Notes under the pieces: generated by a model
What the model saw: only the letters and a program-made list of their open reading frames with translations
Told to the model about the DNA's origin: nothing
The model's database searches: none
Shown: positions 1 through 64,000 of the stretch, in pieces
Numbering within the stretch: position 1 is the first letter of the stretch
Layout of the letters: every line of letters begins with the position of its first letter
Translations under genes and position numbers: made by a program
DNA from: Lytechinus pictus
Lineage: Eukaryota
DNA length: 64,000 nucleotides
Assembly (NCBI RefSeq): GCF_037042905.1
Contig: NC_087248.1
Span: 6,572,001-6,636,000, forward strand
Reading direction: 5' to 3'

Positions 1-410
1 ATGAATATCTTACAATTTTGCATTAAATTACGGTCGTATTCGACTAGACGCTAAATATATACAGCATTCATTCCATTCAATTTTTCGTCGACCACAAAAT
101 GGATAAAAAATCAGTTTCGGAACTTAAAAAAATCTTAACTGACAGAGGAATACCGTGCAATGGAAAGCGTCGGGCAGAATGAGTGACTTTAGCAGAAAAG
201 GCCGTTAAACTGTATCGTGAAAGAGAGGGTTGTGATCACGAACTTTCCGAGCGAAAGCTACGTTGTGTTGTTGTGCATGACGGCACTGTTGATCTGAATG
301 GCAAAACAGTGCATTGGACTTCCGAACAGGAAGTTGTAATACCGAAAAAGCTATCCCATAATGCAATGCGCGTTACAGGGATTTTCCCGGATCTCGACGA
401 AATCGCTATT
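1..410. mobile_element. Possible right-hand part of an internally deleted DNA transposon (left end outside window)
   Basis: CpG-rich block with the SAP remnant, followed by a non-coding CpG-rich tail ending abruptly at ...gaaatcgctatt (410). No partner TIR is visible. Confidence 0.35.
99..323 (+). pseudogene. Disrupted ORF start with SAP-like domain, probably a transposon accessory gene remnant
   Basis: cacaaaATG at 99 reads MDKKSVSELKKILTDRGIPCNGKRRAE*VTLAEKAVKLY..., in frame with the 183-428 ORF. It matches the SAP pattern (V.ELK..L..RG....G.+AELV) with TGA at 180-182 where Leu is expected. Coding resemblance fades after about 323. Confidence 0.55.
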
Positions 411-426
411 TGGGGTAGCGAGAATT

Positions 427-586
427 AATCCTGCTGGGTACCCATTCACCTCACCTGGGTCGAGTGCAGCACAGTGCGGATAAATTTCTTGCTGAAGGAA
501 AACATGCCATGGTTTGGATTCGAACCCATGACCCTCTGTTTGAAAGGCGAGAGTCAGAAGTCAGAACCACTAGACCACGACGCGCC
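427..586 (-). mobile_element. tRNA-derived SINE (5' head and central domain)
   Basis: Minus strand starts GGCGCGTCGTGGTCTAGTGG (A box), has GGTTCGAATCC (B box), then ...ccttcagcaagaaattt...cccaggtgaggtgaatgggtacc, a typical SINE core. A 7-bp internal duplication (gtcagaa x2) is present. Confidence 0.85.
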
Positions 587-1922
587 TGTGTATAGGTGTA
601 TAACTAAATTTTACTTGTTGCTGTCCCCTAATATTGATGATTAATGCTTTATAAAGTACATGTATGCAAACAATTTCTTAGCATTTTATACAAGAGAATA
701 AAAGATGTTGATGTCGGGAAGGAATTCCAGGCATTGATTCTACACGAGTTAATTAGGTTTCGATAACTTTATTTTTATATTTATAACCTAGTAGCATACA
801 TCAGATAAAAAACATAATTAAACTTTGACAAAGGAAAAAGTACAGGACCTGCAATTGCCAATCACATTCACTATTGCTAACTACTTGAAACTACAATTAT
901 ATAGCCTACTGCATCTGTTAAATGATTGATAACTATAGCAATTTTTTTACATGAACCAAAGCAGTTCTTCCCAATTATACTTTTTATAGGTGTCAAACAT
1001 GTTAGAAAAAAAGAGTGTGAGAGTATTTATAACAATCACCTATTGTGTGCGTCATTAGGGATTAATATATGTTTTTCATTGAATGAATCATAGTTCTGTT
1101 CAAAGTACTTTTTGTTAGATATCATATCTGGCTTAGTTGCTATTTGATGACAAAGCTGTGGAGTAATTGCTCTCATTTAATCAGTGAATGCTGCATCCTC
1201 TTCCGCTTATTTGACGTTATGTCGCAGAGAGAAATGAAGGAGAAATGGTAGAGAAGAGGAATAAGAGAGGGACAGTGAGATAGAGAGAACTCACCCCTGC
1301 TGAAATACTAGTTTAGCTGGGTACATGTCTTTTTCATTGGCTGAAAGTTGAACTGGGAGAATTCATTTTAGACCGAGGTCATTCATAAACTGAGAAAAGG
1401 ATTGCATGTTGGTGCTCTCTTTTTATACATTAGGTTATTGTTTAAGTTATTTTAGATACTCAAGAAGTTTGAAGTGATCAGGATATAGCATTCCTCATGC
1501 AGCATCACGTGACTTTACGCATCAATTTTTGGGAAAAGGAATTACAGTTAGCAACAATGTATTATCATTGAATTATTTTTATTACATGCTATTGTCAATA
1601 ATTGAATGACATGCAATTTATATCATACATTAAATAGTTTGGTAAGACCCATGTGGTATTCCACATGCGAGTGTGTTTTCCTGAAATTCTTTTGTGTAGA
1701 TTAAAATATCTGTCACGCATTATAAAATCTGATCTGTCATCCATTAATAAATCCTAAGACCTTTAAATGTTTGTAGACATTGTTTTCTCTTCCCTTCTTC
1801 AGGTTATAATGAATGAAATGGGTCTCATTCCAAGAAAATAACATTTGAATGCTGCTTCGCTGATTTGCTACAAGAAAACATATGCACGAAAACCAGATCA
1901 CATAATGGAAATATATCATTAA

Positions 1923-3366
1923 AGGGATCGTTTAACTTTGTGAGCAGCTGATTTTAAAAATTCTCTAACTGAGTTGAAACGTGCGTATGAGTGCCTGTAT
2001 TTGTCCTCAAAAACCCTGAAACAGACCACAATATAGGATGAAAAACTCTAATTTAGATACAAGTAGCAATTTATTAGCCTGATTTTGAGAACCGTCTAGT
2101 AGACGGCTTCAGCTTATGACCAGTTTTCTCCAATTCAAAAAGTCCGTTGGCTATTTTGCCTGCCTTCTGTTGTGTGTATCTCCTATACACACACTATTAG
2201 CTGCACTGTACATTCAGTGTATACCTTGTACACACTGTATGTAGGTCATGCTGTGTTCATCTAGAATTAATGTGTTGTGGTGCACAGATTCCCTGTATAC
2301 ACATAAGGCGGTGCTGCACCATCCCGAGTTTGCTCAATCTCGAGATTTTAGCCCGATCAGCCCTCTTCGCGATTAATCTCGAGATTCAAGAAACCCCGTC
2401 TGCACCATCCCACGAGGAGCTATATCTGCTCGAGCGAGGCAACAAGCCCGATATTCCGGGCATGCGCACTTTCGGATCTTGGAGTTTCAACGGCCCGCGC
2501 TTTTGAATAACTTCCCGCGATATGCAAGCAATGAACTCCTTTCACTAGTACTTTCGCCGAATTCAACCGGTGTTATGCAACAATCCTTTCAGCTCAGCGA
2601 GTGAAGAAGTGATGTATTCTTCGTGAAATATGATGGCGGAGTAGGAGGCAACGACAGAGAGAGAGAGAGAGAGGGAGAAGGAGGAAAGAAATGCTATTTG
2701 CTCACATTTTGCGAAGGAATAAGACAACACTGCTGTCAGTGTTGTTATTGAATATGACCATCGTCGATGCGATGAGCGCCTCCCCCTTCGGTCTGGTCTC
2801 TCCCGGGGTCTCTCCCAAAATGCTTATGAACGCTATTCGCATGTATAAAGTTGACTTTCGCACGTGTTTATGTTTTGACCAAGGCGGAAGTGGAACGCGA
2901 ATTGCATTATGGACTGACGTCATGAATAAATTACCCCGAGTCCAATCTCGAGTGCGTCTGCACCGACGAATTAGCGGGATAATTCGTAAAATAGCGCGCT
3001 ATTTTGCAAATAAACCCGAGTTGACTTGGGATTGCAATCTCGAGATTAATCCTACGAACTAGCGCGATAATTGCGTCTGCACCGCCAACTATCTCGAGAT
3101 TTTTCAGATCGGGATAATTTGCCGGATCAGAAATAGCGCGCTAATTTGAAACTTCGGGATGGTGCAGACGGCCCTATAGTCATTGAAATCAACTCCCAAT
3201 TATTTCAAACTTTGGTTTACATCTCCAAGGTTTTAAAATTGATCATGTAAATATAATACTTTGAAACTTTTGGGATGGTATTTTTACACTATAAGCCTAA
3301 TGTTTAGCCCATTTTCAGGAACCAAAAGGAGAATTTTTTAAATCAGAACAAAGTGAAATGATCACT
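1923..3366. mobile_element. Non-autonomous TTAA-target element (Kolobok-like), split by a nested MITE
   Basis: TTAA at 1919-1922 and 3367-3370. TIR AGGGATCGTTTAACTTTG vs reverse-complemented right end AGTGATCATTTCACTTTG (15/18). Confidence 0.75.
2306..3174. mobile_element. CpG-rich MITE nested in the TTAA element
   Basis: Ends AGGCGGTGCTGCACCATCCCGAG and rc GGGCCGTCTGCACCATCCCGAAG; flanked by TA/TA (or ATA/ATA if 1 nt longer). Repeated CTGCACC and ATCTCGAGAT subterminal motifs; internal (AG)n at about 2656-2673. Confidence 0.8.
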
Positions 3367-3371
3367 TTAAG

Positions 3372-3565
3372 TCAGGGAATCACTTAAATCTGTGCCTGTT
3401 TGTATCATTACCACCTTTTCATTAAAAGAAATTGTTATAGTAACTAACAAATGCAAAATTTCTATAACAAATTTACTATCACTCAGCCAATCTGATTGAA
3501 ATATTTCAGTAGCTTTTAACTGTTCTGGCAAATTTGTTATCAATTTTTATGAAAAGACCTCTGGT
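3372..3565. mobile_element. Old degenerate MITE, related to 58072-58213
   Basis: Shares core agccaatc(t/a)gattgaa...atttcagtagctt(t/a)taac with 58131-58166; ends decayed. Confidence 0.4.
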
Positions 3566-5275
3566 GGCAAGTAATAATAGAAAAAAGAGTAAAATATCTA
3601 TGAGATGCAGAGCTTTTTGAAGATTATAAGTGCAGAAGAAGAAAAATCCCAATTCAAATTTCAATACTTATTTGAAAACACAAATATTGTACCAAAAGCA
3701 TGTTGTATTATTATTCATGCCCAAAGTAGGTATTCATTCTGGATTCACAGATTTATTGACGTGCTGTAGTTACCAGGAGCGGCATCACCGATTGGGGGGC
3801 ACCAAGCCCCTTAAGAATTCTCAAGAAGAGAAAAAAGAAAAAAAAGGGCAAGAAAGAATAGTACAAAAATGAGAGATCTGGGCCATGTTTATCTGTAATA
3901 TTACCCCTATAATTTAATTGAGATAAATGAGGTCTTCATTAGGTCATCCTGCCCCCCCCCCCCTTTCCCCAAAAAAATTCTTGTTCTACCCCCTAATATT
4001 GACTTCTAAAATCGTAGAGATTTTGTTCTAAACTATTACTTTAGAATACCTCGCATCCCAGCTTGGCCATCAGTAATTTCCTGTATAGTCTATTCAAGCA
4101 ATTGCAATTAGCGACATTTTGACTTTTGTTTTGGGGAAGGCCATGGACCTCCAAGCTCTTCTCTGATTATGGAGAAAGTTCAGTGATGTCATCCTGTCCA
4201 TAATTGCGCATTGGCTTCCTCATGTCATTGATAAGGACCTACTACACATCCCTATCAGAAACTTTCCAAGTAAAGGTACAATCATGGTAATAGCTCCTTG
4301 GTACTATCATACTATCTTGGATACAATCTACCTGGCTCGTCATCAACAACCGTCCCTCACCATCTGGTTACGCAGCTGTTAGTCAGTGTTGGGGATGGTA
4401 CTGAGTCCCTCTCGGCTTCATTTATCAGTTTGAGCTGGTGAGGATCACAAGTGCATATAGAAAGCTCTCGCTCTGACTGGAAAAAAAGTACACATCCTGT
4501 GCGTTCTCAGAAAAGAGCATCATGTGATTTTGTTATACCAGAACTCTGAGCTTATGTTGTTTACATTCTGCAGGAATAGCCTGAGCTGAGCATGCCATCT
4601 TGCAAGTAACCGGTAACTTGGAACATTTCACAACAATCTTAACCTTTTTCGGTGATGTGTTTATTATTTTTTGATATTTGAGCTTTGTTTATTGATTTTA
4701 TTTTATTGTTACAATCCACAGACCTGATGGACAGTTATATTGTGGTGGTGATGTAAACTTTCGATTTTGATTGTATAAGGTAGGAAACTTGGCCCAAGAG
4801 CAAACATTCAAGTATTTGGACTTCTGAAGAGCAAAGGACTTTCCACTTGTCTAATCCATCAACTCAATAATGGTGTCTCTATTCTTTAATAATAACTGCT
4901 TCAATCTCTGATCCATAATCCTTTTATTCTGTTTCCCCCCAATCCCTCAATTTGACTGGCTTTGTGGTCTCATTATTGCCACAAATTATTTCAAGCATTT
5001 CTAAGCGGTCCAAATATTGTTGTGCAGTATTTGGATTTGGGGAGAGTGAATAGGGAAGTTTGTGAATCGATGACTCTGACAGGAGTGAATTGAAAAGTTT
5101 GCAAGCGAGCATCATTTTTTTATTTGATATCAGCTCTGTTGTTCTTCATTACTAGAGATAAAATCTGAAATACACATTATGCACATTTGAAGTGCATTCA
5201 GCAACATTTTTATCAGAGATAAAGATTGTAACATACAACAGGCAGGCCTCTTGTGCTGTTTTCTTGTGCTGCAAC

Positions 5276-5596
5276 ATGTTTGGACGTAGGAAGTCGCGAC
5301 GCTCCCGCTCCCTTGAGCGGAAGCCCCGGCGAAAGTCGGTCCAAGTACGGTTCGCCGATGCCGAGAACGTTCCATCCAAGATCGAAATCTCTCGCCCAAT
5401 GCAAGTTCGTAGGTTGAAATCGTATTCGGGAGATGGATCGGACTTCATGGAAATACATCCAATCAGAGATGGATTAGAAGACAATGATAGCGTCTTCTCT
5501 ACAGAACCCTGTAAGAAAGAGAATGATAAACTTGGGAAGGAGAAAAAGGATAGTAAGGTACAGAGGAATAATGAAAGGAGGAGAAGCAGCAACACG
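5276..5596 (+). CDS. ATG-initiated coding exon (107 codons), probable alternative first coding exon of the RhoGEF-like gene
   Basis: gcaacATG context; MFGRRKSRRSRSLERKPRRKSVQVRFADAENVPSKIEISRPMQ...RRSSNT; GC/CpG-rich relative to flanks; ends at ACG|GTGAGT in phase 0, compatible with the 51171 acceptor. Linkage to the downstream exons is inferred. Confidence 0.75.
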
Positions 5597-8500
5597 GTGA
5601 GTTGTTAAATTCAATCCCAATTGAGCTTTCACTCGTGCTGATCACTGATCAGTCAAAATGCATGCAGTAAAACGCTGTTAAAATATTTTTGTTATGAATC
5701 ACTGTTTAGTATCTAAACCTTACAGTAGATGTTTAAATGGTTTATACAAGTGTAAAAATCTTGTACAACAAAGTTGAGTATTTGATATTTAATTCTCAAT
5801 TAATTGAGCATGGTTGTTTTTACTGTTAAACAACTTCTGTAAGGTAACTTCATAACAGTATTGTATACAATATGGCATTGGGCTTGACATAAAAGTTCAA
5901 ATTATCATATGATTATAACTTTTTTGGGGGGAGGGGTGCTGTGAATGTTAAATCTGCTTTGATCAGTTCAAGGAGATATCACTATCTCCTTGATCAGTTT
6001 CTGCAAAAAATGATGCAAGTATTATTGAAATGATAATAATCACTTAGAGATGGGTTAATCAAATAAATTGTGTTTATTTATTACTATTTCTGGAAGTGCA
6101 GGTTCAGTAGTTTTCCTTTGAGCATTATCTGGAAGCCAGAAGCAATGTTTTCATCATTCGATTGTCTGTCAATATCCGGGATGTTATCCTGTATAGTATA
6201 CACAGATGTACCCTTTTCATAACATGAAACTAATTACTTCTAGTTTTTATTGCTTCATCAAACAAAGCCTTAACTTGTATAGTTGTAAATAATGTTTATT
6301 CAGTATTGGATCAGAAGTCGTAGCCTCTTAGGGGAAAATCAATTTGTTTAGTTGTGAGAAGGGGGCTGTGTTCTCATGTTCTTTTGTGACTTGAAGAAGC
6401 CTTTGGACAAGTTTTGAGCAGATTCTGTTTTACAACTGCCAGTCTAATATTGCTCTGATTGAAAAATACTAATTCATCTTTCATATGTAGTAAAAGCAAA
6501 ACTTTTCTGGAGATACATGTAAGCCTGTAATAATAGATGAAATTAGATTTTTCTTGGACCAGGTGCGATGGGTGGGTGAAGGCATACATTTTTTTTTTCA
6601 TTGACTTCAAAATATGGCAATGCAAAGATTCAGATTTATTTCTCCTGTCCAGTGCAGAAGTCAGATAGACCTTGTTTGGTCCATAATATAATATAATGTA
6701 TATAATAATGTACGCCTAATCCCATTTCTAAAACTCTTTGAACTAATGTAACTAATAATGATTAAAACTTTCATAAAGCACAGCTATAAATCCTATAATC
6801 ATCTAGTATAAATAATATATAATCTACTGTGTTTACCATGGATGTGGGCCGTAAATAGTATATGGTTTACTTTAGATTAGAAATTTTGAACTTTTTTTCA
6901 AATTTAGTTCCTCATTGCTGGTGATATTTCAACATATCCTTTGTTTTGTATACATTTTGTGGTTGAATATTTCTCGTAATATAACCAATCACTATTCTGC
7001 GGTAGTGCGTGCAGTATCCTGAAATGTGCGAATACAGGATTTCCCTTCTCTCTGAATATGATACGATGGAGGAAAAGGGAAATAAGGAAAATGTAATTTT
7101 CACTGTGGCTTGGGAGGAAACTTGATAGTTGCCTTGTTAGAGAATGATTCCGTTCGGAGGATTACCTCGCTTTGATCCCATTCCAAACTGGCTCCTATGC
7201 TAAGCCTGCATTCTCTTAAAAACAGTCAAAGGAATTCATAAAAATATAAGGAAAAAAAAGGAAAATATGTATTTGTTGCCAAAATGGCATACAGACATAT
7301 TTGATACAGATTTATCTTTTCTTCGGCTCTGAATTATGAATAAAGCCTTAATTTTGCTTATTTCATTTTTACCATTGTTATCGAAAAGTTGAGTGTAGAA
7401 TATGTTCTCTTCTGTATATCTGCGGACAAAAATCAAATAATTTTACAATAGCTAACCAAGCATTTCTGAGTCATTCTCCGAATTTGTTTTTTAATCTTTT
7501 CTTGTGTATCATCCCAATTTGATAAGATAAGGAGTCTTCTGAATTGACATTTGCTGAATTTTAAATTCAATTGAACTATTTGAGGCCTCCATGCTGTCTG
7601 TATATTGAGATACAGAAAAAGGTAAATTAGTTGCCAAGTTGTGAATCACTTCGGTCTATTTATAAAACATAACAGTAAGATTTTATATTTCTGGCTGATG
7701 TTTGCTCCCTTTGCAATAAGAATCAAGTTTGGTTGCTCAGACATAATTTAAGCCTCAAAATCTCAATAAATTATTAAGTGGTGAAAAAATACAAAAAAAG
7801 GCATAATACTGGACTATGCCTACAATTAGAATAATTTCAGTTCCTATTTTAGAATTTTATTCTATCAAATTATCTTTGGAAACATATTTTTTTTAAGCAT
7901 TTCTTGTTCACATTTTTGAAAGAATTTTTTAAACGAAAGTTGAGGTAAAATCCTAAAATGTAGGCTGATACATGAAAATTACTGATGAAAATTTGATTTG
8001 AAAAACATGATTCTGTGGTAAAAAATAATGAAGGTTGGTGTCGGTCTACCTGTGGGGTAGGTGTACCTTTACTGTCTTGGCTATGGGAACAGTTGTTAAC
8101 AGGTGTGAATAGTAAACATAGGGAGTGTCAAAGTCTGTCTGCTTCATTACCCCTTCCTTCCCCTATCCTTCCCCTCTCCTTCCCCCCATCATCACCCCTT
8201 CTTGGCTTGTCTGACAGGGGGTGTTCCCATTATTCAAAATGAAAATTGTCCCTGTTCATCATTCTTGGGAAGTATAGGCCTACTGTTACAAGATTCTCTT
8301 CTTGAAAAAAGTTATTTCTATTTTTCAATTCTTGATGGAAATAATGTAATAAGAATAAATGGTTATTCTGAACAAAGAAATCTCATATCCTTTTTAGCTA
8401 GAGATGATATTATATTTGTTATATATTCTTGTTAGCATTCTTGGATAATGATGAAAAGGAAAACAGACTTTTAGCAAAGTGCTGATTTACTTTGACTTGT

Positions 8501-10115
8501 GAGAAGACATCCTTTGTTTACTACTAATATTAAGTTTTCTCACTTTCAGGTAATGGATACACCCTCTTGACCAATGAGAAATTCTTGGGGGTAGGGGGTA
8601 AGCTTCAACAGACTTGACACAAACCTGCAGGCACAAGATTTAGCCAAAGCCTTTCAAAGTAGGTCCTACTTCTGTCAAAAATATGGCCTGCTTAGTAGAC
8701 TTGAAAATTGATTTTTTTTTACCCTCACTTTATCCAGTTATTGATAGTTATTAGATTTATAAGAATTAAGATGTGGTCTTTCTTGTTGATTCAGTCCACT
8801 CAATACATTTTTTCCTGGAAAAGGGGGTGTTAAATGCCCCGACCACTTACAAGTAGTGCTGCCCTCACACTTGTCTTGTTGTCTAACTCCGCAGAAAATC
8901 TGTATAATTTTAATCAACTTGCATCTTTGGTTACATTTGTCCTGGAGCCATTTCCTAGTATGTGAAACACAACTTATGAATTCAATCATTCCCGCAGAAG
9001 TTTCAAGGATGACAAATACCTGTCTGGAAGATAAAGACTATTTGCTTCTCGAATATTAATTTACATTTTTTAATGTAAATCCTTGCAGTGGAGTAACAGC
9101 TGTTTGCTTCCATGCCTAATGGTCCCAGACAGGGGTTGTAAATTAAAAAGTCTGGAGGTATGGTTATGTTACAATGCTGATTCCTATGAGTAATAATGGC
9201 CTTCCATTGCACATGCCCAGATTGTGGAGGTGTTCGCACTTTTATTAAACAATGTTCAACATAACAATTGCCATGATGAATGAGATTTAGATTAAGTGTG
9301 AATTCGTTTATGCATGCATGGCATCATACTTAATGATAAACCAAGAATCATAATAAATTTGCGTGAAATCATTTACTAAAAGTTTATGTGGTTTATCACT
9401 TGGCTGATAAGGAAGACCTGGAAACAAAATAAAACAGAAAATAAAATCATAGGTCTAAAGGTTTGGTATTTTCCCCTATGTGTACCTAATATTTTCAAGC
9501 ATTATAACTACTAATGGTATTGCTATAAACATGCAGGCTGAATTCAGTCTGCAAGGCTGTATATAGGCTAGTCTTATGAAATGCATTTTGGAATTTAAAT
9601 TTAAAAACTTATAAATCACATATTCACTAGACTTTATGTCATTATTTGAAACCAAAATAAATGGTCTACTGGCATTGGCCCAATTTTAAGCATGATATTG
9701 GGGAGTGAGGACCCAGGGGAAAACAAAAACTGTGTTGGTTAAAATGTTTATTACGGTTTTTGTTTTGAAAGTACCCAATTTGTAAGTAAAAATAGAATAC
9801 ATGTATATATATATATGACTTCAGGAAGTTGAAGCTTTTGGGCCAGTTTCTAGACAGAGCCTCTCCAGTGCTGACTGAATTCCAGCCACTCCACAATAAA
9901 TCCTCTTCATTACAAACATGGGAACTTTGACCATGGCTTTTAGGATTTCTCATACTTTGCCAGATTGAAATTCTGATGGAGATGATAGCCGTGGGGATTA
10001 CATCATACACAGGACATGTGACATCTGCCCAACCCTTCTCCTGTCTGTAAATCACCCTTCAAAGAATTCCATATCCTCAAGGAATAGAATCTGATATCTT
10101 TGTGCATGCATGGGA

Positions 10116-10668
10116 TACCCTTTTTACACAGGATTTTCTTAGCCCCGGACTATCGCTAACCCCGTACTATCCTTAACCCCGTACTATTTTTTTTCCTTTT
10201 TACACATGCCAAATTGTGATTGCTAACCCCGGATAAGGAATGCTTGCTTTTCACACACGAAACTCGCTAACCCCGGACTAGTGGTTTTTGTCGATCATTC
10301 GTAGTACAAGTACTTCACTCGTACCTTTTTACACACGCTACAATTTCCTTAACCCCGTACTATAGGTGGGGCCAAATTGCCATTTAGCCCCACCTATAGT
10401 ACGGGGTTAAGCTTAGCCCACTTTCGTTTTACACTAGCGATCTTAACCCCGTACTATCGCTCTTAGCACCGCAATTGCTGGGATAACCCTGCTTTTTTGC
10501 AGGGCCAAATAATCCCGTACTAAAGGTGGGGTTAGCCCACTTTGCAAAAATGCTGTGTAAAAAGAAAGTGGGCTAAGCTTAACCCCGTACTATAGGTGGG
10601 GCTAAAAGGCAATTTAGCCCCACCTATAGTACGGGGTTAAGGAAATTTTAGCGTGTGTAAAAAGGGTA
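10116..10668. mobile_element. Foldback MITE with TAC termini and 3-bp TSD (Harbinger-like)
   Basis: TIR TACCCTTTTTACACA / TGTGTAAAAAGGGTA; GGA on both sides; many AACCCCG(T/G)ACTA repeats and two long hairpins. Confidence 0.9.
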
Positions 10669-12584
10669 GGAGAAACCCAATCAGAGTTTGGACAAAAAGT
10701 TATGAGGGCCATTCTAATACCCCCCCCCCAAAAAAAAAAAATGGCTTGTTGACACAAAGAAGTTACTCTTCATTTATTTTACACCCATAATGCAATGGGA
10801 CTTTTTCGAAAGGTGTGTTTGTATAAAACTTTGAGCTGAATCTGCCTAAAATTAAAGTCTTATCACTGATGATGTTTCTTTTTATCTTTTTTAAAATTAG
10901 ATTTTGAGATTTTTTGCATTGATATTCTCAACTTTGAGATTCTTCTTATGGGTCAATATCCTAAAACCTGCAGGAACCCTGTCATCCCTGTAGTACTATC
11001 CCTATGTGAGCTTTCAAAAAATAACATGTTAACATGCATGTTGTACAAGTACAAGGGCAAGAAGAACCTCTTTTTTCTGACCCCTCCCATGAAACTATTG
11101 CTGTAAATGGATGCCTGATGATGTTGATAGGCATCTTCCAGGTAGAAAGGTGTGAATTCCTATAGTGTGGGAAAGGTGTTGTCCATTGTTCTTAGCTTTC
11201 TTTGTAAGTGGACTGAAGATGTGTTTGTTATTGCAGCTTGAGTGGTGAGATGCCTTTCAAATGATGTTTGACAAAAATCTGGAGGTTTCTTTGATCTGTT
11301 CTGTTGACTGCTTTCCCTTTGATAGATAAGATGCCAGATAGGAAATAACTTAATTAAGCATGATCATGCTGCTGAAAACAAGTATGTCAGGTATGCACTG
11401 GGAACAGGTGAACCTCACAGAAGTTTACCTGCTACAAATTGGCTGTTTTCCATTCAGGAGAGAAAAAAAAAATAAAAAAACAAGATAAAGTGAGAGAAAA
11501 CAGCTTCCAAATGGTGTAAGAAATATTTCATAAATGTGTCTGTGAAAATAAAAATGCAACCATGTTGATAGAACTTGCTATAGTATTATTTTGGTAACTT
11601 ATCAAATCTTAGAACACAATGGATCCGTCAACTTAAGTGCATGCCTATACATGGCCTGTCAATAGCCTATTCGGGGGGGGGGGGGTATTGGGGCAAAAAC
11701 TCTGGTTTGTTAAATTTCAAACCAATGAGAAGAGTCAGAAGACCATATTTGTGTACGAATGGCCCATGCCTAGTAACATTCAGGCTCACAGATCAGCAAA
11801 GAATGGCATAACCCTGTAAAATAATACCCCTCAAAATCTTTCTCTGGATTTGATCAAGGATAATATTTGTAGTAAATATTTATGATTCAGTTGACAAGAC
11901 CTGTAAAACTTATTAATAACGACTGATTGCACAGGCAGGTGAATGGCATTCCTTCAGAAAGAGATTGTTTGGATGAAATTAATAATGAATTCAGTCACTA
12001 TAAACAATTCATCAAAATATGAAGGACGGAAAGAATCCTGACCAGTGTGGCTGACCAGACCATGGAAATGTCCAGTCCAATAACAGTGACCAACTGACCA
12101 TTCATGCAAAAATATATCTATTCACACTACTATGATTCTAATCCCTCATGATTTGATATGGATAAACTTTGCTTCATTGGATTTATTCTGACCTAAGCTT
12201 CTGCCGCACTTGTTTCCTTGATGTAAAGGTGAAGTCAACAATAAATCTTGGGGGTTTTTTTATTGATAAGATTTTGTACTGGTCTTGCCCCCCTCAAAAC
12301 TAATTAAATGATATTACTTTTTCCTCAGCTTTGTTTCTTGACCTTATTAAAAATAATGAGCTATTTCAATTAATCATTCTTTATTGGGTCATTCAGGGAT
12401 GTTAATCTAAGAATAGGCAAACCTCCTTGCTCCAAGCCTTGGACTTATCCAGAAGGGCTTTGACATGTGTAGACTAATTCCATTTTAGCTCCAAAAGCAC
12501 CAGAGACAAACCATGATAATAAAATTGCTCATCTAGAGACCTTGTTCACGTTCAAACCTTGATATCCGGTTGGTCAAAAATAAA

Positions 12585-13384
12585 GGGTGCGTTTATCCGC
12601 CACTTTTTTACCCTAGAATCATGATCTGAATCATGATTCAAATCACGATTCTGCCGAATCACGATTGCGTTTAGTCGAAATTGAATATAATCATGATTAG
12701 AATCACAAACATGAAACACAAAAAAAGGGGCGTTTGGAAAGACGTTTCTGCAGAATCACGTACGAAAATGTTCGAATAAACGATATCGTGATTTGAATCA
12801 TGATTCTATGACCTCACTGTGTCGGGCTACTTTCGTTTTGACTCTTGCCAAGCTCAAGGCGCTCTATATGCTCATTGTATGTACATGATTATGTACTATG
12901 CATGCATTTCTTGTCATGTTCAAGTTCCGTGTTGGTCATCGCATCGTCCACTACTTTTCATTTTTGGTCACGTCTTCAACTTCTAGTAAATGAATTAACT
13001 GGACAGACAATGATCTCAGTTGTTGTTGAGTATACAGTATCAATATTAAATTGGATCTACGCTGAAATTCACTTCCGAACACCATTTTGGATAAACTAAC
13101 AAGATGAATGGAAGCATATGGACCCTATATGATAGAAGTAAACAAAATGAGGTATAGACTGAATTCTGGAAGCAAAAGATTTTTCGAGAGCCGAAACACG
13201 TGCGAAAAACTTCCTCTGTCAAACTGCGCACTAGTGATGCGCACTGGATTGGCCCGAATCTGAGGAGAAACGGCATTGAAATGAAGGTCGTCTAAACGCT
13301 GATTCTGTGATATTGTGATTCATGTTTGTGTTTTGAATCATGATTCAAATCATGATTCTGGCTTGAGGTCGCATAAACGCAGCC
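12585..13384. mobile_element. Harbinger-like MITE, 800 bp
   Basis: TIR GGGTGCGTTTATCCG vs rc GGCTGCGTTTATGCG; AAA on both sides; clustered subterminal AATCA(T/C)GATT palindromes. Confidence 0.8.
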
Positions 13385-13790
13385 AAAGATACTCAACCTT
13401 AATGACCAATTCAACTGCTTAATCAATAATATTCTTTATGAGATCAAGTAATTCAAGTATGGCCTACTGGTATGTTTTTTTACCATTGATGATAATCAAT
13501 GACACTACATTTAGTACTTCAACCCCGTGATGTCAAATGATGTCACTTTCTTCTCAAGTCCACTATGTTTACAATACATTCAAATTTACAACTAGCTATT
13601 AATATTTGTATACTAACAAGTTGACTGTAGCCGATCACTCCAAACTAAAGTCACATACACGTAGGCTCACTACAGGGATCACCAAGTTCTAGTAGCCAGG
13701 TCCAAGTCTTACTAGGTTACCCTTTTCTGGCCCCCTAAAACAGACAGTATTCTGTAATGTGTAAAGCCTTATCATTAATTTACAGCACAA

Positions 13791-14270
13791 TAGGTGGTTT
13801 CAGACCGCCTCGCAGTTCGCCAGTTCCAGGTATTCTCTGATCGGGAAATTTACCCTGATCAGAAAATACCAGGTATTTTGGCGGTGTGAAAGCAAACTAC
13901 GCGTAATATCCCCGAAAGAAAATACCCGATAAATAGTAGGTACTTGGCGAAATTACGAGAACTTTCGCAGGGATTTTTCCAAGGTCGTGGGTATTTTGGC
14001 GGTCTGAAAGCAAATTACGGGAACTTTTAGCCCAGCGTGTCGTTGGGTGCGGCGCCGTGCATGGGTTGCTGCTGGGCTAGTGATTTTGAATTTCGCGCCT
14101 TGCTGCTTATCAGACCATACTGCGCATGCTCGTAACTTCAGGAACTTATCCCGAAGGGTATGTTTCAGGGCGGTGTGAATGCAGGAATAATTAATGGGTA
14201 TTTTTCAGCCTAAAAAAGTTCTCGTAATTTAACGGGGATTCTTGTGATCGAGGCGGTTTGAAACCACCTA
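13791..14270 (+). mobile_element. Young MITE, copy 1 (uninterrupted); coordinates include flanking TA
   Basis: TAGGTGGTTTCAGACCGCCTCG ... CGAGGCGGTTTGAAACCACCTA. TSD is TA (fits both copies) or AAT. Near-identical to 52201-53280 minus its insert. Confidence 0.92.
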
Positions 14271-14373
14271 ATGACCCATAATACCTAGCAAGAATGCTGT
14301 AATGAGTCCTCACACATCAGCTTAGGACCTCAAGAAGTAGCCATAAATGTCTGTTGGCTTGTAGACCTACTAA

Positions 14374-14836
14374 GAGGCTGTTCTCACTACGTTCCTAAAA
14401 CTAGTTTACTGGGAACCGGTTCAGAAAGCCAGTTTGGAAGATCGCTTTGCTAGCGTTCTCACTTGATCACACGAAAGTGGTTTTCAAAATCACTTCACGT
14501 ATAGCGCTCTTGTTGCTATGGAAACGCTCTCAGTGGGGAGACACGTTTCGCGCGAAATTCGAAACCGCAGCATAGGCATTCTACACCTGTCGTGTGGAGT
14601 AGCGCGCTCAAAATGTGCGAAGATCGCTTCCCGAAGAACGGTTGTGTCCTCACTTACGCTAAAACCACTTTTCCGATGCGAAGCGATCTTGAAAACTACA
14701 TCGCGAGGTGGTCTCCCAAACTGGTTTGGAAGAGCGCTTCCAAGAGCGCTTCGACCGTTCTCACTTAGCGTTAAACTAGTTTCCACTAAACTAGTTTCCA
14801 CTAAACTAGTTTAAGGAACTGAGTGAGAACAGCCTC
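14374..14836 (+). mobile_element. Harbinger-like MITE family A, copy 1
   Basis: Perfect TIR GAGGCTGTTCTCACT; TSD TAA/TAA; subterminal AAACTAGTTT palindromes; homologous to 19184-19647 and 55773-56188. Confidence 0.92.
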
Positions 14837-15873
14837 TAATAGGCAGTAGCATTGGTCAAGTCAAGTTGATTGCCAATTAGCAGGATGCCAAGATAACGAA
14901 CAGGGGAAGTTCAGCTGTAATTAGACAACTAAACAAATTTCCTTTCTCCTGCACAGACTGTCAAGTTAGCTGGAAGTCTAAATTTAATCCACCCCCTACA
15001 TCCTTAGGCCTATATTTTTTCCTTGTTTATAAATACTGTTAGTCGTTACTCATCTTCTTTGATAGGCAAGATTATGAGAGTGTACCCCAGATCACAGTCA
15101 AGTTCTCAAATTTTTTTTCTTCAGAAAATCCAATCAAATTCAGTAGGCCTGATGTTTTGCAACATAGAAATCCCAATGTGAAGCACCTTCTTTCAACAAC
15201 ATTCCTGCTATAAAAGCATTTTTGGCTTCGAAATTTCCCATTTTAATGTATATTCTCCATAAAGCAACAGGGAATAGGGGGAAATCTGCTGCAAAAGACA
15301 CCGACCAGAATTCTTGCTCAGAGCATGCTCAGAGATAGTGCACAGAATTAATGAAGTTAACTAAATGGAGTAGCATTATAATTTCTTTATATCTAGCATA
15401 GGCCTACTATATTTCTTTTAAAAAGGCAGTGGAGTTAGTATATAGCAATTTTTTTTTTTGGGGGGGGTAAATATCTTGTGCACATTGTAAAAAATATTCA
15501 TGTTCCGCATTTTGGTGAGGGAAGGGGGTAAAAATTCATACACTTGCGATGTAAAAAAACACCTGTTTGGTATTTTGTATTCTAATGTTGTATAGCCATG
15601 GGTGTACGCCTTTATCTGTTATAGCAGTATTTAAATATCTTGTATCATAACTGCTTGAAGATTAACCCCCAACATCATAACTGTGTGAAGTAGGATGAGT
15701 GTATCCATGAGTCAGGTTTGTGTCTGATCTCTTTGGATTTACCTAGGTGTTATGTTGTTAATGCTTCACCCATGAATCATTCTATGTTCACCTTTGAATT
15801 TGACATGTTAAAGAGACATTCACATTCAACGATAAATCAAAAGATTGTTGTTGTTTTTGTTAGTGCCCTTTGG

Positions 15874-15975
15874 CCCCCCCCCCCAAAAAAAAAAAATAAT
15901 AATAATGAAATAAAAATAAAAAATAAAAAATAAATAAATGAATAAATAAATAAAATAATAATAAGAAATAAGAAA
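15874..15975. repeat. C-run/A-run followed by (AAT)n/(AAAT)n low-complexity tract
   Basis: Directly visible. Confidence 0.8.
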
Positions 15976-17591
15976 AGTACATTGCTCTATTACTTTGCAT
16001 CTAAAGCATTATTCGGAGAAACAAATCTTAGATCTTAATCTTAATTCTTAGATCTTAATCTTTAATCTTATTAGGAGTAGCCAAGAAGTTGAGCCAACTT
16101 TCATTTTGAATACAGTTGTGCCCGTGTCATTCCATCTTATGTTTATACGCATGTAGTGCATATGATATTAGTCCTGTTATTTAAAAAAAATCTTTTCATG
16201 AAAAAAAAGAACCATTAGACATTCTTGATGTAAAATAATATTTTACCTTAAACCCAAACAGCAGTGTTGACGTGTTGGATTGGGAGGGGGGGGTGAATGA
16301 AATGATATACTGAGCAGTGCTTCCTAGCAACCAATGCCTAGATTTATAACTCATGAAAATATGAAATCCCTGGAAGCACTGAACTTCAAATCTGAAAATA
16401 TGACAAGGTGAACATTTTTTTATAGAGGATTAGTTCTACTTGATAGAACAGGAGGCCTATGTATTCATAGGTAACTATATTCTGGTTGAAAAAAGGAGAA
16501 GATGGGGCTACATTTTGTTTTTATATAGATTTATTGTGCAATAACATGTGTACATGTTACTTGGTCAAATTTTTCCATAATCAGAATGAGGGGCTACAAA
16601 GGTGGGATTAATGTTCAAATCTGTCTATTTTGATGATTAACTCTCATAATCGGTCTAGTGATAGACTCACCCAAATCAGATCAAACCACAATCGCCATGG
16701 AAATGGGTGATAATCTCACCTTTTGAAACAGTTTCCCTGTAATTAGCTTCATGGGGTGTGAAATTAAAATCTATTTTCACTAATCGGTTTATGATTTTGT
16801 TAGATTGCAGATCTGATTAGTATGGACATATATTGAATTAGGGCATGTCATCTGGACCTATTTTTTGCAATATTTTTTTGTCAGGACAAGAGAGGATATT
16901 TGATTCCCCTCATTACACACTGTCTTTTTTTCCAGTTGGTTACCATGGTTATTTACAACAATAAATAAATATGTCTACCTGTTAAATGACTTGGTTAACC
17001 GATAATACGTTTCAAATGGTTCTTCATCATAAAGCATTAGTAAATATTATAGGACGAAATGAAGACTAAATTTTGTTTAATTTAGTCTTTATTTTTTGCA
17101 TGTAGATTTAGAAATTATATTGCATTGGGAGTAACCTATAGGTGTTATACATATAAAACTGCTTTGAATCTAATACCCCTTTCATAAACCCAATAAAACA
17201 TATCCTCCAATTAGCCGCCTAAGAGTAATGCGGATAATTCAATAAAAATTGCGTTCACAAACTCCATAAATTATTTTTACGAGCGCCCGTCCTGAAAAAG
17301 GCGGATAATCGTCATGACAACTGGACACGCCCCCTCCAATGCGGTTGTGTTGGAAAAGGGTGACCTTGTGACCGCACCATGGCAATTATCCGCATTATTT
17401 GGAAATACGTTCATAAACTCAAAATCTTGTCCCGATGCCGCTATTATGCGGATAATAGCAGCATCAGAATAATGCGGATAACTCTTGTCCTCCTCTGATT
17501 TTACGACCAAATTATGCTGCTATTAGCCGCATAATTGTGTTTTATTTGTCTCACCTGCATAGCAGAGTGAGACTATAGGCGCCGCTTTTCC

Positions 17592-17646
17592 GACGGCGGC
17601 GGCGACGGCGGCGGCGGCGGCGGCGACGGCGGCGGCGGCGGCGGCG
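17592..17646 (+). repeat. (GGC/GAC)n trinucleotide microsatellite inside the Helentron-like element
   Basis: gacggcggcggcgacggcggcggc... directly visible. Confidence 0.95.
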
Positions 17647-17647
17647 T

Positions 17648-18455
17648 CAACACCAAATCTTAACCTGAGGTTAAGTTTTTGAAATGACAGCATAACTTAG
17701 AAAGTATATGGACCTAGTTCATGAAACTTGGCCATAAGGTTAATCAAGTATTACTGAACATCCTGCCTGAGTTTCATGTCACATGACCAAGGTCAAAGGT
17801 CATTTAGGGTCAATGAACTTAGACCATGTTGGGGGAATCAACATCAAAATCTTAACCTAAGGTTAAGTTTTTGAAATGTCATCATAACTTAGAAAATATA
17901 TGGACCTAGTTCATGAAACTAATACATAAGGTTAATCAAGTATCAATGAACATCCTGCTTGAGTTTCACATCACATGACCAAGGTCAAAGGTCATTTAGG
18001 GTCAATGAACTTTGGCCGAATTGGGGGTATCTGTTGAATTACCATCATAACTTTGAAAGTTTATGGATCTGATTCATGAAACTTCGACATAATAGTAATC
18101 AAGTATTACTGAACATCCTGTGCAAGTTTCAGGTCACATGATCAAGGTCAAAGGTCATTTAGGGTCAATGAACTTTGGCCAAATTGGGGTATTTGTTGAA
18201 TTACAGCCATAAATTTGAAAGTGTGTTGGTCTAGTTCATAAAACTTGGACATAATAGTAATCAAGTATCACTGAACATCCTGTGCAAGTTTCAGGTCACA
18301 TGATCAAGGTCAAAGGTCATGTTAAGGTCAAAGAACTTTGGCCACGTTGGGGGTATTTGTTGAATTGCCATCATATCTCTATAAGTGTATTGGTCTAGTT
18401 CATAAAACGTGGAAATAAGAGTAACCAAGTATCACTGAACATCTTGTGCGAGTTA
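17648..18455 (+). repeat. Tandem array, about 4.7 units of 162-192 bp
   Basis: Anchor ggtcaaaggtca at 17791, 17983, 18146, 18308 (periods 192, 163, 162). Confidence 0.9.
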
Positions 18456-19183
18456 TAGTAGTTTTCAAAATCAGCACTGCTGCTATATTGAATCGCGTGA
18501 TGCAGGTGAGACGGCCAGAGGCATTCCACTTGTTGGGTTTATGAAAGGGGTATTAAGCTTTCAGTTTAAAACTTATGACTGATATTTATTTTCATAGCCT
18601 GATGAAGTTTTTGTTCCTTTTCTAGGAGCATGCTTTCAGTGCATGCATCTCACCCCGAGAAATGATAAGTGAGTTTGGGTTCAGACCAGTGTCAAATGAA
18701 ATTATCATTCCCTTGGTCTCTTCACAATCCAAATTTATGTCATATCTGTCTGTTTTATGTCTCAAATTGATATATTTCATTCAGTCTTATTGCTCTGCAG
18801 AGACAGTGAAAATAATGTAGATGTATTTCATTCAAACCGTGCATGAGGGAGTGTGGTTTTAAAATGTTTGATGTCACAAATTCATGAGGGGTCATTTATT
18901 GGTCTTCGGGAATACAGTAATGCACTTTTCAGTATAGGCCTATGTCTGAGAAAGAAATGAATATTTCAGATGGAGATGAAGTTATCCTATCATCCTGTCA
19001 TCTATAGGTTGCAATAGGCTGCAATATAAGAGACATACATACTCTTTATCAAACCAATTTTTTGGGGGGAGGAGGTCATTGCAAACAAATGTAGGCTGAA
19101 TAGTCAGTTTGCATATTATTATGATCCCTTTAGAGCTTTAAGAAAATACCAATGGTTTAAAAATCCTGTCAATACATGAGTAT

Positions 19184-19647
19184 GAGGCCGTTCGCATTAC
19201 GCTTTCTAAAACTAGTTTACTGGAAACCGATTCAGGAAACCACTTTGGAAGATCGCTTTGCTAGCGTTCCCACTTGATCACACGAAAGTGGTTTTCAAAA
19301 TCACTTCACGTAAAGCGCTCTTATTGCTATGGAAACGCTCTCAGTGGGGTGACACGTTTCGCGCGAAATTCGAAACCGCAGCATAGGCATTCTACACCTG
19401 TCGTGTGGAGTAGCGCGCTCAAAATGTGCGAAGATCGCTTCCCGAAGAACGGTTGTGTCCTCACTTACGCTAAAACCAGTTTAACGAGGCAAAGCGATCT
19501 TGAAAACTACATCGCGAGGTGGTTTTCCAAACTGGTTTGGAAGATCGCTTCCAAGACCGCTTTGACCGTTCTCACTACGTGTTAAACTAGTTTCCACTAA
19601 ACTAGTTTCCAGTAAACTAGTTTTAGGAACGTAGTGAGAACAGCCTC
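19184..19647 (+). mobile_element. Harbinger-like MITE family A, copy 2
   Basis: GAGGCCGTTCGCATTACG ... CGTAGTGAGAACAGCCTC; flanks TAT/TAA; collinear with 14374-14836. Confidence 0.92.
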
Positions 19648-21300
19648 TAAAGTATTATAAGGAGGCATAAGTAAGTCAGTTGGCAGTACAGTAGGCCCTG
19701 GCTCTTCATGATTTGAACATATAGTTTTGTCTTTCGTTACACAGGACATCTCTATAAGTTTGCTGAACATGCATGTCCATCTTCAGTAGAGAGTAATCTA
19801 GTGTTGATTGGATGATCCAGATTTCAGACCACAATTCTCATTAATCATTTTAACCTATTTCTTCACCAGGGTAAAGGATGGCATTTTTCATAAAAATGCT
19901 TGTCCATTAGAATAGATCATGATTCTAACATTGTAAACCCCCCCCCCCCCCGTTGAATTAATTTGTATTCAATAAATCAAATAAGCGTTAAATGATTTTA
20001 TTTCATAAAAACGTCACTCTCTTTCATTAAAGAGACCTGTATTGATATATTGACGATGGTCACTTGACCCAGATTAGTGACTCCTGGGACTCAAACAAAG
20101 CTTATCAATCATCGGAGAACATTTTCTACGATTGATTGCATTGACTTCAATATACAATCAATCGTAAAAATCAATCTTACAATTAATTGCTAACCTTTGT
20201 GATACAGGACCTTGATCTCATGCTACAAATAAATAGACAGTTTTTCAGGTCTAAAATAAGCTCAGTTGCATACCGTGAAAAGCATTCATTGGGTTAATTT
20301 GCCAGTTGAATACTTATTGTTGCGCACTTCAATCAATAATCAGAACCAGGTTTGGAAGGTCGCTGAACTATCAGGCTCAAATTAAGATAAATAATGACCA
20401 GTATCTCCCTTGTCTTTTAATCAATGGCGTATCTTTCCCACCCTCAATCCGCTGTGGTGTTTTCGATTTACCAAGAGATATACGAGTAAAAGCGTTGCTT
20501 GTTTTGGTGTTTTATTTGTGAGTCACTCTCCGCCCTTCTTAAAAACAAATATTAAACAAGGATACATTTGTTTCTTCTTTTGTTTGTGAGAGTGAGATAA
20601 GAAAGTGTGATGTTCTATTTTTGTGAGAGCCTTTTGTTAAAATGGGTAGTGACATTTACTATTGCAATTAGCAGAAAGGAATGCGATGAGAAAATAAATG
20701 GATCCTAGTCTATTCCAAGTAGTAAGGGCCTATTTTCATATCCACCAGATGAAAAATATTTGTAAATTTTTGGAATTTTTTTCTTTTATTTTGTAGGATC
20801 ATCCCCACCTGAAGTGAACCATGAAAAGTCATCAACATTTCTTATGATTCATATTTGTTTCAATCTTGCACTAAAAACTCTAAAACAGCTGTGTCACTTT
20901 AAAATCATGAAAGATCAATCAAATTTTCTTGGAAAGCGTACCTTGCAATCGTTTCTTTCGGAAGCACAAAATTCCTCTAATGAAAATATAAAAAACAACA
21001 TACCAGCACATATTTTGCAAATAAGTGCAAAATAAATTTTGGCAATGGATAAGATAGTGTTTTTCAAGTCCTACAATGTCATTGAAGAAGAAGATGGCAT
21101 TTTCTTCTCAAAATACTTCTGACCGAATATACGAAAAGTTGACCAAAATTTTAACACACTACATCAATTACTAAGGTTTCACTGTGAAATTAGTTTCACT
21201 TTTACTAAGGGGATTTGATGTCGTTCACCTCTCAGAAGAAAATGCCAGGTCCCCCTATTGTTGTCCCCAAATGGCTTAATTGCTTCTTTTGTTTTCCTTT

Positions 21301-21853
21301 GGTTATTGGGGAGGGATGCCGAAGATATGATGCATCTGTGTATCTTCCATTCTCTCAAACTTTCTTTGACTATTATGATGATGGTGATTCATGATATATT
21401 TTAAACAGTTGTTCATATGTTGGTCAGAATTATAATTGATGTGAATTAATGGTCAATGAATCTGTTCAGTAAAGAATCTTTATAAACTCATGTAACTTGT
21501 TGATAAATGGAAAGCCCAGAAAGGTCCTGAGTCCATTATCTGTTGACACCTGACAGTTCTGCAGGCCTCCAGGTTTTGGGGAGGGATGCTGAAGAAATGA
21601 TACATCTGTGTATCTTCCATTCTCTCAAACTTATCCACTTCTTTGACTGTTATGATGATGGTGATTCATGTTATATTTTTATACAGTTGTTCATATGTTG
21701 GTCAGAATTATTATTGATGTGAATTAATGGTCAATGAATCTATTCAGTAAAGAATCTTTATAAATTCATGTAACTTGTTAATAAATGGAAAGCCCGGAAA
21801 GGTCCTGAGTCCATTATCTGTTGACAACTGACAGTTCTGCAGGCCTCCAGGTA
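21301..21853. repeat. Direct tandem duplication of about 270 bp
   Basis: gagggatgc at 21311 and 21581; both units end ...gttctgcaggcctccaggt; unit 2 has an 8-bp insertion and scattered substitutions. Confidence 0.95.
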
Positions 21854-21952
21854 TTCTGTGAAATTTATCAATTACAATCTTAGGTACAAAAATAGGCCAA
21901 GATCTTCTACGAGAATAGATCATCCATGATGGTTCTGGTAAGTTGAGTTTAA

Positions 21953-22346
21953 AGATAAATTCCAGTTTTGGTAACGATCTAAAAATGACTTTTTACAGAA
22001 TCTAATATAATGACCACCTAAGTGTCTGTTTGTATGAATAAAAAATATGTGCCAAAGGATTCTGGAAGAAATTGTGTGATTGCTGAGAAATAAGCAAAAT
22101 AAGCGCGGATTCGGTCACTTCCGTCGGGTCTTTATTTTAGCAATAATAATACACTGTCCCACGTGTGCCTATCTGTGTTGGTGATCTTCAGTGTGAACAT
22201 TTTTCAGCGTAGATTTCAAGATTTCACAAAGTTCAGTTTATGTAACTGTACCAGATCTAGATCCTCGATGATATACTGACAATTAAGCCTTGTTTTACAG
22301 ACTTTCTCATGAAATCAGTGTTTACTGCAAATACTGGAATTTCTCT
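21953..22346. mobile_element. TTAA-target (Kolobok-like) MITE, 394 bp
   Basis: TTAA on both sides; TIR AGATAAATTCCAGT vs rc AGAGAAATTCCAGT. Confidence 0.85.
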
Positions 22347-25300
22347 TTAATGTGTTTCTAGTCTATTTTTTTTCCTGCTTGGTAATGCTTGATACATAAA
22401 ACTTCAGCCCAATGTGGAGATACACCATTGTATTTTTCCACGTGAGTTCCCATGTGCTGCATTTTATTAGGCCTATATTTTTTTTATCCCTCTTGTTGGG
22501 TCTTGGTTGAGAGACGCAAGATATTGGAACGTGACAGAAGTGAAGCTTAATCCATGCCTGCCTGTCTCCCCTAATGGAATGTGTGCCTTATCGTTGTCGT
22601 AAACACCATCTTACACATAAACGTCTCTGTCTATGCCTGTCCTATCAGTGCTAAATTAGTTTAGCAACATCCTCAACTTTGACTAGCAAGATCAAGGCCT
22701 TGCGTTTCACCAGGCACGATAGCAGTGACTTGACCTAGATGTCACCAAAAGGGGCTAGGATCACAGCTAGATGATAGTCAGACAAGGTATTCAGAGATTT
22801 ATTCAAATTTTCCACCATGGCACATCAAGTCTTTCAAGACCATAGTGTCTTTTTTTGTGGGGATGGGGGATTACATTTTGATGTTCATAGGCCTAGATAT
22901 CGTCTGTTATATGTATGGAAGAGTGTAGTCTCTAAAATTCAGGCCAAAGCATTCAAAATATTTTGCATGATTTTCAAACGAAGGCCTTTCTTGACTATTT
23001 TGTTGAAGGTTCGAGCATGAATGGAGTGAGTTGCATATAGCTGCTATGTTTGCAGTTTAATTGCAGTAACACCCCATCACCCCCCCCAAAAAAAAAAAAA
23101 AAAAAAATTGTCCCTAACTACCCATCATAAGCTGGTAACCCAAGTGCATAGGTCAAAGTTCTCTTCCAAAGCACATTACAAATTCCCAGGTCCCTTTCTG
23201 ATCTCTCTAAAAAAGAGATAATCATATATAGATCTCAGAAAACTATCCAGGTTTTGAGGGGATTGAGATAGGATTTTTCAGCTTTAGATGGATAAAGCTA
23301 CAGGTAAGTAAGCCCTAAGGATATTTAAGGGGAGGGAAGGCGTCTTGGGATTTTTTGCACCTGGATGAAGCCAGGATAGGGCCTAACCCTTATCATTTGC
23401 TAGTAGGTCCATGCCCTTATGAGAAGTTCTCAAATGACTCGAGGTGTTCACAGATTTTCCATCTTACTGAAAATTTGTTCTTGGTTCGTTGATCTTGATC
23501 TTTTTCTTGAACATTGTCCAAGTTGTCTTTTATTCCAAAGGGCTTTGCGCAATCAGACTGGTTTCTCCTCATCGAATATTGACACATTTTCTAAAAGAGT
23601 GGATTAGGGATGATACGCCCTATGGCGTGGGCAAAAGATGAGGAATCGGACCTCATCCATAGGTCTAAAGAAATATAAGCTATTCTAATCTTCAGTTTCT
23701 ACTTATCTTAATTATTTGCTAAATATAGGTCTGCATGTCAGCTAGATTTAATTTGCTTGCTGTCAAAATGATATTTTCATATTAGAAAAATGTAGCCTAA
23801 ATATTTGAGATAAGAGAAATTTCCAAATCCATGCATTGAATATCTCCCTCTGGACTTTTTTGTATTGACCATATCATTTGGAACAATTTTTTTCCTCAGA
23901 AGACTGAATTATGATCAGAGAGTAAAGCCTCTTGAGTTATTCCTAGGTAACAGGCCTATTTATTCCCCCACAAAAATTGCACAGTTCCAGAAATCGTAAT
24001 CATTTCTTTTATGGGGATGAGTGCTAACTGCTATAATCTTGTCACACTTGATTTTCTTCAGGCTTCAATAGCATTGTGTGTTGCATAACAGATTTCATCT
24101 TTTGGTTGCAAAAAGGGAACCATGATAATTCTCTTTTTGTAGAACTTACAAGACACTGTCATATTATTATGCAGTGAGAGATATAAATGTTCTTTGAATA
24201 AAAAAGTTCATAGAAATTATAATGAGAAAATTTTTTACCTCGGAATTAGGTGCTGACCTCACGAGATTGTTACCTATATTCTTTTTCGAAGAACTTTTTC
24301 AGGCAGCTCCTGGCTGCCAGTCAAATGTCTCGTAAGAGTTTGCTATTAAAGTCATTATACACAACACTGATTTCTGTTTTGTCCCAGTTTTCATCATTTT
24401 CTACCCCCCCCCCCCCCTCCTTCAGCTCTATTAAAGCAATTATTTGTGTAGGCCTATATGTAAAGTAATTTGATAATTTTCTTTGATCTGTTGCATGGTA
24501 CTCATTATTATGCTTCATTCTTTATGTATGCTTTTAATTTTGTATGTTTGACGTCACCAAACAAGCCTGTTTGTTTTCGGATTCCCTGCAAATTTGTAAG
24601 AAGCCTTCATACAATGTGGCACCCTACATTAAGCAATCTTATCGAAGCAATTAGTTAAGTATCCCATTTTTAAAAACCAAAACCATGTAGATGGTGAAAC
24701 CTATCCAAAGCAAAAAGACCTCACAGTCTGACTCTATTTTTAGGTTGAATCATTAAAAGTAACTCATGTGATGGAGTCTGGGGAAGCAGCTTTTGTTGTG
24801 CTTTTTGCATTTTGTTACAGTTTTCTAGGGATTCCCTCTCATCCACCCTTATAAATGCTCTCTATTCTCTATATAGATCATGATGCATTTGTATGCCATC
24901 CGTCTGCTGTTGTCATGCGCTCTGTAAACATTTACTGTTAAGAAATTCTTCTTTTCCATGTTTAATTTGTTTAGTTTCACTCTCTCTTCATTTCATATGA
25001 AAGACTGTACTACAAAGCTTGTACAAATAGGGCCTATGCAAAACCATTTCCCCCCCCCCCAAAGATTTAGTATTTATTTCTAGTCATCTGCTCTATCTTT
25101 CTTCAGTGGTTGAATTCTGTATGAACCTTAATGGATAAGAATAATGAGAAATAACAAGTGATTCCCAGTCTAGGAATAAAAAAGAACTAAGGGTATTTCA
25201 GCCATTGTACTAATTCTACTTTACCCCCCCCCCCCAAAAAAAAAAAAATATATATATATAAAAAATCAATTAATCAGAAATGGAATCTGGCAAATCTCAT

Positions 25301-25838
25301 CTGAAAATTAAATCAGGAAAGTGTTAGAGCTTGTTATAAGTCAGAAAGCAACCACCATTGGTCATTTGTGATGCTACCTGACTTTTTCAAAAATATTCCT
25401 TGATTTGATTTAGGCCTAAGTTAAATTGTACAATGTTGGACAACCTAAGTTGTACTGTAAAAAGGAAAGAAAAAAAAGGGAGAGAGAGAAAAAAAAAAGA
25501 AGTTTTGACAATGACACAGGAATTGTCAGTATTGAAAGTCAGCCTTTGCCCCTAGTTTCAGTAATTCTTATATTTTATTTTATTGTGTCCCTTTTGAAGT
25601 TTGCATCTGAACATGGATGCACTCTTCTCCTGAGTGTGCTATGTATCATCATCTATCTAAAGCTGGTTGGATCATGGAGAATAATTCAGCTGAAATGATT
25701 GATATCCTGCCAGGTTTATCCTATACCTAGATCAATGAGTTATGAATGGCGGCGCATGTGAACAGACAGGTGGACGAACACCTTTACCTTTAGTAGTCTC
25801 AGATTGAAGACCCCATCGGTCAGTTTCAGCCAATCACA

Positions 25839-25996
25839 CACTCTAAACTAGGATTGGTCAAAATGAAAATTTTCCTGGTTAATATGTGTCAATAACAATG
25901 GTCAATATCAACCAAATTCCTGGTAGATCAAGAATTTGGTTGATTTTGACCATTCTTCTTGGTCAATGGAAATTTTGACCAATCCCTTTGAGAGTG
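25839..25996. mobile_element. Small palindromic CACT-ended MITE (EnSpm/CACTA-like)
   Basis: CACTCT...GGATTGGTCAAAAT / ATTTTGACCAATCC...AGAGTG; CA on both sides; central hairpin atcaaccaaattc/gaatttggttgat. Confidence 0.65.
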
Positions 25997-26450
25997 CATG
26001 ATGCTGCTGTGTATAATTAGAATTTATAGAGAGCTTTAAACCTTTTTTATCATTTCTTTTTTAATAAATAAAATGGTTGTGATGCAGATGGAATGGACCA
26101 ATATTCTTCTGAATAGATTTTACTCATAGGGATCTGGTGCTATCTTTTCAAGCAGTGAATTGAACAAGTTGTAGCCCAGATTTATTAAATCTAACATTTC
26201 CTGTTCAGTAATTCGGTCAATCGGGTGAATTGAATTAGCATAAGCTCACTTGTCATACGTTCTAGCCATATGTCATGTGGGCCTTACTTCAACTCTCTAA
26301 GGCCAGATGACCACTGAATTTTATCAAATTACTATAGGAGGAGCAATGTCTATTTGACCATTAATATTTAATTGCCGTCAGCTAATGACCAAGAAGTGTC
26401 CACCTTTTCTCAAATTGTTACTATAGGCCTCCTATGATTCTAAGATTTAA

Positions 26451-27045
26451 AGGGGAATCCAACCCAAATAAAAACTTGTTTTTATAAGAAAGAGATAAAT
26501 AAGACAAGTTGATAGGTGAGAGTTTGAACAATATTGGACAAACAACAAGAAAGTTATGAATTTTTAAAAGTTGTAAATATTGGTAATCACTATACCCATG
26601 GAGACTTCCAATTGGCCGCATATGGGATGTCATAGTGATGTAAGGCAAGGACTACTCTTCTATGTACTCCAATATATATTATGGCTAAAATGTCATTTTT
26701 CCCAAAAGTTTTATTTCAAATTATATTTTTCTTTCATGAGGACATAAAACAATATACTACCTGGGTTATATTTAGATTACTGCCCCAGGGGAATGGGTAC
26801 TTAGGAGAAAACCACAAATCCCTGATAATAAAGTACATGGCCTATGGGAAAGTTGTCCTTGCCCCTTGTCATAATTTACTTACCCAGTTGCCAATTTGAA
26901 ATCTACATACTATTAGTGATCTCAATTTTAAAGCAGCTATAACTTTCTTAATGCTTGTCCGATTTCTTTCAAACTTTCACCATTCTGTTTAATTTATTTT
27001 TTTCCTTCCCAACACAACATTTTATGGCCAAGGCTGGATTCCCCT
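26451..27045 (+). mobile_element. TTAA-target (Kolobok-like) MITE family B, copy 1
   Basis: TTAA TSD; TIR AGGGGAATCCA(A/G)CC; homologous over its full length to 52605-53200. Confidence 0.92.
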
Positions 27046-30000
27046 TTAAACACAAAAGCAAAATTTGTTTTCAGTTTCATGATTTAAACATTTAGGTTTA
27101 AAATATCTGAATATCTGTGTATGCCTACCATTTTGAAAATAGGGGTCACACTTGTATTTTTTTCCAGATCATTATAGTTGTTTAAAATGCACTGCAGACC
27201 TTATTTTCAGATGTCAGATGTAAAATATCATGAAATAATAAGGAATATGTCATTAACATTCAAATGATTTATACAAACCTTTCTTTTCTGTTCAGATGAG
27301 ATAATTTTCTTTAATTTCATTTTCCTGATTTGCATTCTTCAAATAACCTACTTGCCCAAGGTCAAATTTGCTACCGGCATAACCTGATATTGACATTGCT
27401 CTTCAAATGTTTTCATATCTTATTGTTTCTTTTCCGCAAAATACTATTATCCAAACACTTCTTGACCATTATTGGTATGAAACCAACATCGCGTTAATTA
27501 TTAAATTTTTGAGCATTGTAATGGAGAATAGGAGAAGCTGGTTCTGGTCATCTGTTCAATTTTTTTGTTTCCTTTTTCACCCAGACTTGACCCCTTGCTG
27601 AATCTTGATAGAAAGGCAAATTTGCTGAATGATAAAAGGTGTTAGTTTTCCCTCCTGTTTACTTCAAATATTTGTCCAGTTTTTTTATTGTAATTTTCAC
27701 CACTTCCACATTGAGACTAAATTATTTGATGACCTGCAAAGCTTCATGAAAAAGATGAATAATCTTTATGAAGTAGAAAAGAAATTTAAGCTAGATACAA
27801 GACAAATCGTGAATATGCAGCATTTGGCTTCAGTAGTATATTGAGTTCTTAAGGCCTTTTGGTTAATCCTTTTTCTTTAGTTTCAAGAATTGATTTCAAT
27901 AAATTCATTCTGTCTCACTTTTAAATTCAATCCAATGCATTGTACAATTCCAAAATAATAATCTCCAATCCCCAATGTTGACTGTACATTGCAATTTCAT
28001 TCCTTTGATCTTAGCTTTTATTGAGCTTCTTACAGTGTAACTGATTCCGAGTGGTATAGAATTTAGGAGTGAATTTCATTGTGTCAAACGAAATTGCCAA
28101 AGCCATTAACCCAAAACGCTCAAATTACTGATGAAAATATAAAAGCATGGTTAGCAATAAATGCCAAGGGTCCATCAGCCTCTGATATTAATCCTGTTGT
28201 TTGCAGACATATTATTGGATTAAACACACTTAACCATTTATACAGAAATATGAGAAGGTCAAATTGGGTATGTGATTTATAAAATGAAAATTGCCATCAC
28301 AGATCCCTGGTAAACTTTTTCCATGTTTTTTTTTTTATGCAGAGGTATATGTCACTGAACCCTGTAATCAAATGATAAAAAAGATGATTGTAAACAGTAA
28401 TTACACCTTGTTACCACTGAGAGAGAAGGACATTGTTATATAATTTTAAATCATATAAATGCTAAAAATATCATTATAGATATTAATGAACAAAGTAGAA
28501 ACCACAAAAATAATATTACAATGCAAACACATCTGATATGACCTTAGCTATTCAGAGTAATAGAAATAGGAGTTTTGTGAGGGGTTATAAAAAAAAATCC
28601 AGATATTTATTCAATAACATTCAGGTATATGTACGTTATTACTTGACTGGCAGAAAGGCATCGTGGGCTAGCCATCCAACTTAAATTAGAGCGCCCTCTG
28701 CCAGCTGCATGATATCTTAGTTGTGCCCCTGTCTTAATATTGAAGAATTAAATCCTTCTGCTTTCAGGATATACAAAAAAAAACTAAATTTTGACATTGA
28801 CTGAAATTTAGGTTTGTGACAGGTTTTTTTTTTAATCAGCAACAATGAATGCAAAATAAATGTCATGAACATTTCATATTGAAGCATATGAGGTGCGGAC
28901 ATGACATTAACAATAATAAAGTATGCACAAATTTATCATCCCTTTTTGATGAATTAAAGTGTTTTGCTTGTTTCATTACACAATATGTATTTTTGACTTA
29001 CCCCTTTAAATAACTGAAATACAGGAGAAAGGCCAATAGAGGGAAGGGTGCATAGGGTGAAAGTTGATCAATTTGAATGATGTTTTAAAGTAGATGATAA
29101 ATCAATACCAAGGGCCATTAATTCTCACCAGAATCCCAGTCAAATCCAACCAATCTGAAATCCAAATGTTTGTATTTCATTGTAATGTGAAGTGATCTTG
29201 AGTTCTAACCCCTGCTGTCTTTTCTTCTGGAAGATGTGCTCACATTTACACAGGATAAACCCCTCATTCAACAAATCTAAATTAGAAAAAGAGCTTTCTC
29301 ATTCGGATTTACTATTTGTTTGCCAGTGATATGGCTACCCTTACTGATGTGTGTACCTTTCAGAAGGAAAAGGGGGCAGACTGCCCCCACCCCCTCCCTT
29401 TGTAAAATGACAAGAAAGCCCTCCTGGAAATAACACAGTGATAAAGTGAGTTAGCAGTGTGAAGGTAATTTCACACTGTGCACCACACTTGTGAACACAC
29501 TGTTGGATGCAGTTTTCATTCCATTTCCAGCAGGGGAGAGAAAGGGGGAGGGTGACAAGACCCCCCCCCCCCCGCATGTAATTGACATTGTTAACCAAAT
29601 ACTGTGTGTCACTGAGTACAGACTAGCAAGTAATGCCCGCTTCTTTCTTGTCAGAGTATGTTTAATAGAAAACTGTATATTGGCCTACTTTATCCCTAGC
29701 CCTAATTTATCTTTTGCAAGTTTAAGAATTGGGTAGCTTGGGAAATATTTCCCTAAATAATGCGAACAATCCAAAACTAATTGTACAAAACAGATCATCG
29801 ATCAACTGAATGTTGTTCAGAAAGGCAACATAATAAAGTTCCATTCATGAAACCTGAACTCCCCATTATTATTCATTTTTAATAAGTGCCCGCTTGTAAT
29901 TAATGTTAATGATGCCAGTGGCATTCTTAAGTGCACTGACATGATTAATAGTGAATATTGAATTTCTGTCTGAACTTTATTTTGACATTTTTTAATAGCA

Positions 30001-32621
30001 TTTCATTTTGTGAATCAGTAATATTTGATGAGTTATCATAATGCTAGTTTGTGACTGAAAATTCACAAATGTGTTTTTGAAAAAACTGCAAAATTTCAAC
30101 AAATTGAAAATTATGATTCAGAAATTTTTAAACTTATGCTAGAAATCCACTAGTAACATTCCTGGTATTTGTTTTTCGTATCCATTATTTGAACCAGTAT
30201 TACAAGAAGGAAATCTTCCTTCCAAGAAAGAAATGGACAGATAATTGCATGTATTTTATCTTTCCTTTGTAATTCTGCAATTCTGACTAAAATCAATTGT
30301 TCAATGCTTAGCTTTTCTTACTGACCATGAAAGTTGACAAAGGTGGAATATATTGGTGGAAAGCCTTATTCCTTTTGATCATCAATGAAGCGGAAAATAG
30401 ATTTAAAGGGTCTATTTCACTGACCTTTCTTTCATTCCTAGATCAATGAAAGTATTTGTAACTTCAAGGGTATCAATTAACATGTACTGTGAAATTTCAC
30501 CCCCCCCCCTCCCCCGAAAGTTTATGCACACAGGCCTATATGTAAATTCTCCGTATTATGATCAATGAAAATTGATAAAGAGCGTTATTTTCAAAATTAT
30601 TTGTAAATGATTAGTTCATGAAAATAAAAGTGATAATGAATTAGGTAAACCATTCTGCTCCGAAGTTGACTTTAAATTAACATGTATTTGTGTTTTTATC
30701 TTTAAAAAATTGATATTTTAGTCACTAGGAAGTGGTTTCCATTTAGAATTTTGTGACAAATCTACTGAGAATCCAAAAGAGAGAAATAAAGGGCAATAAT
30801 AATTTAAATCTAATGATTGGTCCCTTTAACCAAGCTTTAAGGTCTATATCATTATTGATTGATACCAAACGTTCTTGTCACACCTCAGCGGGCATTCCCA
30901 CCTCCAACTTTTAGCAAGCCATAGTGACGAACCCAGGGTCATTTGATGGACACTTGTTTGCTTTAAGAGATCAATTTCCGATATTCTTAGAAACAAAAGG
31001 GAAAGGTATGTTTGTAAGGGCTGTAGATGCTCAAGACGAATGTCACATTTTTTCTTGTATTTATTTTGATTTTTTTTCCCCTTTTATTTATTTTAATCTT
31101 AAGTTTATCAAGAAATTTTAAAAAGGGTGTGTAGGCCTACGTCATTGTGTGTCATTGCACTTCAATTTCATCTTTTCTTCCCGACCTCCCTCTATCTCTC
31201 TCTCTCTTAATCCTTGATTTTGATCACTTCCTATACTCTTTCCTAGAATGTGGGCACTTGAAATGATTCAAGTAAAGCGTCCATGAGTAAAGAAACAGAC
31301 TTATTGGATTTTTACATTCCATATTGATTTGATCTATTCTACAATATCAAGAGTTGTTTCAGCAGCAGATAGTAAACATCAACAACCAGAAAAATACACC
31401 ATGCTGTTGTTTTCAATTATAATGTAAACATTTTAATTATTTTTTTAATATAAAAAGAGACACCACATCTGTATGAGTACATATTAACCCATTGAAATTG
31501 AATTCAGTGATCCCCATATAGGCCTACTTTGGATGGGGTGTACAGTAGGCAACATGTAAATAAATTAAAGGCGATTTAATAATATTTACAAAATATGAAT
31601 ACACAACAGTCACACAATGATAATGAAATCCTCATGATTTTTTTAAGTAAAGGCCTACACGTTGTGAATAATTTAATTTTCTCTGATGAACTCCCAATTT
31701 GATTAAATTCTTCTCTTCTTTTTAAAAGAAATAAATGAATATTTTATTCTCAAACATTTCGTTTTATTTGAAAGCCTGTATTGCCCCCTTGACAATTGCA
31801 TCATTATAGGACCCCTTTCAGCAGTAAAATTGTACTATTGTAATTTAGATCTGACGTCAACCGCAAAACACAATAGTGAGTACAATGAATAGACATTTGT
31901 CAGTCTTAAAACAGTTCCTTTTAGGCATCACAAATAAATGTGCTGTATTTTAAAAGTATAAGGTCAACTGAAAACGTAAAGAAATTGAATTTATGTACCA
32001 GTCAGTTACAGCGATGGAGGAATTTTGGATGAAATCCCTTTCTTTCGCTTTAAGAATTATTTGAAATGAAGGAAAATTGTTAATTGTGTCTGAATAACGA
32101 GACTATAATTTCTTAGATCAAGTGGTTCCAGTCTTTACTCATCTTTTGTATTCAGGTGAGGACTATTTGTGGAAGAGTTTATTCTGTGTAAGGGGTGTGG
32201 ACAGGGCCTGATTTACAAACTAAATGGTTTGAATATTCATCTATATATTCATCATAATAATCAAACTCTTATCTCTAGGGTGTTGCATGAAGTTTGGAAA
32301 AAACATAGTAGTAAAATTGAAAAAAAAATAAAGTATGAAACTGAAATTGTACATGTTTTAAAGCAAATCTATTTTTAATTTCAGTCTAAATTTGTTTGGT
32401 TAAATATTCATAAAATTAATGGTGAATGACGTTAATCGCATTTCAGATTTTTTTGGGGAAATACTTTGTGCATTTCCTCTTTAGCTACTATTCATAATTG
32501 CAACCCATCCGTTGACTTTATTTACTGTTCTATCCATGTACAGTCTCCTATTGATTACAATGTGCAAAGTGTGTCAATAAACTTCTCGCTCCGGCGATTA
32601 TTTATTCCTTATTCGATTTCA

Positions 32622-32629
32622 TATAAAAG
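32622..32629 (+). promoter_or_regulatory. TATA box of a putative internal promoter
   Basis: TATAAAAG at the start of a locally CpG-bearing stretch (about 32585-32900) with CRE-like TGACGT and ACGTAA motifs, upstream of the 33393 exon. Confidence 0.45.
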
Positions 32630-33392
32630 AGCAGAGTCGTGAGTAGTCCTGCATCTTTTGCAGCACCCCTATGAGTAGAATGGACCCCTCCAGCAACTGT
32701 TATGCTAATGACGTTAAATGGGCAGTAGCACATGTTTGAATAGATTCAGTATAGTAGAGATTCTACCATTCTGTTGAACAGGGCAAAGCATTACGGATGG
32801 ATGCATCAGAATGATACGTTGCGTGGAAAGAGTCAACGGAGCATGCCCTTCGACGACGTAATCAAGCCATGACACAAAACAAAAAAAAGTCATCACCGCT
32901 AAGCTTGAATCTTAACTTCTTGAAATCATAGAGGATAGAAGCGTCCTCTTGGTAAGACCAAAGCTAGATGATGTGAACAGATGTTACTACAGACTCTAAG
33001 TATGCATAGCTAATTGATATTTCTTCATTGATTTTTTTCTGTTTTCTTGAAATCATTTCTTCATATATTCTTCAAAGAAAATTGAAAAGTTCAATTTTAG
33101 AGCATTTTGACCTAACTTTTTAGTTGAAGTTTGAGATGGAACCTTCCATGCTAGGATTCTGAGAATCTTTGTTATCTTGAAGTTGAAGCAGCAATTTTAC
33201 TGGAAACCTTTCTATTTTTATTGAACAAGAATCTGTTGGACTGTGCTAAATCCTGAATGAACCAAGTTAGAAACTAGAAACTGCCCCAGATGCCATCAAA
33301 ATTGTTAACTTAATAAAACATATTGGATCGTGAATATGTTTTGTTAGTCTGATCAGGAATCACAAAGCCTTTTCATTGGACTGCTCGTGATC

Positions 33393-33458
33393 ATGCGTGA
33401 ATATCTTCCGATTATGTTTCAAACCAGAGATGAGTTCTTCGGTGGGCTAGCATCAAAG
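33393..33458 (+). CDS. Putative alternative first coding exon, MREYLPIMFQTRDEFFGGLASK
   Basis: atcATG, 22 open codons, ends AAG|GTAAAT in phase 0; downstream of the TATA box. Confidence 0.5.
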
Positions 33459-36400
33459 GTAAATAACCTTCCATTTCTTCTCTTGTTTTCTGATGTGACT
33501 TTTTTAAATGATGCCCTTTTTTTGTAAACAGTCCATTTTACTTTGAAGACTTGTTTTAAATCACCCAGTCTATGCTTTGAATAGGGTGTAATTTCTCATT
33601 TGTATTTTATTCAGTTCCGCTCCAAAAGCTTCATTGGGTGAAGCCCTATGAATTAGTTTTCAATTCGTCTATGGAAAATAAAAGATAGTTAGAAAACATA
33701 CAACATCTATGACGTATGAAAAGTGTGAATCGCAATGTGACTAGGGACGCCTTCTAACACAATTAAATCACACTGTGTGAAGTCTTGTTAATATATATTC
33801 TTTTTACAAGGACTGCTTTGTGTTCGTCATCTATTTATAGTATATAGCCAAATTATTCTTGTGATCGAAGAAATCAAAGATAGCGTTGCCCATCCTGCGA
33901 TGATATACAGACCTATGTGTATACCATTGGAAATAATTGCAATGGCCTTTCTTCAATTTTCAGTTATTTTGATATGACTATATGTGGGTGTGTTTGTTTT
34001 GTTCATGGCCGGCCAAAGGTTTTGCTTGGGAAAATTGAAGTTGGTTCCTTTTGTGACATGATGCACATCTTTTTATTTTTGCCCGTTTTGGTCTGAAAAT
34101 AATAAATTCAATATTTATAGGATACCTTGTTATCATTGTTGTGTATTGATTGTAGGCCGACTTATTTTTATTATTGCGTTTATGAGACCTGGTATAGACA
34201 TTAATAATTTATATCAATCAATTTGGTAAATTTTAGGAAACGTGGTGCTAATTTCTTTTTTTTTTGTAATTGTGGATATGGGGGGTTGTCAATTAAATAT
34301 ATTGATAAGTATTCCAAAAGTATGTTTTATACTAGAAATGTAATGCATTTAAGATCTCTATAAAGTCAGATAGAATGCTGTATGATGCTTTGGCTGAAAG
34401 GTTTTTTTTTGGGGGGGTAGGTCTATTTTACTATATTGCTTACTGTTTGTAAAGTCTAATTAGGATCAAGGGTTTATGATGTTTGTTATAGCTCTTGATT
34501 AGATCATTTCATGATAATTACCAGAACCAACATTCCCTATTGTGTACCTATTAGCTGGTAAATTGTAGGCGTCCTCTGATGTGCCCTTATTCAATTTGCA
34601 TGTTTGTTGATGAACATGTTTTATGGTGTGTATTCATGCTATCAAGGTGCTCAGAAAACAAAGCCTTGTTTGGACATCATCATGATGCATGATTGGGATT
34701 ATAGAATTAAGAATTGCCTCCTCAATTGGGGGGAGGGGGGCTGTTCTTGAGGCCAAAAGCCTATTTTAAGTTATTTTTGTGTAAGTCCCCCAAAAGTGCT
34801 TGTCAGTTTTCCATTTCATTATTAGGCCTAGCCTATGTTATATGAATAATTCAAATTTTCACGAATTTTCAAGAATCGGGAAAAAATATCATAGACAGGC
34901 CACTACCCTTTTGTAAAGTGGGAATGTGAAATGATAAGAATAATGCACATTATTGACCCTTTACAACTTTAGCTGGGCTGAAGGGAAATGTCCTATGAGC
35001 AACAGAGAAAGTGTAGGCCTACCTGTTCCATTATTTTTTCACTAAAATAGTAACCAAAGGAGCCCCATTCCAGTTGATAATTGAGAATGGTTTGGCATTG
35101 GGCAGGTCAAACAACCTCACTTTCTCTTTCTGTGCACATTTATGTACTATCATTTATAACTCAGCACCAATTCTTACTTCATACATTACACCCTGAAGTT
35201 TGAGAACTGTTCAGTCGTCTTTTGTGTGGCGGGATCTCTGTTGCATTGATGTGATCCATATTATAGTGGGGCTCTTTGATGTATGTTTTATCTCGTTTAC
35301 AGGGCTGCATCACAATGCTGACCATTGATAACCTTCAAGATTCTATATGTTTAAGGGGTAATATTACTTCGCTCTATTATGTAATGTAGAATCCTGTCAC
35401 CATATATGCATGAATTGAATGAAAGGAGGTTCTTAAACGTTCCAATATAAAGATATGCTGATGATTAGCATAATCGGACTTCAGTTATATTAATAGAGGT
35501 TTGAGATTGAATGGTTACTCTGTTTATTTTGGAATATCCATCTATCAAAGGAAGTATTAAATTTGGTAATTCCATGACAAAATGATTTTAAATCCTTAAT
35601 GCAACAGCAAATATATCTTTCTCCTCCTTTTTTGTGCTCTAATTTTCCTCCTTAAATATGTCCTTCCATTCGATTAAGCCATTGTACTATCCGGAAGGAA
35701 TATTTAATTTTCTTGATAAGCCCAGAGGATTCTCTTGTGGGTGTCTTGCCCCGTATGGACAAGAAGGCCTGCGATGTATCTGGCAGAAGCTCAAGACTTC
35801 TGGTCAGTTTACACCCTTTCCCTGAAAACTGATGATCCACAGTAAGTGCTCAATGCTGTGTATTCCTCCAGATGATATCTCTAAACATAGGATAATTTTC
35901 ACCTACAAACTCCTGTATTGATGTTGATTGGCACTTTTCTGGGTTTTGAATGAGAACAGGAGAAGCCACAGTGCCACAATTTGCTCGAGGAAATTCTACA
36001 AGAACTGGATGGGAGTGGAGGTGGTGGTCATCACATTTAGAATTCCATATCGTTATTTTGATCTATATCTCGGATGTAGAATTAGATCATTGAAGAGGAA
36101 TCTTGAGACTTGGCTCTAAACCAACATGGTCCAACCCCCTTCCTGCCTTTTTAGCACCTGATGGTGAAAGTATAAAAGGATTGTTTAATTACTGCATATC
36201 CTGTTTGCTTACTTGTTATTGAAACCCACAGGGCATGCATATTGACCACTCTCATCTAGTGGTCAAGTTCATTGTCCAGTGGTCATTCATGGCTAAACCT
36301 CATTCAGGATAGGAATAATAGATGGTTTTGCAATGGTCATTGAACGGTCAAATCGGACCTGAGGACAGTATGCCATAAGTTTTCCTGACGGTACCTTTGA

Positions 36401-37966
36401 GGTGGTTTGCTACTGTTGAGACAAGTGGTCACTCCTGGTCAGTCATAGGACAGTGTGTGGCTTGTGACTGGTCATCATGTGAGAATGAGTAGCTGACCAA
36501 AGCCATGAAGCTAGGTGTGCGTACCATGGATAAGGAATGTGAATAGGTCGTATATCCATTTTTTCCTGAGATCGTCCACCATTTTGGAGGTGCACAACTT
36601 TACTGACTGTTGCCTTGTGGAAATAAACACTTTGAGATGTGCTGAAGTTTAGGTCAGAGCTATTGAAATGAACATTTCAAGAAGACCCTATGTAATTCAA
36701 GGAAGAAGGAGAAAAGGGAAAGAAATCCTACTGCTTTGGTGATTTCATAGGCTGCACTGTTAAAAAACGGTATGCTGCATTTTCAAAATTAATTTTATTT
36801 TTTGTGAGTACCTATATTGATATGTTTACCCAAAAGACTTGTGGTTATGCAATATGTTCTTTTTTTGTCAATTAATGTCAGTTTTTGTGAAATTGTGAGT
36901 GTCGAAGTAGCTCCTACATGTAATCATTGAAACTTCTCAAATGAGATATGTTTCCGTGCATATAATTTTATTAGTACAAATACTATTACATTCTCATTAT
37001 GAGAAATTTGTATATATATTCTGAGTCACCATGGCGATACAAGATATGCTGTGTTAGTAAAACAACATGTTTCGCCCTGAACCCATGGACCTTCCACAAA
37101 CCTGAATAACGGTTTGCGTAACAGTTTGCTTTCATAGACAACTTTCATACAATAGTTCAATTATTGGGACAGTGTCTGGTCACGTTCAAGTCTATTCATA
37201 AGAGAAAGCTCCATATCAGCAAAAAGAAATGAATTCAGTTGTGAAGAATATGTGGTTTGAGTATGTTTATTAGAAGAGAAAGTCACTTGTATTCCTAAGG
37301 TTAATTGTGTTGATTTTCATTGGTGTGTTTCACAACATAAAATTCTGAGAATATAGACATGAAGTTTGCAATCACTTCAAATTTCACATAAGGACTATCT
37401 CATTATCATTTTGCTTCTCATAATAATAGCAAACAATGTAAAGAGAATTTATCACTTTGGCTGCAATAACTTCAATATCTGTGAATGTTTTATTCGCTTA
37501 CATATCAAAACAATTGAAAATAAAACATACAAAGAAATTTATATTAAAAAAAAAGAATATGTAGGGCTGTTTGCATAGATTACTTGCAATTTCCATGATC
37601 AGTATGTTTCTTTTCCCCAAATCAACAAACCGTGCAAGCATTTGGTAATTCTTTTGTTCTTTCTGATGGTAACTGTCATCAGAGCTTTTAATAGACCAAT
37701 AAAACATGAATGTGACTCCAAACAGGAGGTTCTTGTCCTTCACATTTCCTCAGAAAACGGAAGACAACCCTTATTTACTTTCAGCTTCCTTTCATTCTAA
37801 CATTTGTTTTGTGGTATGTTTCTTGATTAGCTTTATTTACTCACTTCATATTGACAATGTCAACAACACGTACCAGCCCACACATTCCTCATGGTAATCA
37901 ATACTACACGTTTCTAGGAATATTATGAGACACTTCCTTTTCTTATACAATAATTCAGTTCATTTA

Positions 37967-38417
37967 TACCGTGTTTACACTTAATCGGCATTTGGTTCTG
38001 AACCAAATGCCGATGCAGAATCGGCATTTGGATTGCGTTTACACGTTGTTATAGCTCGCGGTTCAGAACCGCGAGCCGATGCAAAAACCTGAAATGATGC
38101 GCATACCTACAATATACGTCATAATAAAGACAATGCTGGATCAGTGCGCTTACAATTACGTCACAATGGTAAAGTAATTGAAATGCGCACAAATTGCCGG
38201 TGCAGAATCGGCTTTCTGTTTACACGTAGTAAAAAAGCCGATTCTGCATCGGCTCGCGGTTCAGAACCTAGTACTTTGGTGGTGCAAATTGCCGGTTCTG
38301 AACCGTGAGCCGATTCAAGTTACTCGCGTTTACACGCTATGAAAAAGCCGATGCTGAATCGGCTCGCGGTTCAGAACCGCGAGCCGATTCAAATGCCGAT
38401 TAAGTGTAAACACGGTA
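37967..38417. mobile_element. TAC-ended Harbinger-like MITE, 451 bp
   Basis: Perfect 28-bp TIR TACCGTGTTTACACTTAATCGGCATTTG; TSD TTA/TTA; internal palindromes GGCTCGCGGTTCAGAACCGCGAGCC. Confidence 0.93.
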
Positions 38418-38478
38418 TTAGTTGTCAAAATTGGATTTGTCTCAAGAAATATTTCTTGAGTCATTGACTGATGACAAT

Positions 38479-38649
38479 TAGTCTGCAAGCACAGACTCAT
38501 ATTTGACACTTTATTAATGCCATGTCTAGAGTGTAGACTAGACGCCAAACTCCCTGTCTGCGTAATAGTTAATCTAGTCTCACTATTTCAGACTCTGCAT
38601 TATACACTATGCAAAATTACGAAAAACAAGGGTCTGTGCCGGCAGACTA
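38479..38649. mobile_element. TAG-ended MITE (Academ-like), 171 bp
   Basis: TAGTCTGCAAGCACAGACTC vs rc TAGTCTGCCGGCACAGACCC; TSD AAT/AAT. Confidence 0.7.
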
Positions 38650-40761
38650 AATGAAAATACTTATAGTTATTCTAACAGTATTTTTCAAAATACAATTTCA
38701 TGTCAGTAGATCAAATTGGATACATTCCTTTAATGTCTTTTTGTATAAGAAAAACCCTGTTTCATATGCCTTAACTAAGGTATGTATTTAAAATGCAACA
38801 GGATTTTTTTTTTTTTGCTTTGAAAAAGAGCACCTTTATTGTTATTTGCCAACAAGACAGAACATAGACCGTCCACCGGGGTCCATGTACAGACTTACAG
38901 GTAGGCCCATTCTTTGACATAACTTATGTTTTTGTGATGTTTGACGTCATTGCTGCTTCAGCCATGTGGAGCAGTCTTCATTGCATCTGACCAGTCTTCA
39001 AAGAACCTGACAATTTGTCCTATTGTCTCTGGACTGTTACACAGAGGTTTTAAAAATACCCTCTCAGAAAACTTGCTTTAGAAGAGGAGATTATCTTCTA
39101 GCCATTGACTTGGAATTGATCAAGTCCAATGGAGCATAAGCCATCAAGGTATAGTTTGGTGAATTTATTTTGTAGCCTTTGGTTGTAACTGTAAGAAGAA
39201 GCTGTGGACCTGGAACTGCACCAGCCACAACTTTGGGGTGATCAATCCTACCAGAATATCACATGGAGGATTGGTGCGTAACAAGGCCCTGTAACATTGA
39301 GACAGAAACAAACTAATCATACAGGTACATACTTTTAACTGTAAGTATATAATAGCCCATATACAATTGATTACAATAATCAATTGCAAATATTTTCATT
39401 AATGCAACAAGGTCTTGGTATAGGCCTAAAAGAAATGAGAACATATCTTGAACATTTCTGGTTATAGATAGAATAAACCTTTTCATTTAAGCCATCCTGG
39501 AGAAATTTCTTATACGGTGAATACTGCAAGTGCAATTAAAGGAGAAAACAATTTTCTATAGGCCTACAGGTATGCATATCATTTCATTTTTCCATGACAG
39601 GGTAAAGTGCTAATGGTATGCTAATGTATTTTCAGAGAGTCTACAGCAACAGGTCCATGCAACATCTGTAGGATCCCATGTCGACACCATAATGCTACAT
39701 GTACATTTATGGTTGGCCAACAAGACATAAAACAAAGCTGGTATCTTGTAGAATTCCCTTTTTATGGCATTCTTTATCTAGCATAACATGTGATTGTATT
39801 GTCACGTGTGTACCTTCCCGTGCAAGTGCAATAGAAACAAATAATTTGGCTCTCTAGTTCATTAAGTAAAATTTTCTGTAAATTATTGGTAATAGTAGAC
39901 AATTATCCCGTTTTATTAGTGATAAATTGTATGATTTGATGGTACCAGACAACTACCAGTTCCACAGTCCAGCATTGTGCATTTAAACTAAATGAATTCA
40001 CACTATTGAGGGTGCACTTCACATTAGCATTGGAAAAAAATTATCTGAATTGCTGTGCAAGCAAACAGAAGAGTTCCTGTGATGCTGCTATTGATTTTTA
40101 AAAGATGTTCTTATTAATTGCTCTGAATGAATGAGTAATTGGTCATGTATGTTGATGGTCATTTTTACAATCCCCCATTCAACCATACTGACCCTTATCC
40201 ATTCTCATGGTCAATTCTTAGAACTTGTTCAATGTTATATCTTTGTCTATTCAGTTGGATTGTAATTTGTGACAAATTTGATTTACCACAGCTGTACTGA
40301 ATCAATCATTTGTATACAAGAGAACTAAATTCTGAAATTCATTTTCCACAATACATGACAGTTGTGAATTTCAACAATCAAGTAAATTTTAAGAGGTGAC
40401 AAATTTTGATATATCGGCCTTTTTCAAAGCACTGGCTTCATCATTTCTGTATGAGAGCCTTATCATTTATAGAATGTCCATCTGATTTGAAGGCAATTCC
40501 CTCATGTAATCAAGTCAATTGCTGTTGGTTGAGAATCTGAAATGAAGGGTCACTCCAGTATAGCGTCAAAGTATGATACATATACTGCATCCATCTTGCT
40601 CATCCAGCTGTCAACTATCCCATCACTTTTTAATTTTTTCTTCAAGTCCGTAGAACGGGTGGTGTGAAGGCACACCCATTCATAAAAACTTTCCCCTTTG
40701 TCGACTAGGTCACTCATAATACTGCATGAATCTTGTGGTTTGGTATTAAAATGGTTAGTGG

Positions 40762-40803
40762 ATGAGCTGTATTGTGGCACCATTCATGTGCTGCCTCCTT
40801 GAG
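40762..40803 (+). CDS. Candidate short alternative first exon, MSCIVAPFMCCLLE
   Basis: First ATG after an in-frame stop, 14 codons, GAG|GTAAGA donor in phase 0. Confidence 0.3.
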
Positions 40804-43800
40804 GTAAGAGTCCATGGCTGGCTATAGGACTTGGAGGATTAAAATTTGTCTACCCCAGAACACTTTCCTTTCTGTCAAGCCAAGGGTTCTATTTCCGCAT
40901 CCACTGGATGAACCGGTACAAAGGATGGGGAAGAAGATTATGGAGGAAAGCTCTTTGATGAAGAATCTAATCCATCCAGCTCTCTGATGAAGAACAGTTC
41001 TAATCCATCCTTCTTAAAGGCTTCTTGTAGTTTGTCTTTGATCTTGAACACCTTAATTAAGAATGCAGGTGGCAGCAAGTAGGAAATTCATTTAGGGGTA
41101 GGAATTATAAAATCATGTTTGCCAATTCTTATTTGGTTCAGGATCCGAAAGTGATCAGAATGTTATGTCTGAAACGGTGATATGTCAGGAGAAATGGGTT
41201 CATAAATAATTATTGTAATAACTTACGTGAACCTTAAGGTTTGATGTCCTTAAACCAAAGTATTTGAAAATTTATTGATTTTTTTTCACGATAGGCACAT
41301 ATCAGGGGAGGAGATAAACAAAGTCTTAAGGGCTATTTTTAGCATAGGCCTAGAATTTTACTCCAGTAAAATTGCTTCCCTGAAGAAAGATGAACTTTAT
41401 TTGGTATTGGTTAGATCAAAGTATGTGACAAGGCAGTTGGCACATTTTATGATAAATATTAATTTGATTTATGACCATACCATGTTAAAAAATGAGAGGG
41501 AAATCCAACAGGTTTTTAATTTGATAGCTTGTACTTCCTTATTGCTTTCAGTAATGAGATTGATGTTATTTTCCTTGACCTCATTCAGTTTATTTATCCC
41601 TGAATCTAGACCACATCAGTCACCCTGAATTGACCCTAAGAATGTTGCTCCTGTCACCTCTATCCATTCCACTTCACTCACCTTCTTTCTCTCAAATTAA
41701 TCTGCCTCAATAATTTCCTTTAAATCAATCACGTTTCGCTGGCCTCCAAAGCCACTCACCTTTTCCAGAATTCCTGAACCCTCAACTTTGTTGGATACAT
41801 GGGAATGTGTACTTAACACTTCATGAAAAGGCCATTGCTACGATTGATCTGTGAGTGATTTTACTATGAATTGGATTGGTGATCATGAAAAAGTACAGAG
41901 TGGTGTGACGTGAATCTGAGAAAAACAAGCAAGAGGCAGAGCTATTTGTCGTCTATTACTCGTATTCGTCTTCAGCCATGTGTGGTGTGATGAAAGGTAA
42001 AAATTGATTTCAGAATTAGCCGCACCGGAGCGCTTAATGCCTTATCAGCATTCCATGGGACAATAGGTGCTTGTTTATCACAGAAATATCATAAATTGCG
42101 CTCATTGAGCTCGAATCCTTGCACAACATCCAGCCCTTCCAGCCGATTACCATCGCACCATTTAGTGCCAATCTTCAATAGGGTTAACAGCCCGACACCC
42201 AGTGGTCTCATAAGCAATTAAACCAATTTGTTGAGATCTTCCATTCATTTTGTTATCATATACAATAGTAACGAGTTGATGGTGATTAGCATGCCTTGAT
42301 ATGATATTTGAGATGACGAGATGGTATTTGCACCCCTTTTTCTGGTGGAGGGGGGCTTGTATTGGGATCAAAACGTACCATTGTTGGCCTTTTAGCCCGA
42401 GGAAACTACCCCTAACTATATCATTAAAAGCAATCGATACAACGGACACAAGAAAAACAGCAGGCAAAAATAACCCTCCTTCTGCGGCCATTGAGCTAAT
42501 TGACAGATTTGTTTTCTGTAAAGCAGTCTACAACTGACATTTATTGATAAAACCACAAATTAGTTAACAATACAGTGCATATTTTTTCCTCTCAAAAATT
42601 GTGTTATTGACAAAAAAAATTGAACAGCAACATTAATCATACTGTTGAAGAGAAAAGTGTGAAAGAGTACAATTTTGAAACCAGGAAGTATACATTTTTA
42701 AACTTTTCACCAGTACTGTCATCAAATAATTTTTTATTTCATATATATGAAAGTGTGTTGACATTCTATTTGTAGAAAAGAAAAGAATTGGAAGATGAAA
42801 AATAACACCCTTCCATTTCAAAACTGATTCTATCTATTTGAGTTTTAAGAATATTATCAATTCATTAGTTATAACTTATTATGTTAAAAGTCTCGCACAA
42901 ATTTGAATTCCTGAGGTTTTGTCGTCAAGATAAGTCCTACATTAAATTTTGAATTGTCAGAAAGTGAAAGTTGGCCTTGTCATTCAGTATTGCCTTAGTG
43001 AAATGAAAGTGTTATTTCAAAAGTCATATGAATGCATTGCTGCATAGGAAGTATTTGAGGAAAATAAAGCTGTCTATTGGTATGCCTTATAAGTAGCATA
43101 ATGATAAGAAAGTTAGATGCTTCGAGCCCTGGCCTTCGTGACAACAATGCATTGAACAATGTACTTATTTCATCTGGGTTGGTACAAATGAAAGTGAAAG
43201 TTTTTGCACAATTTTTAATACAATCATACTTGTATGGGCAGGATCTCAAGATGATGAAGAGAAGCCAGTGATATTGTGTGCATAGCATAGTTGACTCATG
43301 TTATTCAAGCGTTCGTTTATACCATGAGCTACTTGAATGCCTGAGAGATTGGGATCTGTATGGCACTGTGAAGAACTCTTGGAAGACAAGATTGTAGAAT
43401 CGATTCAATATCTCGGCATGAAGTCCATAGCCTTTTCCCTCCCAGTTTGCACTGTCTTAGGTAATTAATTAACATCACATTCATGAATGTCCTTTAAAAT
43501 GGTGGCTCAACAGGGTTACACAAGTAAAGTTAAGATCCTCCATTTTGCCTCTCAGACAGGGGTCATAGGCTAATCCCCTGCTATAAACTCCTATTATTGA
43601 AAGGGGTGGATTGTGGCCCAATCAAGAAATGGGGGTTGTTGGGTCATTGGTTGTACAACTCCAGTGAGCTTTATGGTCCGTACACAGCTTGATGAATGAA
43701 TGCCTTGAGGCAATCTAATCATCCAGTCTTCTGGCAGAGGATAGTGTACCTGAGGCTTTGCAGTGGGCCATGCATGCTATACCATACCTCTCTCCTTGAT

Positions 43801-44158
43801 AGTAGGAGCATGGATGGAGTTCATGTGAGGAGGGCTGCTCAAGGCCCGGCCTGCAGAATGGAATAGACGGATGTTGCAGTAAATAATGTTCGGTACTGGA
43901 GGAGCTAATTTGATAACTGGTTCAATATTTCTTTCATTTTGATAATTCGTTGTTTGGATCTTCAAGATGTTATAAAAACTTTGAAATTACATTTAGTACA
44001 TGTCCAGTATCCCTGATGGTCTGACTAAATGGAATTAAGGAAAGACAATGGATTATATCTTATTTATGAGCTCTTGAAGCGCAGCTGGACAGGCATGATG
44101 GAAAGGTCAAGCTAGGTGAATGTTCACGGCAAATTGAATATTGTAGCACTGCTCTAGA

Positions 44159-44179
44159 ATGAATCCTGTGACACGGAAG
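44159..44179 (+). CDS. Candidate short alternative first exon, MNPVTRK
   Basis: ATG...AAG|GTAAGT (consensus donor), phase 0. Confidence 0.25.
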
Positions 44180-47100
44180 GTAAGTTTAGAAAGACATCTA
44201 TGTTCTTATACGATATTCAATTTGTTTCATTGACCTTGCGATCCAGCCACTACTTTCTAATCAACTTGATACCCTTTGGTAAGGATTCAACTGCAGAAGA
44301 ACTTTGTGATTTTTATCAGGAGAGGACACCAACAAGTCAAAATAAAGTTGCTTTTACCAGGTTTGTTATCGCATTGTTATGACATGGTATTTCCTTTGTC
44401 TGATAAATGTGAGAACCTGCGCTTTTATTATCATATCTCTTTGTTGATGGATATATAATCCTGTGTTTTGATCTTTGGGTCTTTGCTGATGTCTGCTTAC
44501 ATCAGGCGATCACATCACAGCCTCAAAGTACTACTATTTGAATTTACTGAAGTGAAGATAGTGTCTGGAACAAACTCCATTGCTTTATAACTATTTGATG
44601 GTAAGTGGAAGAAAGAGGCAACGGAAAGTAACTCTTGTGAGTATGATTCAAGCTGCTACAGTACATGGTAAATCTTTATTTTGAAATATATGTATTGTTT
44701 GTGAGAGGAACAAGTGTGATCATTATAATTGTGTTTTGTGTTGGGATAAATTTATCTGGCAACAACCTACACCATAGGCCTATCAGATGAGATCAGATGA
44801 AGATAATCGACATGATATAATGTGACAGTGTTTTTTTTATTAGATCATGAAATGAGAGTAAGCTCCTATGTTGCAAACTAAACTGCAATTATGGCAAGTT
44901 ATCCATTCCCAGTGAGCCCCCCCCCCCCCCCCGAAAAAAAAATCGTGTGAGAAGTAACCTCCAATCTCAGAGTAGGCTAAGTGCTTGTGAAGGATAGAAT
45001 CTTTGTAGTATGATACAGGATAAGGGGCTCAAATCCTCACGATAGGTCTTGTAAAAGGAAAGAAACCTTCAAAGTTTCAGCTCAACACATGAAGAATAGA
45101 TGGTTAGGCTCTTTGTAAATAAATAGTCCAACCTATTAGTTTTCTTGCGCCGCCGTTTTGGTGTGGTTTCCTCGGGGCTATCTCCACCCCTAAAGTTACT
45201 CCAGGAGTCCAGGGTCAGTAAATTGGGCCGTTAGATAAGCATGTGAATCGATATCACATGTATGATCATCAAGATAGGGTTATTGTGTAGTGCAGTTTGC
45301 CTAATTAGGCTTATATGACATGAATGTAGAATGTAAAAGGTGAATATCAACAATATCTATCTCCTTGGAATGCATCTATAGTATATGGTCTAAATGGAAT
45401 ATGTGTCTTTTTTTCTTCTATAATCATGCTCTGTTGACTATACTTTGAACATCTAAACATGTTCTAGGGTAATATTATTTTGTTAGAGTAAACTACACTT
45501 CAGTATTGAGCATTTAAATGAAGATAAAAGAAGAGGCTCATTCAAAATCTCATCAGAGAATTGTCTTTTTGCTGGTTGGCCCTTGTCAGCTTCAGACTCT
45601 TGTACTAGACATTTTATATTGACCATTAGAACAGAGACGGCCATTTATTTCATCCTCTTTTATACTTGTTCATGGTGAAAAGCAATTATTGGATTTCCTT
45701 GAGTGAGTTCCTTATAAACTTACTATCCTGATAGGTAATTTATAGAAGGTGAAAAGTTTATCAAGTTACTTTAGAATCATCCACTTGTTCAACCCCCCCC
45801 CCTTCTTTCTGTTAATGTAAGCCTTTCTTCACTGTGCCTACTGTTATTAAATGCCTTTTCCATCTACGGTCATTTTTTTTATTTCATGAAGTACCATGAC
45901 TACATGTCCATGATCATTGTGTTACCTGTTTCAATCATTTACATTTTTTAATCCCCAGGAACATTTAATTAAATTCAGGTGCCTGAATTTAAAAAAATGA
46001 AATGCATACTGTGCCATGTAAAGTAATTTAAATCTCATAGTTCTTGGACACAATTTAGTATAGACCTAGCGATATTACCAAGTACTGTAACTTTGTTTCT
46101 TGTTTCTATCAACTTAGATATACTTAGCGAACATGTCACAATTGTTCAGGCCTTTTACATTGAAATCATCATGAAAATTTGATTTTGGACCTGATTTGAA
46201 TATACCCGGAAGTGGGATAGAACTCAACATATTCACACAAAACTGAAATGGTGACAGTACCCTTTTCCCCAATCTATTTTTGTTTCTTGATTGGGTGGGT
46301 CACACATGCAGGGTCGAAGCGGACAAAAGCTGCACCAGAATAGAGGATGAGAATACATTGGACCAACAATGTACCAATCGCAGGAACAGCCGAAGGCACT
46401 GTTGAATTGACTCCTTCGTCAATCAGAAACCTTTTCTCATTCGAGTCATACATCTAGAGGCCATATCTTGCCATCGTTTAGAAAATTATCTCCAGAGATG
46501 AATCATTAATCATGGGATAATGTGTGCTGGTGTGAAGGGTTGTCTTGTTTGATCCATGGGTGTTGATTGTACTCAAGCTAGGTTCATTAGGGCTATGCAT
46601 GTATGTTGACTTGTATGGTGGTGTATTCACTCATGTGACGTCAGAAAGGGAATTGATGAATTGTGTCCAGGAGGAGAATGTGAGATGAGAAGAAAGCGAT
46701 GGGCTAAAGTTAGAGGGAGAAAGGGAATTGTTAATCAGTGATTGTAGACATAGATACTGTAGAGAGGGAGAGAGGAGGGGTCGATGACATACACATTAAC
46801 ATGAGTGAAGAATGGAGATGTTCATAAAATTAAAAAGAAAGTGAAAATGTAGGCAAAAGTAAAAAGATAGGCAAAGCATGGGCAAAGGCAACTCTTTGTA
46901 TAAAATGAGAGACAAGTAATCATGTCAGGCCTATGGTCCCGGGTCTATATTTAACTGTAAGTTTAATCTTATGGGGACTACAAGCTTACAAATTGTCAAT
47001 AATATTGTCTCTTGTTGCAAGCTTTCCTTATCCAGTCAGTTTTTTTTTTTTTTTTGTACATGAAAACTTTACAGAAGCACACATTTTCCCCCTGTAAATC

Positions 47101-49021
47101 AAAATGGGGGCTTCCAGTAATCCAGTTACATGTGAGCCTGCTGGATTAGTTGAATAATAATAATCCTCTACTTTAATTGAATGAATGGATCAAGCCCCTT
47201 TATATCAGGGACCTACCACAGTTTGTCAGTACTGCCCATTAGGTGGAGAATCAATGGATGTATTATCCCGGCATAAAATGAGTTAATCTCCATGATTATA
47301 TTGTGGATCTAAAAATACAACTTTGATGTCCATTGTATATAATGTTGATAAATGAATTGCCATCCAGGTTTCATTACTTTTAATCCACTTGACAATCCAT
47401 CCCCCTGTAGTCAGTCCTGGTTGAATTGGACATTTTTGGAAGTATTTAGGATGATTAAAAAAATAAACATTTCATCTTCGGAGGGTTCCTGCCTAGCCTG
47501 AAGACTAGTCAGGAATCTCTATAGAAGCAAATATATATGTAGATGAATTTTTTTGTTTATAGCTGCAGATTGTGGTTCTTTTAGGCAATCGATATTGCAT
47601 AGTGTTTTGATAATAAAGGATAATGTTCTCAAAGAAAGAAATCAAATAAAAGGATAAAATCATGGAAATCCATTACTGATGCTCCTAGAAAATCTGGATT
47701 GAAAATTATAATGCTTTGGAAACAGATTTTAATCTTGATTTATGTATTACACTGATTCAGTTATATCCTCATGACACATTTTATTGTGTTTCTACTATCC
47801 TTGAATGCCTTCAATGGAAATATATACTTTTGATAAATAGCAACCAAGGTTTCCACCAGTACCTGACGATAATTATTGAAGAGTTATATCAATAGTCAAG
47901 TTCAGAGGTTAATATTGTGGTCTGGAATTCCTTCACTCCACTTTGCACTGAAGCTGATCTCTTGGCTTGGTTTTGCGGCCAAGCTGATCCCCCATAACAC
48001 CCCCTCTGTTATGGCCCATGGGGCATAGTCCGTATCAGCGGTCTTTCACAATTCTGCATCTTTACACCGCTATGCGCTCTCTCACCAATTCAAACGTGGT
48101 TTCACTGTTCATGCTCAGTTGGTGGTTAACTCTGGGAGTGCACTGATGTGATAAGCATCAGTTGGTACATAGCAGCAAACACTATGCTAGTATCGCAGCA
48201 TTCGCTTCACCAGCATGCACTTACCAATCGTCCACTGAAGCTCTGACTTTACAACAGACTAGTATTTGTTTAGTGGAGGACTTGTGTCAATGGAAAGCAG
48301 TTTTTTCTTCCTTTTCTTGGAGTGCTATTTGCTGAAACGATAACCCAAAGCTTACCATTCTTGTCGGAGTATTTGCTCTGACCAAGTTGGTAGTTTTTAT
48401 AAAAGGAAAGAAGACTTCCACTAACGGTCCAGCATAATAAGGTGGTCTAATTATAGCGGTCAGTCGGCCGTGATGAGTGGTCAAGAGTGGATAACTTCCT
48501 TGAGGGTCTTCCCAAGTTACAGCTAATTCTACTGAGTGAAATGCAACCTACACAGAGACATGCATGCCTGAAGATTCACTCATTCAGCCATTAATCTCAG
48601 CTCTTGTGAAAGGTTCTTTCATTCCTTCAAGACTCTTTCATTTCTTCAAGAAATCAGGAACTATTTTCGCTTTTATTTGGCATTTGCATTCTTCAAGACA
48701 GCACTGAATCACATTTGCATTTCTTTCTGACGTTGCAAAAGGGAGTCAAAACATATTGCAATAGACTGTAAATTTGACTTAAAAGCTACCTGCCTGATTG
48801 TTTTTCGTCAGTTTGTTTGCATTCAACTCAAGCTGAAGGAGGAGGGATTGAAGGATTTATGTATTGATCACAAGACATATTAGTATCTAAAGGATTCTTT
48901 CTAACCAGTTCACTCAAAAGACTGCCTCAAAAAGACCGACGGCTATCTGCAAGGTGACATCTTCACTTCGATCTAACTTTTTTTAACCCTCCAAGGAAGA
49001 GGAAGAAAGTAAGATGCCATA

Positions 49022-49228
49022 ATGGATGCAGACATGCAGATGGAGACCTACGCTCTGGATGTACAAGTGCGTCAGATCCAGGAAGAGCGCACCCGCAGGA
49101 AGGGGGTTCACTGCATGAAAGGGTTAGAAGGTGTGAAGGAGGGTCGTCCAAGCTCTTGGTACCTGTTTAGCGGTCCAGTCGTGACCAAACAAAGACGACA
49201 TTCCGAGGGTTCAAGGCCTAGTGATCAG
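49022..49228 (+). CDS. Probable alternative first coding exon (69 codons)
   Basis: MDADMQMETYALDVQVRQIQEERTRRK...RRHSEGSRPSDQ; GC-rich and protein-like; CAG|GTCTGT donor in phase 0; no obvious acceptor just upstream. Confidence 0.65.
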
Positions 49229-50189
49229 GTCTGTCTTTTCATTAGTTCATTCTTGGCCTCATAATGCCCCAGGCGACGTATTTTTGTGAAGGGGAAGCTA
49301 TATTTGAAAATATCTCTATTCATTTCTTTATGAGGAATGAATGTCGGAACCCATTGAGTTGCAGTCACAGTAGATTTTCATATACAGGACTTGAATAATA
49401 ACGTGTTTGTGGATTTGTGGAATATTTCTCTTCCATTGAAAGCACAATTTCTTTGATGTCATTAAAAAAATATATATTTACTATATACCGATACTTTTTT
49501 CTCTCAATGTATGAATTGAATTCCGGTATTCACTTGATTAAGTCATTGCATATGTTTCAAAGCATTGATATACTCTCAAACAACCTTTGAAGGTTAACCG
49601 AGAATACATCCAAGTTGTTTGGCATATAAATATGTTTAGTGAGTCCTTTCTTATTAATATTTACCAAGACTTGTGTTGATTCTCACAGACCTTGCTACTT
49701 TTTTATTTGCTGAGGAAATCCATTCAAAATCTGACCAGCTTATCCAGATCATTTTGGAAGCTCAACAAGGGCAGCCTATATGGTGTATAAGTGACAGTAA
49801 ACCAGTAATTGCCGGATTTTAGTTTAATTCATATTATTATCAACATGATTACTCTACACACCTCTTTTTTTGCAGTAATTGTGGTGTTTATTATGAATGA
49901 AATTTATTGTTGAATGAAATGTGAGCTGACAAATGATGTCTTGGATTTGAAATGAATACATTCAGTTTTCTATATCTGACTCGACTTTGCCGGACTTGAG
50001 ATGAATATTCTGCGAAAATTGTAACCTCAGTGCATGATTTGATATGATTTTGAATTGATTTGCAGATGTAATCTGTGTATACCATGGTAATGCAAAACTC
50101 TTCAGATGGGTATTCTCCACTAATAGTCCATTCTATTCAATGGATAACAATTTAGTTGAAATAATTTTTATTTCATTGATATTTGTTAA

Positions 50190-50789
50190 AGGACAAGTCT
50201 CCCCCGACAAAAAGTTGATTTGAATAAAAAGAGAAAAATCCAACAATCATAACAATGAAAATTTCATCAAAATCGGATGTAAAATAAGAAAGTTATGACA
50301 TTTTAAAGTTTCACTTAATTTCACACAACAGTTATATGCACATCCTGGCCAGGATGCAAATGAGGGGACTGATGACATCACGCACTCACTATTTCTTTTG
50401 TATTTCATTATCTGAAATATGAAATATTCTGATTTTCTCACCCATGTTTGAAATCAAGCTTTATTCCTCCCTGTACTTGTGGAATTAACATTGTTTAACA
50501 TTATGTAGTTCAGTCAAGTTTTACATTATTGTCAATTCTGTATAAATTGAAATATTGTATAATTCAAACAATAAAAAACAAAAGAAATAGTGAGTGATGG
50601 ACATCATAGACTCTCGCATTTGCATATCACTGAGTTGTGCATATAACTGTTTTGAGAAAAATATGCGAAACTTTAAAATGTCATAACTTTCTTATTTTAC
50701 ATCCGATTTTGATGAAGTTTTCAGTGTTGTGCTTGTTAGATTTTTCTCTACTTATTCAAATCAACATTTTTCTGGGGTGGACTTGACCT
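50190..50789. mobile_element. TTAA-target (Kolobok-like) foldback MITE, 600 bp
   Basis: TTAA on both sides; AGG(A/T)CAAGTC termini; arms complementary for more than 200 bp, including CATCAAAATCGGATGTAAAATAAGAAAGTTATGACATTTTAAAGTTTC. Confidence 0.92.
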
Positions 50790-51170
50790 TTAATCACTGA
50801 TGTGTTTATTTTTCTAGGAATCTTTGCAGAATAAGGAATTTCCTGTATGATTCTCTATATTAGTGGTACATTATTGAATGTTGATTTAATACCAGAGGAA
50901 TTGAAAACCCAACAATTTCAAAACATCTTTGGTGAATGATGCCACAAGGGCTGCATTACACTTATTTTATCAGTTTTAATATTTCAACATTCTCATTTAA
51001 AACATTTGTTTATACATGTATTTGATAGAGGCTTAACTTCATCACCTAATTGGGGATATAGGATCATAAAAGATAAAACTTCTTGACTTTTGATAGAAAA
51101 TTGATAAAAAATGATGTTTTTTCAATATACATTAGTAAACCCATTTTTTTCTTTCTTTTTTTTACTGCAG

Positions 51171-51293
51171 GTACAACGTGTGTCACAGTATGACAAAGTG
51201 TTACATAATCTGCTTGAAGACAGCTCCAAGTCTAGGACCGGACACCCTCGGGACCATGAGAGTCTTCTAGATCCAGAACAAACTGTTAGAGAG
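51171..51293 (+). CDS. Internal exon resembling the C-terminal part (CR3/alpha6) of a Dbl-homology RhoGEF domain
   Basis: Long polypyrimidine tract + CAG acceptor, GAG|GTAGGT donor, 41 codons, phase 0-0. VQRVSQYDKVLHNLLEDS...GHPRDHESL resembles the DH consensus PVQRIxxYxLLLxxLLKxT...HPDxxxL. Confidence 0.8.
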
Positions 51294-52200
51294 GTAGGTC
51301 TGTGTATCCCTGGTCTAACGATAACCTTTAGTTAAGACTAAGGTATGGCTCTGTGACTATACAATGTTTTTCCTCTGGGGCCAGGATTCAAGTTTTTAGT
51401 AAAAACTCATCTTTCCTATTCTCCTTGTGAAAGGATAAGTATGTGAAATCGTAGTGTTAATGTTCAGTCACGATTACAATAGCAATCATCATTACAATGA
51501 TGATTCACGTGTGAAAAGGCCCTTTATGTATTGAGTTAGAAATGTATAGTTCATTATATTCTTTTAATGATAATGAAAGTGCTTTGGGGATATTATTTTG
51601 AAACCAGATTAAATGATGATGCACAGTTTTTCTCCCTACTCAACTTTTATATTTGTTTCTTCCGACTTGAATGAAGGCCTGAAATAGTAAAAACACTATC
51701 CTCTTCAAGTCCGATAAGTCAATATTTAATCCAGCCTGGTTACATTTAAAGGAGAGCATACAAATCCCTTTCTTCTCTGGTCAACTTTGAAACCGATTGA
51801 GTATTTGATGTAACCCCTACGGTCTGCTTGGTTATTGTCAGAGAGAGCCTGGTCTAAAGATTTTGACATGCTAGTGCAAAGCCATATCAGCCATAGAAAC
51901 AGCACAGTGGTTGAATCAATAGAAACTAGGAAACAAATTATTGACTTGATCCGTCAATCAATTTGTCTTTCATTTCCTCTAATGATTGGGACTGTAATAA
52001 AATGCATGCATTTGCTGAATTCACTGTAAACATTGATTCTGCATGCTGCAATGATGCAATTCCCAAAGTCTTATGAAGATTTATTTCTTTATAGGTCTTG
52101 TATATAATAGTCCTTAGCTTTATTTGCATATGTGATTACCTCATAAAGTTGCTGATTCACATCAGTTTCTCTTGCAGAAAAGTAGTTTAATCTTCAACAG

Positions 52201-53280
52201 TAGGTGGTTTCAGACCGCCTCGAAGTTCGCCAGTTCCAGGTATTCTCTGATCGGGAAATTTACCCCGATCAGAAAATACCAGGTATTTTGGCGGTCTGAA
52301 AGCAAACTACGCGTAATATCCCCGAAAGAAAATACCCGATAAATAGTAGGTACTTGGCGAAATTACGAGAACTTTCGCGGGGATTTTTCCAAGGTCGTGG
52401 GTATTTTGGCGGTCTGAAAGCAAATTACGGGAACTTTTAGCCCAGCGTGTCGTTGGGTGCGGCGCCGTGCATGGGTTGCTGCTGGGCTAGTGATTTTGAA
52501 TTTCGCGCCTTGCTGCTTATCAGACCATACTGCGCATGCTCGTAACTTCAGGAACTTATCCCGAAGGGTATGTTTCAGGGCGGTGTGAATGCAGGAATAA
52601 TTAAAGGGGAATCGAACCCAAATGAAAACTTGTTTTTACAAGGAAAAGAAAAATCAGACAAGTTGATAGGTGAAAGTTTGAACAATATTGAAGAAATAAC
52701 AAGAAAGTTATGATTTCTTTAAAGTTGTAAATATTGGTAATCACTATACCCATGGAGACTTCAAATTGGCCGCATATGGGATGTCATAGTGATGTAAGGC
52801 AAGGACTACTCTTCCATATACTCCAATACATATTTTGGCTAAAATGTCATTTTCCCCAAAAGTTTTATTTCAAATTATATTTTTCTTTCATGAGGACATA
52901 AAAAAAATATACTACCTGGGTTATATTTAGATTACTTCCCCAGGGGAATGGGTACTTAGGAGAAAACCACAAATCCCTAATAATAAAGTACATGGCCTAT
53001 GGGAAAGTTGTCCTTGCCCCTTGTCATAATTTACTTACAGAGTTGCCAATTTGAAATCTACATAGTATTAGTGATCTCAATTTTAAAGCAGCTATAATTT
53101 TTTTATTGCTTGTCCGATTTATTTCAAACTTTCACCATTCTGTTTAATTAATTTTTCTCCTTCCCAACACAACATTTTATGGCTAAGGCTGGATTCCCCT
53201 TTAATGGGTATTTTTCAGCCTAAAAAAGTTCTCGTAATTTAACGGGGATTCTTGTGATCGAGGCGGTTTGAAACCACCTA
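52201..53280 (+). mobile_element. Young MITE, copy 2 (interrupted by family B element)
   Basis: Same sequence as 13791-14270 (about 4 substitutions by eye) with a 596-bp insert plus duplicated TTAA. Confidence 0.92.
52605..53200 (+). mobile_element. TTAA-target MITE family B, copy 2 (nested)
   Basis: TTAA at 52601-52604 and 53201-53204; the host copy at about 14191 has a single TTAA (empty site). Confidence 0.95.
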
Positions 53281-55525
53281 ATTTGTTTTTAGTCTTGTTT
53301 GTCTTATTATTTGCTTAAAGTATTGTTTTGATTAACCAGGATGTGATATGATTTTTGGGAAGTTGGAGTATTAAGATTTCAAAGGCAATAAATCAATTTA
53401 TTACATATGAGAATACAATGAAAAAAATCAGTTCGTTGTAATTAGTCATTTCCAAACCTTTAGTTTCATCCTCAAATTCATTCAAGTTCATTTAGAATAG
53501 AATCAGTCAGCTGAATATTATGATTTGAACTCTTCTGATATGGTCTAATGACCCAGCAAAGGTTTTATACCATTGAATCATCTTCAATCAGAGGGACTGT
53601 ATTGTTCTCAATGGTTGTTGGTGGTGAAGATCAATTTCCATTCCTTTTGTGATGTATCCTGAAAAAGAAAATAAACCACATGCTGTTTCCTGTCCGGGTA
53701 TAGACAATCTGTGATTTATACTTCAAGCCATTACTTGGAAATGATCTATGAAGTATTTGTATCAACGATCAAGTGCATATTTCTCAAGTTAATAATGATG
53801 AAACCTGAGTTGAAGGGTTTGTTCAAAGTGAAACTACCTTGCAATACAAACTAAATTATCAAAATAAACAATTTTAATAGTTTTGTTAAACACAATGCTA
53901 TACTGTATATTGGTAAATGAGGCATTTATGTTGATTAAAAAATCAATTTCCCCTACTGACTCATCTGTAATGCATATTAAAAAAATTGTATAAGGATGTG
54001 TTGTATATTGGTCAAATAGTCTAAAATCTGTACTGCAGATTTGTCAGATGTATTTTCAGGGAGCTCTTGTAGTCAATATTGCTAACTAAGTTCAATGCAG
54101 ACCCTTGGCTTCAGCATCACTCACTTGCACAGTGGTATCTAAGTACAGCCACAGTTTTATGATTGGGACTAATTAAAGATCGAAGGGAATAGCTTATTTC
54201 ACTGCACCTATGTTTTATTGGTTAATGAGTTTTACTGTGAAGTATCAAATTGGACCCCAACTGGGACATTCCATTGTAGTATTTGGTTTCTTGGTTTGGA
54301 AATTAAAAAAAAAAAAATTATCCAAAATATGATTTTATGATCCCATATGATTTTATGTTTGAACTAATCAAATTGATTTTTTCATATTGATATTTATTGA
54401 TTTTTTTCATATTGACATTTATTGATTTTTATTTATTTGTTCATTATTATTATTTGGGAGATGGAGGAAAGTGTGTTAACACCCATCCCAACCCCCCCCC
54501 CCCCCACTCCCCGACTTTTGCACCATTAATGCTGATGATAATAACCATATCTTTTAAAGAAGTTGTAACAGTTTAATCATTTATTGCATGGAGTAAGTCA
54601 TGGCCTTCATTTTTTTTCTGAAGTTCATTAACAACAGATTTGTTATTGTTTCCTCACTCCATTGCAATATTTGAAAAGACAACTTTTTTTAACGATTAAA
54701 CTTGACCTTATTGACATGGCTTAATGATCTTTATTACAAACAATAAAAAAATGGAGCAATCTTTGTCACACGCAAACTGCCAGCACTCAGCAAAGATTTA
54801 ATTGATGAATATAAACACTGTATTCCATAAAGTGTTTAAATCGTCCTTGTCTAATTTGCATGTAGGTCAATGCACTGCAGTCATTTACAACTAAAATATA
54901 TGAAAATATTTGTATTATTTTATAGGTTTGGGATGAAGCTGATTTATCCAGATCGTAGATATTATTTACTCTTTTTTTAAAAGATATATACCTCTTTTAT
55001 GAAAAGTGTGCTATAACTCGTTAGCCTCAAGAAATAACTACCTTACAGTTCAAAGTGGGGTGCATTTACAAGGTGCAATTATACCCCCCCCCCTGATCCA
55101 ATGAAGATTGCTGATAAAGGCCTACCATGTGCAATACAACTTATTGTTGATAATCCTTCAATACTTTGTATGTTTTACAACTTTCTTGTTGATACTTCTT
55201 ACTCTTTATTTGATCTCTTTCGCAATATTTATTTGATGTCACTCGCCATTAAGTGATAACCCAGGACCTTTGTATCTCATTTGACAGCGTTTTACTTGAT
55301 AACAATGCATTAGGATTCTGGGTCCTGCCATAAAACAAATATTATCTATTAGTATCTCCTAATTAGGTTAATATTTGAAGTTTTTAGAAGAGTTTTATCA
55401 TCCATTCCCCAATCCCTCTAGCCATGTTTTTTTTTCAAGGCAGAGCATAAACAAAAGATAAAAAAATCAATATGCCTGCTGATATATTCAAACCTGCACA
55501 CAGGGATTCTGCTCTTTGTAACCTG

Positions 55526-56203
55526 GGCCGCCCTGTGTTACAAGGAGTTACGATTGATCTGATCAACTACAGAAAACGTCAACATCTAAAATGCATGTTT
55601 GTTCAAAATATGTTCTAGATTTGATGTATACTCGTACATTTTATCATTGTCTTGATAATTTAGTGTGTTCCCTTTTGTTTATAAAGGTCAATGTGCAAAT
55701 TTTGTGTAAGAAAATTATGACAATGATGGACTTCCATATAAGTTGAGATGATTGGATGAATCGCAACTCTTTGAGGCTGTTCTCACTACGTTCCTAAACT
55801 AGTTTAACGCGTAGTGAGAACGGTCGAAGCGGTCTTGGAAGCGATCTTCCAAACCAGTTTGGAAAACCACCTCAAGATCGCTTTGCCTCGTTAAACTGGT
55901 TTTAGCGTAAGTGAGGACACAACCGTTCTTCGGTAAGCGATCCTCGCACATTTTGAGCGCGCTACTCCACACGACAGGTGTAGAATGCCTATGCTGCGGT
56001 TTCGAATTTCGCGCGAAACGTGTCACCCCACTGAGAGCGTTTCCATAGCAACAAGGGCGCTTTACGGGAAGTGATTTTGAAAACCACTTTCGTGTGATCA
56101 AGTTGGAACGCTAGCAAAGCGATCTTCCAAAGTGGTTTCCTGAATCGGTTTCCAGTAAACTAGTTTTAGAAAGCATAATGAGAACGGCTTTGTGAGCAAG
56201 GCC
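55526..56203. mobile_element. Older GGCC-ended MITE with CWG flanks, right TIR split by family A copy
   Basis: CTG-GGCC...TTACAAGGAGTTACGATTGATC at left; GATGAATCGCAACTCTTT [insert] GTGAGCAAGGCC-CAG at right. Confidence 0.6.
55773..56188 (-). mobile_element. Harbinger-like MITE family A, copy 3 (inverted, nested, with small deletions)
   Basis: Reverse complement of 19184-19647 with a 14-bp internal deletion and fewer subterminal repeats; TTT on both sides. Confidence 0.9.
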
Positions 56204-57085
56204 CAGATCTTCATTTTTTTTACAAAGCAACCTGTCTGTTGTATGCCTTAATTGTTATTGAAAAATATTTGATGGTACAGTGTAATTTAAACTATCATTT
56301 TGAGGAAAATTGTAACACGATATTTCATTGTCAAACTCTTGTTTAGTCTATTAACTTGGGAAGGGAAGGGGGGTTGACATCTTTATCCTGTGGATGGGTT
56401 TGTCTTGTGTAAAACATTCTATTGTCTTCAAGATTACAACATATGATAAGATTGCTTCAAAACAAATATCAGATACTGCCCTATAACTATCAAGTTTATC
56501 TTACCATTATCTTTGGACAACCATTTGAAAGTGGTACAACAAAAGCCTCCTGCAACGCTTTACATATAATGTCCCCAAAAAATTTAACTCATATTTGTCA
56601 GTCATGAATGCAGAAATCTGAGAACAATGGCTGGAATGTTATCAAACGATCTGCTTTTTGAAAGAACCATGAAAAATCATTTTGGGGAGATGCAAGCAAG
56701 AGATAGGAGGTCAAAAATAAACAAGTTTTGATAAAAGAGGATTTACCCCAGACTGCTTTTGATTCTTATCTGTTTGTTTGTAATGAGTGATCCATATTGT
56801 ATGCTCCATGAAATTTACATCTGTACAAACTAAAGACAACATTCCTTTTCCCTGTGTTTGGTTGTTGATTTATCATCATCAAATATTTTATATCTTGAAG
56901 GAGTTTTTTCTTCTTCAGAGTACACCCCACCACACTTATAGTAATTGAATCAGGAGTTGTCTGTAGTAAAAGAGAAAACAGGATATCTAAATATGTATGT
57001 CAAATATCGGTGTAAACAATGTTATTGTGTAAGTCAAAATTTATTAAATGTTCATTCAATCTTTTAACCCTTCTCTCGCTCATAG

Positions 57086-57125
57086 ATTGTGAAGGAGCTG
57101 AAAGGGGCTCTAGGCTGAGAACAAG
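57086..57125 (+). pseudogene. Decayed duplicate of the 5' part of exon 57258 (pseudo-exon or alternative acceptor)
   Basis: tcatag|ATTGTGAAGGAGC...aggctgagaac vs tcatag|ATTGTAAAAGAGC...aggcggagaat; reads IVKELKGALG*. Confidence 0.6.
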
Positions 57126-57257
57126 TGGAAAGTCATGAGTTGTATAAAGCTTGGCTACATTACCACAAACTCTGTTAAAAAATGAAAATATATTCCTTGA
57201 TTCATGCTCAACCCACAACTTAATTTTTATTCTCTTTTATCTTTTCCTGCGTCATAG

Positions 57258-57383
57258 ATTGTAAAAGAGCGAGAAGAGGAGATGTGTCAGGCGGAGAATG
57301 AATCCAAACTCCTCCAGATCCAGGAAAGGTTTACCCATGATGAGCTCAACCTCTTTGGAGCTAAAGAGATGACAAAACAACAG
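57258..57383 (+). CDS. Internal exon: end of DH helix and linker
   Basis: Polypyrimidine tract + TAG acceptor, CAG|GTTAGT donor, 42 codons, phase 0-0. IVKEREEEMCQAENESKLLQIQERF resembles the ENxxKLxxIQ motif at DH C-termini. Confidence 0.85.
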
Positions 57384-58071
57384 GTTAGTTCCTTCATTAT
57401 TTTTTTTTTCTTTAAGTTTTGCTCTTTTTTAAAAACCAATCTTTTAAGGTTATATTTTTCTTTCGATATTTTCTTCATATTTGAAATAAACCATTTATTA
57501 TTTTAAAAAAAAAAATTTCTTTACTGTTATTCTCTGTTTATTCTAGGGCATTTTTCTTTGTTTCTTTTTCCATTTCCCCATTTTGTTCTTACTACCTCAC
57601 TTTAATTTTTCACCTCACTACATAATATTGTGAGCTAGATTTAGATTTACATAACTTTTGTAGAAGTACAAGAAAAAGCGTATTGCAACTATTCGTAAGG
57701 TCCATGGACTGTTCAGTTTTTTTTAGGTCTGATGTTTGCTTTTCAGTCAATTAAATGTATTTTCATGTGCTTGAGAATATGCCATCTGGATCTCAGTAAA
57801 GATCCCATTTTAATTGTTTCCTTGCGATTTCTTTGTTCTGGATGTCTACTTCCTGAAGAAATCATCCAAATAAGAGATAACATCGTGTAGGCCTTGAGAA
57901 TTGCATCTTGAACTCATCTGGTCTTCATCGGCTGAGGCTTCTTCCTCTAATTATCCAGGTCTATCTCTTTATCTTTCTCCCCTCTTCTCTCTTCCTCACC
58001 GGTCTGTGTTTCAATTTCGGCAGATGAGCTCAAAGGTCATTGCAGATACTGTCTTAGCAGATGCTACATCT

Positions 58072-58213
58072 TCAGGGAAGTGTACCCTGAAACAACTTGG
58101 TCAGTGAGTTTTACTGACATATTCGCTCTGAGCCAATCAGATTGAAGGATTTCAGTAGCTTATAACAGATATCGGTGACAATCACTGACTATTTGTTAAT
58201 AAAATGATCCCAA
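58072..58213. mobile_element. Old degenerate MITE, related to 3372-3565
   Basis: Inverted gtcagtga/tcactgac arms around the shared agccaatcagattgaaggatttcagtagct core. Confidence 0.45.
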
Positions 58214-61200
58214 GTATTGCTTCTTTTAAGTTTCAAGCTATCTGTTGATCCAAGAACATCTTCGGGGTATCTGTCTAGCCGTTGTCTACAGGATCTCCTT
58301 GATCAGCATGGGGGAAACAAATTAGGCAATGTGTTTGTTTCTTTGATCTTCTAAGGTTTGGTGACAGATCGCGACATTGAAGAGGGTTTTGGTTTAGCTT
58401 CATTTCTGTTTGGGTCTCATGTTCTTCAATGCAACATTATCTGTTACATATCAAAGGCTGTTGTTACCTTATATCCAGGGCTATATCTCCGCACAATTGG
58501 ATGATTATCAAAAGATGACGGTTTTTGTACTTTGTTTGTGTGCTATATGGTTTCTGTTTCAGTGAAGAAAAAAATCCTTGGAATAGTTTTTTACTGGAAC
58601 ATAATTACTAAAAAATAGGAATATTGCTTTTGTGTTCTGCAAAGAAATCAGATAGAAAATGTAAAAAATACATATCTTTGGCAGGGTTCGAATCTATTAT
58701 AAAAACATGAAATGCAAAGAATAGCGGTTTTAGCATTATTGAACATTCATATTGATTTTATACTTCATCTCCTAATTGTTGTAGTCCTTTATTTCTTCTT
58801 CAATATACCAAGCTAGTTAAAGGCTTTTCTGTCACGTTTTGTCTGCTAACATTCCCAACCACGATTAGACTTGATCACTTTATATTTCCCAGAACACTTC
58901 ACTCTTCTCTTTGCTGGTAGTGTATTTTTCACTTTATGATATCCATTATTAACTGGCTGGAGCTGTAATATCAGTTTTATGATTTTGTCAGTTGTGAACT
59001 TGCTCTACCATTAGGCCTAAACCTTGGTTTCATATGTATATAAAGGTCTATATTTCTCACATTGCAGTTTAATAGTATCTTCATTCTATGTATTTAAATC
59101 TGTAAAAAAGAAAGCTAATGTTACATGTTCTAGCTGTCTGTTTGAAAAGTTTTGAAAGAGAGAATGTAGCTATACGAGTGAAGAAAGTGAATAAAATGTT
59201 AATTTTACTGCTTGAAGTTAATATTAACAGCAATAATCTCCTTATTGGCCTGATTCTAGAAACGCAAAAGACTATGCTCAAAACAAATAACTGAGAGTGA
59301 AAATCATGACTGCCCCATCTCACCTTCTCATCAAAGCGTAGTCAAAATCTAGGTATCTTATTTTTTTTAATTGCCCCCTTTTCTCTCAACGTATCTCTTA
59401 TTTTTGCTATCTTGCTTGTCCAGCCAACACCAACTGCTGACCCTCTGTGTTCTGATTCCACCTATAATTTAATTTAATTGCCAAAGCATTTTTGTTAGAG
59501 AGCACTGTACTCCTTTCGTTGATAGAATCTCTATGATTGTGTGCAATCTGAAAAGTATAATTGTTGTGAGAAGGGTATTGAAATGGGAGCATTCCTACCC
59601 CCTCCTATTATAGGTCCAGCGAACCCCCCTCCTTCATTGTCTCCTGTGTTTATAATAACAACCTCATCTCATACCCATCCCATTTGTCTTCATACGCCCA
59701 GGGCCATCTATTGATTCACACTCAAATAGACAGGTTCACACGGCAATATATGAACTTAGTGTTGTCTTCGGTTTTAGTTTAGAATTAGAGCATCAACGTT
59801 AGCTTTCCTGCCCTTCACAGATGTTTACATTGGTAGCTATGTTCATTGGAAATCATATGAAGTCAAGCTGGAAAGTGGGCCGGATTTCCATAACCGTCAT
59901 ATGCTTGCTTATGATATCAGTGTCCCCTCTCCATCAGTTTTGTATTTGTAAAACTGATGGTCCCGTGTGAACATGATATACTAAAGAGACTGAAGATGAT
60001 ATGAGCAGATTGTTATTACAAAATGGACTGTACTTCTATGAACCTTGGAGAGGAATGCAGCTTAATAATAGAGTATTGTGATTTTTCTTTTTGTGATATT
60101 CAATGTAGAGCATGAACAATATTTATAGATGGGAGGGATTTGCAATAAATTTGATTTCTTACAAGGGAGTCAGATCAATCGATAGCTGCAATAAAATATA
60201 TTTTTATGTTTATTTGGTAATCATTGGAAAAGAATAGTGAATAAGTCATTTAATGACAAATTATGCGGTCTATTATTTTGAAGTTAGTACTGTCCATGAA
60301 GATTAATTGGAAGGTGATTGGTTGATTGATTGGTTAATGTATCCTGATAAGACACAAAGTGACATTACTCATTTGATAATTCATTGCATATGGAATAGAA
60401 TTAGTAGTCAGAGCATGGAGGATGGTTAGAGGAGGGAATATTTAAAAGGACAAGTGTGTGAATGAAATGGAAAGAAAAAAAACAGGAGGAAAAAAGGGGA
60501 TTTAGATGCTATCAGCTCTACGCATAATGGTAAGTGTAACTTTTGAGTTTTGAAAAATAAATGAGCAAAAAGGGCCATGATTTGAATACTATATAGTGTT
60601 TTCTTCCCTTATGCATTATTTGCCAATGAGCTAAGTAGCGTTAGCATAAAGGATTAGCAGTGAAATGTGGAGAAAAAAAAACGGTAGCCCCATGTATAGC
60701 TTCTTGTGTTTTGGAATCACTTCTCGTTAGGTTGTGAAATATTGTACATACCACAGGTTTATGCAATTGTAACTCTGTTTATTTCTCAAGAATTCGTATT
60801 TGACCATTGTCAAACATGTATAATATAGTGGGTGGAATATATTGGACAATAGAGGATGAAAGTTTTTATAATCATTGGGTGATAGTACCATTCCCAGAAG
60901 AAATGTAATTGATCAGGATTATCTGTTAGAGGATTCGAATCTTCCAATCAATTGCAAACTTACAAACTCTTTGATAATCATATTGGGAAAAATTGGGATC
61001 AACTTGAACAAAGCTTACCTGTGAGATGGGGCTTCAAATGTCACACCGATGTAATTAAATATAACACGTTTCTTTGAAGAGTCTCTTCAGAACTCAAGGA
61101 TTGGATGGAAAAAGCATCCATAAAAATGTTTGATTCTTCCATCTTCCATCATTGTAGACATTTATAATAAACTCCTGTAGGCCTTCTTGTTTCATTGAAG

Positions 61201-61353
61201 GGGGGGGGGTAACAATTTTGCTTATTCACATAGCCTTTCCAAATCATTTAGCTTTTCATCACGCATTGTATACCCAGTTTTGACTAAACTATTTTAACAT
61301 CAAAATTAATTTCCAAAACAATATACATATAAATAAACTTGTTTATTGCTATG

Positions 61354-61475
61354 ATTCAATTCAATTCAATTCAAAGTTTATTCCAATCAATCAATCATAA
61401 AAATACGCAGTTTGAAAAAAAAATGGGATTGGGAGCCCCTTGAAGTTAAAAAAAAAATTGTGGGTGGGGCACCAC
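61354..61475 (-). mobile_element. Possible 3' tail of a LINE (CR1/L2-type)
   Basis: Minus strand: GC-rich stem (gcccc...ggggc), then AATAAA followed by (TTGAA)n. No ORF recovered. Confidence 0.4.
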
Positions 61476-61835
61476 CACCTTGATACAATAAAAATACAAA
61501 TCATTATAAAACATACAGAAAAGTTAATCAACTAATAACAACATTGAAATACAGGGCAAAAGACACTGGACTAATATAAAGGAAATAAACAAACAAATGT
61601 GAAATGATAATTATAAATTCATTGGGACCTAAAGTGTGCTATTTATTACCTAGATATTGTTACTTAATATATTTAGATATTGTTACTCAATATTGATTGA
61701 CACTAGGCATCACTGTGACCAGCATTCATATCAGGTGTGAGATCTGACAAGAAAATCACCAAATATTGCCATGATTGTTTGATGTTTTACACAATAGCAG
61801 AGATCACTGATAACGATCTCTGGAGAAATCATCCG

Positions 61836-61984
61836 TTGCGTGACGTAAGGCTGTAATTGTCCGTGAATACTAGAGCAAGCACGCATGGGCCTTGTCCATG
61901 GATGTGACAGCTGGCGTGATTTCTTAATGACATATTTCTTGATGAAAGATCACGTATTCGTAGGACGATGGATTAATTTAATCC
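61836..61984. promoter_or_regulatory. Candidate intronic enhancer: bHLH-PAS cores, CRE-like site, paired K50-homeodomain sites
   Basis: TTGCGTG, CACGCA, TGGCGTG, CACGTA, TGACGTAA and GGATTA-ATT-TAATCC within 150 bp, in a CpG-poor background. Confidence 0.3.
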
Positions 61985-64000
61985 TCGTTAAGTCTCGATA
62001 TAGGCTTTAGATTAAACGTCATGCATCATAAAGTTGTGATAAAATAGAAATGCCTGTTGTTCACACCGAAGAGATGGACTTGGACTAGGAGAACCACAAG
62101 TAATCCTTCCTGGGTGATTAAATGAATATTATTACAAATATGATATTTTAATGGATTTCAAGTATTTGTTGGATCTCCTCTTGGCTTTGATTGCATCTTG
62201 AGCTATATAAAAATGGTACGTTGGCAATTTTGTATAAAAACATTGCTTTTTCATTATTTGATGCGTAAGGAATTTTATGAATTTAATTATTAATGCTCCC
62301 GATATATCCACCAATTCTATTTATAGACTCTCAGCTGTAATTTGAGCTTGTCTCACTTCTATATCCACCTAGAGTATTTTCTTATTTAATGGATGATTGC
62401 ATTTTACACCGATTTCATAGTTTTGGTTTGATATTTGATCATGGCTCAATTATGTAGCGTAGGCTTTCCAGACGCCATGTGGAGATGTAAAACTTCTCTT
62501 CCAGACAATTTAGAAATTTCCTCTTTGATTTGATCAGGGAGAAACAAATCATAGTCTGGAGAAACATGAAATTTGATTTTAATTTCTAAATGCATGCACC
62601 CCATGAAAATGAAGGCAAAGGATTTGATTGAAAGTGGCAGTTTATGACCCTGGTTACCCTCTTGGCCCATGACCTGGGCAGGTATCATGGTGACAAGACT
62701 TCAAACTTGACACCGGTACCGTCAGCTCACCCGTATTTACGCTGGCACTCAAACAGGGGTAAAATGGTTTAATCTTTGTGATCTTTGGGTAACAGGTTCC
62801 AAAATTGTTTGAAAACAGAATGTGATCATGTTCCATGCATGGTATCATTAATCGTGGGATTTGGTTTCATAACAGTATGAATAGTAATAGAAACCATGAA
62901 GATTTTATGTTGGGGGGGGGGTGGAGAGGTGTTATTGGAGGAAGAAAGAGTAATTAATGGTTAGTAAAGATCAAAAGTGCATGCTATTTGCTTGTCTTTT
63001 TTCTTTCCTGATGATTATACCCTGTTAATTTTTTTATGGATTTTCTAAACTGAAGAAAACAGTATTTTTGTTTTCTTCTGTGAAACGCAATACTCGGAAC
63101 TCCAAATTTTTGTTTTGACATCATCTGCCATTGATGACAGTCCTCCAAATGAATTGATATCTGAACACATATGAAAGAGAGATTAATGGACGATTCTCCC
63201 AGTTGGGAAATGTGATTCTATCCATGGCACACTTAAAAGCCATCTAGACATTGAAAGCTAGGTCAAGATACCTTGTGAAGTTGTGATATATCATGCAATC
63301 CATACCGCCCATCGTTTTACCAGGGGTGTCAAAACATCCGAGGTACCTAATACCAGAATATGCAGGGTAATAATGGCCTATTCACACTCATTTCTTAGAG
63401 CATGATTTGAAATGACATTTGTGAGATCGTGATCTAGCTGGTGGGTTTAGAGCCATTATTTTCATCTGTTCATGCATGAAAGTGTGAGAGTGATACCAGT
63501 TTTCTAATTTCACTATTAGTATTAGCCTCCTTTCAGTGATTTTAAGTTAAAGCACTAAAAACTTTGTGCATTCAGTTGTTAAAGATAATCCTCATGGGTT
63601 TCTGAATAGAGATTTAATCTTGATTAAAGCATCAGATCTTGAGGTTCTGTTCAGGAATCTCACGTTTAATCATGCATATTTGCACCTGATGTGAAAGTCT
63701 CTATCATGGACAAGTTGCTGGTAGCTTCGGCATGCACTGTCTACAGTCGTATCACAAATGTCAGTGAGTTACCCAGTTAACCCTCACCAATACCCCTCCT
63801 ATTTGTGTGTCCCACCTCAGCTAAGTCTTTCTTTTTACCCCCCCCCCCCTCTTCTCTCACCTATGTACTTATCTGAATGATCCCTCCCCCTCCTTGCACC
63901 CCACCCCTCTCTATTCTCACCAATCACATCGTCTCTTTTCGCAAGTCAGTAATCAAACCCCTCCAAATCCTGTCATATCAGCCGTGATTGTATACCTTCG

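Follow-up and report, generated by a model that had tools for sequence, protein, structure and literature searches.

Gene at the locus and its annotated product

The window analyzed here, a 64,000-nucleotide stretch of the Lytechinus pictus genome (CM073229.1:6572001-6636000), contains LOC135153863, a gene annotated by NCBI but unnamed ("uncharacterized protein LOC135153863"). Sequence comparison showed that its product XP_063954329.1 corresponds letter for letter to a first exon (1b) followed by exon 2, exon 3 and a read-through tail; at 192 aa, it is the longest product that NCBI gives for the gene. Positions 39022-64000 of the window are identical to the NCBI locus of this protein, and NCBI annotates no gene at 39022-49021. 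Expression of LOC135153863 is low, and Rfam and tRNA scans of the window were empty. The features of the annotated transcript are as follows.

49014-49022, + strand: uORF of two codons (ATGCCATAA); its stop codon overlaps the main ATG (TAATG); identical in the related contig L002
49022-49228, + strand: coding part of exon 1b, 69 codons, phase-0 donor CAG/gtctgt; from the RNA joint and the NCBI protein N-terminus
51171-51293, + strand: exon 2, 41 codons starting VQRVSQYDKVLHNLL..., like DH CR3/helix alpha5; from RNA and conservation
57258-57383, + strand: exon 3 core, 42 codons, resembling the final DH helix (alpha6); in XP_063954329.1
57384-57506, + strand: read-through end of the terminal exon, 40 codons rich in T and in Phe, then TAA; C-terminus of XP_063954329.1
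57486-57491, + strand: AATAAA, followed by a genomic A12 run at 57506-57517; from the sequence

Exon 1b is a first exon spliced to exon 2

Exon 1b is a genuine first exon feeding the acceptor at 51171, and this is proven: the joint 49228 to 51171 was found in four reads of X22 and in one X1 contig, and it is also part of the NCBI model. The 5' UTR of 1b extends upstream to at least 48950, a position that the X1 contig passes, and the reading frame is closed upstream by an in-frame TAA at 49010. Compared with L002, the ATG, the donor and the frame of 1b are kept, with indels of 3 and 12 nt and a dN/dS of 0.34.

Exon 2 is transcribed from the + strand, and its acceptor (score 12.3) is the strongest in the region. 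Its borders are conserved exactly in a related species at a dN/dS of 0.03, the changes being 7 synonymous versus 1 non-synonymous. About one third of the reads over the acceptor carry a variant intron end without AG (51167/51169). These reads were also considered as an upstream exon ending in ..ACCG or in ..LLP, which was rejected because no site in the window matches the letters; the candidate sites at 2566, 4609, 14415, 40912 (which gives LDEP/VQR) and 27371 were dropped as their source. In the related species the intron before exon 2 ends with ACTACAG, so the variant reads more likely reflect an allelic intron end than an upstream DH exon.

The variant also bears on whether the locus is a decaying gene fragment whose open frames are incidental. 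A common allele seems to be without the exon-2 acceptor, only a fragment of a domain is present, expression is low and the terminal tail is intron-like. However, the substitution pattern of exon 2 is that of a constrained coding sequence, and the indels preserve the frame, and ATG and splice sites persist between species whose dS is 0.3-0.5; decay is most improbable. The ORFs of exons 2 and 3, used in homologue searches limited by length, returned one genomic ORF and nothing else.

Exon 3, the transcript end and the neighboring RhoGAP gene

In a splice-signal scan, exon 3 was the only signal-supported exon in 51294-58200. It contains an internal phase-0 donor, CAG/gttagt, at 57384. The X1 contig continues 29 nt beyond this donor into a T10 run without branching, which indicates that the donor is little used. 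The read-through tail resembles intron sequence, and the AATAAA/A12 element marks either the probable poly(A) site or a place of internal priming. A further terminal exon ('exon 4'), at 58024-58107 and followed by an AATAAA at 58198, was dropped because the NCBI product reads through exon 3.

Downstream, the adjacent gene is an ARHGAP20-like RhoGAP on the same strand, starting 7.2 kb past exon 3, with its own short N-terminal first exon that ends in phase 0. Exons 1a (described below) or 1b, 2 and 3 might be alternative 5' exons of this RhoGAP, giving a DH remnant-PH-RA-RhoGAP product and making the 192-aa model an internal-priming artefact. The adjacency and shared strand of the two genes fit this proposal, as do the good phase-0 donor of exon 3, which lies exactly at the DH/PH boundary and matches the phase of the RhoGAP first exon, and the intron-like tail ending at the A12 run. 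Against it, the X1 contig is unbranched past the donor, the AATAAA stands ~15 nt before the A run and suggests a true poly(A) site, NCBI keeps the genes separate and the RhoGAP already has a short N-terminal first exon. We regard such a fusion as improbable and retain LOC135153863 as a gene in its own right.

Exons 2 and 3, a probable DH-domain end

When exons 2-3 were searched against PDB, the top 4 of 177,635 sequences were all ARHGEF11 DH-PH proteins, aligned in register at E 0.46. The alignment covers ARHGEF11 DH residues ~167-228 at ~32% identity (QR..Y, REI.K, Q.EN, Q.R). The look-alikes found in the ESM Atlas were RhoGEFs, both for exon 2 (0.93, 178 shared features) and for exons 2+3 (0.94, 183 shared features). 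An AF2 model contained two helices at the places expected for alpha5 and alpha6, including a long helix at 104-142, with a pTM of only 0.25. No sequence search gave a significant DH match, the E in PDB being 0.46. Pfam returned no family at E<=10, whether queried with exon 2, with exon 3, with both or with the 192-aa protein as a whole; PF00621 did not score, and the profile check proposed by the sequence-only reading thus gave no match; exon 3 alone returned nothing in Pfam, PDB or the Atlas. Exons 2-3 appear to correspond to a DH domain of the RGS-RhoGEF kind over its C-terminal third, which agrees with the earlier claim that the common exons enter a DH domain at CR3.

CR1/CR2-like ORFs were absent from the window in regex, Smith-Waterman, phmmer, tblastn and splice-signal scans, in which the CR1/CR2/PH queries (DH consensus, NET1-like and LARG-like) had limited sensitivity. 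Matches to these queries did not rise above the chance level, for example IHECPLKWWLNR at 43479 (E 1.2-1.6) and RLIPCYKLLLL at 43560. The stretch at 57.4-64 kb yielded no PH-like exon. A complete DH domain has ~180 residues with CR1, CR2 and CR3, and only a CR3-alpha6-like stretch was found in the 192 aa. The part of the protein outside 1b, the supposed constant body, is not a GEF body: it consists of 83 residues of DH tail and the 40-residue read-through tail, with no PH domain. As CR1, CR2 and PH are missing, we infer that the product cannot catalyze nucleotide exchange, and the GEF-dead character suggested earlier is predicted here too. The accompanying idea of a full-length DH form found no counterpart within the window or at NCBI; between the two options offered for the missing DH exons, an upstream position or loss from the gene, loss fits best.

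Exon 1a, a probable distal first exon

A second ATG-led exon lies far upstream of 1b.

5276-5596, + strand: exon 1a, ATG-led, 107 codons, phase-0 donor ACG/gtgagt; from ORF and conservation

Its donor was strong in splice-site scoring, and 1a-like ORFs were found in two other echinoids, 85% and 67% identical, with a dN/dS of 0.18 and a 6-nt indel. A whole-library phmmer search with exon 1a returned only two short ORF calls, both from other species. The encoded peptide is basic and Ser-rich and unrelated in sequence to that of 1b; BLASTP between the two gave no alignment at E<=100, so the first exons are not paralogues.

Two RNA observations point to a start other than 1b. In X19, exon 2 is expressed while the coverage of 1b is zero. 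In the X4 contig, exon 2 is preceded by 340 nt that match neither 1b nor the intron; this length equals 321 + 19, and the sequence ends with a G preceded by a letter other than A, like 1a. We consider exon 1a to be probably a distal alternative first exon of LOC135153863, with a presumed joint to 51171.

The alternative is that 1a belongs to a separate, unrecognized gene, leaving LOC135153863 with the 1b start and a form with the variant intron end. Among the reads and contigs seen, none carries the joint 5596 to 51171, which would read GTACAACGTG after 5596. The intron would span 45.6 kb, and NCBI lists no 230-aa isoform, a form that would be longer than any product now recorded. On the other hand, 5597-49000 holds no credible partner exon for 1a, exon 2 without 1b in X19 calls for another start, and the third upstream sequence in X4 fits 1a by its length and last letters. 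A separate gene is therefore rather unlikely, though it keeps some weight, and exon 1a is treated below as a probable start of LOC135153863.

The remaining candidate first exons

The sequence-only reading had listed further first exons between 1a and exon 2.

33393-33458, + strand: proposed first exon, 22 codons, weak donor (score 3.2), no annotation; unsupported
21926-21937, 40762-40803, 44159-44179 and 44598-44600, + strand: four weak candidates; chance patterns

All of the listed ATG..GT patterns are present where they had been placed, and all end in phase 0. Patterns of this kind, with an open frame running from an ATG into a strong phase-0 donor, number 6 on the + strand of the interval and 4 on the - strand, compared with 4.2 +/- 2.1 in Markov-random sequence. 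The candidates at 21926, 40762, 44159 and 44598 are no more than chance, and three of these four fall in 39022-49021, where NCBI has no annotation. Conservation as coding sequence in related urchins, another of the proposed checks, was confirmed for 1a, 1b and exon 2. Of the seven ATG-led exons proposed, two are real coding exons, 1b as a proven first exon and 1a as a probable one; an array of three to seven exons is not supported.

In its full form, that proposal placed three to seven first exons upstream of a RhoGEF body, yielding GEF-dead isoforms in addition to a full-length GEF with its DH exons upstream of the window. It draws on the two ATG-led phase-0 first exons, the splice from 1b to 51171 and the DH-like common exons, and the search for DH exons was confined to the window. 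Yet the annotated body stops after exon 3 with no PH, no annotated gene crosses 39022-49021, no CR1 or CR2 was found in 51 kb, and the reads once suspected of marking an upstream exon agree with how the intron ends in the related species and point to an allele. With four candidates at the chance level as well, we consider the array very improbable. An undescribed variable-exon system gives way to a small annotated gene with at most two first exons.

Proposed organization and products

We consider it fairly probable that LOC135153863 is a DH-tail mini-gene with two promoters rather than a variable-exon array on a GEF. Its common part is two short exons, 51171-51293 and 57258-57383, encoding a conserved helical segment that may derive from the last third of a DH domain (CR3/alpha5 and alpha6), with the RGS-RhoGEF type as its putative nearest relative. 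Exon 1b carries its own AUG as well as a conserved uORF of two codons and, upstream, a stop in frame; it leads in phase 0 into exon 2 and then exon 3. Most RNA runs past the exon-3 donor to the stop at 57504 beside AAUAAA, producing the annotated 192-aa protein, and exon 1a, if joined over 45.6 kb to the 51171 acceptor, would give a 230-aa form.

Both proteins are predicted to act non-catalytically, in binding or as scaffolds, and their different N-termini possibly determine location or regulation. Such a role is suggested by the strong constraint on exon 2, and binding or scaffolding is our guess for the function of LOC135153863. The explanation as a whole, a small DH-tail gene with 1b as an observed start, 1a as an inferred one and a non-catalytic role, is in our judgment reasonably likely to be correct. 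A more far-reaching reading, which we consider improbable, is that a stand-alone DH alpha5-alpha6 tail, under strong purifying selection in echinoids and with two promoters, regulates Rho signaling non-catalytically, perhaps by binding a GTPase, a PH domain or the ARHGAP20-like RhoGAP, or else that it is occasionally spliced to that RhoGAP as the fossil of an ancient GEF-GAP gene.

Comparison with known systems

The closest counterpart is the DH domain of ARHGEF11/PDZ-RhoGEF (PDB 1xcg, 3kz1, 3t06, 5jhg); exons 2-3 align, at a non-significant E, with its last ~62 residues, from CR3 to the DH/PH border. In contrast to RGS-RhoGEFs, LOC135153863 lacks about two thirds of the DH domain (CR1, CR2) and all of the PH domain, and the protein has 192 aa versus more than 1000.

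Genes with alternative promoters and unrelated first coding exons, such as NET1/NET1A, offer a likeness in layout: every first exon brings its own ATG and joins one common acceptor in phase. Here the common acceptor lies inside a former catalytic domain, and one of the two joints is proven. The protocadherin and UGT1A variable-exon clusters, with many paralogous first exons, match the earlier picture of several first exons upstream of a common body, whereas LOC135153863 has at most two, with no mutual similarity.

Vav3.1, an N-terminally truncated, GEF-less isoform of VAV3 (PMC6153599), is similar in being a 5'-truncated GEF-type product without the region needed for exchange. It coexists with a full-length GEF and keeps SH2/SH3, whereas LOC135153863 has no full-length form in the window and nothing after the DH tail.

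Significance

The analysis corrects the idea of a large variable-exon system, suggests an RGS-RhoGEF-type DH tail as the likely origin of the unnamed LOC135153863, and flags a 5' isoform (1a) that is probably missing from the current annotation. It opens no long-standing question. If the proposed organization is true, a fragment of a catalytic domain survives as a small gene that is under constraint and has two N-termini to interchange, and the locus would be a minor but clean echinoderm case of domain-remnant retention combined with alternative-promoter use.

Proven and probable first exons of LOC135153863

A protein search matched the spliced peptide to XP_063954329.1, "uncharacterized protein LOC135153863 [Lytechinus pictus]" (192 aa), whose locus, GCA_037042905.1 CM073229.1:6611022-6639506, corresponds to window 39022-64000 with 0 mismatches. 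This places the window at CM073229.1:6572001-6636000. It is AT-rich animal DNA with zero N, and its top GC/CpG peak is a (GGC)n microsatellite at 17590-17650, which is not an exon. The sequence-only reading had described ATG-led first exons feeding, in phase, an exon that starts at conserved region 3 (CR3) of a Dbl-homology (DH, RhoGEF) domain. Every one of its ATG..GT patterns was found in the sequence, all in phase 0, and the feature is real. Two of its candidates, mutually unrelated in sequence, are real exons, and they are listed here with the exon they precede:

5276-5596, + strand: exon 1a, 107 codons, donor ACG/gtgagt
49022-49228, + strand: exon 1b, donor CAG/gtctgt, conserved in contig L002 of a related echinoid
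51171-51293, + strand: exon 2 (VQR exon), borders exactly conserved in a related species

Two other echinoids have counterparts of exon 1a, 85% and 67% identical, among the ORFs predicted on their contigs, and comparison with contig L001 gave a dN/dS of 0.18 with a single 6-nt indel. For exon 1b against L002, the dN/dS was 0.34 with two indels (3 and 12 nt); L002 keeps the ATG, the donor and a two-codon uORF overlapping the ATG. This uORF (49014-49024, ATG CCA TAA) is identical in L002, its stop overlaps the main start (TAATG), and an in-frame TAA at 49010 shuts the exon 1b reading frame upstream.

The candidates at 21926, 40762, 44159 and 44598 were rejected as first exons because the frequency of such patterns is that of chance: the interval holds 6 ATG-to-phase-0-donor patterns on the + strand and 4 on the - strand, compared with 4.2 ± 2.1 in Markov-random sequence. 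Candidate 33393 has a weak donor, and no support for it was obtained. None of the first-exon candidates falls inside any repeat within the window. The supposed array reduces to one proven first exon (1b) and one probable one (1a).

RNA evidence for the joints

RNA reads of four runs were aligned over 48950-54949. The stranded run X19 shows + strand transcription of exon 2, whose GT..AG joint with exon 1b (49228 to 51171) was found in 4 reads of run X22 and one 887-nt contig of run X1. The X1 contig extends beyond 48950, so the 5'UTR of exon 1b is at least 72 nt. In X19 the depth was about 31 reads on exon 2 and 0 on exon 1b; therefore, another 5' end exists. A 749-nt contig of run X4 has 340 nt preceding exon 2 that are neither exon 1b nor intron, with a last letter G and a preceding letter other than A, as in exon 1a. 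Its length (19 + 321 + 123 + 126 + 160) would fit a read-through transcript 1a-2-3 starting near 5257, which is suggestive, not proof. The NCBI annotation has no exon 1a isoform, though the 230-aa product would be the longest on record, and no gene across window 39022-49021.

RNA carrying ...TTTTACTACCG immediately 5' of exon 2 was seen in 14 reads of X22, 9 reads of X19 and an X1 contig of depth 46.8, and the reference intron end before exon 2 was in no read over 48950-54949. Within 51160-51170 these reads differ from the reference at 51167 (G>A) and 51169 (A>C), which converts the AG acceptor to CG. They could be read as an upstream exon in frame with exon 2 (LLP/VQR); this was rejected since no window site matches them and the intron of the related species ends in ACTACAG. 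On the same grounds, the simplest reading is that they probably represent a common intron-end allele without AG, retained in RNA.

The shared exons resemble a DH tail

For exon 2 the count was 7 synonymous to 1 non-synonymous change (dN/dS 0.03). Exon 3 (57258-57383) is the sole credible exon between 51294 and 58200 by splice signals. Pfam gave no match for any single exon, exons 2+3 or the whole XP_063954329.1, and PDB gave none for single exons. When exons 2+3 were spliced (residues 70-152), the top 4 of 177,635 PDB sequences were ARHGEF11 DH-PH structures, at an E-value of only 0.46; the alignment stays in register from CR3 QR..Y to the DH/PH border, passing through REI.K, Q.EN and Q.R, with about 32% identity. 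In the ESM Atlas, the look-alikes proved to be RhoGEF fragments (exon 2, 0.93 with 178 shared features; exons 2+3, 0.94 with 183), and exon 3 alone had none. AF2 placed helices at residues 75-88 and 104-142, the expected places of alpha5 and alpha6, with no tertiary packing (pTM 0.25). Exons 2+3 are likely a DH tail, with no search giving a significant score.

Missed exons completing the DH domain had been one possibility. The window was scanned for CR1, CR2 and PH by splice signals and by regex, Smith-Waterman, phmmer and tblastn, whose queries, an approximate DH consensus plus two approximate GEF sequences, yield leads only; at this limited sensitivity no piece rose above chance anywhere in the window. 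At 43479-43605 (+), IHECPLKWWLNR, resembling an RGS-RhoGEF PH start, lies beside RLIPCYKLLLL, resembling CR3, in the wrong order and at chance level (E about 1.2-1.6). The constant body is not a GEF; it is an 83-residue stretch, likely a DH tail, within a 192-aa (or 230-aa) protein.

The 3' end and the ARHGAP20-like neighbour

The NCBI product passes the exon 3 donor (CAG/gttagt) and continues for 40 T-rich codons to TAA at 57504. AATAAA is found at 57486, and a genomic tract of 12 A occupies 57506-57517. The X1 contig passes the donor by 29 nt, unbranched, into a T10 run, indicating that this donor is little used, at least in the X1 sample.

About 7.2 kb after exon 3, 698 nt past the window end, a + strand gene begins (25677-28485 of the LOC135153863 record; window-equivalent 64698 onward). 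Its 1285-aa protein is ARHGAP20-like, as it carries RHG20_PH, RA and RhoGAP domains. Its first exon, MPLAKSRSMPGSLARQW/gtaagt, has 17 codons and likewise ends in phase 0. A conjoined transcript encoding DH tail-PH-RA-RhoGAP is formally possible; the X1 contig, unbranched past the exon 3 donor, and the separate annotation of the two genes are evidence against it.

Repeats and other features

The repeat copy at 52201-53281 is missing from one RNA-run contig (joint 52200 to 53282), which makes it an insertion polymorphism; other copies related to it occupy 13775-14272 and 26447-27049. Its family and that of 50186-50793 are very abundant in RNA. Another interspersed repeat has three copies (14371-14839, 19181-19650 and 55796-56188), all of them containing a long open reading frame (..CCYGNALSG.TRFARNSKPQHRH..). 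An ORF at 100-430 (+) with a SAP-like motif (ELKKILTDRGIPCNGK), broken by a stop, has the look of dead or repeat-derived coding sequence.

A proposed role for the DH-like product

GEF-less, N-terminally truncated products of GEF genes are already known, e.g. Vav3.1 (PMC6153599). What is unusual in LOC135153863 is that only the DH-like fragment seems to be left, and that strong purifying selection continues to act on it. Our best guess is that the product may have a non-catalytic binding role, with N-termini that would be promoter-specific.
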